A stretch of DNA of 64,000 nt, from positions 2,772,145 to 2,836,144 of the forward strand of contig OZ245031.1 of NCBI GenBank assembly GCA_965223975.1, in the 5' to 3' direction. This document shows, one piece after another, positions 1 through 64,000 of the stretch. Source of the stretch: Pseudomonadales bacterium (GTDB lineage Bacteria; Pseudomonadota; Gammaproteobacteria; Pseudomonadales; JBECKS01). Under the pieces are notes generated by a model. It did not search any database, was not told where the DNA came from, and saw only the letters and a list, made by a program, of their open reading frames with translations. The position numbers and the translations under genes were made by a program. Each line of letters opens with the position of its first letter. Within the stretch, counting starts at the first letter, position 1.

Positions 1-2
1 CA

Positions 3-74
3 GTTGCGCTGGTTGTTTATTATCACTTCAACGTCGCACAAGTGCTCGATCAAATAGCAAAAGCGGTTAATTAA
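3..74 (+). CDS. 3' end of an upstream CDS entering from the window edge (C-terminus VALVVYYHFNVAQVLDQIAKAVN*). Possibly the membrane-anchor end of a TssL/DotU-type protein, judged only from its position directly before tssM
   Basis: My own translation. The frame is open from the window edge to TAA at 72-74 and the tail is hydrophobic. The function is a positional guess only. Confidence 0.3.
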   Translation, partial: VALVVYYHFNVAQVLDQIAKAVN

Positions 75-92
75 AGGTAAATAGCAAACGCC

Positions 93-3000
93 ATGTTAAA
101 AAAGTTTCTCAAATTCCTTATGTACGCTCTGATCATAGCGCTGATATCCGGCTTGGTCATAGCTGTCTTTATTCTTCTTGGTCGCCCGGTAGAACAAGCA
201 TTTATAGTGCTTGGAGCATTGTTTGGTGTCTACTTTAGTTATCTGATTGGTCGAAAGCTTTATGTCAGATGGCGAGCAAGGAGTCAGGTTAAACGAGTCA
301 TAAATGAGGGACACCCTGATGAAGAAGATGACCTTGGTATGACTCCAAAGGAGCTTATAGGTTCCCTAAAATCTGGATGGCGTAGTGCAATTGGTAGCAT
401 CAAAAAATCTAATTTGAGATTAAAAGGTGATCCTTTATACGTTCTGCCTTGGTACATGGTTATTGGTAAGCCTCGTTCCGGTAAAAGTACTGCTTTAAAA
501 AATGCCAAACTGTTATTGCCTGATATTGATATCCCTAAACAGGGTGAGGGCTCTACCTTAAACTTAGATTGGTGGTTGTATGAGCAGGCGATTGTTTTGG
601 ATACAGCCGGTCGCTATGCGGTTCCAGATAATACCAAGCGAGATAAAAAAGAGTGGGGCACTTTGTTGTCAATGCTCTCTAGGCATAAACAAAAAGAGCC
701 GATCAATGGCGTTGTCCTAGTCATCGCAGCCAATCGTCTCCTTGAAAACACAGAAGACGAGTTGATGGAAGAGGGGCGACAAGTTCGCGCTAGTATCAAT
801 GAGTTAATGGAAAAACTGGAAGTTAAAGTTCCTGTTTATTTGATGATCACTAAGTGTGATTTGATCGAAGGCTTTAAAGATTGGTCTGATTATTTGCCTG
901 AAGAGTCGACCTTGCAAGCGATGGGGCATTTGCACGAGGGCGAATTATTAAATCTCGACGCGCACCTTGACAATATTTTCGACAGTATCGTCGATAGAAT
1001 GAAGGAACTGCGTATTTTAATGCTCGAGCGCAGCCAGTCACACAATGATACCTTGTTAACCCTTCCTTCCAAGCTAGAAGGTCTACGACGCGGTTTGCAT
1101 ATTTTTATAGGAACCGCATTAAAAGAAAATCCTTACCAAGATACCCCTCGATTTCGTGGATTGTTCCTAAGCTCAAGCCAATATATCAGTGATGACAAAG
1201 GTGAATTGGAAAGCCGCGGTTTGTTCCTACATGAGTTTTTCTCACGAGTGTTACCAGCTGATCGAGACCTGTTAGACAGTTTACCGAGTGCGGAACGGTT
1301 AAGGCGTGCTGTCAGGGAGTATGCCATCAGTATTGGTGGTGGAGTCACACTATTAACTCTGGCTGTTATCAGTATTCTTTTCGGCAGAGATATGGCTACC
1401 TTAAATGACATTGCCGACTCTTATCCCGAGATAAATATCGAAAAGCAAGACGTTAACCAGCGATTGATTGAGCTTTATACCCTGCGATCACTTATTCTCG
1501 ATCTGCAAGAGGCGCAAGACGAGTGGATTATTCCTTGGTACGGCAGGCTAGGTTATACACCTCAAGTACAACAGTTAACAGCAAGTTATAATGGCTCGGT
1601 TCAGGAGATTCTCAATGAGGCTTTGGATGAACCTTTGGCTAAAAATATGATCGATTTGCAAAGTAGCACAAGCAGTATTGCCGGAGGGTTGATTCGCCGC
1701 ATTAACTTACTTTCTACCCGATTGGACCCAGAACAAGAGGAGAGTTTAGAAGACAAGCCGCCGATCTCACCAGAGTACTTGGTGAGCGTTAACGAGGAGA
1801 TTTCTCAAGAGTCGGCTGGGTACTTCCAAGAATTGTATGTCTCATACCTGCAATGGCATAACAACGAAAGTGAACTGTTAGAAGAAAGAGCTGCTCTTCA
1901 GGGTGCTTTCGTGACGCTGATTAAACGTAATCACGGTAATTACAGCTGGATTATTGACTGGGCGAATCAACAGGGCATTCAACCGGTTGTTTTAAGTGAT
2001 TTCTGGCCAGGATCAATTAAGTTAAGAGATGCTCCCGAGATTGATGCTGCCTTTACTAAGGAAGGTCGAGAGTTCCTTAATGAATTTCTTGCAGAGTTAG
2101 AAGAAGCTAATGATGATGCCAGTCGCCTTTCAATGGTTAAGTCTGATTTCGAAGAATATTATAGGCGCGAATACGTTGAGGCGTGGGTAGCCTTTGCCGA
2201 GCGTTTTGATGAAGGTAAGTTGCAGTTGCGCAATCGTAAGGAGTGGTTGACCGCAGTGGATATAATGTCCAGCAGAGAAAACCCTTACTTTACCTTTATG
2301 GGACGCATGGTTCGTGAATTAGAACCATTAGAGCATTACGATGAGCTAGAAGGCTCGGTTATGTTTGAGTTCTTTTTAGAGGTGCAAGCATTTACAGGCG
2401 CCGACGTCGACTCGGGTGGAAGTAATAAGCAAGCCGCTAAGATGGGGCTTAAGCTCCTTGGTAAAATGGGTAAGGTTGGTAAGGCGCTTGCAAAAGCCGG
2501 CAAGCAGGGCATGAAAGCCAATAAAAAACTCAACAAGGGTAAGAAGAAAGGCGGTGTCGACTTAGATTCAGGTATTGTCGATGAGGCTTCAGCTGTTTTA
2601 GATGAGTATAAAGCAGCTTTGTCTGATGCCGCATTTAATTCCGAGGCTAAGTCTCAGTCTTACAGCTCTATCAGTACTTTGTTTGAAACGCCTGATAATC
2701 CAGGTGGTGGCAATGGACCACCCGCAGCGGCTTGGAATGCGATTAAAAAAATGCAGCAGCTGACGGGTAAACCTCGGCCTAGCACGCGCTTATTTTGGCA
2801 GCTTTACTCAGGACCGCTTAGTGTCGTTCATGATTACATGGAGCAAGAGACCAACTGTCAGCTACAGGATCGCTGGGAATCTGAAGTATTGGCCGAAGTG
2901 GTCGGTGTGTCTCAGAACAAGCTGGGAGAAGTTTTGATTGGCGAAGGTGGATTGGTGTGGAACTTTGTCGAAAATACTGCTTCGCCATTCTTAAATAAAC

Positions 3001-3551
3001 GGGTAAAAACTGGGTATGTTCCAGCGACCGCAAATAAACGCCGGATCAACTGGAGCGATGACTTTTTAGGATTCCTAAATGAAGCCGCCTCTGGCCAATA
3101 CATTGTCGGTAATGAGTTTAATGTCCAAATTAACACTCTGCCAACAGGCGTCAATATAAACGCGGCTATCTCGCCTTATGCAACCTTTTTAGAGTTGCAC
3201 TGTGCCGGTGGTATTCAAACACTGTCTAACTTTAACTACTCCGACGGCTATGACTTTAAATGGTCTTTGGAAGAGTGTGGAGACGTATCTTTACAGATTG
3301 ACATCGGACCGGTCAGCCTGCGTAAACACTACCGTGGAGTTAAGGGATTTAGTAAGTTCTTAGCGGACTTCCAAGATGGGCGACGGATCTTTACCGCAGA
3401 TGAATTTCCTAACCAAGCATCACAACTTAGCAATGAAAATGTGACGGCTATTGACGTCAACTATGAAATCTTTGGGCAAGAGCCTGTTATTCAGGTTCTC
3501 AATTCGGTGCCACTTGAGCCACCGAGAAACATAGCAGCCTGTTGGCCATAA
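93..3551 (+). CDS. tssM: T6SS membrane-complex protein TssM (IcmF family)
   Basis: 1152 aa. Two N-terminal TM helices, Walker A motif VIGKPRSGKST, a third TM near residues 415-435 (AISIGGGVTLLTLAVISILFG), then a long periplasmic IcmF-type region. Lies directly upstream of the sheath, hcp and baseplate genes. Confidence 0.9.
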   Translation: MLKKFLKFLMYALIIALISGLVIAVFILLGRPVEQAFIVLGALFGVYFSYLIGRKLYVRWRARSQVKRVINEGHPDEEDDLGMTPKELIGSLKSGWRSAIGSIKKSNLRLKGDPLYVLPWYMVIGKPRSGKSTALKNAKLLLPDIDIPKQGEGSTLNLDWWLYEQAIVLDTAGRYAVPDNTKRDKKEWGTLLSMLSRHKQKEPINGVVLVIAANRLLENTEDELMEEGRQVRASINELMEKLEVKVPVYLMITKCDLIEGFKDWSDYLPEESTLQAMGHLHEGELLNLDAHLDNIFDSIVDRMKELRILMLERSQSHNDTLLTLPSKLEGLRRGLHIFIGTALKENPYQDTPRFRGLFLSSSQYISDDKGELESRGLFLHEFFSRVLPADRDLLDSLPSAERLRRAVREYAISIGGGVTLLTLAVISILFGRDMATLNDIADSYPEINIEKQDVNQRLIELYTLRSLILDLQEAQDEWIIPWYGRLGYTPQVQQLTASYNGSVQEILNEALDEPLAKNMIDLQSSTSSIAGGLIRRINLLSTRLDPEQEESLEDKPPISPEYLVSVNEEISQESAGYFQELYVSYLQWHNNESELLEERAALQGAFVTLIKRNHGNYSWIIDWANQQGIQPVVLSDFWPGSIKLRDAPEIDAAFTKEGREFLNEFLAELEEANDDASRLSMVKSDFEEYYRREYVEAWVAFAERFDEGKLQLRNRKEWLTAVDIMSSRENPYFTFMGRMVRELEPLEHYDELEGSVMFEFFLEVQAFTGADVDSGGSNKQAAKMGLKLLGKMGKVGKALAKAGKQGMKANKKLNKGKKKGGVDLDSGIVDEASAVLDEYKAALSDAAFNSEAKSQSYSSISTLFETPDNPGGGNGPPAAAWNAIKKMQQLTGKPRPSTRLFWQLYSGPLSVVHDYMEQETNCQLQDRWESEVLAEVVGVSQNKLGEVLIGEGGLVWNFVENTASPFLNKRVKTGYVPATANKRRINWSDDFLGFLNEAASGQYIVGNEFNVQINTLPTGVNINAAISPYATFLELHCAGGIQTLSNFNYSDGYDFKWSLEECGDVSLQIDIGPVSLRKHYRGVKGFSKFLADFQDGRRIFTADEFPNQASQLSNENVTAIDVNYEIFGQEPVIQVLNSVPLEPPRNIAACWP

Positions 3552-3578
3552 GAGCGGTAGTTTTTAAGAGGAAATATT

Positions 3579-5354
3579 GTGGCAGATGATGTTCAACAAT
3601 TAGAAAGAGTTCGAATGATCTACAATTCGAGCGGCCCAAATGGGGACGAAGAGGTAGAATTACCTTTTCGTATCCTTGTGTTGGGCGATTTTACGAGCAA
3701 TGAGGCCTCAGAATACCTAGACCAACAGATGCCAGAAAACATTACCGAGGGTAACTTTAATTCGGTAATGAGAAAGCTTTCACCAGAATTGAACTTACAA
3801 GTTGATAACAAGCTATCGGAAAGTTCTGATCAGCCCTTCGTTTGCGAATTTGCGTTTCATTCCCTGAACGATTTCAGCCCCGAATATTTCATTAAACAGT
3901 CACCTGAGCTGCGTATCCTATGTGAACTTCGTCAGCAACTGATTGATATACGAGCTGATAACTCAGAGGTGTCATTAGATCGTTTCTTTGGTGGCGAAGT
4001 GGGTGGCTCTGTAGCCAGTGAGTTTTTGCTCAGCATGGGCATTAACGAAGGTGAAACAATTGACGAAGTGCTGCTCGATTCAAGTACCACTGAGCTAGAC
4101 GAATGTTTAAGCCGTCAGGTGGACGCTATTCTTCATCATCCGAAATTTCAAGCACTCGAATCAGCGTGGAGAAGTTTGCACTTTTTGGTATCTAGAGTGA
4201 ACTTCGAAGAAAATATTTTGGTAGAAATTTTAAATATCTCAAAGCAAGGCTTAGCCGAAAACTTTGAAGACGTTCCCGAAACTATTCAATCTGAGCTTTA
4301 TAAGATTATTTACAGTGAAGAATTTGGTCAATTTGGAGGTCGCCCTTATAGTTGTATGGTGGCCAATTATATTTTCTCACCGTCTGCTCCCGATATTTGG
4401 CTGCTCCAACAAATAGCGAGTGTCGCGGCCATGTCTCATTCGCCTTTTCTAGCGGCTGCTGGCCCTGAGTTTTTTGATATCGACAGTTTTTCTGGGCTCG
4501 CACGCTTACGCGATTTATCAGCAAACTTTGAGCAGCCTCGATTTGCTAAATGGAATAGCTTCCGAGAGAGTGAAGATGCACGTTACGTTTCCTTGTCTTT
4601 GCCAGGCTTTAAGCTTAGGAGTGATTATGGAAGCGATGGTAATCGAATCGGTGTCTTTGACTACCAAGAAAGAACATCCAAGAAAACCAAAGGTCTTTGG
4701 GGAAACGCGGCATTTGCATTCTGTTCTCGGCTAGTTGATAGCTTTGCTAAAACCCGCTGGTGCGTAAATGTGGTGGGTAAAGAGTATGGCAAGGTCGAAG
4801 GGCTACATATGTCCGAAGGTGGTGGCACAGCCACCTCAGATCGAAAAATTCCGACAGAGATATTAATTTCTGACAAGCGCGAAACGGAATTGGTTCGTTG
4901 GGGCTTTGTGCCTCTAACGGTCCATAAAGGCGATGATAGCGCGGCTTTTTACTCAGCGAACTCTGTTCAAGCTATTAAAGAGTTTCCAGATACGCCAGCT
5001 GGAAAGCAGTCTGCTATGAATCACCATTTGGGGTCGCAACTATCCTATTTATTTATTATTTCCAGATTGTCTCATTACATAAAAATGATGCAGAGAGAGC
5101 ATATAGGGTCTTGGAAAAATCGACATGACATCGAGCGTGAGTTGAGCGATTGGATTCGTCAGTATGTTGCAGACATGGATAACCCGACAGCGGGTGTTAG
5201 AGCACGTAGACCTTTAAGACATGCCAAAATTGCTGTTGAAGAGATAGAGGGTAAGGCAGGTTGGTACTTGATCGCCATGGCCGTTACGCCACACCTTAAG
5301 TACATGGGTTCTTACTTTACCTTAAAAGAAACTGGAAAGTTGGACAAAAATTAA
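3579..5354 (+). CDS. tssBC: T6SS contractile sheath protein, an apparent single-chain TssB-TssC fusion
   Basis: 591 aa, GTG start preceded by AAGAGG. Residues 1-125 follow the TssB/VipA pattern (ERVRMIYNSSGPNGDEEVELPFRILVLGDFTS; NFNSVMRKL; FHSLNDFSPEYFIKQSPELRILCELRQQL). Residues ~175-591 follow the TssC/VipB pattern (QVDAILHHPKFQALESAWRSLHFLV, then about 400 aa). The ORF is uninterrupted. Confidence 0.85.
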   Translation: MADDVQQLERVRMIYNSSGPNGDEEVELPFRILVLGDFTSNEASEYLDQQMPENITEGNFNSVMRKLSPELNLQVDNKLSESSDQPFVCEFAFHSLNDFSPEYFIKQSPELRILCELRQQLIDIRADNSEVSLDRFFGGEVGGSVASEFLLSMGINEGETIDEVLLDSSTTELDECLSRQVDAILHHPKFQALESAWRSLHFLVSRVNFEENILVEILNISKQGLAENFEDVPETIQSELYKIIYSEEFGQFGGRPYSCMVANYIFSPSAPDIWLLQQIASVAAMSHSPFLAAAGPEFFDIDSFSGLARLRDLSANFEQPRFAKWNSFRESEDARYVSLSLPGFKLRSDYGSDGNRIGVFDYQERTSKKTKGLWGNAAFAFCSRLVDSFAKTRWCVNVVGKEYGKVEGLHMSEGGGTATSDRKIPTEILISDKRETELVRWGFVPLTVHKGDDSAAFYSANSVQAIKEFPDTPAGKQSAMNHHLGSQLSYLFIISRLSHYIKMMQREHIGSWKNRHDIERELSDWIRQYVADMDNPTAGVRARRPLRHAKIAVEEIEGKAGWYLIAMAVTPHLKYMGSYFTLKETGKLDKN

Positions 5355-5367
5355 AATATGCAATGCA

Positions 5368-5408
5368 TAGTACGAATGCGTATAACGAATGCCTAGTACG
5401 AATGCGTA
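5368..5408. repeat. Three 13-bp-spaced copies of ACGAATGC. The outer two are identical 15-mers TAGTACGAATGCGTA, each containing the near-palindrome TACGAATGCGTA. Located in the tssBC-hcp intergenic region
   Basis: Read directly. TACGAATGCGTA occurs at 5371-5382 and 5397-5408. A degenerate copy AACGAATGCC lies at 5384-5393. The hcp ATG is at 5441 with RBS AGAGGA. Confidence 0.7.
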
Positions 5409-5440
5409 GTAAGGTAGCTTGCTGATTAGAGGAATAAAAT

Positions 5441-5926
5441 ATGCCAATACCCTGCCATTTAAGCATCGTCGGTGAACTTCAGGGTGATATCGAGGGTGAT
5501 TGTGAGTTTGAAGGCCGCGAGGGGACTATACTGGTTCAATCTGTCGATCATGTTGTAGAGATTCCAACCGATAGCCGTGGCGCGTCTACCGGGCGTCGTG
5601 TTCATCGCCCCTTAACGGTGACCAAAGAAATTGATTCATCGACACCGATGTTATACCAAGCCTTGTGCACAGGAGAACGTTTAACTGAAGTGACTCTAGA
5701 TTGGTATCGTATCGATGAGAGCGGCCTCGAGGAGCTTTACTACGTCGTCTATATGGAGAATGTCATTATTAATAGAGTTCGCCCCTGGATGCCCAATGCG
5801 CTTGATGGAAACAACTCTGGTATGAGGCATATGGAAGACGTTTCTTTTACCTATGAAAAGATCCGTTGGACTTGGGAGCTTGACGGTATTGAGTATGAAG
5901 ATGCTTGGGGAGAGATGTTCGAGTAA
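5441..5926 (+). CDS. hcp: T6SS inner tube protein Hcp (TssD)
   Basis: 161 aa. Hcp-family pattern (HRPLTVTKEIDSSTPMLYQALCTGERLTEVTLDWYR) and typical size. Good RBS. Positioned between the sheath gene and tssE. Confidence 0.9.
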   Translation: MPIPCHLSIVGELQGDIEGDCEFEGREGTILVQSVDHVVEIPTDSRGASTGRRVHRPLTVTKEIDSSTPMLYQALCTGERLTEVTLDWYRIDESGLEELYYVVYMENVIINRVRPWMPNALDGNNSGMRHMEDVSFTYEKIRWTWELDGIEYEDAWGEMFE

Positions 5927-5931
5927 GCCTT

Positions 5932-6354
5932 ATGTCTACGGAACGCCTATTAAAAAGAATTCGCACCTGGAGTGAAAATGAGGATGCTTCTAGCGAAGTT
6001 GATCTAGAAGCTTTTATAAACTCCGTGCTCGCTGATTTGGAAAAGGTGTACAACACCAGACAAGGTACGGTGGTAACCGATGAAAAGTTTGGCCTTCCTG
6101 ATTTCACCAGTTTAATGAATACAATGTCACCACCAGAAATCGAGGATTTAGGCGACAACATAGAAGATGCAACGATGAACTATGATCAACGAATTAAGAA
6201 TGCTATTTCGCGTTATCAAAAGCGAGAGGATGATATGGGCGTGGTTAGGTTTTCTATTACCGCTAAGCTTCAATTTCGAGATCAATTAATTCCTTTAAGT
6301 TATGACGCATTGCTACAGGGTGACGGTAGCGTAAGTATAAATCGAGCGTCTTAA
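5932..6354 (+). CDS. tssE: T6SS baseplate protein TssE (gp25-like)
   Basis: MSTERLLKRIR...SVLADLEKVYNTRQGT matches the TssE/GPW-gp25 pattern. The ORF track begins at a TTG at 5905 inside hcp. I prefer the in-frame ATG at 5932, just after the hcp stop. Confidence 0.85.
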   Translation: MSTERLLKRIRTWSENEDASSEVDLEAFINSVLADLEKVYNTRQGTVVTDEKFGLPDFTSLMNTMSPPEIEDLGDNIEDATMNYDQRIKNAISRYQKREDDMGVVRFSITAKLQFRDQLIPLSYDALLQGDGSVSINRAS

Positions 6355-6370
6355 AGGGGTGGGGCACTGA

Positions 6371-8104
6371 ATGAATACTGAAAAATATCAAAATGAATTA
6401 AACAATCTGAGAGAGTTAGCCGTTGAGTTTGCAGAAAAGCACCCGGCCTTAGCGCCTCAACTCAGTGGTCCTAGCCCCGATCCTGATGTCGAACGCATTT
6501 TGGAGGGGGTCGCGTTTTTAACTGGTAATATTCGTCAACAGCTCGACGATGATTTTCCGGAGTTTGCTCAAGGCTTGATGCAAATGATTTTCCCACATTA
6601 TTTGCGACCATTGCCTTCGGCTACCATTATGGAGTTCAATCCCAAAAGCATTTTAAAAACCGCTTTAAATATCCCTAAAGGGACCATGATTGATTCGAAA
6701 GAAGTCGAAGGAGCTAGTTGTCGTTTTGGGACTTGTTATGATGTGGATATCGCTCCGGTTACCTTGTCAAACGTTTCTGTTAAAGAAGAAGGTGCAGGCA
6801 AGAAAGCGATTGAGTTAAATGTTAACTTAAACGGCATCGAGCTTCATGACTGGATTGATGATAGTCTAATTTTTTACTTAGGTGGTGACTTTGTTGGTGC
6901 CAGCGAACTGTTCTATCTTCTGAATCATCATTTATCGGGTATTGATTTAATAAGTAATGAAAGGCGCGTTGTACAGCTGGCGTCTTCATCGCTAGAGGCG
7001 ATTGGCTTCGATCGCGATAGCTCTATGATTCCTTTCCCAAAAAATGGATTTCCTGCGTATCGCATGGTTCAGGAATATTTTTTGTTTAAAGAAAAGTTCA
7101 TGTTCTTAAAAATTAAGGATTTAAAGAACTTTGAGACTAAGAGCCATTTTACACTTCGCTTTAATTTGACTGAGGTGAATATTAAACTCCCTCGAATCAG
7201 CGATGAGCGTTTTGTGCTCCACGCAACGCCTGCAATAAATTTGTTTGAAAAAAACGCAGAACCGATTAAATTGGATCTTCGTCATAGCGATATTAGAATT
7301 AAACCCGCTCAGAGCCGATCTAAGGGCGTGGAGTCGCAAGATCAGGTCTACTCCGTTGATTCGGTCATTGGGCATAATCGCAGGGCAGCAAAGGAGACTG
7401 AATATCACCCAATAGGTCTATTTCGTTCTCCCTTCGAAGATGAACCTGTTTCTCAAGTCACGTTTAAAACCAACGACGAAAGTGACGAAGTAGAGCCATA
7501 TGTGAGTATCCATTATCCCCCCGATTATGAATTTCAAGGATCAGAGACTTTATCTATTAAGCTCACCTGTACCAACGGGCATCTACCTTCTCAATTAAGA
7601 CCAGGCGATATATCCAGACCAACCAGCAGCACCTCTGACTTAGTCGAGTTTAAAAATATTAGCCGTCCGACAGCATTGCAACAACCACCCATGGATAGTG
7701 GCTTGTTATGGCGCTTGCTCTCTCACTTATCCCTCAACTATTTGTCCATAGCCGATGCTGAAAATTTAAAGGCCTTGTTAAACCTTTATATTTTCCCAAA
7801 TGGGAGTTCTGCCTTAGAAGAATCAATGAACCGAAAGCGCGTACAAGGCATTGTTGAAGTAGATGTTGTACCCGCAAACCGACTGGTAAAAGGATCATTA
7901 CTTCGCGGCCAAGATATTCGAATCAACCTAGACGGTAGTCATTATGCTAGTGTTGGCGATCTATATTTGTTTGCGACTTTACTTGAACAACTCTTTAATA
8001 GCTTTGCCAGCTTAAACTGTTATACAGCCACTCAGGTGACCGATGTTCATACGGGAGTTGAATATTCTTGGCCCGCGCGCATGGGAGGCAAACCATTAAT
8101 ATAG
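6371..8104 (+). CDS. tssF: T6SS baseplate protein TssF
   Basis: 577 aa. N-terminus YQNELNNLRELAVEFAEKHPALAPQL...DPDVERILEGVAFLTGNIRQQLDDDFPEF...PHYLRPLPS is the classic TssF signature. Confidence 0.9.
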   Translation: MNTEKYQNELNNLRELAVEFAEKHPALAPQLSGPSPDPDVERILEGVAFLTGNIRQQLDDDFPEFAQGLMQMIFPHYLRPLPSATIMEFNPKSILKTALNIPKGTMIDSKEVEGASCRFGTCYDVDIAPVTLSNVSVKEEGAGKKAIELNVNLNGIELHDWIDDSLIFYLGGDFVGASELFYLLNHHLSGIDLISNERRVVQLASSSLEAIGFDRDSSMIPFPKNGFPAYRMVQEYFLFKEKFMFLKIKDLKNFETKSHFTLRFNLTEVNIKLPRISDERFVLHATPAINLFEKNAEPIKLDLRHSDIRIKPAQSRSKGVESQDQVYSVDSVIGHNRRAAKETEYHPIGLFRSPFEDEPVSQVTFKTNDESDEVEPYVSIHYPPDYEFQGSETLSIKLTCTNGHLPSQLRPGDISRPTSSTSDLVEFKNISRPTALQQPPMDSGLLWRLLSHLSLNYLSIADAENLKALLNLYIFPNGSSALEESMNRKRVQGIVEVDVVPANRLVKGSLLRGQDIRINLDGSHYASVGDLYLFATLLEQLFNSFASLNCYTATQVTDVHTGVEYSWPARMGGKPLI

Positions 8105-9072
8105 AAGAGGAGCTATACGAATACGGCGAAGATTTTGATTTCTTCCAAGCCGTAAGACTTTTATCTCGTTTGCAAGTGCAAGCGGGAGAAGCCTCTTCGA
8201 CCTCAGAAGCCTTAAAAAAATTAAGAATTCACCCAGAGCTTAGTCTTGATTATCCAGATAGTGCCATAAGTTCTATCGAAGAAGATGAAAAAGGTGGTGC
8301 GGAGATAGTTACGACCTTTATGGGACTGTATGGTATTTCTTCCCCATTGCCTAATTTTTATACCGAAGAGCTTTTAGATGAAGAGTGGCATGAGCAAAAT
8401 GCCTCTAAAGACTTTTTAGATATCATTCATCATCATCTTTACCCTGTGCTTTTTGAAGCCTGGGAGAAGTATCGCTTTGGCTATCAAGCTGTAGAGCAAA
8501 AAAACCATAAGTATTGGGACGTATTATTTAGTTTGATAGGGCTTTCGGATCAAGAATTTAGAAGTCTAGCTAAAATGCCTGAGCGCTTTTTACCGTACCT
8601 TGGGATGCTTGCTCAGAGGCAAAAATCTGCCTTAGGATTGGAAACTATATTAAAAAATGTATTGAGTACCGATCTTATTGAAATCGAATCCAGTGTTTTG
8701 CGGCAGGTGCCGATACCGAAGGAGCAATTTTGTCGTTTAGGTGGAGCGCAACTGGGAGAGACCTCGGTTATTGGTGATAGCATAGAAGACCGCATGGGGT
8801 GTGCTCATATTCATATTGAAGGTATTACCCAGGAAAAATTTCACCAATTTTTGAATGACAAAGAGTTTATAGAATTCATTTGGCTGCTAATGGACTTTTA
8901 CTTAATAGAGCCAATCGAAATTGAACTCATTTTACATCTAACTGATGATACCGTTAAACCAGCTGTTTTAGGCCTAGGTGCCTGGTCCTCGTTAGGAAAA
9001 GACACTTGGTTGGACGGAAATCATCAACAGGTCACGCGAGTTGTATTAAGTCGTGAAGATTGTTTGCACTAA
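8068..9072 (+). CDS. tssG: T6SS baseplate protein TssG
   Basis: Has the FDFFQAVRLL motif near the N-terminus, typical size and position after tssF. The only in-frame start upstream of the motif is TTG at 8068, which overlaps tssF by 37 nt, so the start is uncertain. Confidence 0.85.
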   Translation: MARAHGRQTINIEEELYEYGEDFDFFQAVRLLSRLQVQAGEASSTSEALKKLRIHPELSLDYPDSAISSIEEDEKGGAEIVTTFMGLYGISSPLPNFYTEELLDEEWHEQNASKDFLDIIHHHLYPVLFEAWEKYRFGYQAVEQKNHKYWDVLFSLIGLSDQEFRSLAKMPERFLPYLGMLAQRQKSALGLETILKNVLSTDLIEIESSVLRQVPIPKEQFCRLGGAQLGETSVIGDSIEDRMGCAHIHIEGITQEKFHQFLNDKEFIEFIWLLMDFYLIEPIEIELILHLTDDTVKPAVLGLGAWSSLGKDTWLDGNHQQVTRVVLSREDCLH

Positions 9073-9102
9073 ATATAGAATCAGGCTATTTGGGTTAATC
9101 TT

Positions 9103-12039
9103 ATGAGTTATTTAGAAACTGCTAATTCCGCTAAATTCAGTTTGATTATTGAAGGGGTTTCAGAAACGCTCGGCTTGATCAGTTTTACTGGGCAAACAGC
9201 CATATCTTCCCTCTATTATTTTGATTTAATGTTGGTCAGCGACAACGAGGATTTAGAAGATCTCCCTGGATTATTTACCAGTAACGTCAGCATGATCTTT
9301 CACAAGGCGGAGGCTGATAAAGAGCACGAAGTTCACGGTGTGTTTTCAGAATTCGAGCAAATTAAGCAAACCCAATACGATGGTCGTAACTACACCTTAT
9401 ATAAGGCGAGAATGGTTCCTAAGCTATGGTGGCTGACTTTAAGTAAACGCAACCAGGTTTTTTTAGAAAAGTCCGTACCAGACATAATGACTGAAATTTT
9501 AGAAGACAGCGATTTAGCTTCTTCAGATTTTAACATGGCTGAGCTAGGGTCTTATGAGGACAACGATTACGTATGCCAGTTTAATGAAAGTCACTTTGAT
9601 TTTATTTCAAGATGGATGGAGCGAGAGGGCATTTATTACTATTTTGATCATGAGGCCGAAACCGAGCAGGTGATTTTTGTCGATACCTTGTCTTCACATG
9701 ACGAACCCTTTGATAAAGAGATTGCCTATAAGCCAGATCGTGACCTTAGTGATACAACCAAGAGCCGCTTTATCCAGACCTTTACTGGGCGACAAAAACA
9801 ATTGCCTCAAATGGTCTATCTCAAAGATTATAACCCCGAGCGTCCTTCACTCTACGTTGAGGCCTCAGCGACCGTAGATGAGATGGGGCGGGGTGAAGTA
9901 TATCTGTATGGTGATCACTTCGCCGATCCGGAAGAGGGTTCGCGTTTAGCGTTTATTCGAGCTGAACAAATGCTATCTGAGCAAAAGGAATTTTTTGGAG
10001 AAAGCACAGCAAGTGCGTTAGCTCCCGGATATATTTTTACTCTCGGGCGTCACTATCGAGACTCTTACAATGCTAAATACCTGGTAACTGAAGTAAGCCA
10101 TGAAGGGTCACAGGCTTCATGTATAAAGAGCGATATATTAACAGGGCTTGGACTTTCAGTAGAAGATGTACCGTATTCCAATAGTTTTAAGGCGATACCC
10201 GCCGACACCCAGTTTAGACCTAGGCAAAGCATTGAGCGGCCAAGAATTTCAGGCACATTAAATGCTAAAATTGATGCCGAAGGTGATGGTGCCATGGCCG
10301 AAGTCGATGAGTACGGGCGGTATAAAGTTAAACTACCTTTCACACAAACCGATGATATCCTAGACGGCAAGGCCTCAGCATGGCTTCGCATGATTCAACC
10401 TCACGCAGGCGAAAATCAAGGTATGCAATTTCCCTTAAGGAAAGGTACTGATGTGGTTGTGTCTTTTATAGATGGTCATCCAGATAGGCCAATTATTGCC
10501 GGCGCTGTAAATAACCCAGAAACCCCAGGGGTTGTTACTGCTGAAAACCATAATGTTGGATTTATAGCGACCGAAGACTTATTAGCTACCCGAGCCCTAG
10601 GTGGAGCACACCGTGATGTTGCTTCCAAAGGTCCTAGCTTTGACGGTGTTACTCCTTATGATGATTTTCGTCGCAATCATCAAACCAATTTTAGTGATGA
10701 CGATTGGCAGTTTCCAAAGCTCGACCCCATAGGCAAGGGCGCCGTTACACCGGGCGGTGATTACAATGCGCTTGAAGGTTTTATTGCGAATAACGCCGCT
10801 CCCGATAACGACGGTATTCCGGGCGAATATAGTGGCCAGTATCTGATTAAACGCGAATACGGTGATCAGTATTGTTGGGGAGATGGCAAAGTCTATAGCT
10901 GGGATAATCAACTGGCATTTACCTACGGTAATGATTATGAAGAAATTCACGAAATTGATGACCCTGAAACCGGTGAAGGATACAAACAACGTTTGCCACT
11001 AACCGTCGATGAGTCTGATAAGGATAGCGTTCTTAATGTAAATAATTTTGATCCAACGGGTCGTGAGGGGCATGACGGATATGATGATATTCATTACCCC
11101 GAATCCGTGTATGGAGTAGCTTATAACTCATTTAACGATGGTGAACCCTGGGAAGATGGAGGGAATGGCCTAACGGAAAAAAACTGGGGTGATAAAGTTG
11201 AATTCCATATGGGGCGTAGTTTTAATTTCAGTGGTGGTCCAGGGCCTGGCGGTTCCAATGAGGCTTACAACTATGGTAATGGCTACAGCGAGGACTTGTT
11301 AGAAAAAACCTACGGTAACTTCGCTCAACATTATGGCGATACTCGTCATGACCGAATATTTGCAGCTACTGCTCCAGTGACAATTAATGTCGGTATAGCT
11401 TCAATGTCTAAAGCAGCCGGTCATAGCTATTCCTATACACGCGGCGTTAGTTATGACGTGGTAGAGGATTTGGATGCGTATTCAGAAACCTATGGCGGTA
11501 CCAGCGAAGACTACGTTTATACTTCGATGGGTATACCCCGTTCCAAAACTGTTGAAAAGAACGATATGGGCATGACTGAAGAGACTATTTATGACGTCAC
11601 CTCAGGTATTCCTGTTTCATTTTCTACCGAATCTACCTCTGGCGGAGCTACTGCAAGCTTTAAAACCTCTATGGGTGCGGTTGCTGAGCTAGAAACTCGT
11701 CTAGCTGCAACCTCAACTACTGAAGTAAATGTCGGCGCAGTAATGAATATTGTGGCTAATGCTGGTGCATTCATGGATGTGTCGAGTACTTTAGGAGCCA
11801 TGGTAGAAGTTGGCACACATGTTGTTCACATCGAGGTGGATTCTGCACTGGGTGTAGAAATGAAATTTCCAGGTATGAAGGTGGCTCAAGACCCATTGGT
11901 TAAATTGGAGAATACCATTACAGCTATTCAAGCTGCGACTTGTACCATATCTTCTGAGTTAGCTGCGGTGGTCGCCAATGGTGTCGAAGTGACCACCACG
12001 CCGATTCAATTGAATACAGGAATGGATATCACCGTATGA
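9103..12039 (+). CDS. vgrG: T6SS spike protein VgrG (TssI) with an atypical long region after the gp5 OB-fold
   Basis: 978 aa. gp27-like N-terminal two-thirds and a gp5-like OB-fold (RYKVKLPFTQTDD...ASAWLRMIQPHAGENQGMQFPLRKGTDVVVSFIDGHPDRPIIAGAVNNPETP, ending near residue 475). Then ~330 aa rich in G/D/Y/N/E. Then ~170 aa with short beta-helix-like periodicity (EVNVGAVMNIVANAGAFMDVSSTLGAMVEVGTHVVHIEVDSALGVEM). Confidence 0.9.
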   Translation: MSYLETANSAKFSLIIEGVSETLGLISFTGQTAISSLYYFDLMLVSDNEDLEDLPGLFTSNVSMIFHKAEADKEHEVHGVFSEFEQIKQTQYDGRNYTLYKARMVPKLWWLTLSKRNQVFLEKSVPDIMTEILEDSDLASSDFNMAELGSYEDNDYVCQFNESHFDFISRWMEREGIYYYFDHEAETEQVIFVDTLSSHDEPFDKEIAYKPDRDLSDTTKSRFIQTFTGRQKQLPQMVYLKDYNPERPSLYVEASATVDEMGRGEVYLYGDHFADPEEGSRLAFIRAEQMLSEQKEFFGESTASALAPGYIFTLGRHYRDSYNAKYLVTEVSHEGSQASCIKSDILTGLGLSVEDVPYSNSFKAIPADTQFRPRQSIERPRISGTLNAKIDAEGDGAMAEVDEYGRYKVKLPFTQTDDILDGKASAWLRMIQPHAGENQGMQFPLRKGTDVVVSFIDGHPDRPIIAGAVNNPETPGVVTAENHNVGFIATEDLLATRALGGAHRDVASKGPSFDGVTPYDDFRRNHQTNFSDDDWQFPKLDPIGKGAVTPGGDYNALEGFIANNAAPDNDGIPGEYSGQYLIKREYGDQYCWGDGKVYSWDNQLAFTYGNDYEEIHEIDDPETGEGYKQRLPLTVDESDKDSVLNVNNFDPTGREGHDGYDDIHYPESVYGVAYNSFNDGEPWEDGGNGLTEKNWGDKVEFHMGRSFNFSGGPGPGGSNEAYNYGNGYSEDLLEKTYGNFAQHYGDTRHDRIFAATAPVTINVGIASMSKAAGHSYSYTRGVSYDVVEDLDAYSETYGGTSEDYVYTSMGIPRSKTVEKNDMGMTEETIYDVTSGIPVSFSTESTSGGATASFKTSMGAVAELETRLAATSTTEVNVGAVMNIVANAGAFMDVSSTLGAMVEVGTHVVHIEVDSALGVEMKFPGMKVAQDPLVKLENTITAIQAATCTISSELAAVVANGVEVTTTPIQLNTGMDITV

Positions 12040-14885
12040 TCGATGTCATCGCGCCTATGCAGATACTGCCGATGAAAACGGTGGTAGAGCGGGACAATAC
12101 CTTCCATTTAATTATGTCTGCTACGCTGGGCATTGATTTAAGTAATAACAATGCGCTGCTTTCTTTTGACTACATAAAAGATGCTTTAGAGAGCATGGAT
12201 AGGCCGCCGATGCTGGATATGGGTATGCCTAAACCACACGGTGAATTTATGGTTTCCGGTAAATTCTTTGCCCCAAACCAGCAGGCAGTAGACGCTGGTG
12301 AGGTCAAAGTATGTATCGGTGACCAGCAAAAAAGTCTCTATGTATTTGGCCCTCGCTCTTGGCAAGCTGGGTTTCCTTCGAAACCTGAACCCATCGAGTC
12401 CTTACTTCTAGATTATCAGTTCGCGATGGGCGGCGATAACTACCCAGAAAACCCAGAGGGCATGGGGTATGAGCAGGAGCAGCTGCCTCAAATTGAATAC
12501 CCTAATCAGCTAGTAGATTCGCCAAAAGCACAAGTCTCACCGGCGGGCTTAAGTGCCATCGATATTACCAACCCCCAGCGCGCACAATATCATGGAACCT
12601 ATGACGGCCAGTATTTAGAGAAATATTTCCCCGGCTATCCTGCAGATATGGATTGGCGAATGTTTATGTGTACGCCACCTGATCAATGGTCAAAGGGATT
12701 TTATAATGGTGATGAGAAATTTTCCTTACATAATATGCATCCAAACGAAGCACTTATCGAGGGCCAATTACCATCATTGAAAACACGCTGTTTTCTCCGC
12801 AGCAAGCCCGGTGTGGCGCAACAGTCTAATATTCAAGAAATCCCCATGAACCTCGATACTGTGTGGTTTTTTCCAGAAGTCAAAATTGCTTTATTGATTG
12901 CTCGGGGTGGTATTGAAATAAATGACGATGAAGGAGATGACTTCGATACCGTACTGTTTGCGTATGAACGACACGATGAGGTTCGCAGTCCTGATTATTA
13001 TAAAGAGGCGATGGACCTTCGCTTGGATACCAAGGATCGATTGCTTTATAACCTCTGCACTCATGACCTAATTCCAAGCGATCATAAGTCAGCTATGGAG
13101 ACCCTACAATTGATGGGGGAAGAATCAGCTGATAATAGTGAATTCTCGAAAAACCTAGCCCATAAAACGGAGTCCATCCAAAATGAGGTGGATGAAAAGG
13201 TAGAAAAGGCTCTTAAACAAAGCGAAGAGCAAATGGCAGCGGCAAATATCGGTGAAGAACATAAACCGGATATTCGGGCAATCCTTAAGGAACCTAAAAC
13301 CGATCCCGAAATTGAGGCATTAAATGCCAAACTAGAGAAAATATTGCCCGGTATAACTGGTAAAGATGGCAAGAGCTTGGAGTTAAAAAACCTAACCAGC
13401 GCAAAGATTGAAGAGGTCATTCAGACCAGTAAAGAATTCTCTGATAAAAAAAATGAAGAAGCTCAACAAATGATAAGGGAAGAGCTTCTTAAGATTCGTC
13501 AGGAGCTGAAAGACCAGTTGAAGATGGAATTGCCAGAGGAAAGCAAAAAATCCCTGGAGCAGGCACTTACAGTCATAGAAGGTATGCTAGAAAGTGAGCC
13601 GCCTCCTACAGAGTTGCCAAGAGTTGATTCTCAAGCTTTAATTGATCGTTTTCAGCAAGCATCTCCAGAGAGTATGCAGTACATGCAGCAAATTGCCTTG
13701 ATGCGGGCCTCGGGTGGAGATGAAAAAGCCATTTCGGTGCTCGAAAAGCAATTAAAAGATCTCGAGGACTTTAAAGAGAATGAAATGAAAACGGCGCTAA
13801 TAGAGGCCGAAAAAACCTTTAAGGATGGATATTTAAAGGGCGCTCATTATACAGCTAAAGGGCTATCTCCCCACGAAGATGACGCAACGGTGCGTGGCCA
13901 GCTGATAAAAAAAATTAGTTTGAGAGAGGATGTCAGTCAACAAGACTGGGCTTGTTTAGACTTAAGTGCTCAAGATTTAGCTGGAGTGGATTTTAGCGGT
14001 TGTTATTTGGAACAAGTTGATTTTAGCGGAGCCGACCTAAGCGGAGCAAATTTTAGCCAAGCAAACCTAGCAAGAGCTAAGCTAGAAAATGCAAATTGTA
14101 TCGGCGCCAATTTTGAGGGTGCCAATCTGGGCGCAGTATTAGGAAACGGTTGTAACTTTACAGACGCGACTCTTCACGAGGCGCAACTCAATTTAAGCGA
14201 TTTTCAGAATTCAAACTTTACGCGAGCGAAACTTGATCTGGCGTTAATCCTAGAGATTAATGTAGACGGCGCGAATTTTAGCGAGGCCCAATTAGAAAAA
14301 GTACAGTTCTTAGATATCGAATTGAATGATGTTGATTTCTCAAATGCTAATCTTGTTAGTGCAGTGTTTATTAATTGCATAATTAACCGGGTCAATTTTA
14401 GCGGAGCTAAAGCATCTAGCACTATATGGACCAATATTCCTTTTACTGATGTTAAGTTTGATGATGCTGATATTACCTCAGCGTGCTTTGCACCCTCTGA
14501 AGAAGGCAAGACTTCGATGGAGTCGGTTAGTTTAGTAAGAGCTATAATGGACAAGAGTAATTTCCAGGGGATGCCCATGCAGTCGTGTGACCTGACTGAA
14601 GCGTCAATGGAAAATGCAATAATGATGGAAGCTGATTTAAAAGGCGCAAATCTTACTGGCATTAAGGCGAAGGGCGCATCTTTTCGAAAAGCATCTTTAG
14701 AAAATGCTCTTTTAAAAAACGCCGACCTAAGGGATGGTATTCTTTCTAAAGCGAATTTGGTGGGCGCTAATTTTGTGGGCGCTAATTTGTTTAGAGCCGA
14801 TCTAATCCGATCTTCTATGAAAAACACCGATTTTCTTGCAAGTAACCTTGATGCCACCCTGATTAAAGACTGGAGGCCCTCATGA
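12036..14885 (+). CDS. DUF2169-like N-terminal domain + Glu/Lys-rich coiled-coil + pentapeptide-repeat C-terminal domain (TagAB-like T6SS accessory protein)
   Basis: 949 aa. The ATG overlaps the vgrG stop (ATGA). The first ~330 aa resemble the DUF2169 proteins found after vgrG genes. Residues ~340-620 are EK-rich and helical. From nt ~13950 there are tandem A(D/N)LxX pentapeptide repeats (DFSGADLSGANFSQANLARAKLENANCIGANFEGANLGAV...). Confidence 0.8.
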   Translation: MIDVIAPMQILPMKTVVERDNTFHLIMSATLGIDLSNNNALLSFDYIKDALESMDRPPMLDMGMPKPHGEFMVSGKFFAPNQQAVDAGEVKVCIGDQQKSLYVFGPRSWQAGFPSKPEPIESLLLDYQFAMGGDNYPENPEGMGYEQEQLPQIEYPNQLVDSPKAQVSPAGLSAIDITNPQRAQYHGTYDGQYLEKYFPGYPADMDWRMFMCTPPDQWSKGFYNGDEKFSLHNMHPNEALIEGQLPSLKTRCFLRSKPGVAQQSNIQEIPMNLDTVWFFPEVKIALLIARGGIEINDDEGDDFDTVLFAYERHDEVRSPDYYKEAMDLRLDTKDRLLYNLCTHDLIPSDHKSAMETLQLMGEESADNSEFSKNLAHKTESIQNEVDEKVEKALKQSEEQMAAANIGEEHKPDIRAILKEPKTDPEIEALNAKLEKILPGITGKDGKSLELKNLTSAKIEEVIQTSKEFSDKKNEEAQQMIREELLKIRQELKDQLKMELPEESKKSLEQALTVIEGMLESEPPPTELPRVDSQALIDRFQQASPESMQYMQQIALMRASGGDEKAISVLEKQLKDLEDFKENEMKTALIEAEKTFKDGYLKGAHYTAKGLSPHEDDATVRGQLIKKISLREDVSQQDWACLDLSAQDLAGVDFSGCYLEQVDFSGADLSGANFSQANLARAKLENANCIGANFEGANLGAVLGNGCNFTDATLHEAQLNLSDFQNSNFTRAKLDLALILEINVDGANFSEAQLEKVQFLDIELNDVDFSNANLVSAVFINCIINRVNFSGAKASSTIWTNIPFTDVKFDDADITSACFAPSEEGKTSMESVSLVRAIMDKSNFQGMPMQSCDLTEASMENAIMMEADLKGANLTGIKAKGASFRKASLENALLKNADLRDGILSKANLVGANFVGANLFRADLIRSSMKNTDFLASNLDATLIKDWRPS

Positions 14886-15934
14886 ATAGTGCTGAGCTTT
14901 CAAGGCTGGTTAAAACGGGGGAACTGTTTAGTGGCAATGACTTCTCAGGCCTGGATTGCCGAGAGGTTGATCTGTCGGGCGCGGTGTTTTCTGAGGTCAA
15001 CTTTGATCGATGCGATTTTTCAGCTGCGAATTTGGTCGACGCGACATTTAACATGTGCAGTATCAAAGGAGCTGTGTTCGATAATAGTCAGCTTAAATCG
15101 GCTAATTTTGTTGGCTGTCAGGGGGCGGAAAGCAGTTTTGATCAAGCCGACTTAGAAAAAACTAAGTTCGTTCAGTCTGAATTGATCGATGCTCGATTTT
15201 CTAATACTCGCTTGATCCAGACAACCTTTGTTGAGTCGAATCTGTGCCGTATAGATTTAAGTGATAGCTACATTGAAGCGGCTCCATTTACAGACTCAGA
15301 TCTTACCGGTATCCAATTTAAGCAAACTGAATGCGTCAAAGTGGTATTCTATCAATGTCTTTTCAAAGATATCGATTTGTCACAGTGCCGTTTTGAGCTT
15401 TGCGGCTTTATAAAATCGGATTTAAGTGGTTTGGATTTTTCTGGCTTGGATTTGTGCCAGAGTCAATTCATCGAAAGCCAGGTAAAAGCCTGCGACTTTT
15501 CAAACTGTGAATTAAAACAAGGTGGGTTTATGGCTGCCGATTTGGAGTCGTCAAACTTTGACAATACAAACCTTGAAACAGCTAACTTTTATGAGGCGAA
15601 TCTAACCAAAGCTAGTATGAAAAACGCGAACTTAACAATGGCTAGCCTGCAGAAAGCTACTATCGATTTTGCTAATTTGGCATGGGCGAAGTTAGAAAGG
15701 GCGCAAATGGAAGAAGTTAAAATAAATGTATCAATTTTTTCTAATGTTGATTTGACCTACGCTGATTTATCGCATGCAAGAATTATTGATAGTGATTTTT
15801 CTGGTGCTTCAATGAGCAATACTAATATGCATGAAGTACTAGAGGATAAAAATATTTGGGACGGCGCAACCAAGCCCTTGTCTTGGCCAACCGATGAAGA
15901 GAGAAAAAAAGCAGAAACCTGGGGTGCGAAATGA
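14882..15934 (+). CDS. Pentapeptide-repeat protein (TagB-like)
   Basis: 350 aa, almost entirely pentapeptide repeats (DLSGAVFSEVNFDRCDFSAANLVDATFNMCSIKGAVFDNSQLKSANF...). ATGA overlap with the upstream gene. Confidence 0.85.
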   Translation: MNSAELSRLVKTGELFSGNDFSGLDCREVDLSGAVFSEVNFDRCDFSAANLVDATFNMCSIKGAVFDNSQLKSANFVGCQGAESSFDQADLEKTKFVQSELIDARFSNTRLIQTTFVESNLCRIDLSDSYIEAAPFTDSDLTGIQFKQTECVKVVFYQCLFKDIDLSQCRFELCGFIKSDLSGLDFSGLDLCQSQFIESQVKACDFSNCELKQGGFMAADLESSNFDNTNLETANFYEANLTKASMKNANLTMASLQKATIDFANLAWAKLERAQMEEVKINVSIFSNVDLTYADLSHARIIDSDFSGASMSNTNMHEVLEDKNIWDGATKPLSWPTDEERKKAETWGAK

Positions 15935-16608
15935 GTATTGAGTCTGCAAAAGTAATCGCTTTGGAAAGTAAATCGCTAGAAACTACTGGCGTTAAACTCG
16001 AACAAACTAAAGTCGGTCAAACTAATAATCTAAAAGAAGTAATTATTAATTTGGAAGGTGAGGAAAAGACAGCAAAGGTATCATTCAGCTGTTTGGTTGC
16101 TCCTCAGGTAAACGATAGCGTACTGATAGCAAGCAACGAAAAAGGTGAATATTTTGTGCTTAGTATTCTCGAACGTAGTGAAAGTTCACAGGAAATGACG
16201 CTGGCATTTCCAGATACAGCGAATTTAGTAAGCGCTAGTGGGGCGATTAATTTACTTTCGACAGAGAGTATTTCTATGACTACTCAAAGTTTAAACTCAG
16301 TTGCCCATAATAGTGTTTATAAATCTGCACAGACTATTGTTGATTTTGAGGAACTGACTGCAAAGGGGAAAAGCGCCACGGTAAGTATCCCTAATATGAG
16401 GATTCTAGCCGATAATATCAGCACTGTTGCCAAACAAGCGGTTCAAAAATTTGCAAACTACGTTAGACGAACAGAATCTTTTGATAAAGTTCAGGCAGGC
16501 CAAATGAATAGGAATGTCGATGGACTTTTTTCGGTAGATACAAAATATACAGTTATGTTGAGTGATAAAGATACTAAGATCGATGCCGAACGCATCCACA
16601 TGGGCTAG
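15931..16608 (+). CDS. Hypothetical T6SS-associated protein, probably DUF3540 family (TagC-like)
   Basis: 225 aa. ATGA overlap with the upstream pentapeptide gene. Size, position between the pentapeptide and DUF4150 genes, and the pattern AKVSFSCLVAPQVNDSVLIASNEKGEYFVLSILER fit my recollection of DUF3540. Not verified. Confidence 0.6.
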   Translation: MSIESAKVIALESKSLETTGVKLEQTKVGQTNNLKEVIINLEGEEKTAKVSFSCLVAPQVNDSVLIASNEKGEYFVLSILERSESSQEMTLAFPDTANLVSASGAINLLSTESISMTTQSLNSVAHNSVYKSAQTIVDFEELTAKGKSATVSIPNMRILADNISTVAKQAVQKFANYVRRTESFDKVQAGQMNRNVDGLFSVDTKYTVMLSDKDTKIDAERIHMG

Positions 16609-16617
16609 GAGAGAACT

Positions 16618-17028
16618 ATGTTTGCCAACAGTCAATTGATGAGTTTAAACCTTGGCTTTCCCGATGTGTGTTTAACGCCCACGCCAGCAGGTCCAATCCC
16701 GGCACCCTATCCAAACATTGCAGTTGGAACGATTGCAATACCACCTACTGCATCTCTTAAGAATTTACTGACCATGATGCCTGCTCACAACATGGTCACC
16801 ACCATTCCGATCAGCAACGGTAATGAAGCGGGGTGTAGTCCAGGAGGAGTCGCCTCTGGAATGTTTATTGGGCCCGGTAGGCACTTGATGGGTAGTTTTA
16901 AGGTGATGTTTGCGGGTACGCCAGCAACTAGGGCTTTAACAGACAGCACCTTGCAAAACTCAACTAATGTTCCAGGTGCCGGTAGAAACCTATTACCCTC
17001 GCAGTTCAAGGTAATCTGTTGTCTTTAA
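16618..17028 (+). CDS. PAAR-like spike-tip protein (DUF4150 family), no toxin extension
   Basis: 136 aa. The N-terminus LGFPDVCLTPTPAGPIPAPYPNIAVGT matches the DUF4150 signature (PDVC.TP....P.PYPN). The protein ends shortly after the core domain. Confidence 0.8.
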   Translation: MFANSQLMSLNLGFPDVCLTPTPAGPIPAPYPNIAVGTIAIPPTASLKNLLTMMPAHNMVTTIPISNGNEAGCSPGGVASGMFIGPGRHLMGSFKVMFAGTPATRALTDSTLQNSTNVPGAGRNLLPSQFKVICCL

Positions 17029-17052
17029 GTTAATTTATCAAGAGAATTATTT

Positions 17053-17349
17053 ATGTCAGAGCACGCACCACAAAATGAAAAACGCAGTGTACAGGTTCAT
17101 GTTTCTCCAGAGCTAGAGTACAGCTTTCGAGACGTGGCTAATATCTTTGTCGGGCCTAAGGCAAGTGAAGTCGTCTTTGAGTTTGGTAATACCCACCTGT
17201 CTTTGCCAGGAAATATTACTATCTCGAATCGAATTGTAATGTCCTTTGCAGATGCTTGCGAATTGCAACAACGCCTAGGAAAGACCTTAGCTGAAGCACA
17301 ACAGAAGCTACAAGCTCAATTGGCAGCACAAGCGGAGCAAAATAAATAG
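17053..17349 (+). CDS. Small hypothetical protein, DUF3467-like
   Basis: 98 aa, last gene of the co-directional block. The pattern YSFRDVANIFVGPKASEVVFEFG...ISNRIVMSFADACELQQRL resembles DUF3467. The C-terminus is a Q/A-rich helix. Confidence 0.55.
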   Translation: MSEHAPQNEKRSVQVHVSPELEYSFRDVANIFVGPKASEVVFEFGNTHLSLPGNITISNRIVMSFADACELQQRLGKTLAEAQQKLQAQLAAQAEQNK

Positions 17350-17361
17350 CCCCGGCTCACA

Positions 17362-18750
17362 CTATTTACTGGTTTTTATATGTTCAGGCTTAGTTAAATA
17401 ACCTTCGTATTTTTTGTCTTTGGAGTGAACCTCATCAAAAGGGTTCTTACCCCGGCCATTTAATTGATTCACTAATAAAGAGCTTTGTGAAAATAGGTAA
17501 ACAACAACATAGGCAAAAGAAACTGAAAACAACAAAGGTAGGGAGGTAGAGAGTTTTCCGGTCATTTCGATCAGAGCAATAATTGCTGCAAAGACAGCTC
17601 CTATTACTGTTGCAACGGTAGCTCCCATACCGGCAACGGCGTAAACTGATATCCCTGATATGGTGATACCGGCACCTTCTACGATTAAGCCAACCGAAGC
17701 ACCCAGCATGGCTCCCATAAATAGGCTGGGGCCAAACACTCCACCATTAAACCCAAAAGCTAAACTAACTATGGTTGCTATAAATTTAAGTACCAATAAA
17801 ATTAAACACAGTTTCAGCGCAATGTTTCCAGCGACAGCCATTTGTGTTTCATAGCCACCTAGACCTAAAACAGATGGGTACATAAAGCCTATTCCCGCTA
17901 AAATGGCGCCACCAATAGCGGGTTTGATTCTGTTGTCGACCCTAACATTTTTAGCAACCCAGCCAGCAGCAAAGGGTAGCGCACGGTTAAAAGCAATCCC
18001 TAGACAAGCACTCAGCAAGCCAATAATTGCAAAAAATATAAACTCATGTGGCGGTATTGTGTCAGGGATGATTTCGCTTGCGATGATAAAATGAACATCC
18101 AACAATTTGGCGCATTCAGAGCCGGTTACGGCGGCGGCTGCAACGGGGATAAATTGATAGATCCGCCACTGTCTTAACACCACTTCTTGTACAAATATTA
18201 CCGCGGCTAATGGAGCCAGAAATGAAGCCGATATAGCTGCAGCAATACCTGCGCAGCTTAGGGTGAGCTTTTCATTGTTGCTCATTTTAAAAAAAGTACC
18301 AATAGCACTTGCAGCGGCTGCGCCTAGGTGTACCGCTGGGCCGTAGCGACCGACGGATGCTCCCGCTCCGATCGAAACGGCGGATATAATGCCGACAGAA
18401 ATACCTTCCTTAACACCGGTTTGTCCTTGGTTGAAATGGACGTCTTCTATGACGTGGGAGAGACCGCGGTTCTGGCGATTTGGCATCAAATAATGAGTAA
18501 GCAGTCCCACAATTAAGCCAAAGACAACGAGGATACCTGCATCCCACAGCGTGAACGAGGCGTTAGCTATACCTTGTTCTTTTGCCAAGTCCGTGAGCGG
18601 GATTGGATGAATATAGAGCGAGGTGTAGTTAATAGCGATTAACAAGCCTTTAGCAGCTACTGCTGCGAGGCAACCTATAAGGATAGACAGTATAACTGTA
18701 CGGGCAATTGCCCAATCAAGATTCTTAAAGCGTTTTCCAGTCTCAGACAT
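17362..18750 (-). CDS. ClC-family voltage-gated chloride channel / H+-Cl- antiporter homologue
   Basis: 462 aa polytopic membrane protein with ClC-type motifs GASVGRYGPAVHLGAA and GFNGGVFGPSLFMGAMLG. Confidence 0.85.
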   Translation of the reverse strand: MSETGKRFKNLDWAIARTVILSILIGCLAAVAAKGLLIAINYTSLYIHPIPLTDLAKEQGIANASFTLWDAGILVVFGLIVGLLTHYLMPNRQNRGLSHVIEDVHFNQGQTGVKEGISVGIISAVSIGAGASVGRYGPAVHLGAAAASAIGTFFKMSNNEKLTLSCAGIAAAISASFLAPLAAVIFVQEVVLRQWRIYQFIPVAAAAVTGSECAKLLDVHFIIASEIIPDTIPPHEFIFFAIIGLLSACLGIAFNRALPFAAGWVAKNVRVDNRIKPAIGGAILAGIGFMYPSVLGLGGYETQMAVAGNIALKLCLILLVLKFIATIVSLAFGFNGGVFGPSLFMGAMLGASVGLIVEGAGITISGISVYAVAGMGATVATVIGAVFAAIIALIEMTGKLSTSLPLLFSVSFAYVVVYLFSQSSLLVNQLNGRGKNPFDEVHSKDKKYEGYLTKPEHIKTSK

Positions 18751-19012
18751 GGGACACCTTCCTTTACGCTCGCTTTAGAGCAGCTCATTATTATTTTATC
18801 TGCAACAGTTAAGTATACTAACGTGTTTAGTTGAATAGGCACAACTCCAAGTAGCCATGTATTGCAGCTACCTCTGCATCAATAAGCTAACCCTAGTTTG
18901 TAGAGGCTTACGAACCGCCACAATCAGCCCTAGAGGATCATCTGAACGTCGATCTATGGGTAACACGATGTTATAGTGCTTGAGTATCATTATATTTAGT
19001 AAGGTTTTTAAA

Positions 19013-19831
19013 ATGAATGACAGTCGAACCTGGATAGCCTCTATTCTATTCCTAGATATTGTGGGCTATAGCAAGCTCCCGATAGACCACCAAGTAGAGA
19101 TCAAAAACCACTTCTTGCAGGCAATCTCAAAGAATACAGAAGGTGTAGCGTTTGAAGAAAGTATTCGAATTGATACGGGTGATGGCATGGCTATCTGCTC
19201 GGTAGGTGATCCCGAGTCTATGTTTCCTGTCGCTAAAGATCTTTGCCACTTTTTCTTTCAGGGCGATCCTAATTTCCCTCATGATTACGGGGTAAGGCTT
19301 GGTCTAAACCTTGGGCCCATTAAGCTTGTAGAAGATATTAATGGCAAAAAGAACTGCCTGGGGGCTGGTATTAATGACGCTCAGCGTGTGATGGATTTTG
19401 CCGCTAGCAACCAATTGCTCGTATCGGAGTCTTATTACGAAGTGGTATCTAAAATTTCCAATAGTTACGCTGAAGACCTTTTGTTGCTAGGAAAGCGTTT
19501 TGATAAGCACGACAAGGAATTTATGGTGTACAGCTTTAAACATGGCGCGCAAGAAGAGCTGCAAGAACCTAGTGAACAACCCCTAAATGCTTCGTTAGGA
19601 GAAGTATCCGACGCAAGTTTTGAGATAGATAGTGGTGTAGAAGATCATTTGAAGAAACAGCTTGCTAGCTGTATCGGTTCTTCAAAAGCTGACGAAGTAT
19701 TTAATCTTTGTAAAAGTAAGAGCAGTTCGTTGAAAGATCTTTGTGATCAGCTTAGCGCAAGTATAGAGCGTTCGGATGATCGAGATAGTTTTGATCAGTT
19801 CACTAAATCTTACGGTTATTCAGGCTACTAG
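19013..19831 (+). CDS. Class III adenylate/guanylate cyclase catalytic-domain protein with an uncharacterised ~90-aa C-terminal tail
   Basis: Cyclase motifs ILFLDIVGYSKL (metal Asp), IRIDTGDGMAIC (second metal Asp), RLGLNLGPIKLV and LGAGINDAQRV (Asn/Arg). The ORF track starts at TTG 18980. I prefer the in-frame ATG at 19013 (MNDSRTWIASILFLDIVGYS). Confidence 0.8.
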   Translation: MNDSRTWIASILFLDIVGYSKLPIDHQVEIKNHFLQAISKNTEGVAFEESIRIDTGDGMAICSVGDPESMFPVAKDLCHFFFQGDPNFPHDYGVRLGLNLGPIKLVEDINGKKNCLGAGINDAQRVMDFAASNQLLVSESYYEVVSKISNSYAEDLLLLGKRFDKHDKEFMVYSFKHGAQEELQEPSEQPLNASLGEVSDASFEIDSGVEDHLKKQLASCIGSSKADEVFNLCKSKSSSLKDLCDQLSASIERSDDRDSFDQFTKSYGYSGY

Positions 19832-20242
19832 GGTCTACTAGTACGGCGATCCTATTTAGGCTGGTGGGGTAGGTTTGAAGTCTAGCGTTAAGCCAGTGTG
19901 CAAATCTTTATAACTGGCGAAAAAAATCTCAGTCAAATCTGCACAAGTTCTTCTGTATGAGTTTTGGTTCTGTTTACGCTTAATCTAAGCACTCAAGAAG
20001 TGGAGGCTTTCTCGCACTACCACGGGTCGCCGCTAGCTTTTTATAGACTCATTTTTGGATCAACACATTCTGTCGCAAAATGCGCAAAATTTTTGAACAA
20101 TATGACATCTTGAGTGCTTTTATTTACCTTGATCAAGCCTTTGTCAGAATAGAAGACAACAAAGGCTCTAAATAGTTGCCGATAAATTAAAAAACTAAGA
20201 GGTCTCAATATAACGCCTTGATAAGAATAAACTTGTCAGTAT

Positions 20243-20398
20243 CTATCTACAAAAACTCTCATCTGTGTTCAGAACGAGAACCCCGAGTATGTTAAAATTT
20301 CCCTGATCTCCGGGGGTTTCACATCCACTACCAACACATGATTGTAGTGAAAGTAATAGAGTGGGCACTAAAAATAATTTAACCGGTATAACTTTCAT
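20243..20398 (-). CDS. Putative 51-aa small lipoprotein (below the ORF-track size cut-off)
   Basis: My own translation: MKVIPVKLFLVPTLLLSLQSCVGSGCETPGDQGNFNILGVLVLNTDESFCR. Signal peptide with lipobox-like LQSC. Strong SD AAAGGAGAG about 5-12 nt upstream. Starts 36 nt after the stop of the 80-aa ORF on the same strand. Confidence 0.4.
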   Translation of the reverse strand: MKVIPVKLFLVPTLLLSLQSCVGSGCETPGDQGNFNILGVLVLNTDESFCR

Positions 20399-20434
20399 TT
20401 CATCTCTCCTTTGAAAAAAAATCCTTTAGTAATT

Positions 20435-20677
20435 TCAGTAAATTAGTTTTGATTGAGCATCTTTGTTCCTATTAGTATCTGAGCTCCAATGGTAGAGCTT
20501 TTGTGCTTCAGCGATGAAACAACTTGCCCTGCAAGCGTTGTTATTTGGCGGATAAGTGGATTCGACAGGCTGAGTTCGAAGTGTTTTAAGATCGGTGCGT
20601 ACTGCTAATGCGAGCGGGTCTGCGCCCTTAAAGGTCATTAATGTTGATAGCGGTATTTCGCAAATAAGTCCTTTCAT
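20435..20677 (-). CDS. Hypothetical 80-aa protein
   Basis: ORF with SD AGGAAG about 8 nt upstream of the ATG. I recognise no family. Sits in an otherwise ORF-free AT-rich kilobase. Confidence 0.4.
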   Translation of the reverse strand: MKGLICEIPLSTLMTFKGADPLALAVRTDLKTLRTQPVESTYPPNNNACRASCFIAEAQKLYHWSSDTNRNKDAQSKLIY

Positions 20678-20905
20678 TTTGTTTCTTCCTGAAACTATGC
20701 TTAAAACAAAGCCCTACCTTGGGATCCTAGTTGTTGTGCTTTACATTGTTAAAAACTATATAGCATAAGCTTTAGGAGTCAAATTAATTCGGTTTTATTT
20801 GTCAGCTTTTTTCTGATAGCGTTTGGCTTTGATAGCATTCCGATAATTTATCGGATAATGACTGTTAATTTATTGCTTAATAGCTACTATTAAAGGCGGG
20901 AGCCT

Positions 20906-22732
20906 TTATTGATATAAAACTAGGCTTAAATCACAGCCTCCAAATTCATTTTGGGACCAGGATATATCGGCGCCTATTTCTTCCGCTCTATACCTCATGT
21001 TAGAAGTACCGGTTCCTCTATCCAAAACTTCTTTGAATTGGCTGCCGTTGTCTTTTAGGAGAATTTCGATTTGATTCTCTTGGACGTTTATATCTAGGAA
21101 AACCTTTGTTGCATCACTGTGTTTTATTGAGTTGGTTAGTCCCTCTCGAATGATTCGTGACAGGTGATAGCCAAGGTTGGGAATGGAGCGCTCTAATAGT
21201 ACTTGGTTTTTTACAATGAGATTTGTTTCAGGTTCAATATGGGCAGTAGTGCACCTGATTTGGGTCTCTTCAAATATTTGTTCAATTATTTTTGAAAGTG
21301 TGGAACTTGTGTTTTTAACTTGCGAAGCCGACTCGCGTAGGTACTCTAGCGCTGATTTGGCTAAGCCCTTGCTGGCTTCCTCATCCTCGGAGTGTAATAT
21401 GGATACGAGCTTTGAACCGACATCGTCGTGAAGATCTTTATAAATTCTTTGTTTCTCTAAGTTTTCAGCTTCCCTGATTTCATATTCTCTTTTTTCGATG
21501 TAGCTTTTTTCTAGTTCTTGTTTATTTTGGGCAACTTTCTCTTCCAGGTGCTTGTTTAAGTATTCAGAATCGGCAAGGGACTTTAAAAATTTATTGATTA
21601 AAAATGCTAAGAAAATAACGACATAGACTGGAATAAGATATCTGGTATAGGTCTCTGTATGATATACGGACTTTCCAAACGATCCTTGGGTGTGGTTAAG
21701 TATATCAATAGAAAGGGTGATGATTACTAAGCCAAGGGCAGAGAGTATCCAGATCCGATGGTTTTGAAACTCTCGTATGTTTTTAAGATAGAAGATAAAG
21801 GTAAAACACAAAGCGAGTATTTTTATTAAAAATATAGCGGGAATGGCCTTTAGAATGAATGAGCTAGGTGATAATAGGATAAAACAGCTGTTGAACGCGG
21901 TAAGAATCATTAGCAACTTGGCAAGTCCCGACAGTCTAAGTTTAAGCCCTAAGTTGGCAAGTATGAATAATAAAAGCGCCGACAGGTCTACACAGATCGT
22001 GGCTAATTTAAAGTAGTATTCGTTACTGAAGGGGGCGTATGAAAAGTACCGCGTGCTCAAGGGCAGGACCCAAGCAGCTGTGAATATTGCGAATACTAGA
22101 TACTCACGCTCTGCTCTGCGGTAGTTCCAAATAAACATTGAGATCATCGAGGCAACTATCGAAACCACAATAGAAATTAGGGCGAACTGTTTGCTGAAGA
22201 GCTTGTGATACTCCCAGGTTGATCTAAATGTTTCGGCATCGCCTAAGTAAAACTGATGCAACAAAGTGGTTGGTATGCCACTGCTTAGGCGTAGAAGAAT
22301 TTCATTGTTACCTGCATTCCAATCGCTTTCGCGTAAATAGATAACCAAAGGTTGATGCCAGCCTGTAGCTTGTTTCCCCAAAGGGGCATGTGTTCCGCCC
22401 ACATGATTGCCATTGAAATATACTTGAAGATCAAATTGAAATTTTGGGAAATATAGTGCCAGCTTTCTGCTTGAGTCTTGCTGGATAAAGATGTGCTTGA
22501 ACCAATAATATTGAGCTTGATCCTCAACGGAATCGTTATTGATCTGAAAGGGGAGGGTGGTGGGTCGCCAAGTCGTATCGTGGCCTGTCAGGAAAGCAGC
22601 GTCGCTTTCTGTCATCAATACATCATTGAATGTCATTGTCGCTGGAGTTGATTTTTGTTCCCCGGATGCAATGATAAAAGTTGATGTTAGAATAAGTTGA
22701 CCAACGATGATGAGTGTTATTAGTATTTTCAT
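20906..22732 (-). CDS. 7TMR-DISM-type sensor histidine kinase (NarL/HisKA_3 class)
   Basis: 608 aa. Signal/TM segment, ~150-aa periplasmic domain, about 7 TM helices, a coiled coil, H-box YKDLHDDVGSKLVSIL, and ATPase motifs REGLTNSIKHSDA, LKDNGSQF, GTGTSNMRYRAEEIGADI. Confidence 0.85.
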   Translation of the reverse strand: MKILITLIIVGQLILTSTFIIASGEQKSTPATMTFNDVLMTESDAAFLTGHDTTWRPTTLPFQINNDSVEDQAQYYWFKHIFIQQDSSRKLALYFPKFQFDLQVYFNGNHVGGTHAPLGKQATGWHQPLVIYLRESDWNAGNNEILLRLSSGIPTTLLHQFYLGDAETFRSTWEYHKLFSKQFALISIVVSIVASMISMFIWNYRRAEREYLVFAIFTAAWVLPLSTRYFSYAPFSNEYYFKLATICVDLSALLLFILANLGLKLRLSGLAKLLMILTAFNSCFILLSPSSFILKAIPAIFLIKILALCFTFIFYLKNIREFQNHRIWILSALGLVIITLSIDILNHTQGSFGKSVYHTETYTRYLIPVYVVIFLAFLINKFLKSLADSEYLNKHLEEKVAQNKQELEKSYIEKREYEIREAENLEKQRIYKDLHDDVGSKLVSILHSEDEEASKGLAKSALEYLRESASQVKNTSSTLSKIIEQIFEETQIRCTTAHIEPETNLIVKNQVLLERSIPNLGYHLSRIIREGLTNSIKHSDATKVFLDINVQENQIEILLKDNGSQFKEVLDRGTGTSNMRYRAEEIGADISWSQNEFGGCDLSLVLYQ

Positions 22733-22759
22733 ACGATATTATTTTTATAATTCTGCTAA

Positions 22760-23416
22760 GTGTTAAGGGTGTTCGCGTTTGTGTCAAATCTTGAAATAGA
22801 TCAAATTTTGTTGCTTGAGGATCGTGAGGAGCTTAGTCGGTGGCTTAAGAAATTGCTTTCTAAAGGTTATCCGCATGCAAAGGTGGTCAATGAAAAAACT
22901 TTAACGGCGGCTACGAAAGCTATTGAAGAACGAGCGTTTAATCTGGCCTTGGTGGACTTAGGGCTGCCTGATGGAACGGGGCTTGAGCTGATTCGAAAAT
23001 TATCTCAACGTCATAAGGATTGCTTTATAGTGGTGGTAACCATTTTTGATGATTCGGATCATCTTTTTGCTGCGCTAAAGGCCGGAGCTCACGGATATTT
23101 GCTTAAAGATGAAAGCGAGGCTGATATGCTCAGTGCCCTTCAGGGAGTCTTGACGAATAAGCCCCCCATCTCACCCCGGATGGCCTTAAAAATGGTGGAG
23201 TACTTTCGTTCAGAGCAAAAGCAAGTCGACCTGTTGAGCGAACGAGAGCGAGAGGTTTTATCTTTGATATCCACTGGTCACAGTGTAAAACAAGCTGCCG
23301 AATTGCTAGGGATCAGCTGGCACACCGTTGGTGATCATGTAAAGAGTCTTTATAAAAAACTGGGAATAAACACTAGAGCACAAGCGGCGCAAGCGGCTAA
23401 AAATATGGGTTTATAG
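22760..23416 (+). CDS. Response regulator, LuxR/NarL family
   Basis: Receiver motifs (ILLLEDRE, LALVDLGLPDGTG, KAGAHGYLLKD) and a LuxR HTH (LSEREREVLSLISTGHSVKQAAELLGISWHTVGDHVKSLYKKLGI). Start uncertain: GTG 22760 in the track, while GTG 22781 gives a more typical N-terminus. Confidence 0.85.
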   Translation: MLRVFAFVSNLEIDQILLLEDREELSRWLKKLLSKGYPHAKVVNEKTLTAATKAIEERAFNLALVDLGLPDGTGLELIRKLSQRHKDCFIVVVTIFDDSDHLFAALKAGAHGYLLKDESEADMLSALQGVLTNKPPISPRMALKMVEYFRSEQKQVDLLSEREREVLSLISTGHSVKQAAELLGISWHTVGDHVKSLYKKLGINTRAQAAQAAKNMGL

Positions 23417-23543
23417 CCTTTTAGTTACAAAATAGCTCCCAAAATACCCGAGTTCTCGGGATACCTAAGTACCAAACGATTCAATATATTTGCTTAAGAA
23501 GTTCTTTTGTCACCGATACAACAAAAAGACCGGAGCTATACCT

Positions 23544-24734
23544 ATGAGTCCTCGACGTTTCATAACCCGCTTAATGGTTATTTCAAGTTTAGTGTTTGCA
23601 TCCCATACCCAGGCTTCTGATCTGGATATTAACGCTATTACCGATGGTTTGGTGCCCAAGGCTTATTCAGCAAATTCGGGTAAAAAGAAAGGGGTTATCG
23701 GTAATATTCGGGGTCACAAAGGTGAGTACTTTGATCGCGACCAGTTCAATAGAGCATTTAGAGAAGGGGCAAGTTCAGCGAACGATGTTGGTTTACCTTT
23801 GGCGAATGGGCGGGAGCTTAAAACTTTAGCTGGATATAAAGAGGCGAGCCTAGATGGGGCTGTGAGCGCTTGGCAATTCTCTATATATGGATGGGATGAG
23901 GATAAGAGTCCGGACACAAATGGCAATATTCAGATTCACCAGGCTGGTGGTGCTATGGCGAACTATGGAAATCGCTATGAGTATGTATTTTTCTTGCCAG
24001 ATATTCCTCAGGAGTTTGTTGATCAAGTAGAAGAAAAGCTTAAAAAATCTAAAAAGTCTCACTCGAAGATATCTAAAGGCGTTGAAGTGAGTTTTCCGCG
24101 CACCGACAGTGGACAGTTATCAGTTAAAGCCACTTTTCAATATAACAAGAAAACCTCTACTGGAAAATTAAAAAAGCAGGTGTCTACTCTCTTGTTAGAA
24201 TCACGAAGTATGTTTAATCGTTATCTGAGTGAGACTCGTCATGTTAAACGGCGATATCTAAATGGAATGCGAAAAACCAAGCATGCCAATCTCGATAAAG
24301 AACAGTTTTTTGAGGTGTTTACGGCACTTTCATTTATCAATAATTTGTCCACTTGGGACACGCCGTCAGAAGAAACCGATCATGGATATGCCGCTTTTGA
24401 TTTCAAGAATAGATCGATTCGGTTTTGGAATTATAAAGATAGTTTTGCGGTGGGTGTTGGTGTCCCCTTTGACAGCTCTTTGAGCGAGGCACAACAAAAG
24501 AAGTTAAAGGAGGGTTGGCTTAAGTGGGGGCAAAAGAAACTTAAGAAAGGTGCCAAATCTGTAACAGTGAAGGATAACGTTCACAATAACTATCGTACCT
24601 TAGTGATGACGGTGACTTACCCACTTGACGGATCACTTAAGGGCAAGCAAATAGAAAAATATATTGATGTTATGCTGCGAGATAAGCGAGAAGACATTGT
24701 TAAAAGTTATAATAAGATAAAGAAGAAACTGTAA
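23544..24734 (+). CDS. Secreted Lys-rich hypothetical protein
   Basis: I prefer ATG 23544 (MSPRRFITRLMVISSLVFASHTQA|SD, a clear signal peptide) over the track start TTG 23490. I recognise no family. Followed by a strong terminator. Confidence 0.7.
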   Translation: MSPRRFITRLMVISSLVFASHTQASDLDINAITDGLVPKAYSANSGKKKGVIGNIRGHKGEYFDRDQFNRAFREGASSANDVGLPLANGRELKTLAGYKEASLDGAVSAWQFSIYGWDEDKSPDTNGNIQIHQAGGAMANYGNRYEYVFFLPDIPQEFVDQVEEKLKKSKKSHSKISKGVEVSFPRTDSGQLSVKATFQYNKKTSTGKLKKQVSTLLLESRSMFNRYLSETRHVKRRYLNGMRKTKHANLDKEQFFEVFTALSFINNLSTWDTPSEETDHGYAAFDFKNRSIRFWNYKDSFAVGVGVPFDSSLSEAQQKKLKEGWLKWGQKKLKKGAKSVTVKDNVHNNYRTLVMTVTYPLDGSLKGKQIEKYIDVMLRDKREDIVKSYNKIKKKL

Positions 24735-24776
24735 TGAATGTTCCACTAAGCACTAGCGAGCATTAAGTGGCAGCAT

Positions 24777-24804
24777 AAAAAAGGCCCAAGCTCGGGCCTT
24801 TTTT
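24777..24804. terminator. Bidirectional rho-independent terminator between convergent genes
   Basis: A6 run, then GGCCC-aagctc-GGGCC stem-loop (24783-24798), then T6 run. A second hairpin AACCCTGA-tgtgggc-TCAGGGTT lies at 24815-24837. Confidence 0.8.
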
Positions 24805-24841
24805 GCTTAATTAGAACCCTGATGTGGGCTCAGGGTTAGCG

Positions 24842-24886
24842 TTAAATTCTATGTCCTTAAATTCTATGTCCTTAAATTCTATGTCC
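24842..24886. repeat. Perfect 15-bp tandem repeat x3 (TTAAATTCTATGTCC). It covers the stop codon and last four codons of the minus-strand lipoprotein gene
   Basis: Read directly. Units at 24842-24856, 24857-24871 and 24872-24886. On the minus strand each unit reads GGACATAGAATTTAA, which is G-H-R-I-stop. Confidence 0.9.
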
Positions 24887-25210
24887 TTTGTCTTTGAGGC
24901 ACTGTTCTAGGTCCGTTCTATCGAATTTTCCCGCATCTAGCTTAGGGTTATTTTGAATCTCTTTTTCAGCCTGGTTGTGACCGATCGCTCCACCTATGAC
25001 TGCTCCAGGTAGGCCTGCAACTACCGCTCCTGCACCTACACCAATAAGAACTGGAGGTTGGACTCTTTTTTGCTGGGATCGACACATGTCTAGATCATGT
25101 TGAAACTCAGACTGAAGCCCTTTAGGTGCTATCTGGGCACCTTTTACTTGGTAGTTTTGACACCCTTGAAACAGCAGTAAACTTGCAAAGGAAAGAACCA
25201 GTAGACGCAT
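24872..25210 (-). CDS. Small lipoprotein with a glycine-zipper segment
   Basis: 112 aa. Signal peptide with lipobox LLLFQGC. Glycine zipper IGVGAGAVVAGLPGAVIGGAIG. Confidence 0.75.
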   Translation of the reverse strand: MRLLVLSFASLLLFQGCQNYQVKGAQIAPKGLQSEFQHDLDMCRSQQKRVQPPVLIGVGAGAVVAGLPGAVIGGAIGHNQAEKEIQNNPKLDAGKFDRTDLEQCLKDKGHRI

Positions 25211-25519
25211 TTTTATTCCTCATTTTGATATTGAACAGTAACTTGCGGAATATTAGACAAGGCCAACGAGCAATTCAATACCTGGCCTAGTGGCTTCTAT
25301 AGTGCTAGTTATTAATGCTGGCTATGCGCCGATAAATATTGTTTTTTGAGGTATTTTGAAAAACCAAGGTTCATATAGGTATCCTGGGCATGGATTTGAC
25401 CTTGGGAATCGGAAAGCAAAAAGGAGTCAAAATGGGGCATTTTTTGGTTTTGACCACTTTAGTCTGGGTTAAATTTGTTTATACTGATACGCCTGTTAAT
25501 TTGAAGTAGGTAGCCTCTA

Positions 25520-27019
25520 ATGGGCGGATCACAAGCGTTTGATGTCGTATTTTTCTTTAATGACCAGGGGGTCGATAAGGAAATGATGCTACCTGAATTC
25601 GAATCATTTCTTGACGGCCTGATTCCAGCACCTGAGTTGGCGGGAAAGAGTTTTGAAGCCGCCTACGTTACTGTCGACTCGTCGCTTAAGGTTACGGGTA
25701 TCGTATTTTTCTTATTCAATTTTGATAGTAAGGGCTTAGCTGATAGTAAATGGAACCTGCCTCTTATGAAGATGATGGCGAGTGGCGTCGATGGTCCAGA
25801 TCTAGGGGCAGGTCCCGCTAAAATTTATATGAAGAGTAGCAGTGCGCACCCTGAGTATAGGCCCTTCCTTTGGGACCCTGCTGAGCGAGGTGGTAGCAAC
25901 GACTTGGTTCATATCAGGGACGCGGTTCGTCGAAATCGCCTTTGCCTAAGCTCCGCTGACGAAGAAGAGCAGGGTTGGATGGGCGATGCTTCCATGGTGA
26001 TGGATTCAGCCAACGCTAAACCAGACGCAAAACCTGAGACGAAAGTAGAGCTCGCGCCGGAGGTAAAAGGCGTAGCGATTGATTTCTCTCTGGACGAGCC
26101 AATTGAAGAGCTTGACGCGGACCCAAATATTCCCGTGGCTTCAAGTACCTTGGCAAGTGATGACAACGAAGAACTTTCCCAAGCTATTCGCATTATCGAG
26201 TCACAGAGGGCAAAGATAGCCTCTCTCGAAAACTCTTTGCTCTCAAAACAAGCTAGTAATGCAGCGGCTAAGGAGCTTAAGGCTTTGCAAGCTAAGTATG
26301 CGGGATTGGAGCAAGAATTAAGCAAAAGTCGAGAAGGTTTGAGCGAACTCGCTGTCGAGAAAGTGGAATCAGACAAGTCGATTAAAGACCTGACCAAACA
26401 GCTTCAAGCAGCTGGTAAGGCTCAAGAAAAGTCCGAAGCAGCGCTAGAAAAAGCCAAGAAAAGTGCTCAAGAAAAAATAGAGAGCCTTAAGTCAAAATAT
26501 GAGCAGTCGAGCAATGCCGAACTTGAAAAGCAAGAAAAACGCTTTTCGAAAAGAATAAAAGAGCTTGAGAAAGAATGCGTAGATATTGAGAAGCGCCTTA
26601 AAATCGCCCATACAGAAGAGCTTGCCGATGATAGGGCAAAGATGGAGAGTATTAGTAAGGAGCTGACGACCTTGCGCGGGGATAAATTCCGTCTAATGAA
26701 AGATGGAGCAGAGGCCTTTTTCAAAAAGTTGGCAGATGCTGATGTAAGCTTTATGTCATTCAAGCCTGGAGCAGGGCATCTTACGATAGACCCAGATGAT
26801 ATGGGCCGCTTTCTGGAAGACCCAGACCCCTATGTGGCAGATAAATGTGGTGTGAGCCTTGAAGATTATCGAATCTGGTTGAAACACTATAATAGCCCCA
26901 TCTGCCAAGCACCGATGCCGGGCGAGCAAGTGTGCGGCAAAAGCGTGTTGAGAACCGATGTGCCATCCAAGTTCAACCCAGGTAGCTCTGACCGCTGTAA
27001 GAGCCATGGTGGCCAATAA
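25520..27019 (+). CDS. Hypothetical coiled-coil protein with a Cys-containing C-terminal domain
   Basis: 499 aa. A ~140-aa N-terminal globular part, an acidic linker, a ~200-aa Lys/Glu/Ala-rich coiled coil, and a C-terminal ~90 aa with four Cys and CKSHG. I recognise no family. Confidence 0.7.
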   Translation: MGGSQAFDVVFFFNDQGVDKEMMLPEFESFLDGLIPAPELAGKSFEAAYVTVDSSLKVTGIVFFLFNFDSKGLADSKWNLPLMKMMASGVDGPDLGAGPAKIYMKSSSAHPEYRPFLWDPAERGGSNDLVHIRDAVRRNRLCLSSADEEEQGWMGDASMVMDSANAKPDAKPETKVELAPEVKGVAIDFSLDEPIEELDADPNIPVASSTLASDDNEELSQAIRIIESQRAKIASLENSLLSKQASNAAAKELKALQAKYAGLEQELSKSREGLSELAVEKVESDKSIKDLTKQLQAAGKAQEKSEAALEKAKKSAQEKIESLKSKYEQSSNAELEKQEKRFSKRIKELEKECVDIEKRLKIAHTEELADDRAKMESISKELTTLRGDKFRLMKDGAEAFFKKLADADVSFMSFKPGAGHLTIDPDDMGRFLEDPDPYVADKCGVSLEDYRIWLKHYNSPICQAPMPGEQVCGKSVLRTDVPSKFNPGSSDRCKSHGGQ

Positions 27020-27024
27020 ACTCT

Positions 27025-27999
27025 GTGATCCAACGTGCTGAAAGCCAGTTGCTAAGTGGCTCCGAAATTGATCATCTTACGCCTATTCAGAGGATTTCCG
27101 ATCAAACCCTAATTGAGCACTCAATCGCTCTGGATATAAAGCGAGAAGATCTGTGTCACCCAATTATTTCAGGAAACAAATGGCATAAGCTGCGACTAAA
27201 CCTGCAAGCCGCTAAGGATAAGGGCTATAAAAGAGTGCTTAGCTTTGGAGGGGCGTGGTCGAATCATCTTCATGCTTTAGCGTTTTTGTCGCAGAAAGAA
27301 GGCCTAGATTGCATTTTGGTTATACGCGGGGAAGAGCTGGAGAGTAAGCCACTCAATGCAATGCTAAAAGATGCTAAAGAGTGGGGAGCTCAATTGTGTT
27401 TTATCACTCGAAGCGAATTTAAGCAAAAGGAGTCCCCAGGGCTTCTTGAGCCTTTGCAGAGCCGTTTTGGTGGGTTTTATGTCATTCCTCAGGGTGGGTC
27501 AAATGCCGCGGGAGTTGAGGGCTGCCGAATGTTTGCGGATTCTTGCTTAAGGCAGTACCACAAACAATTTAATACCTTTCCTGATTATGTAGCACTTGCC
27601 GCGGGTAGCGGCACTATGGCGGCGGGGTTTGCGCAAGCATGTGCTACCTTGGGCAGTAAAGTGTGCTTGAGAGTCTACCCAGCTCTTGATGATCCGGGAA
27701 TAGAATCGCTAATTAATCACTTCGCTAAATTTGGCGAACATGGGAATTCTGAGCGTTTCAGCCTGCAGATTGCGCGTATTTACCCGACAAGGTTTGGCAA
27801 AACTGATGAGCGTCTTAGGGGTTTTATGTTTGAGTTTGAAAAAGATCATAAAATCCCCTTGGACCCAGTTTATAACTCAAAGTTGATGTTTGGGGTGTAT
27901 CGAGACATTAAGGATGGGTACTTTCAGCATGAAGCTGGAAAAGAGTCTCGTATTTTAGCTATACATAGTGGTGGTTTGCAGGGCTTAAGGTCCTATTAA
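27025..27999 (+). CDS. PLP-dependent enzyme of the ACC deaminase / D-cysteine desulfhydrase family
   Basis: 324 aa. SGNKWHKLRLNL (the PLP-lysine region typical of this family) and overall fold-type II pattern. GTG start. Confidence 0.75.
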   Translation: MIQRAESQLLSGSEIDHLTPIQRISDQTLIEHSIALDIKREDLCHPIISGNKWHKLRLNLQAAKDKGYKRVLSFGGAWSNHLHALAFLSQKEGLDCILVIRGEELESKPLNAMLKDAKEWGAQLCFITRSEFKQKESPGLLEPLQSRFGGFYVIPQGGSNAAGVEGCRMFADSCLRQYHKQFNTFPDYVALAAGSGTMAAGFAQACATLGSKVCLRVYPALDDPGIESLINHFAKFGEHGNSERFSLQIARIYPTRFGKTDERLRGFMFEFEKDHKIPLDPVYNSKLMFGVYRDIKDGYFQHEAGKESRILAIHSGGLQGLRSY

Positions 28000-28090
28000 G
28001 TGCTCCTTAGCCAGGCTTTTTTTGGTGGCAGTCCGGCATGGATGCTATAATCTCGCTCCCATTGAATAAGTACTCGGTGAGTAATATCTC

Positions 28091-28987
28091 GTGAATCCAC
28101 AGGGCGATCAATCATTTAGTTCTTTCGATAAGCTTGGGGTAGTGGGTCGTATCGATAATGATCAAGTCATAGCAACGCTAGAGAGCTTGTGTGATTTGCT
28201 GCTTGCACGAAAGAAACAAGTCTATTTAGATAAGGAAAGCAGCTTCGCGCTCGGTAATTTTAACGGGCAGGTACGCGGACTAGAGATGGATGAACTATGC
28301 CAAACCGCAGATTTGCTGATAGTGGTTGGCGGCGACGGTACCCTGTTGAGCTGTGGTCGAAGCGCAGCAAAATTTGGAACGCCTTTAGTGGGAGTGAATA
28401 GAGGCAAGCTAGGCTTTCTAACAGACATTAATCCCCAGGAACTGGATAAAGGCTTAGGTTCGATTTTAAAAGGGGAATTTATCGTTGATGAGCGCTTTTT
28501 ACTCGAAGCCAATTTGGACGGTAAGTATCAAGGCCTAGCACTAAACGATATTGTCTTGAACTCTGGTATGGCCGTACAAATGATTGAGTACGAGCTCTAT
28601 GTCGATGGAAAGTTTGTCTACAGTCAGTCTTCTGACGGACTGATTATATCGACTCCAACAGGATCAACTGCCTATGCGCTTTCCGGTGGAGGGCCTATTA
28701 TGCACCCAAGTTTAGATGCGATCGTGTTAGTCCCTATTTGTCCTCACACCCTAAGCAGTCGCCCTATGGTGATTGATGGTGGCAGCAAAATTCAAATATT
28801 ACCTAACTTTACTAGCCGTCAGGCGCCCCAAATCGCTTGTGATGGCCAAGAGACTTTAGGCCTAGAAAAAGGTACTTCGCTAGAGGTAAGCAAAAGCCGG
28901 CATCGATTAACTTTACTTCACCCTAAGAACCATGAGTTTTATGAGGCATGTCGTAGTAAGTTGGGCTGGGGACAAAAATTGGTCTAG
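28091..28987 (+). CDS. nadK: NAD kinase
   Basis: 298 aa. Motifs VVGGDGTLL, GVNRGKLGFLTD and STPTGSTAYALSGGGPI. Confidence 0.9.
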   Translation: MNPQGDQSFSSFDKLGVVGRIDNDQVIATLESLCDLLLARKKQVYLDKESSFALGNFNGQVRGLEMDELCQTADLLIVVGGDGTLLSCGRSAAKFGTPLVGVNRGKLGFLTDINPQELDKGLGSILKGEFIVDERFLLEANLDGKYQGLALNDIVLNSGMAVQMIEYELYVDGKFVYSQSSDGLIISTPTGSTAYALSGGGPIMHPSLDAIVLVPICPHTLSSRPMVIDGGSKIQILPNFTSRQAPQIACDGQETLGLEKGTSLEVSKSRHRLTLLHPKNHEFYEACRSKLGWGQKLV

Positions 28988-29005
28988 TGGATTAGTGCTT
29001 TTGGT

Positions 29006-29275
29006 TTGGAGATAAGATTGGATACCCTTGTAAAAAACATCAGCGAAGACATTTATCAGCAGTTGAAGCAAGCTCTTGAGTTAGGCCGTTGGGACAGTGG
29101 GGCGCAACTCACCGAGTCACAGAAAAGTTTGAGTATTCAAGTGTTGATTGGATACGAAAATCTTTACGTAAAAGAACAAGATAGAACGGCTTTTATACAT
29201 CGACCCGAGCACGAAGCCTGTGACAGTGCAGTCGATGATTCGGACGTAGAGCGTCCCGTTAAGTTTCGTCCCTAA
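29006..29275 (+). CDS. YeaC-like DUF1315 protein
   Basis: 89 aa. IYQQLKQALELGRWDSGAQLTESQKSLSIQVLIGYE matches the YeaC/DUF1315 pattern. TTG start in the track. Confidence 0.7.
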   Translation: MEIRLDTLVKNISEDIYQQLKQALELGRWDSGAQLTESQKSLSIQVLIGYENLYVKEQDRTAFIHRPEHEACDSAVDDSDVERPVKFRP

Positions 29276-29323
29276 GCAGTACTTAAAAGAAAATTCTCAT
29301 AAGCAAATATTTAGGAAGCGACA

Positions 29324-30148
29324 TTGGCTACATACTCCGCAGTGCTAGAAAAAATGCAGGTGAGCTTGGATCAACCTGTGCAGTATTCGATCAAATTAGA
29401 AGACGGATCAGAGCTGAGTTTAAATCAGCTGATTGGTCAAGAGCTTAGTTTAAGTTTTGAAGGCAATATTTTTTGCTCGGCCTGTGGTCGTCAAACTAAA
29501 AAGAGTTTTAGTCAGGGCTATTGTTACCCCTGTTTTAAATCTTTAGCACGCTGCGATATGTGCATTATGAAGCCAGAGACCTGCCATTATGAGGCAGGCA
29601 CTTGCCGTGAGCCAGAGTGGGCTGATCAATATTGCATGCAGCAACACTATGTTTACCTTGCTAACTCCTCTGGGTTGAAAGTAGGTATTACCCGACAGGA
29701 TCAATTGCCGACAAGATGGATTGATCAAGGTGCTATTCAAGCTGTTCCACTTTATAGGGTGAGCACTCGGCATCAAGCCGGCTTAATCGAAGTATGCTTA
29801 GGTTCAGAGCTCAAAGATAAAACCAACTGGCGAGCGATGTTAAAGGGTGAGGTAGAGCCTTTGGATTTGGAGACTATTCGAACTGAGGTGCAAGACAAAT
29901 TTGCGGATTCGGTTGAAGAGATTTCGCAAAAGTTTGGCTCAAGTTCGTATGAAGCGCTTAGCGATTCAGTGGTTGATATTGAATACCCTGTTGAGCAATA
30001 TCCAGCCAAAATATCAAGTTATAACTTAGATAAAACGGCGGCCTTCGTGGATCGGCTTCAAGGAATAAAAGGCCAGTATCTTATTTTTGAGGGCGGGGTG
30101 ATCAATGTCCGTAAGTTTGGTTCTTACCAAGTAATGATCGAGGTTTAG
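29324..30148 (+). CDS. DUF2797 domain protein (Cys-rich)
   Basis: 274 aa. CSACGRQTKKSFSQGYCYPCF...CDMCIMKPETCHYEAGTCREPEW...YVYLANSSGLKVGITR. Lies in the usual DUF2797 position upstream of pepN. Confidence 0.7.
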   Translation: MATYSAVLEKMQVSLDQPVQYSIKLEDGSELSLNQLIGQELSLSFEGNIFCSACGRQTKKSFSQGYCYPCFKSLARCDMCIMKPETCHYEAGTCREPEWADQYCMQQHYVYLANSSGLKVGITRQDQLPTRWIDQGAIQAVPLYRVSTRHQAGLIEVCLGSELKDKTNWRAMLKGEVEPLDLETIRTEVQDKFADSVEEISQKFGSSSYEALSDSVVDIEYPVEQYPAKISSYNLDKTAAFVDRLQGIKGQYLIFEGGVINVRKFGSYQVMIEV

Positions 30149-30181
30149 CTTTTTACAGCTTCAAGTGTTTAAAGGTTGAGT

Positions 30182-32854
30182 ATGATGAAAACAAATGACA
30201 ATCCACCGGCGATTTATTTAGCTGATTATCGGGTCCCAGATTATTTAATAAAAAAAACCGATCTTGATTTCAGTCTTTATGAGCACTACAGCGACGTTCG
30301 TTCTCGTTTGCAAATTCAAAGGAACGCGGATCAAAACCTAGCGCCCTCCGAGGCTCTTCCTGATCTGGTTTTAAATGGGGTGGACTTGGAACTGCTGTCT
30401 ATTCACATCGATGGGGCCCCGCTAAGTAACGAGCGATATCGAGTGGAAGGAGAGCACCTGCATGTGCAAGTTAGTGCCGAGAGCTTTCTGTTAGAAATTG
30501 AAACTCGAATCAAACCTCAGCTTAATACCGCCTTAGAAGGGCTGTACGTTTCAAAAGGTATGTTCTGTACCCAGTGCGAAGCGCATGGTTTTCGACGTAT
30601 TACCTATTACCTCGATCGCCCAGATGTGATGTCGATGTTTGATGTGCGTATTGAAGCTGATAAAAGTGCTTACCCTGTGTTGCTATCTAACGGAAACCCT
30701 GTTGAACAGGGGGAGCTAGACGGTGGCCGCCATTGGGCCAGCTGGCAAGATCCGCACCCTAAGCCTTGCTATTTATTTGCTTTGGTTGCGGGTGACTTAG
30801 AGTGCGTTAAGGACGAATTTGTGAGGGCCTCGGGTAAGCCAGTATCTTTGGAATTGTTTGTTGAAAAACAGGACGTCGATAAGTGTGAATACGCCTTGGA
30901 GTCCCTTAAGAATGCGATGCGCTGGGACGAAGAGGTTTTCGGGCGCGAGTATGATTTAGATATTTACATGATTGTCGCGGTGAATCATTTCAATATGGGT
31001 GCGATGGAAAATAAAGGGTTAAATATCTTTAACACCTCATGCGTATTGGCCCACCCAAAAACGACGAGTGACTTAGGCTTTGAGCGGGTAGAAGGAGTGG
31101 TCGCTCATGAATATTTCCATAATTGGAGTGGAAATCGTGTTACCTGTCGCGACTGGTTTCAACTAAGTTTAAAGGAAGGGTTTACGGTATTTAGAGACGA
31201 GGAGTTCTCTTCTGATATGGGTTCGCGCACGGTTAAGCGAATCGATGACGTTAATATTCTCAGAAACTTTCAATTTAAAGAAGATGCGGGTCCAATGGCT
31301 CACTCAGTAAGACCATCATCTTATATTGAAATGAATAACTTCTATACCGTCACAGTGTATAACAAGGGCGCTGAAGTAGTGCGTATGTTACATACCTTGT
31401 TAGGTGCTGAATCCTTTCGAAAAGCTTGTGATCTTTATTTTGATCGTTTCGATGGCCAGGCCGTTACTTGTGATGATTTCGTTGCCTGTATGGAAGAAAC
31501 TGCTGGTCGAGATTTTTCTCAATTTAAGCGTTGGTACTCTCAAGCGGGTACACCCACTTTAGAAGTAACTAATGAGTACAATTCAGCAAAAGGATCTTTG
31601 ACCTTAAAGATTAAACAGAGCTGCCCGGCAACCCCTGGACAGGAGCAAAAGCATCCTTTTGTGATTCCGGTCAGTGTGGCTTTCTTTGATCCGCAGGGAC
31701 AAAAACTTAGTTTTACTTTTAATGGGAACGAAGGCTTGAAAGGGAGCTTGCTCGAGATAGATCAAGAAGAGCAGTCATTTGAATTTGAGGGCTTGGATGA
31801 GATAGCAATACCTTCCTTGTTGAGAAACTTTTCTGCGCCAGTCAAAGTGAACTATGCTTATTCAAAATCAGATTTGGCCATTTTAATGGCCTACGATGAT
31901 GATGGCTTTAATGCCTGGGATGCTTGTCAGAATATTTATTTAGCTGAGCTGCGGGCACTAGTCGCCGCTAGCGAGGCGGAGCAGGCCTTGGCGGTTAGTC
32001 AGAATTTGAACGATGCATTATCGGCCTTGCTTAAGCGAGCGCGTAATGAGGCACTTGATCCAGCTTTGTTGGCTCGCATGTTAAGCCTGCCGAGCAAGTC
32101 TTACCTTGCAGAGCAGTATGACAAGATCAATGTGGATGCTGTGGTCGCTGCACACAATTTTTTAGAAGCGCATATAGCGAATCAGTTTAGTGATGATTTT
32201 CTTTACCTATATCGCGCCAATAAGGTGTCGGAGCCCTATCAAGCTGTGGCTCAACAGGTTGCAAAGCGTAGTATTAAAAATACCTGTTTGCGATATCTGG
32301 TTTTGTCGGAACACTCACAAGCCGAGGCTTTGGCGACAGAGCAGTATTCCGATTCCGATAATATGACAGACCAGGGTTCGGCATTTAAAGCCCTGGTAGC
32401 TTATGACCTAGCTGTGGAAAGCAAGCGCGAACACAGTTTGAATGACTTTTATCAACAGTGGAAACACGAGGCTTTGGTATTGGATCAATGGTTTACGGTG
32501 CAAGCCACTGCGCAAAGAAAGACCCTGCTTGAGGAGCTCAATGCACTTACAGAGCACGCTGATTTTGACCTAGGTAACCCCAATCGAGTGAGATCATTGT
32601 TGGGAGCTTTTGCGCAAAACTATGAGTTCTTTCATGATGCAGACGGAGCAGGCTATCGCTTCTACGCTCAGCAAATCGCAATGCTTAACGGTATTAATCC
32701 GCAAGTAGCTGCTCGTATGGTGGGCGCTCTGATTCACTGGAAGCGGTATGAAGGTAAGCGTGGGGAGTTGATGAGGGCAGAACTCGAGTCCTTAAAGGCT
32801 TTGCCTAATCTATCTAAGGATGTATTTGAAATCGTCGATAAGGCGCTGGCCTAA
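30182..32854 (+). CDS. pepN: Aminopeptidase N
   Basis: GAMENKGLNIFN and the zinc motif HEYFHNWSGNRVTCRDWFQLSLKEG. I prefer ATG 30182 (RBS AAAGG 6 nt upstream) over the track TTG 30176. Confidence 0.95.
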   Translation: MMKTNDNPPAIYLADYRVPDYLIKKTDLDFSLYEHYSDVRSRLQIQRNADQNLAPSEALPDLVLNGVDLELLSIHIDGAPLSNERYRVEGEHLHVQVSAESFLLEIETRIKPQLNTALEGLYVSKGMFCTQCEAHGFRRITYYLDRPDVMSMFDVRIEADKSAYPVLLSNGNPVEQGELDGGRHWASWQDPHPKPCYLFALVAGDLECVKDEFVRASGKPVSLELFVEKQDVDKCEYALESLKNAMRWDEEVFGREYDLDIYMIVAVNHFNMGAMENKGLNIFNTSCVLAHPKTTSDLGFERVEGVVAHEYFHNWSGNRVTCRDWFQLSLKEGFTVFRDEEFSSDMGSRTVKRIDDVNILRNFQFKEDAGPMAHSVRPSSYIEMNNFYTVTVYNKGAEVVRMLHTLLGAESFRKACDLYFDRFDGQAVTCDDFVACMEETAGRDFSQFKRWYSQAGTPTLEVTNEYNSAKGSLTLKIKQSCPATPGQEQKHPFVIPVSVAFFDPQGQKLSFTFNGNEGLKGSLLEIDQEEQSFEFEGLDEIAIPSLLRNFSAPVKVNYAYSKSDLAILMAYDDDGFNAWDACQNIYLAELRALVAASEAEQALAVSQNLNDALSALLKRARNEALDPALLARMLSLPSKSYLAEQYDKINVDAVVAAHNFLEAHIANQFSDDFLYLYRANKVSEPYQAVAQQVAKRSIKNTCLRYLVLSEHSQAEALATEQYSDSDNMTDQGSAFKALVAYDLAVESKREHSLNDFYQQWKHEALVLDQWFTVQATAQRKTLLEELNALTEHADFDLGNPNRVRSLLGAFAQNYEFFHDADGAGYRFYAQQIAMLNGINPQVAARMVGALIHWKRYEGKRGELMRAELESLKALPNLSKDVFEIVDKALA

Positions 32855-32881
32855 GCTTTAATAAACGCGATTAACAGGCAT

Positions 32882-32908
32882 AAAAAAGGAGGCTAAAGCC
32901 TCCTTTTT
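32882..32908. terminator. Bidirectional rho-independent terminator (pepN / convergent OMP gene)
   Basis: A6 run, then GGAGGC-taaa-GCCTCC stem-loop (32888-32903), then T5 run. Confidence 0.8.
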
Positions 32909-32928
32909 GGTATTTGGATCAGGATAGC

Positions 32929-34419
32929 TTAGAAATAAGTTTCCCAGGCTAGGCGCACGTGGTCTTCATTGTCGAAGCCTTTGGTCGCGTCACGCCCCAC
33001 AGTGATCTCACTGGGTGCCTGCCCGTCGGCGTATGCGTGAACAATTTCTACGATCATTTTAGAACTCTGACCGAGTCGGCGGCTGGCTTCCATGATAGCT
33101 ACGTAAGAATCAACGTCCACATCTTGTATTATTCCGATCAATACTGCTGGATCAGCTGTGCTATTTTGAGCGTACCGGGCACCTAAAAAGACGTCGTTTT
33201 GGTTTGAGTGTGGTGCTTCAAAATCTCTGCTATCCCAGAGATACTCGACTAGCACGCCAAGGTCAGCTGTTGAGTCAAAAATACTATAAAAGGTATATTC
33301 AAAACCTGCGGTTACCGCTGTGTAGTCGGTTGTTTGACTGTCGGTATTTCCATCCAAGGCATCTTGGCCTGGTGTTTTTAGGCTATCACTATCGCGGTGA
33401 ATAGCTTCTAACTTAAGTAACCAGGCATCCAGGGTGGCCTGATAATCGATGCCTACCTGAGTCATCTGTTCATAGTGAGGAGTTATATAAAATAGTCCAG
33501 GAAAGTTCTTTGACTGACGAGGCTGAGATAGGGAAACGACGTCTTCGCTAATAGGTGTTCCTAAGACAGGGTCTCGGTTAGTGCCCTGGAAAAATGACAA
33601 GCCTATGTCGCTCGCGCCAATTGCGTGGCTCCAGCGAAACGCAAAATCAGTATGCAGTTCTTCGGCACCGGATTCGTAGGTCGCATCGGCTTCTTGGTCC
33701 ACCATGGAGATGAGGTTGTTGGCGGCGCTTGGTTCTAAGTAGGGGTTCTGTAGAGCGACCGGGTTCAATCGGCCTGCATTATCCTGGTAAAGCCTTTCGC
33801 GAAAGCCTGGAAGCACAAAAAAATCAAAGTTACCGTAGTCACTGACCCAGGTGAAATTAATCATGGGTTGGCCTAGTTTATCTTCTCGGTCAATGTCAGC
33901 TCGTAGGTCGTCTTGGTTAATGACATCAACCAAGTGCTGACTTTCGGTTACCCCCCAGAATACTTTGCCGATACCGGTTCGTAATTCCCAAGAGTTATCG
34001 TTGGCGATATGGGTCCACATGAGTTCGCGGATATCGCCATAGCTTCTCTGAGCGCTTCGTGTTTCACCAAAATCAATAATTGGAATCGGAACGATAAAGG
34101 GGATATAGCCTTCATGTTCGATTTTCATGGGGTCTTCAAATCGATAGGTAGCAAAGTAGGGGGTAAAGACCCAGCTATCTTTTCCGCCGTTCCAGCTATA
34201 AGAGATCTCTTGCTGGAAATAGGCTGAGAAAAATTCGTGACGGCGCTGAATAGGTGAAAGTGGGTTGTTTTCAAAATTTCTGTTTTGAATACCGAAGGTA
34301 TTGTCGAAGGACACATCGCCAATTTTAAACGCTTGCGCATGTGTGCTGGCAAGCCCTAATCCAATCCCTAGTAATGCACTGAAAGTTGATAAGCTGAGTT
34401 TTTTGCTACTTTTGAACAT
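32929..34419 (-). CDS. Putative outer-membrane beta-barrel protein
   Basis: 496 aa. Signal peptide ending THAQA|F, alternating beta-strand-like composition rich in aromatic residues, and a C-terminal ...AWETYF with terminal Phe. Family not recognised. Confidence 0.65.
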   Translation of the reverse strand: MFKSSKKLSLSTFSALLGIGLGLASTHAQAFKIGDVSFDNTFGIQNRNFENNPLSPIQRRHEFFSAYFQQEISYSWNGGKDSWVFTPYFATYRFEDPMKIEHEGYIPFIVPIPIIDFGETRSAQRSYGDIRELMWTHIANDNSWELRTGIGKVFWGVTESQHLVDVINQDDLRADIDREDKLGQPMINFTWVSDYGNFDFFVLPGFRERLYQDNAGRLNPVALQNPYLEPSAANNLISMVDQEADATYESGAEELHTDFAFRWSHAIGASDIGLSFFQGTNRDPVLGTPISEDVVSLSQPRQSKNFPGLFYITPHYEQMTQVGIDYQATLDAWLLKLEAIHRDSDSLKTPGQDALDGNTDSQTTDYTAVTAGFEYTFYSIFDSTADLGVLVEYLWDSRDFEAPHSNQNDVFLGARYAQNSTADPAVLIGIIQDVDVDSYVAIMEASRRLGQSSKMIVEIVHAYADGQAPSEITVGRDATKGFDNEDHVRLAWETYF

Positions 34420-34552
34420 ATATCACTCTCTATTCTTTCTGATGGTGTCGATTCGGTAAAAGACCAGTAATCCTGCGCAGATTGTAGCGCTTGTACCGGT
34501 TTAAGCCAATAATATTCGATTTTAAGGTCTTGCCTGGTCCTGCAATCGCTAA

Positions 34553-35311
34553 TTAATTGAACATAGCGCGGATTTGAGCTTCCTCTGTGGGGAAAATTTC
34601 CTGTTTTAGCCGCTCTATGCTGTCAAAATAGTTAAAATCTTTACTAAGGGGATGCCATTCAAAGCCATCGTTCAATACAAAAGCATTTTGAAAGAAGTCA
34701 TTGCTGATATCGACTCCCTGCAAGCCCACTAGCGCTCCCGCGGAATTAACTAATACGAGTGAACCAAAAGTTTGAGACCAATTGGCGAAGCTAATCTGTT
34801 TGACCTTGCGGTTTTCGGTCTCTTTAAGCTCTTGGTTTTCTATGGCCTGATTAATGATTTCTAACGCTTGGTTTTCAAGCTCTATTTCGAGGGAGATTTG
34901 CTCAAGCTTACGATGCTCAGAGGTTTTGCCGAGCACCGATGGATTTTTAACCGTCAAGATGCACAGAAACTGGCTAGGATAAAGCTTAGAAAAATAAAGG
35001 TATGCCAGTTGAAACCCCAAGATCTGCTCGCGCGTATTGCCTTTAAACGGGAGTAATTTTTTAAATAGGCCTCTTAGATCTTTAAGCCCTTCGTTAGATA
35101 CGGCTACCAGTAAGTCTTCCTTACAAGAAAAGTGGTTGTATACGGTTCCTTTAGAATACTCACAACGAGCTGTCACCTTGTCCATGGTTAGACTATTGAT
35201 GTCTTCTTCTTCGATAATCTCACGGGCAATGGCGATCAGGTCTAGCTCACGCTGGCGTTGTGCCTCTTGTCTTCGGGATAAAGTCTGTGGATTCATAGCA
35301 GGCCATAACAA
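34553..35311 (-). CDS. TetR-family transcriptional regulator
   Basis: N-terminal HTH LTMDKVTARCEYSKGTVYNHFSCKEDLL. 252 aa. Confidence 0.85.
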   Translation of the reverse strand: MLWPAMNPQTLSRRQEAQRQRELDLIAIAREIIEEEDINSLTMDKVTARCEYSKGTVYNHFSCKEDLLVAVSNEGLKDLRGLFKKLLPFKGNTREQILGFQLAYLYFSKLYPSQFLCILTVKNPSVLGKTSEHRKLEQISLEIELENQALEIINQAIENQELKETENRKVKQISFANWSQTFGSLVLVNSAGALVGLQGVDISNDFFQNAFVLNDGFEWHPLSKDFNYFDSIERLKQEIFPTEEAQIRAMFN

Positions 35312-35362
35312 CTAGGGCCCCTATAATAGCATTGGCGAGGGTTAGCCTCAAAACCAAGCTGA

Positions 35363-37156
35363 CTACAGCAAGCTTTTATCCAACTTGAAATATAGGCGCG
35401 TATTGCGGGTTTCGACCGGGCCTTCGCGCTTAAGCAGACTCTTTTCTCCATCTTTCAAACGCGCTTCTAGATAGGCAAGAAAGCGGCCTCGTTCGCTAAC
35501 CGCGAAAGGGTTGTCAGAATGGTGGTTTAACATAGTAGTTTCTATCATTCCGATGCCAGCTTGTTGATCGATCGACACCTCTAATAAGCGCAATTGCTGA
35601 GGCCAGTTCACCATCGAACCAGTTTCAATTTGCCAATAACCAAGCTCTGGAGTGTCTCCAGGACGCACATCTAAGCCATTACGGTGCCAATGAGCGACCA
35701 CATGGGCGATAACGTTGGGGTAGCTATTAAGTAAATCGACCAGATTCCATCCATTGCCGATAATATCTTTGGGTTTATGGTGAGAGCTAACTACTACTAA
35801 CTGATTGTTTTTTTGGGCTTTTTCTAGTTCTTTTTTTAACCAGGTCATTTTGTAGTCGGGAAACTCGCCTTGGAGATGCAGGGCATTGGTATCCAAGGCA
35901 ATATGCCGGATGGCGATATCAGACCCAGGGCTTTGTTCTACAAAGCTGTAAGAGCGATCCTTTTCAATATCCTTAACATATTGCATACCGTGACCTACTG
36001 GTACGCCGGTGGTAATGAACATTTCTTTCGCGATATCGACTGGGTTTAATAAGCGCCGGGCGTGATCGGCGACCACTTTGCGGGTTTCGGTATTTCCTGT
36101 GATCTGCCCAAGTACGTATTTAAAAGCTGAGCGAACATTAGGCACAGATCCCAGATAGTTTTTGTCGCCGATACTGATGTCGTTCATAAAGCCAAAGGTG
36201 CCTTGTTTTAGTTTGACAAATCTAAAGTCGAGGGGTTGATAAGTCATGGCGAACACGCCCATGGCTAGGCCATCATGATTGCCTGGCACAAAGTACCAGG
36301 GGCGTTGGTTAAAACCCTTGGCATCGAAAGGGTCGGAGCTGTCATTGGGGCTACCGTCGGCGTACACGCCTTCAAAGATATCGTCGTCAGCACCACTATC
36401 CGGATGAATGTTTCCTCCGTTCATAGCAGCGATTCCCCAGCGAACCTCATTGTAGTGGCCATTGTCGGTCATATCGCCCGTGAAGAGAGCAAGGTCCATG
36501 GAGCTGCCTAGTTCTAGTTCATAGCTTTCTAAAGTACGAAGTGCGTCCTCTACAATATAAGGAACATGAGGGTTGGCCGGATAGTAAGAGGTAGGGAAGT
36601 AGGGCTTTAGTGGATACAGGAGAAACGGGCTTTCTTCATCGCGCATTTGAAAGTCAGAAATTGACAGGATATTTTGGACATATTGGCCCTGATAGTTTTT
36701 GACGAGTTCATAGTCAACGGAGTCTTCAATAAGATCGGTTCGTTCGATAATGGGCGAGTCAAGGCCAATTCCAGCTAAGCGTTCGCGGTATTCAGAATAA
36801 AGGCTACTGAGATCCAGTGATCGAGAAAAGTCCTCATTTGGTTCAAACAACATAGGCAAGTCATAAGCATGGTAGAGCATTTCGAGCTGGGATAGCCCCT
36901 CTGGGTTCTTCTCCAGCAACATTAATGAGAACAGCAGTTGCTGGTCTGTCTGAGTGTCGTGACTGCTCTGGTGAGGCAGGGTGGTGTAACTGTCGATGAT
37001 GTCTTGGGCGGCGATTTTTTGTTTCCTAAGTAGGGTTTCTCGCTCGCTCTCGAAAACTAACACTCTTACTGCTTCTATACCGAATACGATAGTGAAGTAA
37101 GCCAGTATCGCTACCAGGGAGTATTTGATCAGCGTTTTAATTGAAAAAGCACTCAT
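35363..37156 (-). CDS. Membrane-anchored calcineurin-like metallophosphoesterase
   Basis: N-terminal TM helix. Motifs FTGDMTDNGHYNE, VPGNHDG, VVSSHH and AHVVAHWHRNG. Confidence 0.8.
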   Translation of the reverse strand: MSAFSIKTLIKYSLVAILAYFTIVFGIEAVRVLVFESERETLLRKQKIAAQDIIDSYTTLPHQSSHDTQTDQQLLFSLMLLEKNPEGLSQLEMLYHAYDLPMLFEPNEDFSRSLDLSSLYSEYRERLAGIGLDSPIIERTDLIEDSVDYELVKNYQGQYVQNILSISDFQMRDEESPFLLYPLKPYFPTSYYPANPHVPYIVEDALRTLESYELELGSSMDLALFTGDMTDNGHYNEVRWGIAAMNGGNIHPDSGADDDIFEGVYADGSPNDSSDPFDAKGFNQRPWYFVPGNHDGLAMGVFAMTYQPLDFRFVKLKQGTFGFMNDISIGDKNYLGSVPNVRSAFKYVLGQITGNTETRKVVADHARRLLNPVDIAKEMFITTGVPVGHGMQYVKDIEKDRSYSFVEQSPGSDIAIRHIALDTNALHLQGEFPDYKMTWLKKELEKAQKNNQLVVVSSHHKPKDIIGNGWNLVDLLNSYPNVIAHVVAHWHRNGLDVRPGDTPELGYWQIETGSMVNWPQQLRLLEVSIDQQAGIGMIETTMLNHHSDNPFAVSERGRFLAYLEARLKDGEKSLLKREGPVETRNTRLYFKLDKSLL

Positions 37157-37309
37157 GGATGTCTCTTTTACTATTAGCAGGTCCTAAGACCTTACCGGAT
37201 TAAGCTTATCCATAAGCACTCATTAGAAAGTGCGCTACTCTAGCGCCTTAATCTGAACCAAAACTTAATTGCACTTAGTTAACAAGCTAAGTTAAAAGTC
37301 ATGTTTGGC

Positions 37310-39364
37310 TTATTTTACTTCCATGCCCGGTTTGGCACCTTGGTCGGGCGATAACAAGAAAATCTCTTCGCCACCAGGGCCGGCCGCCAGGACCATGCCC
37401 TCTGATACACCAAAGCGCATTTTTCGGGGGGCGAGGTTGGCTACCATGACAGTAAGTTTTCCTACCAAATCTTCAGGTTGATAAGCACTTTTGATTCCAG
37501 CAAATACCTGTTTCTGCTTATCGCCCAAGTTAAGCGTTAGTTGTAGGAGTTTGTCAGCCCCTTCGACATGTTCTGCCTTAACAATTTCTGCAACCCTAAG
37601 GTCTACTTTGGCAAAATCTTCAAATTGAATTTCGTCTGACACAGTTTCTTTACCCTTGGAATTAGGTTTGATTTTCGTTTTATTGTCCGTTTGTTTTTCT
37701 TCGTTGTTGCCTAAGGTTGCTCTCGCTTCTTCCATCATGGCAACGACCTTGTCGCTTTCTAGGCGATTCATGAGTGCCTTAAATTTATTGATGTTGTGAT
37801 CAAGTAGCAGACTTTCGCTATCGGACCATTGAAGCGGGTCGACGTTTAAAAAACTTTCACTCTTAGTGGCTAGCTCAGGCATAACAGGTTTTAGGTATAG
37901 GCAAAGCAATCGGAAGCAGTTGATGCCTACTGAGCAAACGTCTTGAACTTCTTGCTCTTTACCTTCTTCTTTAGCTAGTACCCAAGGCTTGTGCTCATCA
38001 ATAAATTGATTGGCCTTGTCGGCGAGTGCCATAATTTCGCGAATAGCTTTAGAAAATTCGCGGTTTTCATAAAGGGCTGCGATGTTGCTTTGCGCGCCTT
38101 GAATCTCGCTTAATAGCTCTGGAGCAATGTTGTTACTAGATAACTGGCCACCATGCTTTTTGACAATAAAGCCTGCACAACGGCTAGCGATGTTGACCAC
38201 TTTACCGATGACGTCTGAGTTAAAGCGCTGGACAAAGTCATCCATGTTTAAATCAATATCTTCGACTCGGTTGTTGAGTTTGCAAGCGAAGTAAAAGCGG
38301 AGGGCTTCGGGGTTTAAATGTTTTAGATATAGCTGTGCATTAATGGCCGTTCCACGAGACTTGGAAAGCTTCTCGCCGTTAACGGTTAAAAAGCCGTGGG
38401 CGAAAATTCCATTGGGTAAGCGGAAATCGGCAGCACTTAACATCGCAGGCCAAAGCAGTGCATGAAACTGAATAATGTCTTTGCCGATAAAGTGATAAAG
38501 CTCTGCTTCGCTATCTTTACCCCAGTAGCTATCGAAGTCGATACCTTTTTGATCACATAAATTTTTAAAAATACTGATGTAACCAATGGGTGCATCCATC
38601 CATACGTAAAAATATTTGCCTTCGGTGCCTGGAATTTCGAAACCAAAGTAGGGTGCATCTCGGCTAATGTCTTTGTCTTGAAGGCCGGACTCGAGCCACT
38701 CATCCAGCTTGTTAGCTATTTCCTCTTGTAGAACACCGCTACGTGTCCAGGTCTTAAGCATGTCTGAATATAGTGACTGCTTAAAAAAATAATGCTCGCT
38801 TTCTTTTTCGATGGGTGTGGCACCTGAAAGGGCAGAATAAGGACTGACTAGCTCATTAGCATTGTAGGTTGCGCTACAATTTTCGCAGTTATCACCATAT
38901 TGGTCAGCAGCACCGCACTTTGGACATTCGCCTTTGACATAACGGTCTGCTAGAAAAAGGTTTTTCTCTGGATCAAAAAGTTGTTTGATCGCCTTTACCT
39001 CAATGGCACCGGCTTCTTTGCTGCGCTCATAGATAAGACTAGAAAAGTGCTTATTTTCTTCTGAGTGCGTGGTGTAATAGTTGTCGTAGTGGATACCAAA
39101 CGCGCCTAAGCTTGATAAGCGTTCCTGGTGAACCTCGCCGATCAGCGCTTCGGGAGTGATGCCGCGCTGCTCAGCATTCAGCATAATGGCGGTTCCGTGG
39201 GTATCGTCGCCGCACACCGCATAGCATTCGTGACCTTGCATCTTTTGAAAGCGCACCCAAATGTCGGTTTGAATATGTTCAACCATGTGCCCTAGATGCA
39301 TCAGGCCGTTGGCGTAAGGCAGTGCATTGGTGACTAGGATTTTTCGGGGGTTTGCTTGGCTCAT
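37310..39364 (-). CDS. metG: Methionyl-tRNA synthetase with a C-terminal tRNA-binding domain
   Basis: 684 aa. HIGH-type [16 protein letters not shown]-type KLSKSRG, a CPKCG...CENC zinc knuckle, and a C-terminal EMAP-like [25 protein letters not shown]. Confidence 0.95.
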
Positions 39365-39555
39365 GTATATTGCTCAGGTTTCTGCGATCGGTTTGGGCTT
39401 GCTTGGGGCAGCCAAAAATTTGAGGCGCCAAGAATAGCAAATTTTTTTGCTTTGGTTGAGTGAAAAAGTGCGTATTATAGCCAGCTTTCTGATCCAGAAT
39501 TTCTATTCCAGATTTCAGTGCAATGCCCGGCAGGGCGGAGCTAGGGAGCTTTTTT

Positions 39556-40206
39556 ATGTCATTAGCCAGTCCTTATCAAAACGACCTTCCCTTAGAGGGC
39601 GAGAGCGGCTTCAATCGCCAGATATTGATCGATTCTTGCAAGCTGGATGATGAGCATATTCAAATTCGAGGCGAACTTGTGGATAGGCGTGCTGATTATC
39701 AAGATTCCGAGCATGATATAGCTGTGCATGGCATGGTGGTGAGGCTCAGTTTTAATGTTAACACGCGAGAAGTTATTCGCTCAGAGATGGCCTTACCTCA
39801 AATGGCTTTTGTGGGTATTTGTTCAGAACAAATGCCGGCCAAGGCAGAAGAGCTGATTGGCGCTTTGACGGGTTCAGGCTTTAATCAGCGAGTGGCAGAA
39901 GTATTTGGTAACACTCGAGGTTGTATGCATCTGATGACATTGTATCGGGCTATTGGTGTGGCTATGAATCAAATCTCGTGTTGGAATCATACCTTTAAGC
40001 TGTTGGATGAGGAGTGCCCTCCAGAGAGGGTGAAGACCGCGATGTCCGTGATTCAAGCTTCAGTAGAAAACAGCTGCCATGCCTGGAAGTCTGAAGACGG
40101 GGGTGTTATTCAAGATTTTGCCCAGGATGAATATGGTCCGATGTTACACCGTTGTACACCTCGTTTATTAGGGCGTTGGAAGCAGTACAAGGACGAGCAA
40201 CAATAG
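39556..40206 (+). CDS. Hypothetical protein (possibly DUF2889-like)
   Basis: I prefer ATG 39556 (GGGAG RBS 8 nt upstream) over the track start 39523. The GNTRGCMHLMTLYRAIG segment recalls DUF2889, but this is not verified. Confidence 0.5.
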   Translation: MSLASPYQNDLPLEGESGFNRQILIDSCKLDDEHIQIRGELVDRRADYQDSEHDIAVHGMVVRLSFNVNTREVIRSEMALPQMAFVGICSEQMPAKAEELIGALTGSGFNQRVAEVFGNTRGCMHLMTLYRAIGVAMNQISCWNHTFKLLDEECPPERVKTAMSVIQASVENSCHAWKSEDGGVIQDFAQDEYGPMLHRCTPRLLGRWKQYKDEQQ

Positions 40207-40249
40207 CGTAAACTACGCCCTCTAAATTACTTTGTGATGGGATAAATTG

Positions 40250-40816
40250 ATGAGTATTAAGTCTGATAAGTGGATTCAACGTATGTCTGAGCAAGAGGGG
40301 ATGATAGAGCCCTTTGAGCCGGGTCAAGTGCGTTACAAAGATGATCAGCGTATCGTGTCTTACGGAACATCGAGCTATGGTTACGATGTGCGTTGCGCGT
40401 CCGAATTTAAGATTTTTACTAATATTCACTCATCAACAGTTGATCCAAAAGCCTTCGATGAAAATAGTTTTGTCGATGTGAACAATGACGTATGCATTAT
40501 TCCTCCCAACTCCTTTGCTTTAGCACGTACTGTTGAATACTTTCGAATTCCAAGAAACGTATTAACCGTATGCCTGGGTAAGTCTACCTATGCTCGCTGC
40601 GGTATTATCGTAAACGTCACGCCGCTTGAGCCCGAATGGGAAGGGCATGTGACTTTAGAATTCTCAAACACGACTACTTTGCCAGCCAAAATTTACGCCA
40701 ACGAAGGTGTCGCGCAAATGTTGTTCTTTGAGTCTGACGAACAATGCGAGACTTCATACAAAGATCGTGGCGGCAAATATCAAGGTCAGCGTGGTGTGAC
40801 CTTGCCTAAGACTTAA
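40250..40816 (+). CDS. dcd: dCTP deaminase
   Basis: [22 protein letters not shown]...SYGYDVRCA...VTLEFSNTT. This is the conserved gammaproteobacterial Dcd sequence. The ATG lies one codon inside the track's TTG start. Confidence 0.95.
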
Positions 40817-40842
40817 TTCATTATAAGTCGAGAGTTTAAATT

Positions 40843-41925
40843 GTGAGTGATGAACTACTGATATTTGACGAAATAGAGCTAAGCGAAGGCGATGGTTTTA
40901 TTGGCTATATTTGCCTAAACAAACCTAAAGCGTTTAACGCCATTGATTTAGAAATGGTGCGCCTTATGCAAATTCGCTTAGATGCATGGAAAGACGATCC
41001 TCGCTTAGCTTTTATATTTTTAGAGGGTAGCGGCGATAAAGCCTTTTGCGCTGGCGGCGATGTCAAAGGCTTATATAGTGGACGAGTTGATACAGAAGAG
41101 GGGATAGATAACCCTTCAGCCATCGAGTTTTTTGATGAGGAATACAGTCTAGATTTTGATCTACACACTTTCCCTAAACCTATTATCTGTTGGGGAAATG
41201 GTGTCGTGATGGGAGGAGGTTTAGGCCTAATGTTAGGTTGCGATCACCGTATCGCGACTGAAAGTACTCGCTCGGCTATGCCCGAAATCACCATTGGTTT
41301 GTTCCCTGATGTAGGTGGATCCTGGTTTTTAAATCGCAGCCCGGGCAAAAGCGGTTTATTTTTAGGGTTAACGGGTGCAAATATAAATGCACACGACGCA
41401 ATTTATGCAGGGCTCGCTAATCGATTTATTTTGCATGAGCATAAAGACGCTTTGTTGGATGAGCTTAAAACCCTAAACCTTGCCAAAGTGCAATCAGGCG
41501 CGTTAACACTTACGCTTAAGCGTTACCAAACCTTGAGTGAATCATCGTTGCCAGAATCTGAATTGAAAAAGCATGCTGAACTGATCGACTCGTGTTGTGA
41601 TTTTGAGTCAGTCTCGGAAATAGCTAAGGCTATTCAGCAAGAAGCGAATAAGAGCGACAGCGCTTGGCTTAAAAAAGCAGCGGAAACCTTAGCGAAGGGT
41701 TGCCCTAAGACGGCACACTTGGTTTTGCAACAACTTTTACGAGCGCGTTACTTATCCCTAGAAGAAGTGTTTGTAATGGAGCGAAACATTTCTGCCCAGT
41801 GTATGAAAAGCCCTGACTTTTACGAAGGAGTAAGAGCCTTATTAATCGATAAAGATCAGCAGCCCAAGTGGACTCATGCCAGTCTGGGTGAGGTTGATTC
41901 TGATTATATTGAGCAATACTTTTGA
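40843..41925 (+). CDS. Enoyl-CoA hydratase/isomerase family protein, 3-hydroxyisobutyryl-CoA hydrolase-like
   Basis: 360 aa. DKAFCAGGDVKGL and GNGVVMGGGLGLMLGCDHRIATE, plus the long C-terminal extension typical of the ECH_2 type. Confidence 0.8.
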   Translation: MSDELLIFDEIELSEGDGFIGYICLNKPKAFNAIDLEMVRLMQIRLDAWKDDPRLAFIFLEGSGDKAFCAGGDVKGLYSGRVDTEEGIDNPSAIEFFDEEYSLDFDLHTFPKPIICWGNGVVMGGGLGLMLGCDHRIATESTRSAMPEITIGLFPDVGGSWFLNRSPGKSGLFLGLTGANINAHDAIYAGLANRFILHEHKDALLDELKTLNLAKVQSGALTLTLKRYQTLSESSLPESELKKHAELIDSCCDFESVSEIAKAIQQEANKSDSAWLKKAAETLAKGCPKTAHLVLQQLLRARYLSLEEVFVMERNISAQCMKSPDFYEGVRALLIDKDQQPKWTHASLGEVDSDYIEQYF

Positions 41926-41957
41926 AACAATATTAATTACGGTAAAGAGAACACAAG

Positions 41958-42239
41958 ATGTCAGCTACAGCCAGCCCAAGCCAACCTAGATTAAGTCTAT
42001 ATTATTATGATTCATGCCCGTTCTGCCGGATGGTGCTGCAAGAGCTTGCCCATCTTAATTTAGAAGTAGAGCGAAGAAATACACTTCAAGATCGTAAGCA
42101 TCTACAGGATTTGGTGTCCGGCGGCGGCAAGCAAACCGTTCCTTGTTTATTGATCGAAGCCGACGGAAACAGCACCTGGATGTATGAATCCAGAGATATT
42201 ATTGCCTACCTCAATTCTCTAGCAAAGCTCCTTTGCTAG
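41958..42239 (+). CDS. Glutaredoxin-like protein
   Basis: 93 aa. YYYDSCPFCRMV active site and TVPCL downstream. Confidence 0.75.
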   Translation: MSATASPSQPRLSLYYYDSCPFCRMVLQELAHLNLEVERRNTLQDRKHLQDLVSGGGKQTVPCLLIEADGNSTWMYESRDIIAYLNSLAKLLC

Positions 42240-42404
42240 CAGCATAAGCTCAAATTTATATACTTTTTCAAGTACTTGTTTGGACAGTATGCTCTTGCTC
42301 CTTTAGGATGGAATGATTGTTGTATCAGCGCTTAAGCTAATCAGTGCTTAATCTAAGCCTGTATTTTATTCTTTATTCCTTGATTGGTATTTTGGGAGCG
42401 AGAA

Positions 42405-43955
42405 ATGGCCAAACTTAGTCCTCTTGATGCGTCCTTTTTACGTATGGACACTGAGCGAACCCCCATGCATGTGGCGGGTTTGATGGTATTTAAATTACCT
42501 TCGAAAGCAAAACCGTCTTACTTGAGAGACTTGGTTGACGCTTTTATAGAGTCTCCAGTCACACTGTATCCATTTAATTGCCGCCTTAAAAAAGGTGGGG
42601 TGGGTGGAAGCCTATCATGGGTGAAGGAAAAGAATATTGATATGGGTCACCACGTGCGCCATTCATCCCTGCCATGGCCGGGCGGTGAAAAAGAGCTGGG
42701 TATGCTGGTGGCTCGACTGCATTCTAATCCTCTAGATCTAAGGCGTCCTCCTTGGGAGCTGCACGTTATTGAAGGCCTCGAAAGAAAGCGATTTGCACTT
42801 TACGTTAAGATTCACCATGGTGCGATTGATGGTATGGGTGCGATGCGCTTATTGACTCGTTGGCTAAAAGACCAAGGCGCAGAGCAAGATCGTCAAGATG
42901 GGATAGCACCTTGGTCAATGCATAGGTCTATGAAAAATCCACGAGGTAAAGGTTCATCCTCATCTAAGAGCAATTTAAGTAAAAGCTTAAAAGGTTTACA
43001 GGAGCAGAGTGAAGCCACCGTGGAGTTAGCCAAAAATCTCTACAAAATGACTCGCTCCGATGAAAACCCTGATGGCGGTTTTTCTTCTGCACTTAAAACC
43101 CCCAAGACTCGCTTTAATGTACCAGTGACACCCCAGCGACGTTTGGCCACTCAGTTGTTGGATATGAGACGCTTTAAGGCGATCGGTAAAGCCACAGGAA
43201 CCACCGTGAATGACGTGTCTTTAGCAGTGATTGGTTCTGCAACACGTCGTTACTTGGAAGAACTGGAAGCTTTACCAAAAGATACCCTAGTCGCATCAGT
43301 ACCACTCGCTGTAGAGAATGAAGACCCTGAAGTTGGCAACTCGGTGGTGGGTTTTGTTTGTCCGCTTGCAACCGACGAAAAAAACGTATTAACGCGTTTA
43401 AAAGTTATTCACTCAGTGACGACCAAAACCAAATCTCAGCTTCAGGATATGTCTAAAGAGTCACTCAAGCAGTTTTCTTTGTTGGGGGTCGCGCCGGTTA
43501 TGTTAGGACAGATGTCTGGCTTAGGTGCCAAGATTCCACCAGTGTTTAATTTTGTGGTGTCGAATGTGATAGCGCCGCAAGAAAAATTGTACTTAGAAGG
43601 CGCTGAGTTAGAGGCCTTATATCCGGTGTCTTTGTTATTTGATGGCTACGCTTTAAATATCACCCTTGTGGGATATGCCGACAAGATTTCGATGGGTTTT
43701 GTGGGGTGTCGTTCTGCTAATCCAAGTTTGCAACGTTTAGCTGTTTACACGGGTGAGGCTCTTGATGAGCTTGAAGCATTGGTGTTTAGCGAAAAAGAGA
43801 AAAATGCCCGAAGAGCTGCGCAAAAACACGCTGAAGAAAAGAAAAGCAAATCCAAAGTAGTAAAAAAAGAGAAGCCTAAAAAGGCGACTAAGTTCGCGGT
43901 CAAACGCAAGATGCCATCAAAAGCGAAGAAAGCTGATTTGAATGAGCTTAAGTAG
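42405..43955 (+). CDS. Wax ester synthase / diacylglycerol acyltransferase (WS/DGAT) with a Lys-rich C-terminal tail
   Basis: Catalytic HHGAIDGMG (the HHxxxDG motif). N-terminus MAKLSPLDASFLRMDTERTPMHV (ATG 42405, GGGAG RBS; the track starts at 42384). The last ~55 aa are strongly basic. Confidence 0.9.
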   Translation: MAKLSPLDASFLRMDTERTPMHVAGLMVFKLPSKAKPSYLRDLVDAFIESPVTLYPFNCRLKKGGVGGSLSWVKEKNIDMGHHVRHSSLPWPGGEKELGMLVARLHSNPLDLRRPPWELHVIEGLERKRFALYVKIHHGAIDGMGAMRLLTRWLKDQGAEQDRQDGIAPWSMHRSMKNPRGKGSSSSKSNLSKSLKGLQEQSEATVELAKNLYKMTRSDENPDGGFSSALKTPKTRFNVPVTPQRRLATQLLDMRRFKAIGKATGTTVNDVSLAVIGSATRRYLEELEALPKDTLVASVPLAVENEDPEVGNSVVGFVCPLATDEKNVLTRLKVIHSVTTKTKSQLQDMSKESLKQFSLLGVAPVMLGQMSGLGAKIPPVFNFVVSNVIAPQEKLYLEGAELEALYPVSLLFDGYALNITLVGYADKISMGFVGCRSANPSLQRLAVYTGEALDELEALVFSEKEKNARRAAQKHAEEKKSKSKVVKKEKPKKATKFAVKRKMPSKAKKADLNELK

Positions 43956-44604
43956 CTTCTTTTAAATAAGCCCTTTCTTCTCGAATAATAAGAACCAGCA
44001 TCGTGCTCACACCGAGTATAAAAATACCATAGCCTGTTTTTTGCAGGGTCGGAATCAATTTCGCATTGGGTAAGACTTTGTTCTCTACAGCCCAATAAAT
44101 AATGGGCAGTAAGATCATAAAAATCGCGAAAAAGACTAATGGGATGAGCGTTTGTAACGACGTCCATCCCTTGGCTTTTACATTCAATAAAAAGACCAAT
44201 TGAGAGTACACGGCAAACAGCGGGAACATGGCGACAGCGAAGACCCAATGTATTTGCTTGAATGGCGTTGGAATCCCATGAGGAGTGAGTGCGGCAATGA
44301 GGATGCAAAGGGCGCCACTAATACCGAAATATTGGGAATAGCGAACGAGTTCGTTATAGTTCTCCGAGTAGCGCTGGTAGAGTTTTGGGCTTTGCAAGGA
44401 AAACAGGATAATCGAGCTTGCTAAAAAGAAGTGACTAATAGGTAAGCTAATCGCCGACGGATTGTAGCCTTCGTCGATAGCACCTAGTGAACTGATGGTT
44501 TTGGTCCACAGAGCATAGGGTTCAGGGTATAAATAAATACTGAGTGCTAACAGCGAGAACGAGAGAAGCGCACTGGCAAGACTGAGCTGTAAACGAAAGA
44601 TCAT
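43948..44604 (-). CDS. Hypothetical integral membrane protein (about 6 TM)
   Basis: 218 aa, hydrophobic throughout. 8-bp convergent overlap with the WS/DGAT stop. The overlapping track ORF 43745..44308(-) is judged spurious. Confidence 0.6.
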   Translation of the reverse strand: MIFRLQLSLASALLSFSLLALSIYLYPEPYALWTKTISSLGAIDEGYNPSAISLPISHFFLASSIILFSLQSPKLYQRYSENYNELVRYSQYFGISGALCILIAALTPHGIPTPFKQIHWVFAVAMFPLFAVYSQLVFLLNVKAKGWTSLQTLIPLVFFAIFMILLPIIYWAVENKVLPNAKLIPTLQKTGYGIFILGVSTMLVLIIREERAYLKEAT

Positions 44605-44637
44605 ATTGGAAGAACGCAGAATAAGTTTGTGCGAATT

Positions 44638-46002
44638 TTACTCTGATTTTTCTAATTGCTCCATGACCCAGATTTGCTGTTTTTCGATTTGCGGCAAAGT
44701 TGAAAAAATCGTTCTAATAAAATCGAACTGAGGCAGCTTTTTAGCAATCAATTTCATCATGTAAGGGGCGTCTTTGCTGACACCACCGCCTTGGGTTAAT
44801 ACGCCAAAGGTATGTTGTTTGCCATCTCTCTCAAAGCCTGAAAATTCATATGCGCCAAGCATTGGGTACATGTCGCCACCGCCATTTAAAAGTAAACGCA
44901 CGTTGTCGTCTTTCTCCACCATATCGAAATGAAACTTGAGACTGAGACCGACTACACCTAGGCCAATCTTCATTTTAGCTTGGACATGTTTTCCATTTTC
45001 AATATCGGTGATAGTGACCTTTTTGATTTCTTTGGTAAATTCCTTCATTGAACGCAGATCGAGTACTAAGGGTTTTGCCACTTCAGGAGCTACCGGCATG
45101 GTGCGAACGGCAGAGGCAAAAACGATGCTACTAACTTTCATATCGTTTTGCGGGTCCTTGTACCATTGTTTGTCTTCGATAATTACTAGGGTGCCATTTT
45201 CTGCGAGGCGGATAAGTGTGTTTAGTTTGTCTGGGTCTTGCGTCAATAGTGGGATCTTTGGTTCAGTAGGCAGGCTGCTTTCATCAAATATATCTTCTTG
45301 TTCTGATTTAAAATAATTTTGCAGTTGTAGCTGGACGATGGCGGCGGCAACTGCCGGCATAGTGGCTTTAAAGTCCGCGTTGGCTTTGATCATCATCCTG
45401 TAAGTTAATTTAGCGGTATCAAGATCTTGCCAAGTAGTGAGTACCAAAAGCGTTTTGTCGTTTGGAAGTTCGATAAATTCATAGCGTCCAATAGCGCCGT
45501 CCACGTCACCATCATGTAAGATAAAAGAAAGGTCTCCGTTATCCTCGTGGGAATATTGCCAATGGAACTTAGACTTAAGGGGGAAGGGGCCCATATTGTA
45601 TTGTTGAATGTAGCTTGTTAAATAATGGTGTTCTTTCTCTTCAATAATTTTGGCTTTTCGAATTTGCGGCATAAACTCGCCATAGTTCTCTATCTTGCCT
45701 ACTACCTTCTTAACTTCTTGAGTAGGAGCATCAACAACAATCATGGCGCTTGAAAAGCGCACATCTTGATAGTCTTTAAGCTTGCCCTGGGTCCAAAAAG
45801 AAATGTCTTTAGGTGCATGGGTAATAATTAGCTGACCCTTGCCGATGATGTCGGATAAAGTTTGTGTGTCTAAGTTGAGCTCACTAAAGGTCGGAGTTGG
45901 GTTAGTCCACTCGACGATTTCGTGTTTCTTTTTCGCAAGGCTGAGACTAGAAGCAATAGATAAACTTAGTGCTAGCACTAAGCTAATAAATTTTGTATTC
46001 AT
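44638..46002 (-). CDS. Secreted hypothetical protein
   Basis: I prefer ATG 46002 (MNTKFISLVLALSLSIASSLSLA|KKK signal peptide) over the track TTG 46038, which would overlap the upstream gene. No family recognised. Confidence 0.65.
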   Translation of the reverse strand: MNTKFISLVLALSLSIASSLSLAKKKHEIVEWTNPTPTFSELNLDTQTLSDIIGKGQLIITHAPKDISFWTQGKLKDYQDVRFSSAMIVVDAPTQEVKKVVGKIENYGEFMPQIRKAKIIEEKEHHYLTSYIQQYNMGPFPLKSKFHWQYSHEDNGDLSFILHDGDVDGAIGRYEFIELPNDKTLLVLTTWQDLDTAKLTYRMMIKANADFKATMPAVAAAIVQLQLQNYFKSEQEDIFDESSLPTEPKIPLLTQDPDKLNTLIRLAENGTLVIIEDKQWYKDPQNDMKVSSIVFASAVRTMPVAPEVAKPLVLDLRSMKEFTKEIKKVTITDIENGKHVQAKMKIGLGVVGLSLKFHFDMVEKDDNVRLLLNGGGDMYPMLGAYEFSGFERDGKQHTFGVLTQGGGVSKDAPYMMKLIAKKLPQFDFIRTIFSTLPQIEKQQIWVMEQLEKSE

Positions 46003-46022
46003 ACTGTTGTTTTCTTTTTTTG

Positions 46023-47423
46023 TTATTTTTGTACCCAAGTTCCGTGAAAGGTCGTACCTATGTTAACGGGTAAATGAATCGTAGCCAGTGGCCCTTGATC
46101 AAGGTCTTGAGCGTCAAGGATCACTAAGTCACTACACTGGGTTTGGCTATTATAAACATAGTTGAGTAGCCAGCCGTCATCTTCACCTGTGCTATTTGGT
46201 TTAGGTACGAATACGGGCTCTAGCGCTACAGCGTTTTCGCCAAAATCAAATATTTGTGTATCTCCATTATCACGATTGAGTTTCATAGTGGCTCTAAAAA
46301 ATCCACCTTCCCCTGTTTGAGTATTGGACGCCAAATAAGCCCACTTGGAAGGCTGGCATTCGTACTTAGGGTGTATACGTGGAAATTCCGCCGGTATGTC
46401 AGTCAGTGTATGTTTTTCGATTTGTTTGTTCTTTGTGTTGACGCGGATGCGTGACACGATGCCATCGCCGAATTCTTGCCAGTTAGATTTGCGATAGTTT
46501 TTAACACTGTTCATGACGTCCATATTGTCAACCGTACCAACATCGATGACCACGTCGTCTCCCTCATCCCAGGCACTTAGTACGTGGCCTATGGCGAAGC
46601 TTTCGGTTTCGAATATTTGAGCTCGACCACCGTCACGAGGTACTAGTACTATCTGCGTACCCCATTCTTGATGCCATTGCATAGTGTCGAAAAAAGAAGA
46701 AAAGCCAAAGATAAACTTAGTAAGGTTGCCAGCCAGTGGGCCGAGTAAAAATACCATCCACTTTGAGCTTAAGGCGTAGTCATGTGCGAAGGTGCCTTTT
46801 TTAGCGGGGAAGTAGGCCAGCATTTTTAAGTTCTGGTTTTGATCTAACTTGAAACACTGAAAGCCCATGCTTTTACCTGGCTTCATGCCAAAGTTATATA
46901 CCTCTTTGGTATTAGCGTCGTAGTGTGGATGCGCAGAAAACGCGACCTGTCGAGGTAGGGCTCCAGCAAAATGTTCTTCACCCTCGGTTGAGAGAGTAGT
47001 GGGATCCATTACCCAAGGGTGGCCGCCTTCTTCACAAGCCCACAGCTTATCGTTTTGATAAAACACATGGGTGTTAGCTTCATCAGCCGGAATTTTAAAA
47101 AAATTTTTAAAAATACCGCCGGGCAAGTTGGTGCCGGCTGTTCTTATTTTTGGTTTTTTTGATCCTAACTCTGTCGTGTATTTTTTTGTTTGGACAAATC
47201 GGCTTTTGTAGTGGACGTGACCGGTTTCTTCAATCGAAAGCGCGCGTATCATACCGTCGCCGTCGAAAAAGGATTTTGAGAAGGTGCGTTTGCCAGGCCC
47301 ATTACGATACAAGGTGCCGACCAAGCCTTCGGGTAGAGTACCGCTTATATCCTGTAACTCCAGATCCTCCTCTTGAAGGTCGTCAAAGATTCCGTTCCAG
47401 TTTTCTGGCGTGCGCATAGTCAT
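46023..47423 (-). CDS. Carotenoid cleavage oxygenase (RPE65 / apocarotenoid or stilbene dioxygenase family), copy 1
   Basis: 466 aa. Four conserved His contexts: FSAHPHYD, FAHDYALS, FAIGHVLSAW, TTFHGTW. Confidence 0.85.
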   Translation of the reverse strand: MTMRTPENWNGIFDDLQEEDLELQDISGTLPEGLVGTLYRNGPGKRTFSKSFFDGDGMIRALSIEETGHVHYKSRFVQTKKYTTELGSKKPKIRTAGTNLPGGIFKNFFKIPADEANTHVFYQNDKLWACEEGGHPWVMDPTTLSTEGEEHFAGALPRQVAFSAHPHYDANTKEVYNFGMKPGKSMGFQCFKLDQNQNLKMLAYFPAKKGTFAHDYALSSKWMVFLLGPLAGNLTKFIFGFSSFFDTMQWHQEWGTQIVLVPRDGGRAQIFETESFAIGHVLSAWDEGDDVVIDVGTVDNMDVMNSVKNYRKSNWQEFGDGIVSRIRVNTKNKQIEKHTLTDIPAEFPRIHPKYECQPSKWAYLASNTQTGEGGFFRATMKLNRDNGDTQIFDFGENAVALEPVFVPKPNSTGEDDGWLLNYVYNSQTQCSDLVILDAQDLDQGPLATIHLPVNIGTTFHGTWVQK

Positions 47424-47531
47424 GTGGTTTTTCCATTCTTATATTGAACGATTGTTCAAAATATCATGACACTCACAAGATATCTAGTACCCGCCTCAGG
47501 CAGAGCGCAAGATGAAAAAGTACACGATTGC

Positions 47532-48851
47532 TTAGTAATGAGGAGATAAAAGGTTTGGTCTAATATCGTAAAGACTTGAATCTAAGTCTCTGAAATCTAT
47601 ACCTTTTGGCACCAGAAAGGGTGCGCACCAATCGCTGGGAACAGCGCTTTGAGTCGGGCTGGCAAGCGAGTCTATAACTGCGCTCAATCCCGCGTCTGGT
47701 AAAATTGCGTTTGCCACTTGCCGCGCGGCTTCTTTTACTTGGCTGTCGCCTATTCTTCCAGTTTGGCCCCAGGCAATTACATAATCGTTACAGAAGCTAG
47801 AATTAGCAGAGTTTGTGTATGCGATCTCACGATCATGATTGAAGTGGTGCTTTGACATCAGCTCCTCAAACAAAACTGCCACGTCCTCGAAATAAAGCTG
47901 ACCATCATTACTAAAAAAAGCGTAGTCATCGCTAGCTCGATCACTAGCAAAGGCAGATCCGACGTTAGATGCGCTTAGACTCTTTTGGAAGCCGCTCGCT
48001 TTTTGGCCGCCGAACATGACCCTAGCTAAGCCTTTCATGGTATTCGAAGAGAGCGGACTATCGTTGTTCAGCTGAACCGCAATATTGTCGTTGATTACAG
48101 AATTTGCAGCATCGATGATATTGTCGTTTTGATCTAGTTTAGAATACGAGGATCTTGGAAAAAAAGTATGTGCGTGAGCGAGCTCATGGTAGAGCAAGCG
48201 ACCAAGGGGAAAGCTAAGATCGGCAAGTACTCGATCGTTGGTGAGTCGAGCCCATGAGCCATCCGCTCTTAAATAACGCCATAAGCTTGCGAATTGTAAT
48301 TCACCATCAAAGCCAGTTCTGAAATCCTGAGCGTTTGGGATAGTGGCTTTCTCCTGTTCGCTCAGCCAAAGGTATCTGGCGTCCAAATAAATAGCGCCTG
48401 TTTCGGTGGTATAAAACGAGGGACGAATTTCTCCGGATATCACTACAGCTGTCACAGAGCCCATTAGTTCCAGAATATCCGGTGATAAATTATCAAGCAC
48501 ATCTAAAAAGCGGTCTCCCATCCATTGATGTGATACCAGCATGCGCTTGGCAATGTCAGCACTCACGGGAGTGCTGGTTTCCATCGCCAGTAGGGGTAGT
48601 TTCTTAAGGCTGCATTGATTGCTTTTATTGTCGTAGAGTAGGGCGCAATCTAAGTTGGGGTGGGCATCTTTTCGGTAAGGGCGAACATCAAAACTGAGCT
48701 TGTTGTTATCGTCATCGTCGTGGTATTGGTCATATAAATAGGCAGCGCCTATCAAACCAAGATCGCAGCTAAGCGAGCTCAATGTTAGACAGGCTAGGAT
48801 TAAGGCTCTGATATTAAATGAAGATGTAGGTTGCCTTTTCGCTTTTCGCAT
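47532..48851 (-). CDS. Putative lipoprotein with an HExxH zinc-metalloprotease motif
   Basis: Signal peptide with lipobox LSSLSC. LLYHELAHAHTF (HELAH). 439 aa. Family not recognised. Confidence 0.6.
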   Translation of the reverse strand: MRKAKRQPTSSFNIRALILACLTLSSLSCDLGLIGAAYLYDQYHDDDDNNKLSFDVRPYRKDAHPNLDCALLYDNKSNQCSLKKLPLLAMETSTPVSADIAKRMLVSHQWMGDRFLDVLDNLSPDILELMGSVTAVVISGEIRPSFYTTETGAIYLDARYLWLSEQEKATIPNAQDFRTGFDGELQFASLWRYLRADGSWARLTNDRVLADLSFPLGRLLYHELAHAHTFFPRSSYSKLDQNDNIIDAANSVINDNIAVQLNNDSPLSSNTMKGLARVMFGGQKASGFQKSLSASNVGSAFASDRASDDYAFFSNDGQLYFEDVAVLFEELMSKHHFNHDREIAYTNSANSSFCNDYVIAWGQTGRIGDSQVKEAARQVANAILPDAGLSAVIDSLASPTQSAVPSDWCAPFLVPKGIDFRDLDSSLYDIRPNLLSPHY

Positions 48852-48868
48852 TTCTATCCGTAAGCGGG

Positions 48869-49627
48869 TTACAGTGTTGAGCAGAGGTGCCCCCCATCTA
48901 CAGAGATTACGCTTCCGCTCATATAGGAAGAGGCATCAGATACTAGGAGCAATAAGGGGCCGTTTAGTTCCTTAAGCTGGCCCATACGCTTATAAGGTAT
49001 CCGAGAGACTTGCTTTTGACCAGCGGGGCTTTCCATAAAGTCCCGGTTGATATCGGTTTCAAAATACCCAGGACATATGGCGTTACAGCGTATATTGTCT
49101 CTCGCGTAGTCTAGCGCAACTGATTTTGTGTAATGAATACAGGCAGCTTTGGAGGCGGCGTAGGGAGGTAGTTGGTTAGCCACTCTAAGCCCAACGATTG
49201 AGGCTATATTGATTATGTTGCCTGTTTGAGCACGTTCTTTCCAAAATTGAATGGCATGTTTGGTGTTTAGCCAAACTCCTTTTAGGTTAGTGTCTATGAC
49301 TTTATCCCACTCTTCCTCAGACAATGAGTGACTGGCGCCTAGGGTGTTGATCCCCGCGTTATTAATAAGGCAGTCTAAGCGGTCTATTTGAGAAAAGGCT
49401 CTTTGTACGCTGTCAGCATCGCTGACATCCATGGCTAGGGTTTGTGCGCTTGAGCCAATTTCGACGACCTTTGCAGCCGTTTCTTCTAACTTATCAGTGC
49501 GTCTCGCCGCTAAGATCACATGAGCTCCTTCTTGGGCGAGAACTTCGGCAAAATGAGCACCAAATCCGCTAGATGCACCGGTGATTAATACTGACTTGCC
49601 TTGCAGGTTAAAAATGGGGTTTTGCAT
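48869..49627 (-). CDS. Short-chain dehydrogenase/reductase
   Basis: TGASSGFGAHFA cofactor motif and YAASKAA catalytic motif. Confidence 0.9.
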   Translation of the reverse strand: MQNPIFNLQGKSVLITGASSGFGAHFAEVLAQEGAHVILAARRTDKLEETAAKVVEIGSSAQTLAMDVSDADSVQRAFSQIDRLDCLINNAGINTLGASHSLSEEEWDKVIDTNLKGVWLNTKHAIQFWKERAQTGNIINIASIVGLRVANQLPPYAASKAACIHYTKSVALDYARDNIRCNAICPGYFETDINRDFMESPAGQKQVSRIPYKRMGQLKELNGPLLLLVSDASSYMSGSVISVDGGHLCSTL

Positions 49628-49992
49628 AATATTTCTCTATTCGATTCGCTGTAATACGGAGCAGGCTGATAATAGCAGTGAACAAGTCAGCCCCCAAGGC
49701 GCTAGCCTGACATAGCGCCAATGAGTCGTTAAGCTTGGATTAATATCAATTGGAGGAGTATCGAGGCGCTTCTGAAGTTAGCTCGACATTTTTTTGCTGG
49801 GCAAAGTAATTACCACGCTGGGTTTGATGGCTAGACATTAAACCGATTTATATTCGGTTATATAATCTTTTTAATGGATCTCAATTGGCCCTTCGCTTGG
49901 AATAGCATGATTTTTAGGTTAGCTTGTTCATTGATTAAAAACATCGATTTAGCCCTAGATAGCCTGAGAGCTAGTTTAGAGAAAGGGATCAA

Positions 49993-51117
49993 ATGACAGA
50001 TACTTCAAGCCCAGCGAATTCTGATTCTGAGGTCACACAGTGCTCAAATTCTGACGCTCATATAGCTGCTGCTAATTCGTCGGCGAAAAAAGGAATCCCT
50101 AGTTGGCTTAAAACGACACTGGCAATCGTCATGAGTGCGGCTATTTTGTTTTACTACTTTAAAGATGTAGATTGGCGAAAATTTGTCGACACGTTAATGG
50201 CAGCTAATCTTTGGATGGCTTTCTTCGCAGTTTTACTTCCTCAATTAGTGATGTGGTTGTTTGGTGTTTATCAAAATGACCGTACTTTCACATGGTTTCA
50301 TAAGCCCTTCGCTTGGATTGAGTACACATGGGTAAAGGGCGCCCTGTATTTAATTATGATGATTAATACTGGTTTGGGTGGTGCCGGAAATGCGATTTAT
50401 CTTCAGCAAAAGACTCAAATTACCTGGACCAAAATAATCGCTATGTTTTTCTTTCGGGGCAGTGTCCAGTTAGCCGCGGTTGGCTTGTGTTTGATTCCAC
50501 TCACTATAGGCATGCATCTAGTCGGTGTGTTCGAAAAGACACCTATCAATCCGGTGATTTGGTGGTCCTTACTGATTGGAGGGCAGTTACTATTTTGGGA
50601 TGGTTGGTTTTATTTTTTACATAATAAGCCGATAGGGCTTTCTAGGTTTTGGTTTCAGAATGATGAAGCAAATACCTCAAATACTTTGTCGAATATCCGA
50701 AATAAGTATCACCCTTTTTGGCAAACCTACAGAACCGCTGAAAAACGACAATGGCTATGGATGATGGTGTGGGCGCCCGTGGTACCTCTTTCAGTTATTG
50801 TTGGCTACTGGTTTTTGATTAAAGCCTTTAATGTCGAAATACCTATGATGCTATTTGTTGTAACGATTCTTTTGGTCGCGTTATTACAAGATATTCCGAT
50901 CGCTTTTGCTGGTTTCGGATCAACAACCGTTGCTTGGACCATGTTCTATGGAGATTATATGTCTTTAGAAACTATAGCAGGGTTAACTTTGGTGTTACCC
51001 CTGCTGCGTTTGATGGTGCGTGCGGCAATTGGAGTGATTTCGATAAGGCCAGCGATTAGTGATATTTCCGCCATTATCGCCGAATACCAAAAGGGTAATC
51101 GACGTTTGGGCGGATAG
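49993..51117 (+). CDS. Polytopic membrane protein (possibly UPF0104 / LPG-synthase-TM-like)
   Basis: 374 aa with about 8 TM segments. The N-terminal pattern KKGIPSWLKTTLAIVMSAAILFYYFKDVDWRKF recalls the UPF0104 family. Weak call. Confidence 0.55.
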   Translation: MTDTSSPANSDSEVTQCSNSDAHIAAANSSAKKGIPSWLKTTLAIVMSAAILFYYFKDVDWRKFVDTLMAANLWMAFFAVLLPQLVMWLFGVYQNDRTFTWFHKPFAWIEYTWVKGALYLIMMINTGLGGAGNAIYLQQKTQITWTKIIAMFFFRGSVQLAAVGLCLIPLTIGMHLVGVFEKTPINPVIWWSLLIGGQLLFWDGWFYFLHNKPIGLSRFWFQNDEANTSNTLSNIRNKYHPFWQTYRTAEKRQWLWMMVWAPVVPLSVIVGYWFLIKAFNVEIPMMLFVVTILLVALLQDIPIAFAGFGSTTVAWTMFYGDYMSLETIAGLTLVLPLLRLMVRAAIGVISIRPAISDISAIIAEYQKGNRRLGG

Positions 51118-51126
51118 AGTAAGGTT

Positions 51127-51894
51127 TTATTTCCAAACCGGATCGCGTTTCTCGATAAACGAGCGAATGCCTTCTAGTGCATTTTCGCCACCAAATAGCT
51201 TGAGAAACTCTTCTCTCTCTAAAGGAAGCGCGTCAATTAGATTTCCTTTGCGATGAGCTTGGATTAATTGCTTACAAGCTTTGATAGAGTCAGGGCTTTG
51301 GCGCAGTGCCCCTTGTGCTAGAGTTTGAGCTGCACTTAAAGCTTCCTGTTTGCCGACAACTTGCTCTACCAAACCTATTTGTTCGGCTTTTTGTGCGGTG
51401 ATTTGTTCACCACCCAGTATCATTCTCTTGGCCCAAGCTTCGCCGACTAGAAGGGAGAGGTTTTGAGTGCCACCGGCGCAAGGCAGTAAACCAATTTTAG
51501 CTTCAGGTAGAGCCAATATTGCTTGCTCTTCTGCAATTCGTGTATCGCAAGCGAGCGCGACTTCTAGCCCGCCGCCCATGGCGTAGCCATTAATTGCAGC
51601 AATGGAAAATCCTTTATACCAAGATAAAGCTTCAAAGCCTTCACCGAATGCTTGTGCCATAAGTTGTGGGGCAATTTCGCTCGCTTGGAAGGACTTTAGG
51701 TCAGCACCCGCAGAAAAGAATTTTTCGCCTTCGCCAGTTACGATCAAAGCAACGTTTTCAGGATCATTATTTAAGTCAGAAACTAAATCACGTATTCCTA
51801 ATAGGCTTTCCCTGGTCCAGGTATTCGCAGGTGGGTTGCTCATAGTGATGGTTGCGATTGCTCCATCTTTACTGAGTTTAAGTGCGTCAGTCAT
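51127..51894 (-). CDS. Enoyl-CoA hydratase (crotonase family)
   Basis: FFSAGADLK and NGYAMGGGLEVALACD. Confidence 0.9.
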   Translation of the reverse strand: MTDALKLSKDGAIATITMSNPPANTWTRESLLGIRDLVSDLNNDPENVALIVTGEGEKFFSAGADLKSFQASEIAPQLMAQAFGEGFEALSWYKGFSIAAINGYAMGGGLEVALACDTRIAEEQAILALPEAKIGLLPCAGGTQNLSLLVGEAWAKRMILGGEQITAQKAEQIGLVEQVVGKQEALSAAQTLAQGALRQSPDSIKACKQLIQAHRKGNLIDALPLEREEFLKLFGGENALEGIRSFIEKRDPVWK

Positions 51895-51914
51895 AGTGTT
51901 TCCTTGGGTCGCTG

Positions 51915-52484
51915 TTAGTTGATTGTGGTATTCGCTTCTTTACCAAGGGAGACTAATGTAAGCCCTTGGCTGTCATTATTAAAGTGGTGAACCGATGCGT
52001 TGTCTGGGTGATAGCAAATAACTCGTTCGTCGTTTCTGCAATGGCCTATGAGCACATTGATGGCGATGTAATGGCTAAAGATAAGGGTGTCTTGTTCTAG
52101 CGAGCTTACGTAATTAATACAGTCTTCGCGCCATTGATTGAGCAGGGAGCTTAGATTTGGCCAAGAGTCTTTCATTATAGACATTAACCAGGGCATGCGC
52201 TCTTGAAGGTCGTCGATAGGGCTGGGTATTTCTGCAACCCTAGGCTCAATGATGATTTCTTTTTGGCTTAGGGCTTGAAAAGCTTGAGCCGTTTCATGGG
52301 CACGCAGTATTGGGCTTGATACGCACTGTATGCTATCCAGTTGATTACGTTCGTTTAGTAAAGAAATCATCTTTGATGCGCTTGCTTGAGCTTGCTGTTG
52401 TCCGAGCTCGCTAAGGGGTGGGTCTAGATCTTGGTCCCAGCTCGATGCCGCTTGGCCATGCCTGACGATGTAGATATTTGCCAT
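51915..52484 (-). CDS. Histidine phosphatase (phosphoglycerate mutase superfamily)
   Basis: The N-terminal IYIVRHGQA (RHG motif) and a later ...SHY... histidine. Confidence 0.8.
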   Translation of the reverse strand: MANIYIVRHGQAASSWDQDLDPPLSELGQQQAQASASKMISLLNERNQLDSIQCVSSPILRAHETAQAFQALSQKEIIIEPRVAEIPSPIDDLQERMPWLMSIMKDSWPNLSSLLNQWREDCINYVSSLEQDTLIFSHYIAINVLIGHCRNDERVICYHPDNASVHHFNNDSQGLTLVSLGKEANTTIN

Positions 52485-52606
52485 ATTGAAATTATGTCTG
52501 GAAACTAGGAGAAGTATTGCCTATTTTTTGATCGAATATTTAGGGTAGGGATGATAACATTTTCGCCGACTTTTACCGCCTATTGTGCATTCATTTTATT
52601 AAATAG

Positions 52607-53788
52607 ATGAAACTTATAAGCAAGCTCAGTATTCCAGTTTTTCCTGAAGAAAAAGAAAAGCGTTTTCAGGAGACTTACGCTCGTGAGAATCTAGTACCAG
52701 CGCGCATTATTCAAAGCCAAATTGGTTTGATTTTCTTTTTAGCGGGCTATCTCGACCTTGTGTTGCTAGGAGAACTTGCGACGCTTATGGTGTTTTTGCG
52801 CTACGCGGTGTTCGGTCCAATGATTATCGCGCTAATCGTTTTTACCTTCACTCCCTGGTTTGTTTCCAGAATGCAGGGCACTTTTTGCGCTGGCGTGACG
52901 GTAGTAAGTTGCTATGTCGCGTTATTTGCATTTTTGAACGAGGGCATGATCGCTATGCTCTATTTTAGCGGAGCCATTCTGGCGGTGTTTGTTAGCTTTA
53001 TTTACGTACCCATGTTTTTTAGATATGCACTTGGTATGAGCGTAGTGTTTTTGGTTTTGTGCTTATCTGGATTGATCTTCAATGAGTCTTTACCGTTCGA
53101 AATTGTACAGGCACTTGCCATCTTATTGATCGGTTCAACAGCTTTGGCTTTGGTCGCTTGCTATACCAATGAGCGCCATGCTCGCTTGGGTTTCCACTAT
53201 AGGGAGCTCCTTAATAGGGAGAAGCACTCGTTAGAAGAAGATAACGTTCAATTGAAAAACCTTGCTAATCACGATGGTCTAACTGGAATTGCTAATAGGC
53301 GAGCATTTGATGAGCGTTTAAATGAAGAGTGGCAGCGGGCGGGGCGAAGTGAATCAGAATTAGCTATTTTGCTAATGGATGTGGATTACTTCAAACCCTT
53401 TAACGATTTTTATGGTCATCAAATTGGAGATGTATGTTTGACCCGAATAGCTGAAGCCTTGGATAAAACGGTAGGTAGAGTAGGTGACTTTGTGGCTCGC
53501 TACGGTGGCGAGGAATTTGTCATTATTCTTCCTAACGCAGATTTAAATCAGGCTGTAGAGTTTGCTGATAAGGTACGAGAGGCAGTTACGGCTCTAGAAA
53601 TCCCCCATGAAAAATCGAATGCGTCTCCTTATGTGAGTTTGAGCATCGGTGTGGCAAGTACTGTGCCGGGTAAACATGATTACGACGAAGCAGAGTTTCT
53701 ACTTCGTGATGCGGATCGAGCTTTGTACCAAGCTAAAAATGATGGACGTAATCGTTCGGTGGGTTTTAGATTGAGTTTGGATAAATAA
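52607..53788 (+). CDS. Membrane-bound diguanylate cyclase (GGDEF)
   Basis: About 5-6 N-terminal TM helices, then DGLTGIANRRAFDE and RYGGEEFVIILP. Confidence 0.9.
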   Translation: MKLISKLSIPVFPEEKEKRFQETYARENLVPARIIQSQIGLIFFLAGYLDLVLLGELATLMVFLRYAVFGPMIIALIVFTFTPWFVSRMQGTFCAGVTVVSCYVALFAFLNEGMIAMLYFSGAILAVFVSFIYVPMFFRYALGMSVVFLVLCLSGLIFNESLPFEIVQALAILLIGSTALALVACYTNERHARLGFHYRELLNREKHSLEEDNVQLKNLANHDGLTGIANRRAFDERLNEEWQRAGRSESELAILLMDVDYFKPFNDFYGHQIGDVCLTRIAEALDKTVGRVGDFVARYGGEEFVIILPNADLNQAVEFADKVREAVTALEIPHEKSNASPYVSLSIGVASTVPGKHDYDEAEFLLRDADRALYQAKNDGRNRSVGFRLSLDK

Positions 53789-53811
53789 GCGGAAGCAAAG
53801 GGAGGTTTGAA

Positions 53812-54528
53812 TTGAACATTGCAACACCTGTGCCAGCCGCGACTTTGCTTTTACTGAAAGACACTGAAAATGGCCCCCAGGCATTTATGCAGCAAAGGAG
53901 TTATGACGCCTCCTTTGTTGGCGGAGCTTATGTATTTCCTGGTGGTAAGTTGGATTTCGAAGATAAGGATTTTCCTGACGAATATTTGTGTTTGCCTGCT
54001 CAAAATGAACAGCGGTTTTTGTTCCAGAAACCGATGGCCAAAGCGAATGCGGTAGCGGCTTTGCGCGAGTGTTTTGAGGAAGCAGGTGTTTTGCTCGCTT
54101 ATGACCAAGATCAAAAGTTGTTGAATCTAAATGATATAGAGCTTGCCAAAAAATATGAGCAACTTAGGGGTGAATTGAACGCCGGCAAGCTGAGCTTTGT
54201 TGATCTATGCAGAACGCAGCAAATCAAACTAGCTTTTGATCAGTTGGTGTTTTTTGGTCACTGGGTCACCCCAGAAAGTTCCTCTCAACGTTTCGATACC
54301 TTGTTTTTTGCCTGCGCCATGCCAGAGAACCAATCAGGTAGTCATGATGACTACGAATCAATAGAAAGCGTTTGGTGGGTTGCTGACGAAGCCTTGAGTA
54401 AGAATGATCAGGGGGAAATCCAGCTAATTACTCCAACGCGAAGATCCTTGGAGCATTTAAGTACTTTTGCTAGTTCTGATGATTTTTTAAGTCACCATAG
54501 GCAAGGTTTGAGCGTATTAGGCCGATAG
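53812..54528 (+). CDS. NUDIX hydrolase
   Basis: Nudix box ending ALRECFEEAGVLL. TTG start preceded by GGAGG. Confidence 0.8.
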   Translation: MNIATPVPAATLLLLKDTENGPQAFMQQRSYDASFVGGAYVFPGGKLDFEDKDFPDEYLCLPAQNEQRFLFQKPMAKANAVAALRECFEEAGVLLAYDQDQKLLNLNDIELAKKYEQLRGELNAGKLSFVDLCRTQQIKLAFDQLVFFGHWVTPESSSQRFDTLFFACAMPENQSGSHDDYESIESVWWVADEALSKNDQGEIQLITPTRRSLEHLSTFASSDDFLSHHRQGLSVLGR

Positions 54529-54661
54529 TTGTGATTTGGTTGTGCTCTTCCCGGATTTGCCTTGAGCGCTGATAGATCCGCGCCTATAGTTTATAGCTGA
54601 GCATTTAACATACAAAAAAACCAAAAATAAAATATCCCACAAATAAAAACTGGAGCATGAT

Positions 54662-55885
54662 ATGGATTTTTCTTTTCCACCTGAGATTGAGGCGATTCGA
54701 GAGAAAGTACGTAAGTTTTGTGACGAGGTGGTGATCCCATCAGAGCAAATTATTAAAGAAGCTGGAGAAGAAAATAGAAAGGTACTTATCGAGCAAATTA
54801 TTGAAATGCGCAAAGCCGCACAGGAGTGGGGTTTATGGTTGCCACACATGCCAGAGTCAGAAGGGGGTATGGGTATTGGCCATTTAGCTTTGGCCGCGGT
54901 TCAGGCCGAAGCCTCTCGTACACGCTTTGGTACCTTTGCGATGAATTGCCAAGCGCCTGATGAGGGTAATATGCATACCATTGAAAAGTGGGGTACGGAC
55001 GAGCAAAAGGAAAAATATCTCAAGCCTCTATGCAAAGGAGTCGCGCGCTCTTGCTTTGCGATGACCGAGCCTGAAGTAGCCGGTTCGGACCCTACGCTTA
55101 TTCAAACCAAAGCGGTGCTTGAGGGAGATGAGTGGGTTATCAACGGCCACAAATGGTTTATATCAGGAGCACGAGGAGCTCAGTTTGCGATCTTAATCGC
55201 GCGTACAGAAGATGAGCCGGAGATTCCACAAGCTGCGAACTCGGCATTTATCGTAGAGCTGCCTGCAGAAGGCTGGACCATTATTCGAGACGTGGAAACT
55301 ATGTCGGGCAGTCATAATCATTGTGAAATAGAAATTAAAGATCTGCGAGTACCTAAGGATGCAATGTTGGGTGGTCGCGGAGAAGGGCATCTCTTAGGTC
55401 AAAGCCGTTTGGGTCCAGCCCGTTTAGCCCACTGTATGCGCTGGGTAGGGCAAATGGAATTGGCGCTTAATATGATGATTGATCGAGCTACCAAGCGTTA
55501 CTCACACGGTTCTTTGTTGTCGGAGAAACAGGGTATTCAATGGAAGATCGCAGATTCCACCATGGAACTTTATCAAAGTAAGTTAATGGTGTTGCACGCC
55601 GCTTATCGTATTGATGCTGGCCTAGACTTTAAAAGCGAAGTATCAATGGCGAAACATTTTATCGCTCAGTCTTTGGGACGTGTAATCGATAGGGCCATTC
55701 AAGTTCATGGAGCTTTGGGTTATTCAACCGACACGGTTTTATCCGGAATGGCGACCCAGGCTCGTTGGGCGCGTTTTGCTGATGGTGCTGATGAGATTCA
55801 CCAATGGCGAATCGCTGAGCGGGCAATTAAAGCTTATAACGAAACCGGCAGCGTTAAGTCTGCCGCTGGCGATTTGCCTTTGTAA
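54662..55885 (+). CDS. Acyl-CoA dehydrogenase
   Basis: 407 aa. CFAMTEPEVAGSDPT and the C-terminal ACAD pattern IQVHGALGYS. Confidence 0.9.
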   Translation: MDFSFPPEIEAIREKVRKFCDEVVIPSEQIIKEAGEENRKVLIEQIIEMRKAAQEWGLWLPHMPESEGGMGIGHLALAAVQAEASRTRFGTFAMNCQAPDEGNMHTIEKWGTDEQKEKYLKPLCKGVARSCFAMTEPEVAGSDPTLIQTKAVLEGDEWVINGHKWFISGARGAQFAILIARTEDEPEIPQAANSAFIVELPAEGWTIIRDVETMSGSHNHCEIEIKDLRVPKDAMLGGRGEGHLLGQSRLGPARLAHCMRWVGQMELALNMMIDRATKRYSHGSLLSEKQGIQWKIADSTMELYQSKLMVLHAAYRIDAGLDFKSEVSMAKHFIAQSLGRVIDRAIQVHGALGYSTDTVLSGMATQARWARFADGADEIHQWRIAERAIKAYNETGSVKSAAGDLPL

Positions 55886-55893
55886 CTTACAGT

Positions 55894-57318
55894 TTAATGC
55901 TCTGATACAAAGCATCCGTGGAAACCAAAAGGAACTCTCACGGGTAGATGGATAGTGGCTAGAGGCTCTGAGCTAAAATTCTGTGCGTCGATAATGATGA
56001 TATCACTGGTTTCTTTCTTAGAGTCGTACACCACCGATAGAACATAACCATCGTCTTCATCAGTCGCGCCCGACCTAGCGACAAAGATGCCTTCGCCGGC
56101 CTCACGGCCTTCGCATACTTCGTGATGTTCGGTCGTTCCCTTTTCTAGATCATGCTTAAGTAAGCCCGAAAAACTCATGCCGCCTGTTGTGGGTTTTAAA
56201 CAAAGACCATAGCCAAAGCGGTGAGGGTGACATTCGACGCTTGGGTTTATTACTGGAAACTCTTGAGCGATATCGCTTAAAACTTTGCTTTCCACCGTGC
56301 CTGCCACAGGGTTGATAGTCCAACGAACCAATTCACTAATATCTGCAGAAAATACTTCACCGCCGACAAAGCTATTATTGTGGCGCACCACGTCCATGAT
56401 AATATTGTCACCATCATCATAGGTGTTGAGTGGGTGATAAACGTAGCAAGGATCGATATTGATCCACTGAATATCTTCTGACTTACCTAGTCTTGGCATC
56501 ACGCCTAAACGAGCTTGGTGTTCGCTTGACCATTTAAACGGCATACCGCTTTCTGCAACACAATTGAGATCAAACACAACCGGAAGATCCATAAAAACTA
56601 CGCGAGTCGCCGATACTCCGAAATCATGCATCATCGTCGCTGCTGGCATATCAATGTCGGCGCTATGAATAATTTCACCCTCAGGGTTGGCTACATGATA
56701 ACGAAGGTAAGGTGCAAAAAACTCATAACCAAAAAAGATGAGCTCGCCGGTTTTTCCGTCCACCTTTGGATGGGCAGTCATATTGCTGGCAAGCTTGTCA
56801 GAAAAGTCATATTGGCCGATGGTATTTAGATGTTTATCCATATGATAGGGAAGCCCAACCTCTGGTAGCGCCAAAATCTTGTTTGCGTGTTTGATTACGC
56901 TTACGTTACCTGAGGCCTGAATCATAGGTTGCTTAGGGCTTATCGGCGCTGCCTTAAGCCCTTTGAGCTGTTCAACATTTTCGGTACGCACCCAGCGGTT
57001 TTTATAAGAGTGCGCGTTGCCGTTTTCTATTTGAATACCATGAAGCATACCATCTCCCATAAACCAGTGATGGTTGTCACCAGGTGCGATGGGGTTAGGT
57101 CCATTACGAAGCAGTTGGCCGTTTAGGTCGGCGGGTATTTGTCCACTGACTTCTAGGCTTGCAATACTTTGTTCGCCTTCGACAGGAGCGAAGTTGCCTT
57201 GAAGCACAGGGTTGTCCTCTGGCTTTAGCGCTTTGTTTTCTTTGCTAGCTACGTCGTTAGCAACGTTGTTAGGTAGGTTGTTAGCTTCGTTTTTGGCAGA
57301 GTTGGCGGTTGCTTCCAT
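55894..57318 (-). CDS. Carotenoid cleavage oxygenase (RPE65 family), copy 2
   Basis: His contexts MTAHPKVD, MMHDFGVS, YVYHPLNTY, FGFHGCF. I prefer ATG 57318 (GGGGA RBS) over the track start 57390, whose extension would run through an operator-like repeat. Confidence 0.85.
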   Translation of the reverse strand: MEATANSAKNEANNLPNNVANDVASKENKALKPEDNPVLQGNFAPVEGEQSIASLEVSGQIPADLNGQLLRNGPNPIAPGDNHHWFMGDGMLHGIQIENGNAHSYKNRWVRTENVEQLKGLKAAPISPKQPMIQASGNVSVIKHANKILALPEVGLPYHMDKHLNTIGQYDFSDKLASNMTAHPKVDGKTGELIFFGYEFFAPYLRYHVANPEGEIIHSADIDMPAATMMHDFGVSATRVVFMDLPVVFDLNCVAESGMPFKWSSEHQARLGVMPRLGKSEDIQWINIDPCYVYHPLNTYDDGDNIIMDVVRHNNSFVGGEVFSADISELVRWTINPVAGTVESKVLSDIAQEFPVINPSVECHPHRFGYGLCLKPTTGGMSFSGLLKHDLEKGTTEHHEVCEGREAGEGIFVARSGATDEDDGYVLSVVYDSKKETSDIIIIDAQNFSSEPLATIHLPVRVPFGFHGCFVSEH

Positions 57319-57353
57319 AGTGATCCCCAAATTGGTTGTTAAAGCTCGAATGT

Positions 57354-57410
57354 AACTAGACACTGACAAGACTGTAATGCAGCTTTCCAAATAAACTAGA
57401 CGCTGTCAAG
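57354..57410. promoter_or_regulatory. Two 17-bp operator-like repeats with internal dyad symmetry in the divergent oxygenase / TetR promoter region
   Basis: AACTAGACACTGACAAG at 57354-57370 and AACTAGACGCTGTCAAG at 57394-57410 (15/17 identical, 40 bp apart). Copy 2 contains ACTAGAC-gct-GTCAAGT, a dyad with one mismatch. Confidence 0.55.
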
Positions 57411-57472
57411 TTTATTCGTGCTATGCTCTAGGCTTGTGATATTCAAGCACTAGGTATGTTGGGAGTTTATCA

Positions 57473-58081
57473 GTGGCTTCGTCAAACAAAGCATCAGGTG
57501 GTGAGCGCTATCATCACGGCGACCTAAAACAAACTATTGTTAATACGGCCTTAGAGCTTATTGATGAGAAGGGCATGAACGGCTTTAGCTTACGAGAAGT
57601 GGCTCGTCGGGCCGGTGTATCTCATGGTGCGCCCGCGCACCACTTTAACGATATCAAAGGCTTATTTACCGAAATTGCTGTACAAGGCTTCAAGTCTTTA
57701 GCTAAGGACTTACACCAGATTGATACAGGTGATAGTGCCCTCGATTTTAGAGAGTTTGGTAAAACCTACGTGCGTTTTGCCGCCCATAATCCTGCCTCTT
57801 TCGAGGTGATGTTCCAGCCCAGCATGTACGATAAGTATAACGAGGGCTTGCTGAATGCGTCAGCTTCGGCGTATTCATTCTTAAGAGGAAGTGCTAAACA
57901 TATCGAAGAGAAGAGTGGTGGAAAGGTGGCTTCCAGTTCACTGGCATTACGAGCATGGTCGATTGCTCATGGTCTTTCTCAATTATGGTTGAGTGGGAAT
58001 CTGTCTCCAGACTTTGATCCCAAGGTATTGGAAGACTCGCTGACGTCGGTTTTTGATAGTTTGGCCAGTGGAAGCACATAG
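57473..58081 (+). CDS. TetR-family transcriptional regulator
   Basis: HTH FSLREVARRAGVSHGAPAHHFNDIKGL. GTG start with GGGAG RBS. Confidence 0.9.
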   Translation: MASSNKASGGERYHHGDLKQTIVNTALELIDEKGMNGFSLREVARRAGVSHGAPAHHFNDIKGLFTEIAVQGFKSLAKDLHQIDTGDSALDFREFGKTYVRFAAHNPASFEVMFQPSMYDKYNEGLLNASASAYSFLRGSAKHIEEKSGGKVASSSLALRAWSIAHGLSQLWLSGNLSPDFDPKVLEDSLTSVFDSLASGST

Positions 58082-58118
58082 CACTAAAATTTAGATAGAT
58101 TAGTTAATAGGTGAAACA

Positions 58119-58880
58119 ATGAGCGGACGCGTAAACGGAAAAATAGCCCTAGTTACAGGGGCGGCACAAGGACTAGGTAAAGCGATTTCAGAAAAGCTAC
58201 TGAGTGAGGGCGCTAAAGTATTGCTCAGCGATATTAACCTTAGTGCTGTTGAAGAGTGGTCAGCTCGCTATGGGGCGAGTGTTCGTAGTTTAAAACTGGA
58301 TGTGACTCAAGAGTCGGATTGGGAAGCAGCGGTCAAATACTGTGAACAAGAATTAGGTGCCTTGCATATATTGATTAATAACGCCGGAATTGGTGAGCTA
58401 GGCAGTGTTAAAGATATGCCTTTTGATGCTTGGAAGCGCGTCCATGCGATTAATGTTGATAGTGTGTTCTTAGGCTGCCAAAAATCCATTGGCTTAATGG
58501 AGGCTAGTGGTGGGGGTTCTATCGTCAATGTGTCTTCGATTGCTGGTATTATTGCTGATGAAAACTATGCAGCTTATAACTCCTCAAAGGCTGCGGTTAG
58601 ACATTTGAGTAAGTCGGTGGCGCTTTATGGGGCTAAGTTAAAGAATCAAGTGCGCAGCAACTCTATACATCCTGTATTTACTGATACTCCAATATTGGAT
58701 CCTTTTAAAGAAGTCTTTGGCGAAGATCAGGCTGTGAATAAATTAGCTAGGCAAATTCCAATGGGGCGCATAGCGCAACCTGAAGAAATCGCTAATGGGG
58801 TGTTGTATTTGGCTTCTGACGAGTCAGGGATGATGACTGGCAGCGAGCTAGTTATAGATGGTGGTATTTCAGCTCGTTGA
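58119..58880 (+). CDS. Short-chain dehydrogenase/reductase
   Basis: VTGAAQGLGKA and YNSSKAAV. Confidence 0.9.
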   Translation: MSGRVNGKIALVTGAAQGLGKAISEKLLSEGAKVLLSDINLSAVEEWSARYGASVRSLKLDVTQESDWEAAVKYCEQELGALHILINNAGIGELGSVKDMPFDAWKRVHAINVDSVFLGCQKSIGLMEASGGGSIVNVSSIAGIIADENYAAYNSSKAAVRHLSKSVALYGAKLKNQVRSNSIHPVFTDTPILDPFKEVFGEDQAVNKLARQIPMGRIAQPEEIANGVLYLASDESGMMTGSELVIDGGISAR

Positions 58881-59669
58881 TTCTTCTTGTTCGCTAGCTT
58901 GGGATGCCTTAAGGGTACGAGAGCGGTTTTTATTGATCCATTCAGCCAAAATTTCCCATTGCTCGCTATCTTTTTTATGACTGGAGCCTAGCTCAGATAT
59001 CCCGCGTCCAGACTCAAACGCCTTTACGTAGTTTTGTGTGTCCCTTACGGTGCTGACCATTGGGATCTCTAAGCGGTGTAGGAATAATCTAAGCTTGGAA
59101 TACATGAGCGTATTTTCTTTAGCCCTATTAGCGATGATGGCTACTTTCTTTTGTGAGCGCTTAAAGTAAGGGTTGAGTAATAAATTCTGAATAAAGCGCG
59201 TTGCCGCGTGGATATCGATAGGAGAGGGTTGAACAGGTATCAGGATAAAGTGAGCCTTTTCAATTAAGCGCTCAAACTCGATTCCCTGCATATTTCCCGG
59301 CGTGTCATAAATTAGGGTGTCGACTTCGTAAGGCGTCGCCAATTGTTGGGTGCGGGTAGTATTCAGACCAGGCTTTTTGAACGCCTTGATCCCGAAAATA
59401 GGTTCAAGCTGACTGTCTCTAAGCGATAACCAGTGGCTGCTTGATCCCTGGGGGTCAAAATCCAGGAGCGCGGGCTTGTGGTCATGATTGGCGAAATAGC
59501 TGGCAAGATTAGTAGCGATCGTGGTTTTCCCGCAGCCACCTTTGGTATTGAGGACTACAATGGAGTGCTTTTCGACTTTCTGTCTTTGGCGTACAGTCAC
59601 CTTAGAGCGGGTTTGCTCTTTTGGATCGTTGTTAGGGGTGTGTTCCTGTCTGTCCATTGTCCTGATCAT
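58869..59669 (-). CDS. Orphan ParA/MinD-superfamily ATPase
   Basis: Deviant Walker A LNTKGGCGKTTIATNLA after a ~35-aa basic N-terminal extension. 12-bp convergent overlap with the SDR gene. No parB-like neighbour. Confidence 0.8.
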   Translation of the reverse strand: MIRTMDRQEHTPNNDPKEQTRSKVTVRQRQKVEKHSIVVLNTKGGCGKTTIATNLASYFANHDHKPALLDFDPQGSSSHWLSLRDSQLEPIFGIKAFKKPGLNTTRTQQLATPYEVDTLIYDTPGNMQGIEFERLIEKAHFILIPVQPSPIDIHAATRFIQNLLLNPYFKRSQKKVAIIANRAKENTLMYSKLRLFLHRLEIPMVSTVRDTQNYVKAFESGRGISELGSSHKKDSEQWEILAEWINKNRSRTLKASQASEQEESTS

Positions 59670-59786
59670 GGGGCTTAAGCTAAAACTGCTGCTAAGATCT
59701 CTGGTTGGCCTATTAATGTTACGTGTGCATCGAGTATAGCAAAACTTCAGATATTAGATATAAAGATATCTTTAAGTCATTAAAAT

Positions 59787-60917
59787 CTAAGGGTTTTGTT
59801 GTTTATTAGGTTGGCACGTGGCCTCGATAAGTCCTTGATATTTAGAGTGAAAGGCCTCCCATGTTGGTATAGATATTCTATCCAAATCTAGGTCATCAAG
59901 CTTACCGTTGGCCCATAAATCATAGTACCGATTGATCAAATTTCGAGCACTAAGAGCTTCGTCTAATGGACTATTGAGGTGGCTTTCATAGAGAAAGTCT
60001 TCATCAAACAGCTCGGGATATACCAATCTATTCGGAAGTACTGGAACGCAGCCAAGCCGCACTGCCTCCATAATCGACAAACCTTGGAATTCGTGGAGGC
60101 TGGTTGATAATACTAGGTGGCTTTGGTTCAGAATTTTTAGGTAGTCTCGCCTATGTTCGATATAGCCAATATGACCGTTGAGACCATTATCTTTAAGAAG
60201 GTTTATTGTGGACTCCATTTCCTTAGGAATATTGCGAAAGCTTTGGCCTAAAATATTGATTCGAATATCCAGTTTAGACTCAACTATTTTTTCAACCAGT
60301 GCCAAAAGCTGAGTGCAACCCTTATCGTATTCCCAGCGATGATTCCAGGTTAGCGAAAACTCCTTGGGTTTTTCTATTGGATTGACGTTCATTTCTTCTT
60401 TGAGGGGGACGGGTAATACTGAGCTCTTACGGCTTAAAAGCTCAGGTAAACCTTTGGGTACGAAATCGGGAAATTTTTTAAGTAGCTGCTCGATACCCGC
60501 TAAACAGCTTTGGCGATTAAAGTGAGAGTTAAAAGCAATGTGGTCTGCGCACAGTAGGGTATAGAGTTGAAGCATTTGTTGCTCAACTTGCCCCTGTTGT
60601 TGGTGTTGACTAGGGTAATAAAACTGATTTTCGTGGCAGTAAACCAGAGTGGGGGTGCTAGCGAGATTGGGAATAAATCCTCGAAGGGCAGATAAGTCCG
60701 TCATTGAGCAGGCAATGATTAGGTCATAATCCGCCTCCAAGCTCTCTCGTTCTTGAAACGCCCAGCTCAGACTGTTGCTGCGCATACGCCAGGCAAAATA
60801 CCTTGGCGGTAAGTTTAAAACCGTCCATTGATATTCGGGCAGAGCCTCTATCATGCCTTCGTACCAATAACGATGACTGAGAATGTCGTAAGGTGAGAGT
60901 AGTAGTATTCTTTTCAT
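59787..60917 (-). CDS. DUF3524 + glycosyltransferase group 1 protein (tRNA-queuosine mannosyltransferase-like)
   Basis: Contains both DUF3524 hallmark motifs, HENQ (VYCHENQFYYP) and FNS (IAFNSHFN), followed by a GT1-like C-terminal half. Confidence 0.75.
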   Translation of the reverse strand: MKRILLLSPYDILSHRYWYEGMIEALPEYQWTVLNLPPRYFAWRMRSNSLSWAFQERESLEADYDLIIACSMTDLSALRGFIPNLASTPTLVYCHENQFYYPSQHQQQGQVEQQMLQLYTLLCADHIAFNSHFNRQSCLAGIEQLLKKFPDFVPKGLPELLSRKSSVLPVPLKEEMNVNPIEKPKEFSLTWNHRWEYDKGCTQLLALVEKIVESKLDIRINILGQSFRNIPKEMESTINLLKDNGLNGHIGYIEHRRDYLKILNQSHLVLSTSLHEFQGLSIMEAVRLGCVPVLPNRLVYPELFDEDFLYESHLNSPLDEALSARNLINRYYDLWANGKLDDLDLDRISIPTWEAFHSKYQGLIEATCQPNKQQNP

Positions 60918-61019
60918 AAAGCCGTATCGTCAACATTCACCCGTTTGGACTATCAAAATATGGCTTACAGTGTTTAATATTAAAGCCATAAAGCTAAAAC
61001 AACTTGCTAAGGAGCTGCT

Positions 61020-62573
61020 ATGTTACACCTTTCTCATTGGGCAAAACAAAACCCGGATAAACCCGCTGTGATTATGGCGAAAGATGGGTTTTCGGTAAGT
61101 TTTGCTGAGATTAATGATCGCTCCAATCAAGCTGCTCACTTGTTTAGAAGTTTAGGTCTTAAGCGTGGTGATCATGTTGCCTTTTTGATGGAAAATCACC
61201 CTTGTTTTTTTGAGTTGTGTTGGGCGGCGCAAAGAGCGGGCCTTTACTACACTCCGATATCCTACTATCTAAAGCCAGATGAAATCGCTTACATCGTTGA
61301 TAACTGTGATGCAAAGGTATTTATTTCATCTAAGGCTCAGCTTGCAGCCGCCCAAGAGGCTGCTAAATCTTGTAGCGGTGTGGAACAGTGTTATGTCACC
61401 GGTGACCGTCAGGGAGAATCGCTAAGCGATGGCGACTTTGCCAGTTGGGAAGAAGCGATTGCTTGCCACAAAAAAGAAGCCATCGCGGATGAGTCTGAAG
61501 GCCGAGAAATGCTGTACTCCTCGGGTACAACCGGGCGACCTAAAGGTATTAAGTTTTCCTTGTCTGATATTACAGAGTTAGGTGAGCCGCCTGAGATTAA
61601 AAATTCAGTCGCGTTGGTTCAGTTTATTGGTATTGACGATAACACCAACGCGATGACCACCTCACCTTTATATCACTCTATGCCTTTGGGTATGGCGATG
61701 GGCGCACATCGCTTGGGTTGTTCGGTTGTAATTATGGAAAAATTTGATGCCGAGCATGCTTTGCAACTTATTGAGCAATATAAAGTAGGTTATAGCCAAT
61801 GGGTACCGACCATGTTCGTGCGCGCATCGAAACTGAGTCCAGAGATCAAATACAAATACGATGTGAGTAGTTTAAAAATAATTTTGCATGGTGCAGCGCC
61901 GTGTCCTAAAGAGGTCAAAGAAGAAATGATTAACTGGTTTGGTCCAGTGCTTTGGGAGTTCTATTCTGGCTCTGAGCGTAACGGGATTTTTATGATCGGC
62001 TCAGATGATTGGATGGCCCATAAAGGCTCTGTAGGGAGATGTGTGGATGCCCAAGTCCATATCGTTGACGAAGAAACCGGTAAGGAACTACCACAAGGCG
62101 AAATCGGAACCATATATTGTTCAAAGGGAGAAGTGTTCCAGTATCATGGCGACGATGACAAAACGGAGTCGGTGACATTAAACGGTGATTGGACCACGAT
62201 TGGCGATGTGGGTTACCTCGACGAAGAGGGTTATCTTTATCTAACCGATCGCAAGTCTTACATGATTATCAGTGGGGGGGTGAATATTTACCCGCAGGAA
62301 ACTGAAGACTGTTTGATTCTTCACGAAAAGGTGGCCGACGTAGCAGTATTTGGTGTGCCTAATCCTGATTTAGGAGAAGAAGTTAAAGCCGTGATCGAGC
62401 CGGTTGATTTTTCACAAGCTGGGCCTGAATTAGAACAGGAGTTAATTGAATTTTGTCAAAGCAAAATTTCTAAACTTAAATGTCCTAAGAGTATCGACTT
62501 TCAAGAATCCTTACCTCGTGAAGATACGGGCAAGCTGAAAAAACGTTTGATTAAAGACGCCTATTGGAATTAG
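61020..62573 (+). CDS. Acyl-CoA synthetase (AMP-forming, ANL family)
   Basis: AMP-binding motif MLYSSGTTGRPKGI, and later GDVGYLDEEGYLYLTDRKSYMIISGGVNIYP. Confidence 0.9.
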   Translation: MLHLSHWAKQNPDKPAVIMAKDGFSVSFAEINDRSNQAAHLFRSLGLKRGDHVAFLMENHPCFFELCWAAQRAGLYYTPISYYLKPDEIAYIVDNCDAKVFISSKAQLAAAQEAAKSCSGVEQCYVTGDRQGESLSDGDFASWEEAIACHKKEAIADESEGREMLYSSGTTGRPKGIKFSLSDITELGEPPEIKNSVALVQFIGIDDNTNAMTTSPLYHSMPLGMAMGAHRLGCSVVIMEKFDAEHALQLIEQYKVGYSQWVPTMFVRASKLSPEIKYKYDVSSLKIILHGAAPCPKEVKEEMINWFGPVLWEFYSGSERNGIFMIGSDDWMAHKGSVGRCVDAQVHIVDEETGKELPQGEIGTIYCSKGEVFQYHGDDDKTESVTLNGDWTTIGDVGYLDEEGYLYLTDRKSYMIISGGVNIYPQETEDCLILHEKVADVAVFGVPNPDLGEEVKAVIEPVDFSQAGPELEQELIEFCQSKISKLKCPKSIDFQESLPREDTGKLKKRLIKDAYWN

Positions 62574-62584
62574 TGGAGCCTTAT

Positions 62585-62980
62585 ATGCCTTCGGTCGCAG
62601 AGAAAGAAAATCTTCCGTACTACCTGCTCGGGGGTGAAGAGGCGATTAAAGCGCTCTGTCATGAGTTTTATTTAGCTATGGATACGCTTGAGGATGCAAA
62701 AGGTATTCGCGATATGCATGGGCCTTCATTAGATGCCGTAGAAGGAAAGCTATTTGAATATCTATCCGGTTGGTTGGGCGGTCCACATTTGTATCAACAA
62801 AAGTACGGTACGGTCTGTTTAACCAGTCCGCATAAACCCTTTGCTTTGGATGAAAGTGCGAGAGATCAATGGTTGATGTGTATGGATGTTGCGCTCGATA
62901 AAATCGGTGCAGAAGAAAAAGTGAAAGAAATGCTGAAAGGACCCATGTACGACCTAGCCAATTTTATGCGTAATTGTTAA
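62585..62980 (+). CDS. Truncated (group II-like) bacterial haemoglobin
   Basis: FEYLSGWLGGPHLYQQKYG...SPHKPFALDESARDQWLMCMDVAL fits the truncated-globin pattern. I prefer ATG 62585 (GGAG RBS) over the track TTG 62564. Confidence 0.65.
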   Translation: MPSVAEKENLPYYLLGGEEAIKALCHEFYLAMDTLEDAKGIRDMHGPSLDAVEGKLFEYLSGWLGGPHLYQQKYGTVCLTSPHKPFALDESARDQWLMCMDVALDKIGAEEKVKEMLKGPMYDLANFMRNC

Positions 62981-63001
62981 CTGCTTAAAAATGGCAGAAA
63001 T

Positions 63002-63029
63002 AAAAAAGGGAGCCTTGGCTCCCTTTTTT
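63002..63029. terminator. Bidirectional rho-independent terminator
   Basis: A6 run, then GGGAGC-cttg-GCTCCC stem-loop (63008-63023), then T6 run. Lies between convergent genes. Confidence 0.8.
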
Positions 63030-63050
63030 CGTGCGTTATCAGCGAGTTGT

Positions 63051-63995
63051 TTATCCAGCCCACTCGTGACCCCATTTAGAAGCTTCGCTATTGTGGGTGG
63101 TTTCCCAGTCTTCGCCAACTTGAACACCTTGGCAACCAAACTCAAGTGCGAACATACCTGGGCTTAACATGTAGAAAGAAATCATCTCGTCATTGATGTG
63201 CTCACCCAAAGAAGACACGATCATGATTTCGCGCTCTTCAACACGCTTAAGGCAAGACTCTACTTCTTCGCGAGTTTCTACTTCGGCCATTAAGTGTACG
63301 CAACCAGGAGCTTTCGACGCAGGGCTAGGTTGAAACTCAGTTTCAGGAGTGGGTGCACCCCAGTTCCAAAGCGCTAGGCTGTGGTGACGTGGGTTACAGT
63401 GCATAAAGTAAATAATGCCGTGCTCACCATCTGGCCCAAGCTTGGTGATGTCTGAATCTTTAAAACCAAATAGGCTTTGGTAAAACTCATGTACGCCTTC
63501 GAAATCAGTCGGCGCGTGCAGCACTACGTGACCAAGGCCCATATCGCTGCCGTCGTCAGCAGTAGTGATGAACTTTTTAACATCAAGAGGTGATTGGAAA
63601 GTAACACCGTCATCAGCTTGCGCATCAGTAGACCAGTAAAGCTCAAAGTTGTTGCCAGCAGGATCGGCTAAACGTGCAAGGCCCGATACCGAGCGTGCGG
63701 CCAAAGTGTCAGTGTCTTCGATTTTTTCGAAAGCGATGCCTTTGCTCTCCAGTTCGCTAAGACCTTCGTTAAACGCGGCTTCAGAACCTAGGTCCCAGCC
63801 AGCAAAAAGCAAGCAATCAAAATCGCCCTTTACAACTTGATAGCGAAAAGGGCGTTGATCCATTTTTAGGTAAAGAGAGCCGTTATCGGGCATGGTGGTA
63901 GATTCCATCATGCCAACGACTTCAGTACCGTAGCTTTTCCAATTGTTAATGTCGGCTGCTTGAACAACCACATAGCCCAAATTTTTAACTTGCAT
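63051..63995 (-). CDS. Two-domain extradiol ring-cleavage dioxygenase (VOC / BphC-like family)
   Basis: 314 aa. The N-terminus MQVKNLGYVVVQAADINNWKSYGTEVVGM is typical of type I extradiol dioxygenases. The second module contains LGHVVLHAP... Confidence 0.75.
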   Translation of the reverse strand: MQVKNLGYVVVQAADINNWKSYGTEVVGMMESTTMPDNGSLYLKMDQRPFRYQVVKGDFDCLLFAGWDLGSEAAFNEGLSELESKGIAFEKIEDTDTLAARSVSGLARLADPAGNNFELYWSTDAQADDGVTFQSPLDVKKFITTADDGSDMGLGHVVLHAPTDFEGVHEFYQSLFGFKDSDITKLGPDGEHGIIYFMHCNPRHHSLALWNWGAPTPETEFQPSPASKAPGCVHLMAEVETREEVESCLKRVEEREIMIVSSLGEHINDEMISFYMLSPGMFALEFGCQGVQVGEDWETTHNSEASKWGHEWAG

Positions 63996-64000
63996 CTGTT

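Follow-up and report, generated by a model that had tools for sequence, protein, structure and literature searches.

The T6SS-5 of the Burkholderia pseudomallei group, classed as subtype i1 (PMC13577199), has one split sheath and one Hcp and carries a vgrG-tagAB-tagB-tagC-tagD block. A module of TvpAB, TvpB, TvpC and Paar1, termed Class III Tvp, was worked out in 2025-26 in the antibacterial T6SS of Serratia marcescens Db10, where Tvp proteins chaperone the VgrG-PAAR spike and form a pre-complex for it, and where VgrG1 has itself been implicated as an antibacterial membrane-depolarising effector (PMC13373197). Genes of the DUF2169 "synteny type C" account for ~37% of DUF2169 genes (PMC11883445). 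The sheath of V. cholerae is made of two polypeptides, VipA and VipB, and is recycled by ClpV. ClpV-N binds VipB at 19-LLDEIM-24 (PMC4239648).

Organisation of the T6SS cluster

We analysed a window of 64,000 nucleotides from a Pseudomonadales bacterium (GCA_965223975.1 OZ245031.1:2772145-2836144), in which Pfam and NCBIfam matches identify positions 1-17349 as the distal two-thirds of one T6SS-i gene cluster. This cluster is part of a marine gammaproteobacterial lineage and has the order tssL'-tssM-tssBC-hcp2-tssE-F-G-vgrG-tvpAB-tvpB-tvpC-paar-DUF3467:

3..74, + strand: tssL 3' end, last 23 codons and stop (frame-3 translation compared with relative L001)
93..3551, + strand: tssM, divergent type, 1152 aa (Pfam IcmF-related_N, 1.7e-53)
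3579..5354, + strand: fused tssBC, 591 aa, GTG start (VipA 5.6e-28, VipB 2.6e-107, VipB_2 2e-39)
5441..5926, + strand: hcp2, T6SS-5-type tube protein, 161 aa (Pfam T6SS_HCP, 5.5e-34)
5905..6354, + strand: tssE (GPW_gp25, 8.6e-11)
6371..8104, + strand: tssF (Pfam T6SS_TssF, 9.8e-141)
8068..9072, + strand: tssG (Pfam T6SS_TssG, 2.1e-76)
9103..12039, + strand: vgrG, 978 aa, with a ~500-aa C-terminal extension (Phage_GPD 6.7e-68 and an OB domain)
12036..14885, + strand: tvpAB, tagAB homologue, 949 aa (DUF2169 3.7e-64, Pentapeptide 2.1e-45)
14882..15934, + strand: tvpB, tagB homologue, pentapeptide-repeat protein, 350 aa (Pentapeptide, 1.1e-45)
15931..16608, + strand: tvpC, tagC homologue, 225 aa (DUF3540, 5.2e-40)
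16618..17028, + strand: PAAR-like cap, DUF4150 / PIPY type, 136 aa (Tox-PAAR-like, 1.6e-29)
17053..17349, + strand: DUF3467 protein, 98 aa, lineage-specific last gene (orthologues in the same place in relatives)

The gene content and order given by the initial annotation are borne out by the Pfam matches, and its GC content of ~44% agrees with the computed 0.41-0.45. Two genes lie beyond its list, the DUF3467 gene at 17053-17349 and the tssL C-terminus at bases 3-74, whose translation, VALVVYYHFNVAQVLDQIAKAVN followed by a stop, corresponds to the end of TssL in relative L001 (VALVLYYHFNVTGVMENILKAVN). The true start of tssE is probably ~9 codons downstream of the listed TTG, as relatives align from ORF residue 10.

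The core machine and Burkholderia T6SS-5

Using the annotated cluster of B. savannae MSMB266 as the T6SS-5 reference, we found that every component compared has a match by BLASTP, at identities of 26-62%. In neighbour-joining trees with only six outgroup clusters, TssK, TssL and TssM grouped with T6SS-5-type clusters at a bootstrap of 100/100, and TssF and TssG did so at 99-100/100. These trees place the membrane-complex and baseplate genes in one clade with Desulfobacterota and Burkholderia T6SS-5-type clusters. At 26-62% identity, the kinship with T6SS-5 is that of a common clade and not of close orthology.

TssM is of a divergent full-length type shared with T6SS-5. TIGR03348 matches only aa 37-518 of this protein, under its cut-off, and among 425 plasmid TssM matches full-length similarity was confined to B. 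savannae T6SS-5 (26% identity to TssM-5 over aa 96-1139), Burkholderia sp. THE68 and Caballeronia NK8. TssF is 35% identical to TssF-5 and 40% identical to the protein of Burkholderia sp. THE68. The vgrG-tagAB-tagB-tagC-tagD block is a further likeness, and T6SS-5 has its genes in a rotated version of the order seen in Desulfobacterota relatives. In contrast to the one split sheath and single Hcp of T6SS-5, this lineage encodes a fused TssBC, alongside which relatives have a split sheath and another Hcp, of V. cholerae-like type. T6SS-5 has clpV between tssG and vgrG, whereas the window has none there and the clpV of relatives, where it is in the cluster, lies upstream. Also unlike T6SS-5, the cluster lacks virAG and has an additional DUF3467 gene, and the window VgrG is missing the C-terminal fusogenic domain of VgrG-5. 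Our literature search found no paper on this lineage, in keeping with its earlier description as a distinct, uncharacterised T6SS lineage.

A single-chain sheath protein

The VipA, VipB and VipB_2 matches all fall in a single 591-aa ORF. Its PDB alignments span VipA 7-123 and VipB (3j9g_B) 3-431, and its C-terminal part is 51% identical to VipB. An AF2 model of TssBC (pLDDT 86.8, pTM 0.89) found T6SS TssC/VipB chains as its best Foldseek matches, with TM-scores of 0.78-0.89 normalised to the target. As in VipA/VipB, the sheath fold is accompanied by the N-terminal and C-terminal strands that provide inter-subunit links in the sheath protomer, the alignments reaching VipA residue 7 and the VipB C-terminus. 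With its predicted fold intact and the terminal strands kept, the fused TssBC is predicted to be able to polymerise. This form of the protein is encoded by at least 94 clusters at 90% identity, which are spread over very divergent hosts; the ORF is intact, at 562-605 aa, in 34/34 loci, and 63 columns are invariant across 87 sequences.

In comparison to VipA/VipB, the C-terminal ~40 residues of VipA and the N-terminal ~60 residues of VipB are replaced in TssBC by a variable linker of ~35 residues. The lost VipB residues include the ClpV-binding LLDEIM helix, and the N-terminal LLDxIM segment of TssC is accordingly deleted in the TssBC alignment. We observed the motif LLD[EQ][IV]M in 24/25 upstream TssC proteins of relatives, in 0/34 of the fused proteins in the loci and in 0/94 of the fused database proteins. 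Because the ClpV-binding LLDxIM helix is missing, we read the fused TssBC sheath as ClpV-independent.

Two sheath and tube sets in relatives

The initial annotation was correct in describing a fused sheath; this description was incomplete, as relatives also encode a canonical split sheath and another Hcp just upstream of the point at which the window begins. Among gammaproteobacterial or metagenomic relatives, ~30 have sequence that reaches far enough upstream. In these a canonical tssA-tssB-tssC-(clpV)-hcp1 block lies 5' of tssJKLM (hcp1 seen in all ~30, a complete upstream tssC in 25), and all have the fused tssBC-hcp2 pair downstream of tssM. Only about a third of relatives have clpV in the cluster. 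Each sheath gene adjoins its own hcp, and duplication is limited to sheath and tube; the cluster has one copy each of tssA, J, K, L, M, E, F and G. Hcp2 is 53% identical to Hcp-5 and groups with it in the Hcp tree, apart from the Hcp1 of relatives. Given the canonical upstream block of relatives, fused TssBC and Hcp2 therefore constitute a second tail set, which is seen directly in the relatives and would extend to the source genome, the window starting at the tssL 3' end.

The two sets are co-inherited throughout the lineage, with mirrored topologies in their trees, and differ in several properties. Conservation across the lineage is 74% for the upstream TssC and 51% for the fused TssBC. The effective number of codons (ENC; lower values mean stronger bias) was 46.7 for split tssC against 50.2 for its fused counterpart (split lower in 20/24 loci), and 43.4 for hcp1 against 49.0 for hcp2 (hcp1 lower in 17/24 loci). 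The split tssB always has an ATG start and a stronger Shine-Dalgarno sequence, and GTG or TTG is the start codon of the fused gene in ~7/34 loci, the window included; the loci compared are phylogenetically non-independent, and codon bias and start codons are indirect measures. The gap between tssM and tssBC in the window is 27 bp, and we found no separate regulator or promoter for the fused set.

A Tvp module with a probable role in spike assembly

By their sequences, the post-vgrG genes are a Class III Tvp module (DUF2169 synteny type C), equivalent to TagAB/TagB/TagC/TagD. TvpAB combines a DUF2169 domain (aa 48-290) and pentapeptide repeats (~aa 640-940) in one 949-aa ORF whose start overlaps the vgrG stop at 12036-12039. 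BLASTP against B. savannae found homology for all four proteins, upholding the earlier proposal that this block has the content of the T6SS-5 tag genes. Both parts of TvpAB match TagAB-5 (32% identity in the DUF2169 part, E 1e-22), TvpB matches TagB-5 over its full length (25%, E 1e-27), TvpC matches TagC-5 (23.5%, E 1e-14), and the PAAR-like cap matches TagD-5 (41%, E 6e-22). The alignment of TvpC with TagC-5 and with the Pantoea TvpC covers the proteins from end to end, and all three have the C-terminal ERIHMG motif. As its DUF3540 match (5.2e-40) spans model positions 11-199 of 199, TvpC is a true member of the family, and the earlier label "DUF3540-like" named the right family too weakly. 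The cap has PIPAPYPN within a P.P.PYPN block conserved in 63 homologues and TagD-5, a block that we take as the published PIPY motif column, assuming direct correspondence, and no toxin domain was found in it with Pfam.

Like the Serratia Class III Tvp module, this one has the four domain architectures in the same order directly after vgrG, a single-domain PAAR-like cap with the P.P.PYPN block and a long VgrG (978 aa). Unlike it, the module accompanies a different T6SS core type, Pantoea/Serratia-type clusters being outgroups in our trees; there is no Vai1-like gene after vgrG, and a conserved DUF3467 gene is added. We rejected the module as a T6SS-5-specific mark, as a Pantoea plasmid whose T6SS core is unrelated also carries it. 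Some relatives lack the module, and in others it comes after tssG with no vgrG.

The role of the tag genes, earlier regarded as still unclear, is now that of a spike chaperone and pre-complex (PMC13373197). Carried over from Serratia at 22-45% identity, and drawing also on Vibrio work, this mechanism would have the DUF2169 domain of TvpAB, seen here together with the other domains, cover the hydrophobic PIPY patch on the PAAR-like cap. A pre-complex of the cap with TvpAB, TvpB and TvpC would form, from which a VgrG trimer would then displace TvpC to give a secretion-competent spike. The Tvp proteins would remain in the cell, as accessory factors and not effectors.

Orthologues of the terminal DUF3467 gene (53-70% identity) lie directly 3' of the PAAR-like gene on 7 contigs long enough for the whole module, and homologues occur on ~10 shorter contigs. 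The orthologues score 30-32 bits, above the gathering score, and the window copy scores 21.6 bits, under the cut-off of 25. The sequence of this protein shows neither a signal peptide nor a TM segment, and we found no conserved genes downstream of its gene among relatives.

The VgrG extension and the target of the system

The gpD and OB domains of VgrG extend to ~aa 475, and no domain was recognised beyond. Residues 484-781 are G/D/N/Y-rich and acidic, with an AF2 pLDDT of ~30 (no confident model); AF2 predicts stacked beta-strands at aa 784-929, and the extension ends in an A/V/T-rich segment. The VgrG encoded just ahead of a Class III Tvp module is expected to have an unusually long beta-prism; in the window protein, AF2 gave stacked strands for aa 784-929 only. 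The extension belongs to a rare family, with 35 clusters among 1.84 billion representatives, and is hypervariable among close relatives. Similarity to VgrG-5 stops at aa 491, and a search of the C-terminal 499 aa against VgrG-5 gave at best E 0.006, across 59 residues, so that the VgrG-5 CTD was not found. The initial annotation had called this a very different VgrG elaboration. The extension is the sole payload candidate in the cluster.

It had also been suggested that this T6SS-5-like system may target eukaryotic grazers or hosts, and not bacteria. On this view, VgrG would itself be the effector, by way of its C-terminal elaboration. The grouping of the core genes with Burkholderia T6SS-5, the PAAR-like cap without a toxin domain and the rare 500-aa VgrG extension with its A/V/T-rich end would fit this idea, as would the lack of a toxin/immunity pair, which, as earlier noted, is not visible in or directly after the cluster, where nothing is conserved past the DUF3467 gene. 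We nevertheless consider a eukaryotic target unlikely, and found no positive support for it. The VgrG-5 CTD is absent, and the Tvp module is not diagnostic of target, as it also serves the antibacterial Serratia T6SS (PMC13373197). Since Serratia VgrG1 is itself implicated as an antibacterial effector, a eukaryotic target does not follow from an evolved VgrG that lacks a toxin pair. Furthermore, effector genes can lie in other parts of the genome, the other members of the clade are free-living Desulfobacterota and marine heterotrophs, and hypervariability of the VgrG extension among close relatives is usual for antibacterial arsenals.

Possible roles of the two tails

As the best explanation overall, we lean towards a T6SS-5-related cluster with a Tvp spike module and a minor, ClpV-independent second tail set. 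Split TssB/TssC and Hcp1 would form the bulk of the tail and be recycled by ClpV, and single-chain TssBC and Hcp2, encoded beside tssE-F-G-vgrG, would form a minor ClpV-insensitive sheath/tube layer, probably the baseplate-proximal initiating layers. Extracellular contractile injection systems have several sheath and tube paralogues per cluster (Afp2/3/4 and Afp1/5; Pvc2/3/4 and Pvc1/5), with single-chain sheath subunits and with some paralogues only in baseplate-proximal layers. Multiple sheath and tube paralogues per cluster, here in relatives, and a single-chain sheath are thus points of likeness. However, the relationship is distant (Foldseek E-values 1e-4, TM-scores ~0.3) and the analogy functional only, and unlike these systems the T6SS is membrane-anchored through TssJLM, TssK and TssA.

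We read the faster evolution, weaker codon bias and weaker start codons of the fused set as signs of a minor role. Against this, it is Hcp2 rather than Hcp1 that is T6SS-5-like and holds the ancestral position among the tube proteins, as would be expected no less if the fused set were the original tail, still fully functional. The presence of clpV in the cluster in only about a third of relatives also weighs against it. The more specific proposal of a heterotypic tail, in which ClpV-invisible TssBC and Hcp2 form the baseplate-proximal layers or a persistent stub and TssB/TssC and Hcp1 the rest, is one that we offer tentatively. The same membrane complex and baseplate could instead carry two alternative tails, a ClpV-recycled TssB/TssC-Hcp1 tail or an unrecycled TssBC-Hcp2 tail that is single-shot or taken apart otherwise, and the choice might suit cargo or conditions. 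Such an arrangement would be consistent with the pairing of each sheath gene with its own, phylogenetically distinct hcp type, the restriction of duplication to sheath and tube among otherwise single-copy tss genes, the complete predicted sheath fold and terminal strands of the fused protein, its missing ClpV motif, and the co-inheritance of both sets with mirrored trees. We regard it as doubtful, because lower conservation and weaker codon bias of one set are unexpected of two sets that each build a bulk polymer with hundreds of subunits, and because the fused set has no regulator or promoter of its own, only 27 bp separating it from tssM.

Since it evolves faster and has weak start codons and a weaker codon bias, the fused TssBC could also be a non-polymerising or decaying paralogue, such as an assembly regulator or a remnant of the ancestral sheath, with Hcp2 as a minor effector-carrier Hcp; minor Hcps dedicated to effector recognition have a precedent in Bacteroidales (PMC13213661). 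This we judge highly improbable, given an ORF intact in all 34 loci and in 94 clusters over very divergent hosts, the 63 invariant columns, a confidently predicted fold and an hcp2 without a linked effector gene.

What is new here is that related marine bacteria all have two sheath/tube gene sets, one with its sheath as a single-chain fusion, an arrangement for which we found no description in the searchable literature. If the tail is indeed heterotypic, this T6SS would be the first to place different sheath and tube paralogues at different positions, as extracellular contractile injection systems do.

Gene content of the T6SS cluster and its surroundings

ORF listing and Pfam and NCBIfam scans bear out the gene order and content that the initial annotation had assigned to this T6SS cluster, from tssM to the DUF4150 PAAR-like gene. 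As the domain E-values were 1e-10 to 1e-141, chance matches are of no concern. The cluster contains the following, including a DUF3467 gene that is the last ORF of the range 1-17349 and was absent from the earlier list.

3-74, C-terminal 23 residues of TssL
93-3551, tssM
3579-5354, tssBC, a single 591-aa ORF with VipA, VipB and VipB_2 domains
5441-5926, hcp
5905-6354, tssE
6371-8104, tssF
8068-9072, tssG
9103-12039, vgrG
12036-14885, DUF2169 + pentapeptide gene
14882-15934, pentapeptide gene
15931-16608, DUF3540 gene
16618-17028, DUF4150 PAAR-like gene
17053-17349, DUF3467 gene, 98 aa

The cluster ends at 17349 and is followed by a convergent CLC channel gene; housekeeping and lipid metabolism genes make up the remainder of the window, which has a GC content of 0.41-0.45. 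An Rfam search of the window found no RNA families. Outside the cluster, we observed these additional features.

20906-23416, minus strand, sensor kinase with a 7TMR-DISM-like membrane domain, beside a divergent LuxR-type response regulator
18980-19831, 23490-24734, 25520-27019, 32929-34419 and 47532-48851, five ORFs (283-499 aa) with no Pfam match
42384-43955, 46023-47423 and 55894-57390, a WS/DGAT wax-ester synthase and two RPE65-type carotenoid oxygenases

The sensor kinase and LuxR-type regulator pair is located 3.5 kb past the cluster end and, by analogy with virAG, the regulator of T6SS-5, could regulate the T6SS. Conservation of this pair beside the cluster was not seen in relatives, where the downstream genes differ. 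Together with several beta-oxidation genes, the lipid genes form a set characteristic of marine gammaproteobacteria that degrade lipids or hydrocarbons.

The core machinery groups with Burkholderia T6SS-5 and Desulfobacterota systems

Scanning genomes with an alignment of TssM recovered 376 relatives, with a best match of 63%. The nearest 36 (43-63% identity) were almost all from marine gammaproteobacteria (Litorivivens, Marinicellulosiphila, Bermanella, Oleispira, Bacterioplanoides, Saccharospirillum and Thiotrichaceae MAGs), and the next tier, at 31-34%, was mostly from Desulfobacterota (Desulfosarcina, Geobacter, Smithella). TssM matches were present in 425 plasmid records, and were full-length only for the B. 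savannae T6SS-5, Burkholderia sp. THE68 and Caballeronia sp. NK8. Pfam and TIGRFAM models cover only the N-terminal third of the window TssM (TIGR03348, aa 37-518). The C-terminal two-thirds, which matches no Pfam model, is nevertheless well conserved among clade members, and its final 250 aa hold many invariant Cys, Trp and Pro residues; it appears to be a separate type of periplasmic domain, shared with TssM-5.

In bootstrapped neighbor-joining trees with six outgroup clusters (Vibrio, E. coli, Rahnella, Pseudomonas, Pantoea and Ralstonia), the window lineage, Desulfobacterota and the T6SS-5 type formed one clade with TssK, TssL and TssM (100/100) and, when a mosaic Desulfobacterota subgroup was excluded, with TssF and TssG (99-100/100). 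In these mosaic loci (L042, L044, L049, L052, L054, L056 and L077 of our comparison set), TssK, TssL and TssM grouped with the T6SS-5-type clade (100/100) and TssC, TssF and TssG with a Pantoea/H1-like type (100/100), split affinities that indicate recombination between a membrane-complex module and a tail/baseplate module. Rotating the Desulfobacterota order (J-K-L-M-B-C-hcp-E-F-G-clpV) gives the T6SS-5 order (B-C-hcp-E-F-G-clpV-vgrG-tagAB-B-C-D-J-K-L-M). These sequence comparisons establish the gene identities and the homology to T6SS-5; the trees and TssM matches support the earlier proposal of a distinct, uncharacterised lineage and extend its T6SS-5 link past the tag genes. T6SS-5 is placed in subtype i1 in a recent review (PMC13577199). 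We regard the window lineage as a new branch within an already known type of system.

The T6SS-5 cluster used for comparison, from Burkholderia savannae MSMB266, was found by tblastn of plasmid records with TssM; its neighbours include bopA and bopE, and its TagAB-5 and TagB-5 are so named by NCBI. This full cluster (locus L087, pMSMB0266, NZ_CP013419.1) also lies beside sicP, on a 375-kb replicon that types as conjugative (MOBP, MPF_T), and unless an assembly artefact accounts for this, a virulence-associated T6SS-5/T3SS-3 region is present on a potentially mobile element. An unannotated T6SS-5-like cluster of the same gene order, with vgrG and the tag module, was observed in the insect-gut symbionts Burkholderia sp. 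THE68 (plasmid locus L088, 930196-973795) and Caballeronia sp. NK8. The TssF of the THE68 cluster was the closest plasmid-borne match to the window TssF (40%).

Relatives of the cluster encode two sheath and tube sets

The T6SS tail is thought to be a homopolymer, built from one TssB/TssC pair and one structural Hcp and recycled by ClpV through the TssC N-terminus. We found at least 94 homologous clusters of fused TssBC proteins (44-60% identity) and inspected gene context at 40 loci. All gammaproteobacterial relatives with enough upstream DNA shared one order: tssA, tssB (~160 aa), tssC (~491 aa), (clpV), hcp1 (170-172 aa), tssJ, tssK, tssL, tssM, fused tssBC, hcp2 (~160 aa), tssE, tssF, tssG, with clpV inside the upstream block in about one third. 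In contrast, Desulfobacterota relatives have one split tssB-tssC-hcp where the window lineage has the fusion. Comparison of these gene orders shows that a predicted dual tail is conserved in the relatives and, because the window starts within tssL, the same upstream tssA-tssB-tssC-(clpV)-hcp1 block is expected in the source genome, which we infer carries it.

Two explanations were rejected. An assembly or annotation artefact would not account for a fusion that keeps its reading frame across 34 loci and 94 protein clusters, drawn from independent assemblies, and the duplication is confined to the sheath and tube genes, which rejects two adjacent complete T6SS clusters.

The two sets differ in several measured properties.

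Properties of the split (tssB/tssC, hcp1) and fused (tssBC, hcp2) sets. Lower ENC indicates stronger codon bias; ENC was compared at similar GC3.
Mean TssC identity across lineage: split 74%; fused 51%, with long branches
Mean Hcp identity within type: Hcp1 63%; Hcp2 57%
ENC of sheath gene: split 46.7; fused 50.2; split lower in 20/24 loci
ENC of hcp: hcp1 43.4; hcp2 49.0; hcp1 lower in 17/24 loci
Start codon: split tssB always ATG, Shine-Dalgarno score 4-6; fused GTG/TTG in ~7/34 loci including the window, weaker Shine-Dalgarno

Because the loci are not independent, the ENC differences are less significant than their Wilcoxon p-values (3e-4 and 2.5e-3) suggest. The two sheath clades have mirrored internal topologies. 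Hcp1 and Hcp2 of the same locus share 34-45% identity; Hcp2 clusters with Hcp-5, and Hcp1, which has a 9-aa loop insertion, clusters with V. cholerae-type Hcps.

The fused sheath protein lacks the ClpV-binding motif

The fusion junction removes a conserved TssB C-terminal segment and ~50 TssC N-terminal residues, and has a variable ~35-residue linker instead. The deleted part of TssC holds an LLD(E/Q)(I/V)M motif; its V. cholerae VipB counterpart, 19-LLDEIM-24, is the helix to which the N-domain of ClpV binds (PMC4239648). This motif was present in 24/25 upstream TssC proteins and in none of the 34 fused proteins in loci or the 94 fused database proteins; these alignments show that the putative ClpV-binding motif has been lost from fused TssBC. 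The retained parts are those ordered in the contracted-sheath structure (VipA 7-123; 3j9g_B 3-431). An AF2 model of fused TssBC was confident (pLDDT 86.8, pTM 0.89), with T6SS TssC/VipB chains as its best structural matches.

From these data, we propose that split TssB/TssC and Hcp1 would form an abundant tail that is recycled by ClpV, and that fused TssBC and Hcp2 would form a minor, ClpV-insensitive set at or near the baseplate encoded beside it. The main rival, in which the two sets build alternative complete tails on one baseplate, gains from Hcp2 being the positionally ancestral, T6SS-5-like tube protein, and we regard it as plausible but less likely. Per-region conservation, which in fused TssBC was below that of the split proteins everywhere and most so in the TssB part, does not separate the composite-tail and alternative-tail models. 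We also considered that the upstream tssB-tssC-hcp1 block was recently acquired from an i1-type system, as the grouping of Hcp1 with V. cholerae-like Hcps would suggest; however, Hcp1 also clusters with some Desulfobacterota Hcps, and TssC is too conserved to resolve the origin of this block.

Among 8 million openly searchable papers, we found nothing relevant on natural TssB-TssC fusions or double-sheath clusters, or on the T6SS of genera such as Bermanella, Oleispira and Saccharospirillum. Within that same scope, we could not find a description of a duplicated tail with a natural single-chain sheath that lacks the ClpV motif.

The spike module is of a known kind

The block after vgrG had been likened to the T6SS-5 tag genes, and this match holds for all four proteins, which we refer to as TvpAB, TvpB, TvpC and the PAAR-like protein.

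BLASTP matches of window proteins to T6SS-5 proteins
TvpAB to TagAB-5: 32% over the DUF2169 core, E 1e-22, repeat domain also matched
TvpB to TagB-5: 25%, full length, E 1e-27
TvpC to TagC-5: 23.5%, E 1e-14
PAAR-like to TagD-5: 41%, E 6e-22

The window cap protein contains PIPAPYPN inside a P.P.PYPN block that is kept in 63 homologues and in TagD-5. By domain content, the module belongs to the "Class III Tvp system" (Monlezun et al. 2026, PMC13373197), a layout also given for Pantoea, Cronobacter and Burkholderia T6SS-5 in that work, and is DUF2169 "synteny type C", which accounts for ~37% of DUF2169 genes (Sachar et al. 2025, PMC11883445). In the light of the same two studies, the view that the tag genes have no clear role is outdated. 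The same four genes are present on a Pantoea piersonii plasmid beside an unrelated T6SS core; by sequence, then, the module extends beyond T6SS-5. It is of an already known kind, and by analogy the window Tvp proteins would work as in Serratia.

In a metagenome scan anchored on TvpC, the DUF3467 gene was directly 3' of the PAAR-like gene in the closest relatives of the window (53-70% identity; 7 contigs long enough for the whole module, with homologues on ~10 shorter contigs) and absent from more distant Class III modules, and its position is thus conserved in the sub-lineage of the window only. The orthologues exceed the Pfam gathering score. The 98-aa protein, predicted to be cytosolic, has a beta-rich N-terminal part followed by a Q-rich C-terminal helix and may be an extra spike-assembly factor; as it has no signal peptide, it does not resemble an exported (periplasmic) immunity protein. 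Genes past DUF3467 were unrelated between contigs (ShlB, hydrolase, nuclease, protease), and no conserved effector/immunity pair followed the cluster across the contigs compared.

The spike end was modular among relatives (L015, L016, L018-L020, L023, L024 and L026, from Bermanella, Bacterioplanoides and a Colwellia MAG; L010, L013, L022, L027, L032, L038 and L085). One sub-clade has tvpAB-tvpB-tvpC-paar straight after tssG with no intervening vgrG, and the cluster stops at tssG in Oleispira, Saccharospirillum and L085. Metagenomic contigs L105 (11573-19265), L132 and L151 carry tandem arrays of two or three full vgrG-tvpAB-tvpB-tvpC-paar modules, an arrangement suggestive of alternative spikes that can be exchanged, each served by a chaperone set of its own.

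Similarity of the window VgrG to other VgrGs, including VgrG-5, ends near residue 490, and the remaining 500 residues did not match the VgrG-5 C-terminal domain significantly. This extension is alignable with few relatives only, and close relatives bear different C-terminal extensions. An exhaustive HMMER search of 1.84 billion representatives showed the extension family to be rare, with 35 clusters (E ≤ 1e-3) and with matches nearly all in the C-terminal half of 850-1050-aa proteins. In an AF2 model, aa 1-483 were well modelled, the acidic G/D/N/Y-rich aa 484-781 had no confident structure, and aa 784-929 formed stacked beta-strands; the modelled extension would fit the long beta-prisms that have been reported in Class III VgrGs.

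A eukaryote-targeting system, as proposed in the initial annotation, is possible. However, the VgrG-5 C-terminal domain is missing, the Tvp module is common to antibacterial systems, and Serratia VgrG1 likewise has no linked toxin/immunity pair, so we found no specific support for such a target. As the module is known from antibacterial systems, it says nothing on target and is by itself no evidence of eukaryote targeting, which corrects the earlier inference.

Implications

Our analyses place the medically important Burkholderia T6SS-5 inside a far wider clade of environmental bacteria, made up of marine gammaproteobacteria and Desulfobacterota, and this helps to part its ancestral features (Tvp module, TssM type) from host-specific ones (VgrG-5 C-terminal domain). 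The window lineage is a natural experiment in tail design, with two sheath/tube sets, one of which has a single-chain sheath without the ClpV handle. This dual tail can be tested in several cultured hosts (Bermanella, Bacterioplanoides pacificum, Saccharospirillum alexandrii and Marinicellulosiphila megalodicopiae). It has a bearing on how polymerisation of the sheath starts at the baseplate, why the T6SS sheath is made of two chains, and how disassembly is targeted.

Follow-up and report, generated by a model that had tools for sequence, protein, structure and literature searches.

A conserved TssB–TssC fusion as a probable ClpV-blind second sheath subunit of the T6SS in marine Gammaproteobacteria

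One gene of the 64-kb window, the whole stretch of DNA analysed here, specifies a T6SS sheath protomer that is conserved and consists of a single chain. In the standard view, canonical T6SS sheaths are built from obligate TssB/TssC heterodimers that are recycled by ClpV, unlike the single polypeptide found here. The gene content of related loci indicates that the fused protein is a trimmed second sheath subunit that accompanies a two-protein sheath in these relatives and does not replace it. In all likelihood it serves as a functional, ClpV-blind sheath paralogue in a dual-sheath T6SS.

The fused gene is an unbroken reading frame of 591 codons that starts with GTG, with AAGAGGA 7 nt before it (Table 1). 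The initial annotation had described one 591-residue chain with TssB and TssC motifs at defined positions, and both are confirmed on the sequence. Pfam matches to T6SS_VipA (residues 8-126, profile 6-125 of 155, E 5.6e-28), VipB (170-464, E 2.6e-107) and VipB_2 (479-587, E 2e-39) show zero overlap, so TssB (8-126) and TssC (170-587) do lie on one chain as had been proposed. The TssC Pfam profiles (PF05943 and PF18945) reach 358.8 and 134.7 bits (cut-off 27), and the TssC equivalog TIGR03355 of NCBIfam reaches 529.5 bits against 271.5, with residues 158-589 covering profile positions 42-473 of 473. The TssB-like character claimed for residues 1-125 is supported by PF05591 (98.1 bits, cut-off 24). 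The NCBIfam equivalog TIGR03358 scores just below its cut-off (95.0 versus 97.25 bits) because profile positions 130-160 are missing from the fused protein. Profile-profile alignment with HHalign equates residues 1-126 with TssB 1-128 of 163 (probability 99.9) and residues 142-591 with TssC from about residue 42 to its end (E 8e-178); TssB is represented as an in-frame fusion and not as a separate polypeptide of ~165 aa, whose pair of C-terminal helices contributes to domain 3.

Structural comparisons gave the same picture. Against solved structures, residues 5-126 align to TssB/VipA 7-127, and VipB is matched from about its residue 57 by residues 155-588 (E ~1e-149 for VipA/VipB of V. cholerae, 3J9G and 5MXN). 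An AF2 model of the fused protein (pLDDT 84, pTM 0.88) matched VipB and M. xanthus TssC (3J9G, 5URW) in Foldseek with target-normalised TM-scores of 0.87-0.90, at 48-52% identity to canonical VipB. The C-terminal gp25-like domain with its donor strand is present and FTLxETGKLDKN is conserved. The donor strands are nearly identical to the canonical ones, both at the N-terminus (dRVNLVY..VELPFRvLVlgDfT versus the consensus ERVNIvY..VELPLKlLv.GDfT) and at the C-terminus (FtLsEtgKLdK versus FTLSLVGKLDK). All elements required for polymerisation are retained, namely the TssB N-terminal and TssC C-terminal donor strands together with domains 1 and 2, which the protein shares with canonical TssB/TssC. 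Domain 3 is reduced to a minimal helical remnant.

The trimming lies at the junction. According to the profile alignment, TssB has lost its last ~35 aa, including its second C-terminal helix, and TssC the ~41 aa with which it normally begins. The N-terminus of TssC carries the helix that is bound by the N-domain of ClpV (PMC5048182, PMC4632598). This helix is absent from the fused protein, as TIGR03355 positions 1-41 are unmatched and the HHalign alignment begins at about TssC residue 42; ISLLDQIMEQTR, which the co-resident canonical TssC retains, has no alignable counterpart in the fused protein. Unlike the canonical pair, the single chain thus lacks TssB 129-163 and TssC 1-41, that is, the ClpV handle together with a portion of domain 3, and the earlier suggestion that the TssB C-terminus and the extreme TssC N-terminus are missing was correct. 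The connector itself had been described as a Gly/Ser/acidic segment of ~50 aa. Its acidic character holds across the family, whereas the composition is Leu/Ser-rich rather than Gly/Ser-rich and the stretch with homology to neither TssB nor TssC in HHalign spans only ~15 aa (residues 127-141). Column identity in the linker is 0.14-0.34 in the family alignment, its AF2 pLDDT is 73-79, and over residues 127-162, linker included, pN is about equal to pS.

Table 1. Features of the fused sheath gene and of the T6SS genes around it in the window
Feature	Coordinates	Strand	Evidence and remarks
tssL 3' end (DotU family)	1..71	+	frame-3 VALVVYYHFNVAQVLDQIAKAVN* matches L002 TssL C-terminus
tssM, 1152 aa	93..3551	+	Pfam IcmF-related_N E 1.7e-53; 62% identity to L002 TssM
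Fused sheath gene	3579..5354	+	unbroken ORF
TssB-like part (residues 1-126)	3579..3956	+	T6SS_VipA 8-126; HHalign; includes N-terminal donor strand and first C-terminal helix
Junction (residues 127-141)	3957..4001	+	~15-aa unconserved linker in place of TssB 129-163 and TssC 1-41
TssC-like part (residues 142-591) and stop	4002..5354	+	HHalign E 8e-178; VipB, VipB_2; Foldseek TM 0.87-0.90
Second Hcp (HcpB), 161 aa	5441..5926	+	Pfam T6SS_HCP E 5.5e-34; NCBIfam TssD
tssE, gp25-like	5905..6354	+	Pfam GPW_gp25; true start probably near 5932, where the tblastn alignment begins
tssF	6371..8104	+	Pfam T6SS_TssF E 9.8e-141
tssG	8068..9072	+	Pfam T6SS_TssG E 2.1e-76
vgrG, 978 aa	9103..12039	+	Pfam Phage_GPD, Phage_base_V; NCBIfam VgrG
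Spike-support module, 4 genes (DUF2169-pentapeptide, pentapeptide, DUF3540, PAAR-like)	12036..17028	+	Pfam; the published TagA-D / Tvp accessory proteins (PMC13373197, PMC11883445, PMC13584744)

The fusion is a family trait. Among the best 120 homologue clusters, 94 (at least 94 in total) contain proteins of 570-602 aa with all three domains at 45-60% identity, and the reading frame is continuous in the DNA of ~30 independent contigs (L001-L008, L010, L015, L027, L037, L085-L090, L094-L109). Assembly collapse or a frameshift could be ruled out as its source because the same fusion is conserved across independent assemblies. The relatives are marine Gammaproteobacteria; a metagenome scan found no close relative. 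A cultured carrier is Marinicellulosiphila megalodicopiae.

The closest relatives of the window protein are T6SS-i TssC proteins at 50-57% identity, and an identity as a single-chain sheath of the phage, pyocin, eCIS or T6SS-iv type was rejected on these grounds. In a neighbour-joining (NJ) tree the fused proteins form a clade with a bootstrap of 100/100 whose stem, at 0.24 substitutions per site, is long, suggesting a single origin. The internal branches of the tree are short and leave the place of the clade among the TssC lineages loose. As the clade is nested within T6SS-i TssC diversity, the protein is explained by a secondary re-fusion, and an ancestral, unsplit sheath was ruled out.

Of TssL, the window includes just the final 23 codons, and no other tssB, tssC or clpV was found in its 64 kb. 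Upstream flank of ~7 kb or more is available for 13 distinct related loci, and all of these (13/13) carry HcpA and a canonical TssC and/or ClpV upstream of the fused gene. The canonical module of these relatives comprises TssB, TssC, ClpV (9/13) and a first Hcp, co-directional and in the same cluster as the fused gene; its genes are ordered tssA-tssB-tssC-(clpV)-hcp and precede tssJKLM. The fused gene follows TssM and precedes a second hcp and then tssE/F/G/vgrG, with HcpB-TssE-TssF-TssG directly downstream in all loci with downstream flank. Whole clusters in the relatives hold sheath and tube genes twice over, with a single baseplate and a single membrane complex. The canonical module is carried by L085 and L088, the two loci that share a subclade of the tree with the window protein, and by a sister clade at 40% identity. 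Upstream synteny of the window with these relatives reaches into TssL, and since the window starts inside TssL, the canonical module would lie off its left edge; the relatives thus suggest that canonical tssB and tssC are present in the window's own genome. HcpB of the window shares 64-66% identity with the HcpB proteins of the relatives and only 39-42% with their HcpA.

The clusters appear to be mosaic. Clusters of the order TssJKLM-(TagF)-TssA-TssB-TssC-Hcp-TssEFG-ClpV-VgrG-DUF2169 hold the nearest relatives of TssK, L, F, G and HcpB, whereas those of HcpA, TssC and TssA lie in VipAB/Pseudomonas-type clusters. The backbone (TssJKLM, TssEFG, HcpB) would accordingly be akin to the former type, and the fused gene would stand where TssB+TssC are natively placed in that order. 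TssA and ClpV of the original set seem to have been lost, and a differently related TssA/TssB/TssC/ClpV/Hcp module gained.

The window protein is not the first of its kind. The initial annotation knew of no described natural TssB-TssC fusion; one has been published, however, as TssCL, the 'long TssC' of the roseobacter T6SS (Suria et al. 2022, PMC9515649). Like the window protein, TssCL combines VipA and VipB domains on one polypeptide and shares its cluster with separate tssB and tssC genes (PMC9515649), as seen in the 13/13 relatives, outside the window itself. TssCL-like proteins in our protein search also have trimmed junctions. Nevertheless the two differ: TssCL has ~1,684 aa, two VipA domains, a long N-terminal extension and a VipB domain only ~31% identical to the co-resident TssC, and it is reported only from H1-like clusters of Alphaproteobacteria (PMC9515649). 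The window protein has 591 aa, one VipA domain and ~50% identity to the co-resident TssC, and its family is found in marine Gammaproteobacteria with a paired second Hcp and a different cluster order.

Parallels are found further afield. As in the sheath of phages and of R-type pyocins (T4 gp18; R2 pyocin, 3J9Q), one polypeptide spans TssB and TssC and no recycling domain is present, the fold match being remote (E ~1e-5, Foldseek TM 0.37/0.53, query-normalised up to 0.37). The pyocin sheath lacks domain 3 (PMC5807055).

The extracellular injection systems Afp and PVC offer a second analogy. Such eCIS clusters encode several sheath (Afp2/3/4; Pvc2/3/4) and tube (Afp1/5; Pvc1/5) paralogues, some of which form baseplate-proximal layers only. 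These systems are extracellular particles without ClpV recycling. Their sheaths belong to another family (query-normalised Foldseek TM ~0.30-0.33). Functional analogy with these layers favours a mechanism in which the fused protein and HcpB make a small, ClpV-resistant sheath-and-tube layer near the baseplate. This layer would dock onto the native TssE/F/G/VgrG, the canonical recyclable TssB/TssC/HcpA tail would polymerise upon it, and after firing ClpV would remove the canonical part alone. We regard this adaptor layer under a recyclable tail as the most likely mechanism, at somewhat less than an even chance. The fused protein would be part of a specialised and probably baseplate-proximal tail segment, with indirect support from where its gene lies, from its faster evolution and from the missing ClpV handle, and an escape from ClpV limited to the fused subunit is the more likely outcome. 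A different recycling route for the whole machine, as had been suggested, does not follow from a fused subunit that stands beside a canonical sheath in relatives. In a heterotypic tail of this kind, a covalent, ClpV-resistant TssBC ring with a dedicated Hcp might form a permanent initiator layer on the baseplate, under a recyclable, separately derived tail that is stripped each time it fires, a proposal that we make tentatively. What counts against the adaptor layer is that no initiator layer, of tube or of sheath, is present in canonical T6SS structures (PMC5813253). In addition, clpV does not adjoin tssC in 4/13 relatives, so ClpV-blindness may not be a selected trait there.

The same arrangement could also be read as two complete tails. 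The fused protein and HcpB would then build a full second sheath and tube that shares the baseplate and membrane complex, works under other conditions or with other cargo, and goes without ClpV recycling. An own Hcp after each sheath gene, the retention of all polymerisation elements and descent from the presumed sole sheath of the ancestral cluster agree with this, and faster evolution would suit a second, less-used full tail. However, sequence change is clearly faster in the fused protein than in the co-resident canonical TssC, which is unusual for a main sheath polymer, and the native TssA and ClpV are lost, making this reading rather unlikely. Less probable still are fused subunits sprinkled in the canonical sheath that tune its stability, contraction or rate of disassembly by ClpV. 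Mixed assembly is plausible because the handshake strands of fused and canonical proteins are nearly identical, but such a modulator leaves unexplained both the strictly paired second Hcp and the conserved position beside the baseplate genes.

That the fused protein fully replaces TssB/TssC here, with another recycling route, was the original view of it as 'the' sheath. The lack of a second sheath gene in the window and the possibility that other fused lineages stand alone speak for it. With a canonical module in 13/13 related loci exactly where the window is cut, among them L085, L088 and the sister clade, and with synteny continuing into TssL, this view is improbable.

Compared with the canonical pair, both the fused protein and HcpB have the higher rate of evolution, yet purifying selection holds. 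The last 100 aa are conserved at 66.5% in the fused protein versus 84.5% in the co-resident canonical TssC, the TssB part at 37.5% versus 67% in canonical TssB, and HcpB at 62% versus 73% in HcpA. Synonymous sites are saturated in all available pairs, and pN versus pS is given instead of dN/dS; in the TssC part pN is 0.19-0.31 and pS saturated. Codon bias (ENC, GC3) of fused versus canonical sheath genes gave no expression signal, and a promoter and terminator scan found nothing above shuffle expectation and no terminator around the fused gene. A decaying relic, in which a redundant native sheath is heading for loss and the fusion is the scar of a deletion in it, would fit the acceleration and the near-neutral connector but is highly improbable, given a reading frame intact at every locus down to ~40% identity, 75 invariant columns in an alignment of 40 fused sequences, and a pN far below pS in the TssC part.

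An exhaustive protein search returned many fused TssB-TssC architectures. Four fused proteins of the representative library were checked at the DNA level and are real ORFs, excluding exon chaining or gene prediction as their source; a few scrambled ones (P0142, P0157) are still suspect as gene-prediction artefacts. In L091 a 653-aa fusion follows TssM and no separate sheath gene lies within 10 kb, so this and other fused lineages may stand alone. Annotation pipelines call these proteins just 'large sheath subunit'. In spread and in variety, fused TssB-TssC proteins go far beyond the sole published case, that of the roseobacters.

To our knowledge, initiator or adaptor sheath-and-tube layers are so far known from phages and extracellular injection systems only; a heterotypic tail, if true, would provide the first in any T6SS. 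The fused family is a natural test of covalent TssB-TssC linkage with domain 3 cut to a stub, and an evolved deletion of the ClpV handle that is useful for the study of sheath disassembly. With two sheath and tube sets on one baseplate and membrane complex, heterotypic tails become a testable possibility.

The left edge of the window is formed by the last 23 codons of tssL, followed by tssM, the fused gene, hcp, tssE, tssF, tssG and vgrG, and then by DUF2169-pentapeptide, pentapeptide, DUF3540 and PAAR-like genes, a set known as the TagA-D or 'Tvp' spike-support module (PMC13373197, PMC11883445). The fused gene starts with GTG 27 nt after the tssM stop, with AAGAGGA 7 nt upstream. The initial annotation had described a single uninterrupted ORF with TssB and TssC signatures, and Pfam, NCBIfam and solved-structure alignments agree in confirming it: as expected, the T6SS_VipA, VipB and VipB_2 matches lie on one chain without overlap. 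The NCBIfam TssC equivalog scores 529.5 bits (fused residues 158-589, profile 42-473 of 473), while the TssB equivalog (residues 6-127, profile 7-129 of 160) stays just below its cut-off of 97.25 with 95.0 bits, since the final 30 positions of the profile have no counterpart. Against solved structures, residues 5-126 align with TssB/VipA 7-127 and residues 155-588 with VipB from about residue 57 on.

Coordinates of the fused gene and its domains, and of other features in the window and in related loci (L, contigs or loci; P, proteins)
Feature	Position	Strand	Details
Fused sheath gene	3579..5354	+	uninterrupted ORF, 591 codons
T6SS_VipA (Pfam)	fused residues 8-126		profile 6-125 of 155; E 5.6e-28
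VipB (Pfam)	fused residues 170-464		E 2.6e-107
VipB_2 (Pfam)	fused residues 479-587		E 2e-39
tssE, longest ORF	from 5905 (TTG)		overlaps hcp end by 22 nt
Genes after vgrG	12036-17028		DUF2169-pentapeptide (949 aa), pentapeptide (350 aa), DUF3540, PAAR-like (Tox-PAAR-like)
Region just beyond the cluster	17362-27019		mixed genes incl. CLC chloride channel, minus strand
ORF	18980-19831		no confident family
Sensor histidine kinase	20906-22732	minus	divergent pair with next
LuxR-type response regulator	22760-23416
ORF	23490-24734		no confident family
ORF	25520-27019		no confident family; weak SMC-like coiled-coil matches only
TssA, fused cluster	L002:1-890		808 aa, ImpA_N + VasJ
TssA, single-sheath clusters	L012:8339-9910; L022:8089-9723		523-582 aa
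P0211	L095:1703-3670		orphan end-to-end full-length TssB-TssC fusion, 655 aa
P0138	L091:10001-11962; also L092		full-length TssB-TssC fusion, 653 aa; NCBI MAG GCA_036479215.1

The tssE start is probably at 5932, because homology begins there. Genes in the region just beyond the cluster could be T6SS regulators or effectors.

Profile-profile alignment with the canonical proteins of related loci equates fused residues 1-126 with TssB 1-128 of 163 and residues 142-591 with TssC from about residue 42 as far as its C-terminus; therefore the C-terminal 35 residues of TssB and the N-terminal 41 of TssC have given way to about 15 unconserved residues. A connector does exist, but the Gly/Ser stretch of about 50 aa originally proposed is too long for this non-homologous segment. 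Family-wide, the stretch from the TssB part to the main TssC helix (residues 127-162) spans 29-44 aa and is acidic and Leu/Ser-rich. The same alignment bears out the suggested loss of the TssB C-terminus and of the TssC N-terminus with its ClpV-binding helix. In canonical TssC this N-terminal segment carries the helix bound by the ClpV N-domain, and helix deletion abolishes ClpV-TssC binding (PMC5048182); the canonical TssC co-resident in the clusters of relatives retains ISLLDQIMEQTR there. In domain 3, the T6SS-specific outer layer, VipB supplies three N-terminal and VipA two C-terminal helices (PMC4632598; PMC5807055); of these, an AlphaFold2 model of the fused protein (pLDDT 84, pTM 0.88) keeps TssB H109-127 and TssC H145-152 and H163-185. 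The model matches VipB and M. xanthus TssC with a target-normalised TM of 0.87-0.90, whereas phage and pyocin sheaths are only remote matches. The donor strands at both termini, which interlock the subunits of the sheath, hardly differ from the canonical consensus in the profile-profile alignment. The protein is a sheath subunit that is covalently 1:1, lacks the ClpV handle and retains the make-up of a polymerisation-competent protomer.

The fusion is shared by relatives: 94 of the best 120 homologue clusters have the same architecture (570-602 aa, all three domains, 45-60% identity), with sources that include Saccharospirillaceae, Marinicellulosiphila megalodicopiae, Ectothiorhodospiraceae, Azotimanducaceae and other marine gammaproteobacterial MAGs. 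The DNA of about 30 independent contigs shows the ORF unbroken, and 75 invariant columns are common to 40 diverse family members. Neighbour-joining analysis of 145 TssC cores groups the fused proteins in a single clade, which has a long stem (0.24 substitutions per site) and, in a 67-taxon subset, a bootstrap of 100/100. Together, these observations rule out an artefact. With pS saturated in all available pairs, pN amounts to only 0.19-0.31 for the TssC part and 0.38-0.50 for the TssB part, but reaches 0.47-0.66, about equal to pS, in residues 127-162.

Gene context was counted in 13 distinct related loci with at least about 7 kb of upstream flank. All 13 show the co-directional upstream order (tssA)-tssB-tssC-(clpV)-hcpA-tssJ-tssK-tssL-tssM, with canonical TssC seen directly in ten; they include the loci of the two proteins in the window protein's own subclade of the tree (L085, L088) and one from the sister clade at 40% identity (L094). 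ClpV follows TssC in nine (L001, L003, L004, L008, L010, L085, L088, L094, L101) and is not at this position in four (L002, L006, L096, L097), where clpV is absent between tssC and hcpA though the canonical TssC retains a ClpV-binding-type helix. A second Hcp lies directly 3' of the fused gene, followed by tssE/F/G, in every locus with downstream flank. Given this second Hcp and the canonical module upstream, the fused protein is a second paralogue of the sheath, and its partner Hcp a second paralogue of the tube; the two are encoded together beside the baseplate genes, in a cluster that also encodes a canonical recyclable sheath. The 64-kb window itself holds no second tssB, tssC or any clpV; from the relatives we infer a dual sheath in its genome too, the upstream module lying outside the window. 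TssA of the canonical module in fused clusters is about 250 residues longer than in related single-sheath clusters.

The origin of this arrangement can be approached through sequence distances. Fused protein and co-resident canonical TssC share 49-51% identity, HcpB and HcpA 38-42%, which excludes a recent duplication within the cluster. The single-sheath clusters that come nearest, from Desulfobacterota-type and other genomes, are ordered tssJ-K-L-M-(tagF)-tssA-tssB-tssC-hcp-tssE-F-G-clpV-vgrG-DUF2169; the fused gene occupies exactly their tssB+tssC slot, and their tssA and clpV are missing from fused clusters. TssK, TssL, TssF, TssG and HcpB are closest to this Desulfobacterota-type order (e.g. 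TssK 40% versus 22-24%), whereas HcpA, canonical TssC and TssA are closest to the VipAB/Pseudomonas-type (HcpA 59-63% versus a median of 42%). This suggests a mosaic in which TssA, ClpV and the main tail of a native backbone would have been replaced or supplemented by another module and its native sheath fused and trimmed. Since internal branches are short, the fused clade has no firm placement among TssC lineages. In single-sheath relatives (L009, L040, L048, L050, L051, L057; L020, L034, L042) the Hcp slot is HcpB-like or HcpA-like and some clusters have two tandem hcp genes; among clusters of this type, duplication or exchange of Hcp lineages seems to be frequent.

Compared over the same pairs of genomes, the fused protein and HcpB evolve faster than the canonical sheath and HcpA. 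Mean identity is 66.5% for fused and 84.5% for canonical proteins over the last 100 aa of the sheath protein, and 62% for HcpB against 73% for HcpA; between loci L002 and L006, the TssC parts share 63% (fused) and 74% (canonical), the TssB parts 37.5% and 67%. The pace of the fused protein resembles that of baseplate and membrane-complex proteins (TssK 53%, TssF 50%), not that of a main sheath polymer.

The most likely reading, which we hold tentatively, is that fused protein and HcpB make up a small layer near the baseplate that resists ClpV; it would be seated on native TssE/F/G/VgrG, and the canonical tail would then grow from it. This reading is favoured indirectly by the adjoining baseplate genes, by donor strands that are compatible between fused and canonical subunits, by the relaxed rate of the fused protein and by the joint loss of native TssA and ClpV. 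However, an initiator layer is absent from the V. cholerae baseplate structure, whose authors describe T6SS clusters as being without gp48/gp54-like proteins (PMC5813253). Fused-gene clusters comprise two sheath/tube sets, one baseplate and one membrane complex, and a complete alternative tail of fused protein and HcpB is conceivable, if unlikely; a role as copolymer modulator of the sheath is more doubtful still. The initial annotation took the fused chain as the sheath itself: a real fusion without ClpV handle stands, but beside a canonical module in 13/13 related loci it is a second sheath, and it is quite improbable as the only sheath of the window's genome. That a gene with so many invariant columns is a decaying relic is hardly credible.

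The initial annotation was not aware of a described natural TssB-TssC fusion, but there is one. Suria et al. (2022, PMC9515649) reported TssCL in roseobacters, a protein of about 1,684 aa that combines two VipA domains with a single VipB domain. Its cluster also contains separate tssB and tssC genes, and the authors state that TssCL does not occur outside Alphaproteobacteria. A fused extra sheath protein is therefore already a published idea. Our literature search found no follow-up work on TssCL and, in the searchable literature, no description of the compact gammaproteobacterial family, which differs from TssCL in its precise ClpV-handle deletion and paired second Hcp. When 1.84 billion representative proteins were searched exhaustively and domains then mapped locally, the result was 46 short forms like the window's protein, 13 end-to-end full-length fusions of about 640-660 aa, 13 intermediate forms and 25 forms that are long or unusual in other ways, including several TssCL-like ones with a long N-terminal extension. 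These architectures are scattered over several TssC lineages, and four of the proteins were checked as real ORFs.

Many representative-library proteins (P0126-P0273) carry TssB and TssC domains, some with 1,000-2,150 aa: P0252 (1,644 aa) probably belongs to the TssCL-like forms, P0157 contains a tandem pair of TssB-TssC units, and P0142, with scrambled repeats, may be an artefact of gene prediction. Trimming at the junction is a recurrent feature of the fused classes: TssB stops at about position 125-145, and TssC begins at about 45-70. P0211 lies among housekeeping genes (epimerase, TspO, ferritin, NifU, SLT), followed by a 179-aa protein without Pfam match, with no T6SS genes on its 9-kb contig. 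P0138 immediately follows tssJ-K-L-M and directly precedes vgrG; no hcp, tssE/F/G or separate sheath gene occurs within 10 kb, and it may be a sole-sheath case. A second 653-aa gene without Pfam match lies upstream of it.

The observation of the fusion is confirmed and its earlier interpretation partly supported. The fused protein offers a natural single-chain, ClpV-blind sheath subunit within a conserved dual-sheath, dual-Hcp cluster that is open to direct testing.

Follow-up and report, generated by a model that had tools for sequence, protein, structure and literature searches.

A conserved and very rare shaft module inserted into a VgrG spike encoded with a Class III Tvp chaperone cassette

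How a VgrG comes to be 978 residues long, and what its additional sequence might do, are the questions raised by a T6SS cluster in a 64,000-nucleotide stretch of DNA from a Pseudomonadales bacterium (contig OZ245031.1, referred to here as the window). The gene concerned, vgrG/tssI, is a complete open reading frame on the forward strand (9103..12039, stop codon included), found in the ORF list and recognized by TIGR03361, Phage_GPD and Phage_base_V. The NCBIfam model TIGR03361 covers residues 14-474 (E 4e-97; 325.8 bits, cut-off 186), the Pfam families Phage_GPD (PF05954; E 7e-68, 229.5 bits) and Phage_base_V (PF04717; E 1e-9, 38.8 bits) lie at residues 33-337 and 405-468, and PDB VgrG chains align over residues ~10-493 (E 1e-46). 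The protein is a VgrG/TssI spike with a gp27-like hub and a gp5 OB-fold, encoded inside a T6SS cluster, and these parts together with a short conserved post-OB segment account for residues 1-507 (9103..10623, forward strand; Pfam, NCBIfam and PDB). The conserved motif that a previous sequence-only reading had placed at residue ~475 is present as GHPDRPIIAGAVNNPETP at residues 458-475, the starting position of 10513 given in that reading equates to residue 471, and all three peptides that it quoted were located in VgrG. Known families and solved structures reach residues 1-~490 only, with 14 of 14 PDB matches stopping by ~493; the solved canonical VgrGs among these matches are 643-667 aa long. 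Beyond about residue 493 there was no Pfam, NCBIfam or PDB match and no known effector domain, and residues 458-978 matched no Pfam family at E<=10, PF13296 (T6SS_Vgr) and PF10106 (DUF2345) included.

To place the boundaries of the additional sequence, four ordinary Class III VgrGs (loci L017, L019, L020 and L022), which are 719-875 aa long and carry the same downstream cassette, were compared with the window VgrG. Of the family HMM, only positions 1-58 and ~265-430 align to them; these correspond to residues 458-527 and ~788-971 of the window VgrG, and the true insertion therefore spans approximately residues 528-787. The distal match, between family HMM positions ~265-430 and the beta-helix and tail of the ordinary VgrGs, has iE values of 5.5e-11 to 1e-5; the HMM of the insertion core matches none of the four (E 0.3-1.2), and pairwise comparison of the window VgrG with an ordinary VgrG tail gave no significant similarity (E 3.0). 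The sequence-only reading was right to see a genuine insertion into VgrG, with the OB-fold on one side and a distal beta-helix on the other, and overestimated its size, the proposed ~330 aa becoming ~260 aa when measured against ordinary VgrGs with the same cassette.

The acidic, aromatic and glycine-rich character ascribed to residues ~480-810 is evident in the composition of residues 476-810 (G 13.4, D 10.4, Y 7.8 and N 6.9 %, with 58 acidic versus 22 basic residues), as is the Ala/Val/Thr-rich end of the protein in that of residues 811-978 (T 13.7, V 13.1 and A 11.3 %). Where no obvious repeat had been reported, profile-profile comparison uncovered three cryptic, diverged modules of ~40 residues, R1, R2 and R3, with two variable acidic loops between. 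Loop 1 (residues 508-577; 10624..10833, all features here being on the forward strand) has an occupancy of 0.13-0.85 and a mean BLOSUM score of ~0 or below in the family alignment. It is followed by R1 (residues 578-620; 10834..10962; YGDQYCWGDGKVYSWDNQLAFTYGNDYEEIHE), a conserved block with a profile match to R2, and by loop 2 (residues about 621-687; 10963..11163), which is low in both occupancy and conservation and is longer in the window VgrG than in most relatives. R2 (residues 688-737; 11164..11313; EKNWGDKVEFHMGRSFNFSGGPGPGGSNEAYNYGNGYSEDLLE) is more conserved than any other block of the family. The semi-conserved R2-R3 linker (residues 738-766; 11314..11400) contains RIFAATAPVTINVGIAS, the sole mildly hydrophobic stretch of the insertion, with a Kyte-Doolittle 19-residue mean peaking at 1.09 near residue 760. 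R3 (residues 767-806; 11401..11520), placed by hhalign and by the octad register in relatives, comprises the first gp5-type beta-helix turns, and the degenerate distal beta-prism and C-terminal tail (residues 807-978; 11521..12036), which fall within family HMM positions ~265-430, end in the presumed docking site for the PAAR-like cap.

The modules are related to one another in hhalign comparisons, most strongly R1 with R2 (probability 97.9 %, E 5e-13), then R2 with R3 (95.3 %) and R1 with R3 (88.9 %), and R3 is in turn related to the helix that follows it (83.8 %); the R1 and R2 profiles have no direct match to the distal helix profile. R1 also carries a period-8 signal of G/N/D (p about 0.01 versus shuffles). 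In relatives an unbroken gp5-type 8-residue register runs from R3 on, the second octad position being G in 13-15 of the 17 octads, and Pfam Gp5_trimer_C lies directly after R3; in distant relatives Pfam T6SS_Vgr (PF13296) is also found, weakly, directly after the OB-fold. The distal periodicity noted from the sequence alone is therefore clear in the relatives but largely lost in the window VgrG itself, where the register is degenerate and G occupies position 2 in 2 of 17 octads. A beta-type, period-2 hydrophobic alternation nevertheless continues up to the C-terminus (mean Z 3.55, n=54).

Periodicity and profile matches favor beta structure throughout the post-OB region. The AF2 monomer of residues 458-978 has a mean pLDDT of 47.6 (42.7 for the insertion core alone), with beta strands at residues 737-857 (pLDDT about 57-85) and very low confidence over residues 476-736. 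Because these values leave no usable 3-D model, the suggestion that R1 and R2 continue the beta-prism rests on sequence only. Foldseek comparison of the C-terminal domain (CTD) model with the PDB gave no match at E<=0.001 (best E 0.04, from a low-confidence model), YD-repeat shells and OspA being non-significant (E >= 0.04), and neither Rhs/YD-repeat nor cell-wall-binding/CROP repeat families were matched in Pfam at E<=10. A profile search of the PDB with the insertion core was also negative at E<=10, and Pfam and PDB profile searches found no effector, adhesin or enzyme family for the insertion.

The module is real, conserved and very rare. An exhaustive phmmer search with residues 476-978 recovered 36 cluster representatives out of 1.84 billion (E<=1e-3), with E-values down to 2e-82; the full-length matches are all VgrGs of 817-1052 aa, aligned in their C-terminal part, and every relative with a checked source, the window's own protein excepted, comes from a metagenome or an uncultured genome. 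Word-indexed searches with the CTD alone or with a 20-sequence core alignment found no relatives, though the exhaustive search of the collection recovers the family and an exact look-up locates its sequences there. Likewise, a genome scan with the single CTD sequence had no match, the scan for related loci being made with a pattern from an 8-sequence alignment, and tblastn against plasmids was negative. Conservation of the insertion among orthologues, which the sequence-only reading had left to be checked, is borne out for the repeat blocks: R1, R2 and R3 are kept across about 35 relatives whose overall identity is only about 21-43 %, some columns being invariant (W698/G699, Y724/G728 and H616 are invariant positions), whereas loops 508-577 and about 621-687 are poorly conserved. 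The protein domain that this family defines has no counterpart in Pfam or among solved structures. As a whole, the post-OB part is also a separable unit, which is fused to VgrG, forms the next ORF or lies 3' of the PAAR-like gene; the C-terminal module is an ORF of its own in three loci (L021, L023 and L024), and in L024, where the stand-alone CTD measures 508 aa, the cassette lies 3' of a VgrG of 532 aa without any post-OB part. Since the module is conserved and has its own gene in some relatives, it probably serves to extend the spike or as a payload and is not a floppy linker.

The genes identified around vgrG are all on the forward strand. Upstream are TssM (93-3551), a fused TssB-TssC (3579-5354), Hcp (5441-5926), TssE (5905-6354; from the ORF list, by position and size only), TssF (6371-8104) and TssG (8068-9072), the others being identified with Pfam, in a gene order common to L001, L002, L008 and L011. 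Downstream are a 949-aa TvpAB/TagAB homologue in which DUF2169 is fused to pentapeptide repeats (12036..14885; DUF2169 E 4e-64, Pentapeptide E 2e-45), a 350-aa pentapeptide-repeat protein homologous to TvpB/TagB (14882..15934; Pfam), a 225-aa TvpC/TagC homologue (15931..16608; Pfam DUF3540 E 5e-40) and a 136-aa PAAR-like (DUF4150 or 'PIPY') spike cap (16618..17028; Pfam Tox-PAAR-like E 2e-29) that is 56-66 % identical to DUF4150 proteins of many loci. By eye only, TvpC and VgrG share a C-terminal pattern of hydrophobic-x-hydrophobic-Gly. A 98-aa ORF (17053..17349), DUF3467-like at a level below the curated cut-off (Pfam E 2e-4), has the same position in L010 and L021 and is a possible extra accessory gene. 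The proposed translational coupling of vgrG with the DUF2169 gene is supported by a 4-nt overlap (ATGA) between the vgrG stop and the next ORF at 12036, and the next two junctions of the cassette are 4-nt overlaps as well. The cassette, tvpAB-tvpB-tvpC-PAAR-like, adjoins the gene in every one of the 15 related loci whose flanks are long enough, and in L003 it lacks the DUF2169 part of the fusion. It corresponds to the Class III Tvp chaperone set (Monlezun et al. 2026) and to DUF2169 synteny type C (Sachar et al. 2025). TvpC and VgrG showed no similarity to each other in BLASTP or in hhalign, and with both empty we gave up the suggestion of a detectable homology between the prism of TvpC and the tip of the spike. 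Scanning the window against Rfam and for tRNAs gave no match. From the ORF list, Pfam and hydropathy, there is no immunity-like gene near VgrG and no toxin domain or transmembrane segment within it.

The explanation towards which we lean, at slightly better than an even chance, is that the insert is a separable, beta-helix-derived extension of a DUF4150-capped VgrG spike assembled by the Class III Tvp proteins. Such a spike would carry the DUF4150 PAAR-like protein as its cap and be assembled with TvpAB, TvpB and TvpC (DUF3540), as the reported roles of the Class III Tvp proteins (PMC13373197) and DUF2169-DUF4150 dependence (PMC11883445) suggest. The insert consists of R1, R2 and the start of R3, as aromatic/glycine modules, plus the two acidic loops, the modules being akin, via R3, to gp5-type 8-residue beta-helix turns. 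In the trimer these modules would prolong the intertwined beta-prism to give a longer shaft with acidic loops, residues ~788-978 would form the conserved distal prism, and its tip would receive the PAAR-like cap from a TvpC pre-complex. If Serratia VgrG1 and Burkholderia VgrG-5 are taken as analogues, a spike so extended may itself be a payload acting on the target envelope, and the extension may have an effector role. The sequence data show the anatomy, conservation, linkage and separability of the module directly; its fold, the docking of the cap and an effector role are inferred.

A shaft extension need have no effector or binding activity, and the insert could be a pure structural spacer that only lengthens or stiffens the shaft, for example to fit envelope or baseplate geometry. 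We regard this as possible but rather unlikely. The resemblance of the modules to beta-helix turns, the long beta-prisms of Class III Tvp spikes that have no recognizable effector domains (PMC13373197) and the lack of a match to any catalytic or toxin family are all consistent with it; however, the aromatic, His and Glu positions of the R1 and R2 motifs are more strongly conserved than in usual helix turns, the module shifts among fused, split and post-PAAR positions as cargo does, and the long Serratia VgrG1 is itself linked to toxicity. The separability of the module, which has its own ORF in three loci, fits the notion of an 'evolved VgrG' with an effector or adhesin domain; no effector, adhesin or enzyme family matches it. 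A bolder reading, which we consider unlikely, makes the post-OB module, with its aromatic repeats, distal prism and tail, a new portable class of T6SS payload that acts on the membranes or surface of the target. Such a payload would be the environmental equivalent of the VgrG-5 CTD in Burkholderia and of the toxicity of VgrG1 in Serratia, and its delivery would take one of two forms, fusion to VgrG or a separate trimer by which a truncated VgrG is made complete. If that were true, the fact that no immunity gene lies alongside would point tentatively to targets that are not kin and may be eukaryotic.

Another alternative is a ligand-binding or adhesin-like module. The abundance of Tyr (7.8 %), Gly (13.4 %) and Asp plus Asn (17.3 %) in residues 476-810 and the alternation of aromatic positions in R1 and R2, repeats of a type that presumably resembles choline-binding and glucan-binding repeats, would suit beta-hairpins that bind a carbohydrate or surface ligand of the target in the adhesin-like manner of cell-wall-binding/CROP repeats. 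We think this quite unlikely, as Pfam (E<=10) and PDB sequences offered no family of repeats, lectins or carbohydrate-binding proteins that matches, and Foldseek gave nothing significant. The sequence-only reading had also offered the region as a docking platform for the downstream DUF2169/pentapeptide proteins. Strict gene linkage, translational coupling with tvpAB and the co-purification of TvpAB and TvpB with Serratia VgrG1 (PMC13373197) speak for this, yet for the insertion itself it is very unlikely, because ordinary VgrGs of 719-875 aa use the same cassette without the insert and in published models TvpAB and TvpB surround the distal tip with its PAAR-like cap and not the proximal part of the shaft (PMC13373197); the L024 cassette even lies next to a VgrG that ends before any shaft. 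That leaves a low-complexity disordered linker with no specific role, which we judge extremely improbable. Biased composition, the very low AF2 confidence over 476-736 and the poor conservation of the two loops would suit a linker, and for the loops such a nature is possible, but for the repeat blocks it is already contradicted: R1-R3 are conserved in about 35 relatives, with E-values reaching 2e-82, and they are therefore not a throw-away linker. The outcome that was to count against a special domain, a degenerate gp5 helix or a poorly conserved linker, is thus realized in part, in the likeness of R1-R3 to diverged gp5-type turns and in the loops, but not in the conservation of R1-R3.

An extended spike of this kind bears on the means by which Class III Tvp-dependent spikes damage a target. 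Serratia VgrG1 depolarizes cells and Burkholderia VgrG-5 fuses host cells, and the spike's own C-terminal part is implicated in both. The related loci amount to natural experiments in which one cassette accompanies either a spike with the extra module or a truncated spike with the module as a separate protein, and the sharply conserved motifs are direct targets for mutation. Even if the insert is only a spacer, it is a clear case of spike length varied through helix-turn duplication.

The closest described system is that of VgrG1 and the Class III Tvp proteins (TvpAB, TvpB, TvpC and Paar1) of Serratia marcescens Db10 (Monlezun, Earl & Coulthurst 2026, PMC13373197), in which membrane depolarization is linked to VgrG1. 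The same genes lie in the same order 3' of vgrG (DUF2169-pentapeptide fusion, pentapeptide, DUF3540, DUF4150), and VgrG1 too has an unusually long post-OB region without a recognizable effector domain. The Serratia protein differs in its length, 786 aa compared with 978 aa here, and in having Vai1 between vgrG and tvpAB, where the window has no small gene. Among Class III VgrGs more widely, the distal prism and tail of the window protein show profile-level homology to those of L017, L019, L020 and L022, whereas the ~260-aa aromatic-repeat insert is absent from these four ordinary VgrGs, which come from unstudied loci.

VgrG-5 of Burkholderia pseudomallei and B. thailandensis, which we take to be about 1000 aa long, is likewise described as a VgrG whose C-terminal extension has no known fold, and in both clusters no payload candidate other than the extended VgrG is present. 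The same cassette (tagAB-5, tagB-5, tagC-5, tagD-5) directly follows vgrG with no intervening immunity gene, and the VgrG-5 CTD, described as unique to Burkholderia, is needed for cell fusion (PMC6335564). None of the 36 phmmer matches is Burkholderia-like, that is GC-rich, in composition (GARP, the Gly+Ala+Arg+Pro fraction, <= 0.29), and no Burkholderia entry appears among the 120 PAAR-like homologues listed. T6SS-5 further differs in having separate tssB and tssC genes, with clpV before vgrG, whereas TssB and TssC are fused in the window.

More distantly, phage T4 gp5 has the same succession of OB-fold, inserted module and C-terminal trimeric beta-helix, and Gp5_trimer_C follows the insert in relatives of the window VgrG; the module inserted in gp5 is a lysozyme domain, whereas the window insert has no enzyme family match and looks beta-helix-derived. 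Evolved VgrGs such as V. cholerae VgrG-1 (ACD) and VgrG-3 place their effector after a complete beta-prism, whereas the window insert, which matches no effector family, precedes the distal prism and leaves a presumed cap-docking tip at the end of the protein. With them the window VgrG shares extra sequence past the gp27/gp5 core, and modules of its type also occur as stand-alone genes beside spike genes, as effector domains often do.

The 978-aa product of the vgrG ORF (9103-12039 on the plus strand in the ORF list) belongs to the VgrG family; in family-profile searches its identity is unambiguous for the first ~475 residues. NCBIfam TIGR03361 covers residues 14-474 with 325.8 bits, Pfam places Phage_GPD at 33-337 and Phage_base_V at 405-468, and every one of the 14 PDB sequence matches lies inside residues ~10-493, the canonical VgrGs of solved structure among them measuring 643-667 aa. 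The GHPDRPIIAGAVNNPETP motif occupies residues 458-475. Residues 476-810 are rich in Gly (13.4%), Asp (10.4%), Tyr (7.8%) and Asn (6.9%), with 58 acidic versus 22 basic residues, and residues 811-978 in Thr (13.7%), Val (13.1%) and Ala (11.3%). No canonical post-OB Pfam family and no known effector family includes the window protein. A sequence-only reading had described this gene accurately with respect to the motif, the three peptides it quoted, the composition and the downstream translational coupling.

At that junction the next ORF starts at 12036 within an ATGA, a 4-nt overlap, and the following two cassette junctions carry an overlap of the same kind. Downstream of vgrG lie genes for a 949-aa DUF2169-pentapeptide fusion (tvpAB), a 350-aa pentapeptide protein (tvpB), a 225-aa DUF3540 protein (TvpC, 15931-16608) and a 136-aa Tox-PAAR-like (DUF4150) protein. 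This four-gene cassette is tagAB/tagB/tagC/tagD in Burkholderia T6SS-5 (PMC6335564), "synteny type C" of DUF2169 (PMC11883445) and, in its most recent description, the Class III Tvp system of Serratia marcescens (PMC13373197); by gene content the window protein belongs to the Class III Tvp-dependent spike class. Upstream are TssM, a TssB-TssC fusion, Hcp, a TssE-sized ORF labeled by gene position alone, TssF and TssG. TssB (VipA) and TssC (VipB) are separate in Burkholderia T6SS-5, whereas here they form a single 591-aa ORF (3579-5354, plus strand), a fusion kept in related T6SS clusters (L001 at 2778-4559, L002, L008 and L011) and also found, at 505 aa, in a hydrothermal-vent metagenome locus (L019, 1323-2840). 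Beyond the cassette, a 98-aa ORF (17053-17349, plus strand) resembles DUF3467 with a Pfam score below the curated cut-off and is possibly another accessory gene in this spike subclass; such ~98-aa ORFs also lie 3' of the PAAR-like gene in two distant relatives (L010, 6003-6242, 54% identical to that of the window; L021, 9264-9560). A 283-aa ORF (18980-19831, plus strand) has no Pfam match at E ≤ 0.001, and we take its N-terminal FLDIVGYSKL to recall a class III nucleotide cyclase.

The window PAAR-like protein shares 56-66% identity with DUF4150 proteins of many phyla, and the loci of several of these homologues supplied ordinary Class III VgrGs for comparison: those of Viridibacterium curvum (L017, 745 aa), the hydrothermal-vent metagenome assembly (L019, record MNBD_GAMMA15, 719 aa), Roseomonas (L020, 724 aa) and a metagenome contig (L022, 875 aa). 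All four lie directly 5' of the same cassette and all four contain Gp5_trimer_C. A profile of the core, which spans blocks R1 (578-620), R2 (688-737) and R3 (767-806), matches none of them (E 0.3-1.2). The family profile of the post-OB part (CTD) matches all four in two pieces (domain E 5.5e-11 to 1e-5), namely profile positions 1-58, equivalent to window residues 458-527, and positions ~265-430, equivalent to ~788-971. Because the ordinary VgrGs match only on either side, the insertion is placed at ~528-787, and judged by these profiles it adds about 260 residues to what is otherwise a Class III-type VgrG; loop 1, R1, loop 2, R2, a linker and the N-terminal half of R3 make it up. Pairwise, the window and Viridibacterium VgrGs align significantly for residues 7-473 only (E 5e-46); the likeness of their tails is visible at the profile level alone.

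The insert is a rare, undescribed domain family within an already known system. Queried with residues 476-978, an exhaustive HMMER search of 1.84 billion cluster representatives returned 36 matches at E ≤ 1e-3 (18 at E ≤ 1e-10), one of them the window protein itself, encoded on a 3.2-Mb contig, and the nearest other at E 2e-82 and 45% identity. The full-length matches are all VgrGs of 817-1052 aa with the similarity in the C-terminal part, and all nine other representatives looked up are of metagenome origin. Scanning 185,579 species genomes gave six loci, every one an uncultured-genome (MAG) record (five labeled Gammaproteobacteria, one Ectothiorhodospiraceae), and the JGI metagenome scan gave ten. 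A word-indexed protein search with family members as queries found no match, although the exhaustive search and exact look-up show that the sequences are in the collection. In the family alignment, conservation falls into blocks at 578-617 (typically RRYGDxYxWxDGNxYxWDN...FGNDYEEIHE), 688-737 (EKxWGDKxEYHxGRxFNWSGGxGPGGS...YNYGNGYTENLLE) and 768-807 (EKTxGxxYSYxxGxS), separated by loops (508-577 and 618-687) that are weakly conserved and vary in length. Conservation of the three blocks argues against the region as a whole being a poorly conserved linker, a description that does hold for the two loops; a disordered linker is excluded for the repeat blocks.

These blocks are related to one another. 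The region had been described as having no obvious repeat, and obvious the repeats are not, but profile-profile comparison joins R1 with R2 (probability 97.9%, E 5e-13), R2 with R3 (95.3%, E 2e-8) and R1 with R3 (88.9%, E 2e-6). The turns that open each block follow [WYF]-G-[DN]-x-[YF]-x-[YFW]-x, an 8-residue unit in which Gly takes position 2 and aromatics alternate, and the G/N/D period-8 signal of R1 exceeds 99% of shuffles. In relatives an unbroken octad register begins at R3, 13-15 of 17 consecutive octads having Gly as the second residue, and Pfam Gp5_trimer_C matches that stretch (33.0 bits in family member P0017; cut-off 30.9). In the window protein this register has degenerated (2/17). 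R3 aligns with the following helix at 83.8% in profile alignment, and the R1 and R2 profiles gave no direct match to the distal helix. Across 54 family sequences the distal 110 residues show a period-2, β-type hydrophobic alternation (mean Z 3.55), with a period of ~2.3 in the last 45. This alternation points to a β-prism rather than a transmembrane helix for the Ala/Val/Thr-rich tail; the maximum 19-residue Kyte-Doolittle mean in the window VgrG is 1.1. Gly/Ala/Val-rich hydrophobic stretches that recall membrane-active peptides (e.g. GIAGGVGAAVGAGLGAIAP and GAGVGGAAAIGGVALVAF) occur in several relatives (L018, ~4100-4340; the upstream ORF of L010; the R2-R3 linker of P0028 and P0032) and in one ordinary Class III VgrG (L022, residues ~770-800); their counterpart in the window protein, RIFAATAPVTINVGIAS at residues 752-768, is only mild.

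An AF2 monomer of residues 458-978, built on a shallow 35-sequence alignment as a single chain of a presumed intertwined trimer, gave a mean pLDDT of 47.6, with only ~737-857 at about 57-85 (10-residue block means) and wholly β-strand; the core alone gave 42.7 and no structure. A poor monomer model is to be expected when an intertwined trimer has only a shallow alignment, so the low pLDDT speaks neither for nor against a prism. A Foldseek search with the low-confidence 458-978 model found nothing significant.

The CTD-bearing vgrG is strictly linked to the Class III Tvp cassette: it adjoins tvpAB-tvpB-tvpC-PAAR-like in 15 of 15 loci whose flanks are long enough (L001-L015, some of them redundant), and in L005 and L010 the cassette lies 5' of it. 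In L003 (a MAG locus, 1644-2753) the CTD-bearing vgrG is followed by the pentapeptide protein, TvpC and PAAR-like genes with no adjoining DUF2169 part. In L010 the cassette is flanked by two CTD-type spike genes that differ in subtype, one at 1-895, cut by the locus edge so that the C-terminal ~300 aa with a P0027-like tail are visible, and a P0007-like one at 6396-9029, which suggests that alternative spikes share a single chaperone set. The post-OB part is also separable from VgrG. A Desulfobacterales MAG (L021) has a 493-aa ORF (1410-2891) that stops just past the OB-fold, and the next ORF (391 aa, 2930-4105), with its own start codon, holds the core (core profile E 2e-18). In L024 a 532-aa VgrG (1535-3133) stops right past the OB-fold; the cassette comes next, and 3' of the PAAR-like gene a good ribosome-binding site precedes a 508-aa stand-alone CTD (7955-9481). 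L023 has the order tvpC, PAAR-like gene and 418-aa stand-alone CTD (935-2191). Functional modules typically switch between fusion and independence in this way, and the mobility is compatible with a split spike, where a truncated VgrG is completed by a trimer of the CTD, as well as with a cargo-like payload. The most useful lead lies in these split and stand-alone forms.

We infer that R1-R3 extend the trimeric β-prism into a long shaft bearing the acidic loops, and that ~788-978 would form the distal prism and the tip receiving the DUF4150 cap, which would arrive by hand-over from a TvpC pre-complex, as in Serratia. TvpC homologues all terminate in ...D.KIDAERIHMG, and a similar pattern, hydrophobic-x-hydrophobic-Gly/Ser (QMLG, KLLG, VIFG), closes most VgrGs of the family; the shared ending could be a strand touching the cap, and profile homology between TvpC and family VgrGs is undetectable. 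By analogy only, with Serratia VgrG1 and the Burkholderia VgrG-5 CTD, the extended spike may itself be what acts on the envelope of the target. The main alternative is a purely structural spacer, and composition, as the sole pointer, suggests a ligand-binding module. The insert had also been proposed as a docking platform for the DUF2169 and pentapeptide proteins, which is disfavored because VgrGs that lack the insert use this cassette too and because the chaperones sit at the tip in published models (PMC13373197).

β-Prisms are unusually long in Class III VgrGs; in Serratia TvpC, a VgrG mimic with an OB-fold and β-prism, is later replaced by VgrG1, the chaperones are modeled around the distal tip and cap, and VgrG1, the sole partner of the immunity protein Vai1, is linked to membrane depolarization (PMC13373197). 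There the immunity gene vai1 occupies the vgrG-tvpAB interval (PMC13373197), and in L017 (5239-5598) and L019 (5191-5568) a 119-125-aa protein with an N-terminal hydrophobic transmembrane helix is encoded at this position. No insert-bearing member examined has a gene there, and the Burkholderia T6SS-5 equivalent likewise has none (PMC6335564). The empty interval hints at target range, weakly because Roseomonas (L020) and L022 also lack a small interval gene. Host cell fusion requires the Burkholderia VgrG-5 CTD (PMC6335564). Indirect evidence for homology of the window protein to that domain is negative. In phage T4 gp5 a lysozyme domain lies between the OB-fold and the β-helix, and the arrangement of the window VgrG is alike.
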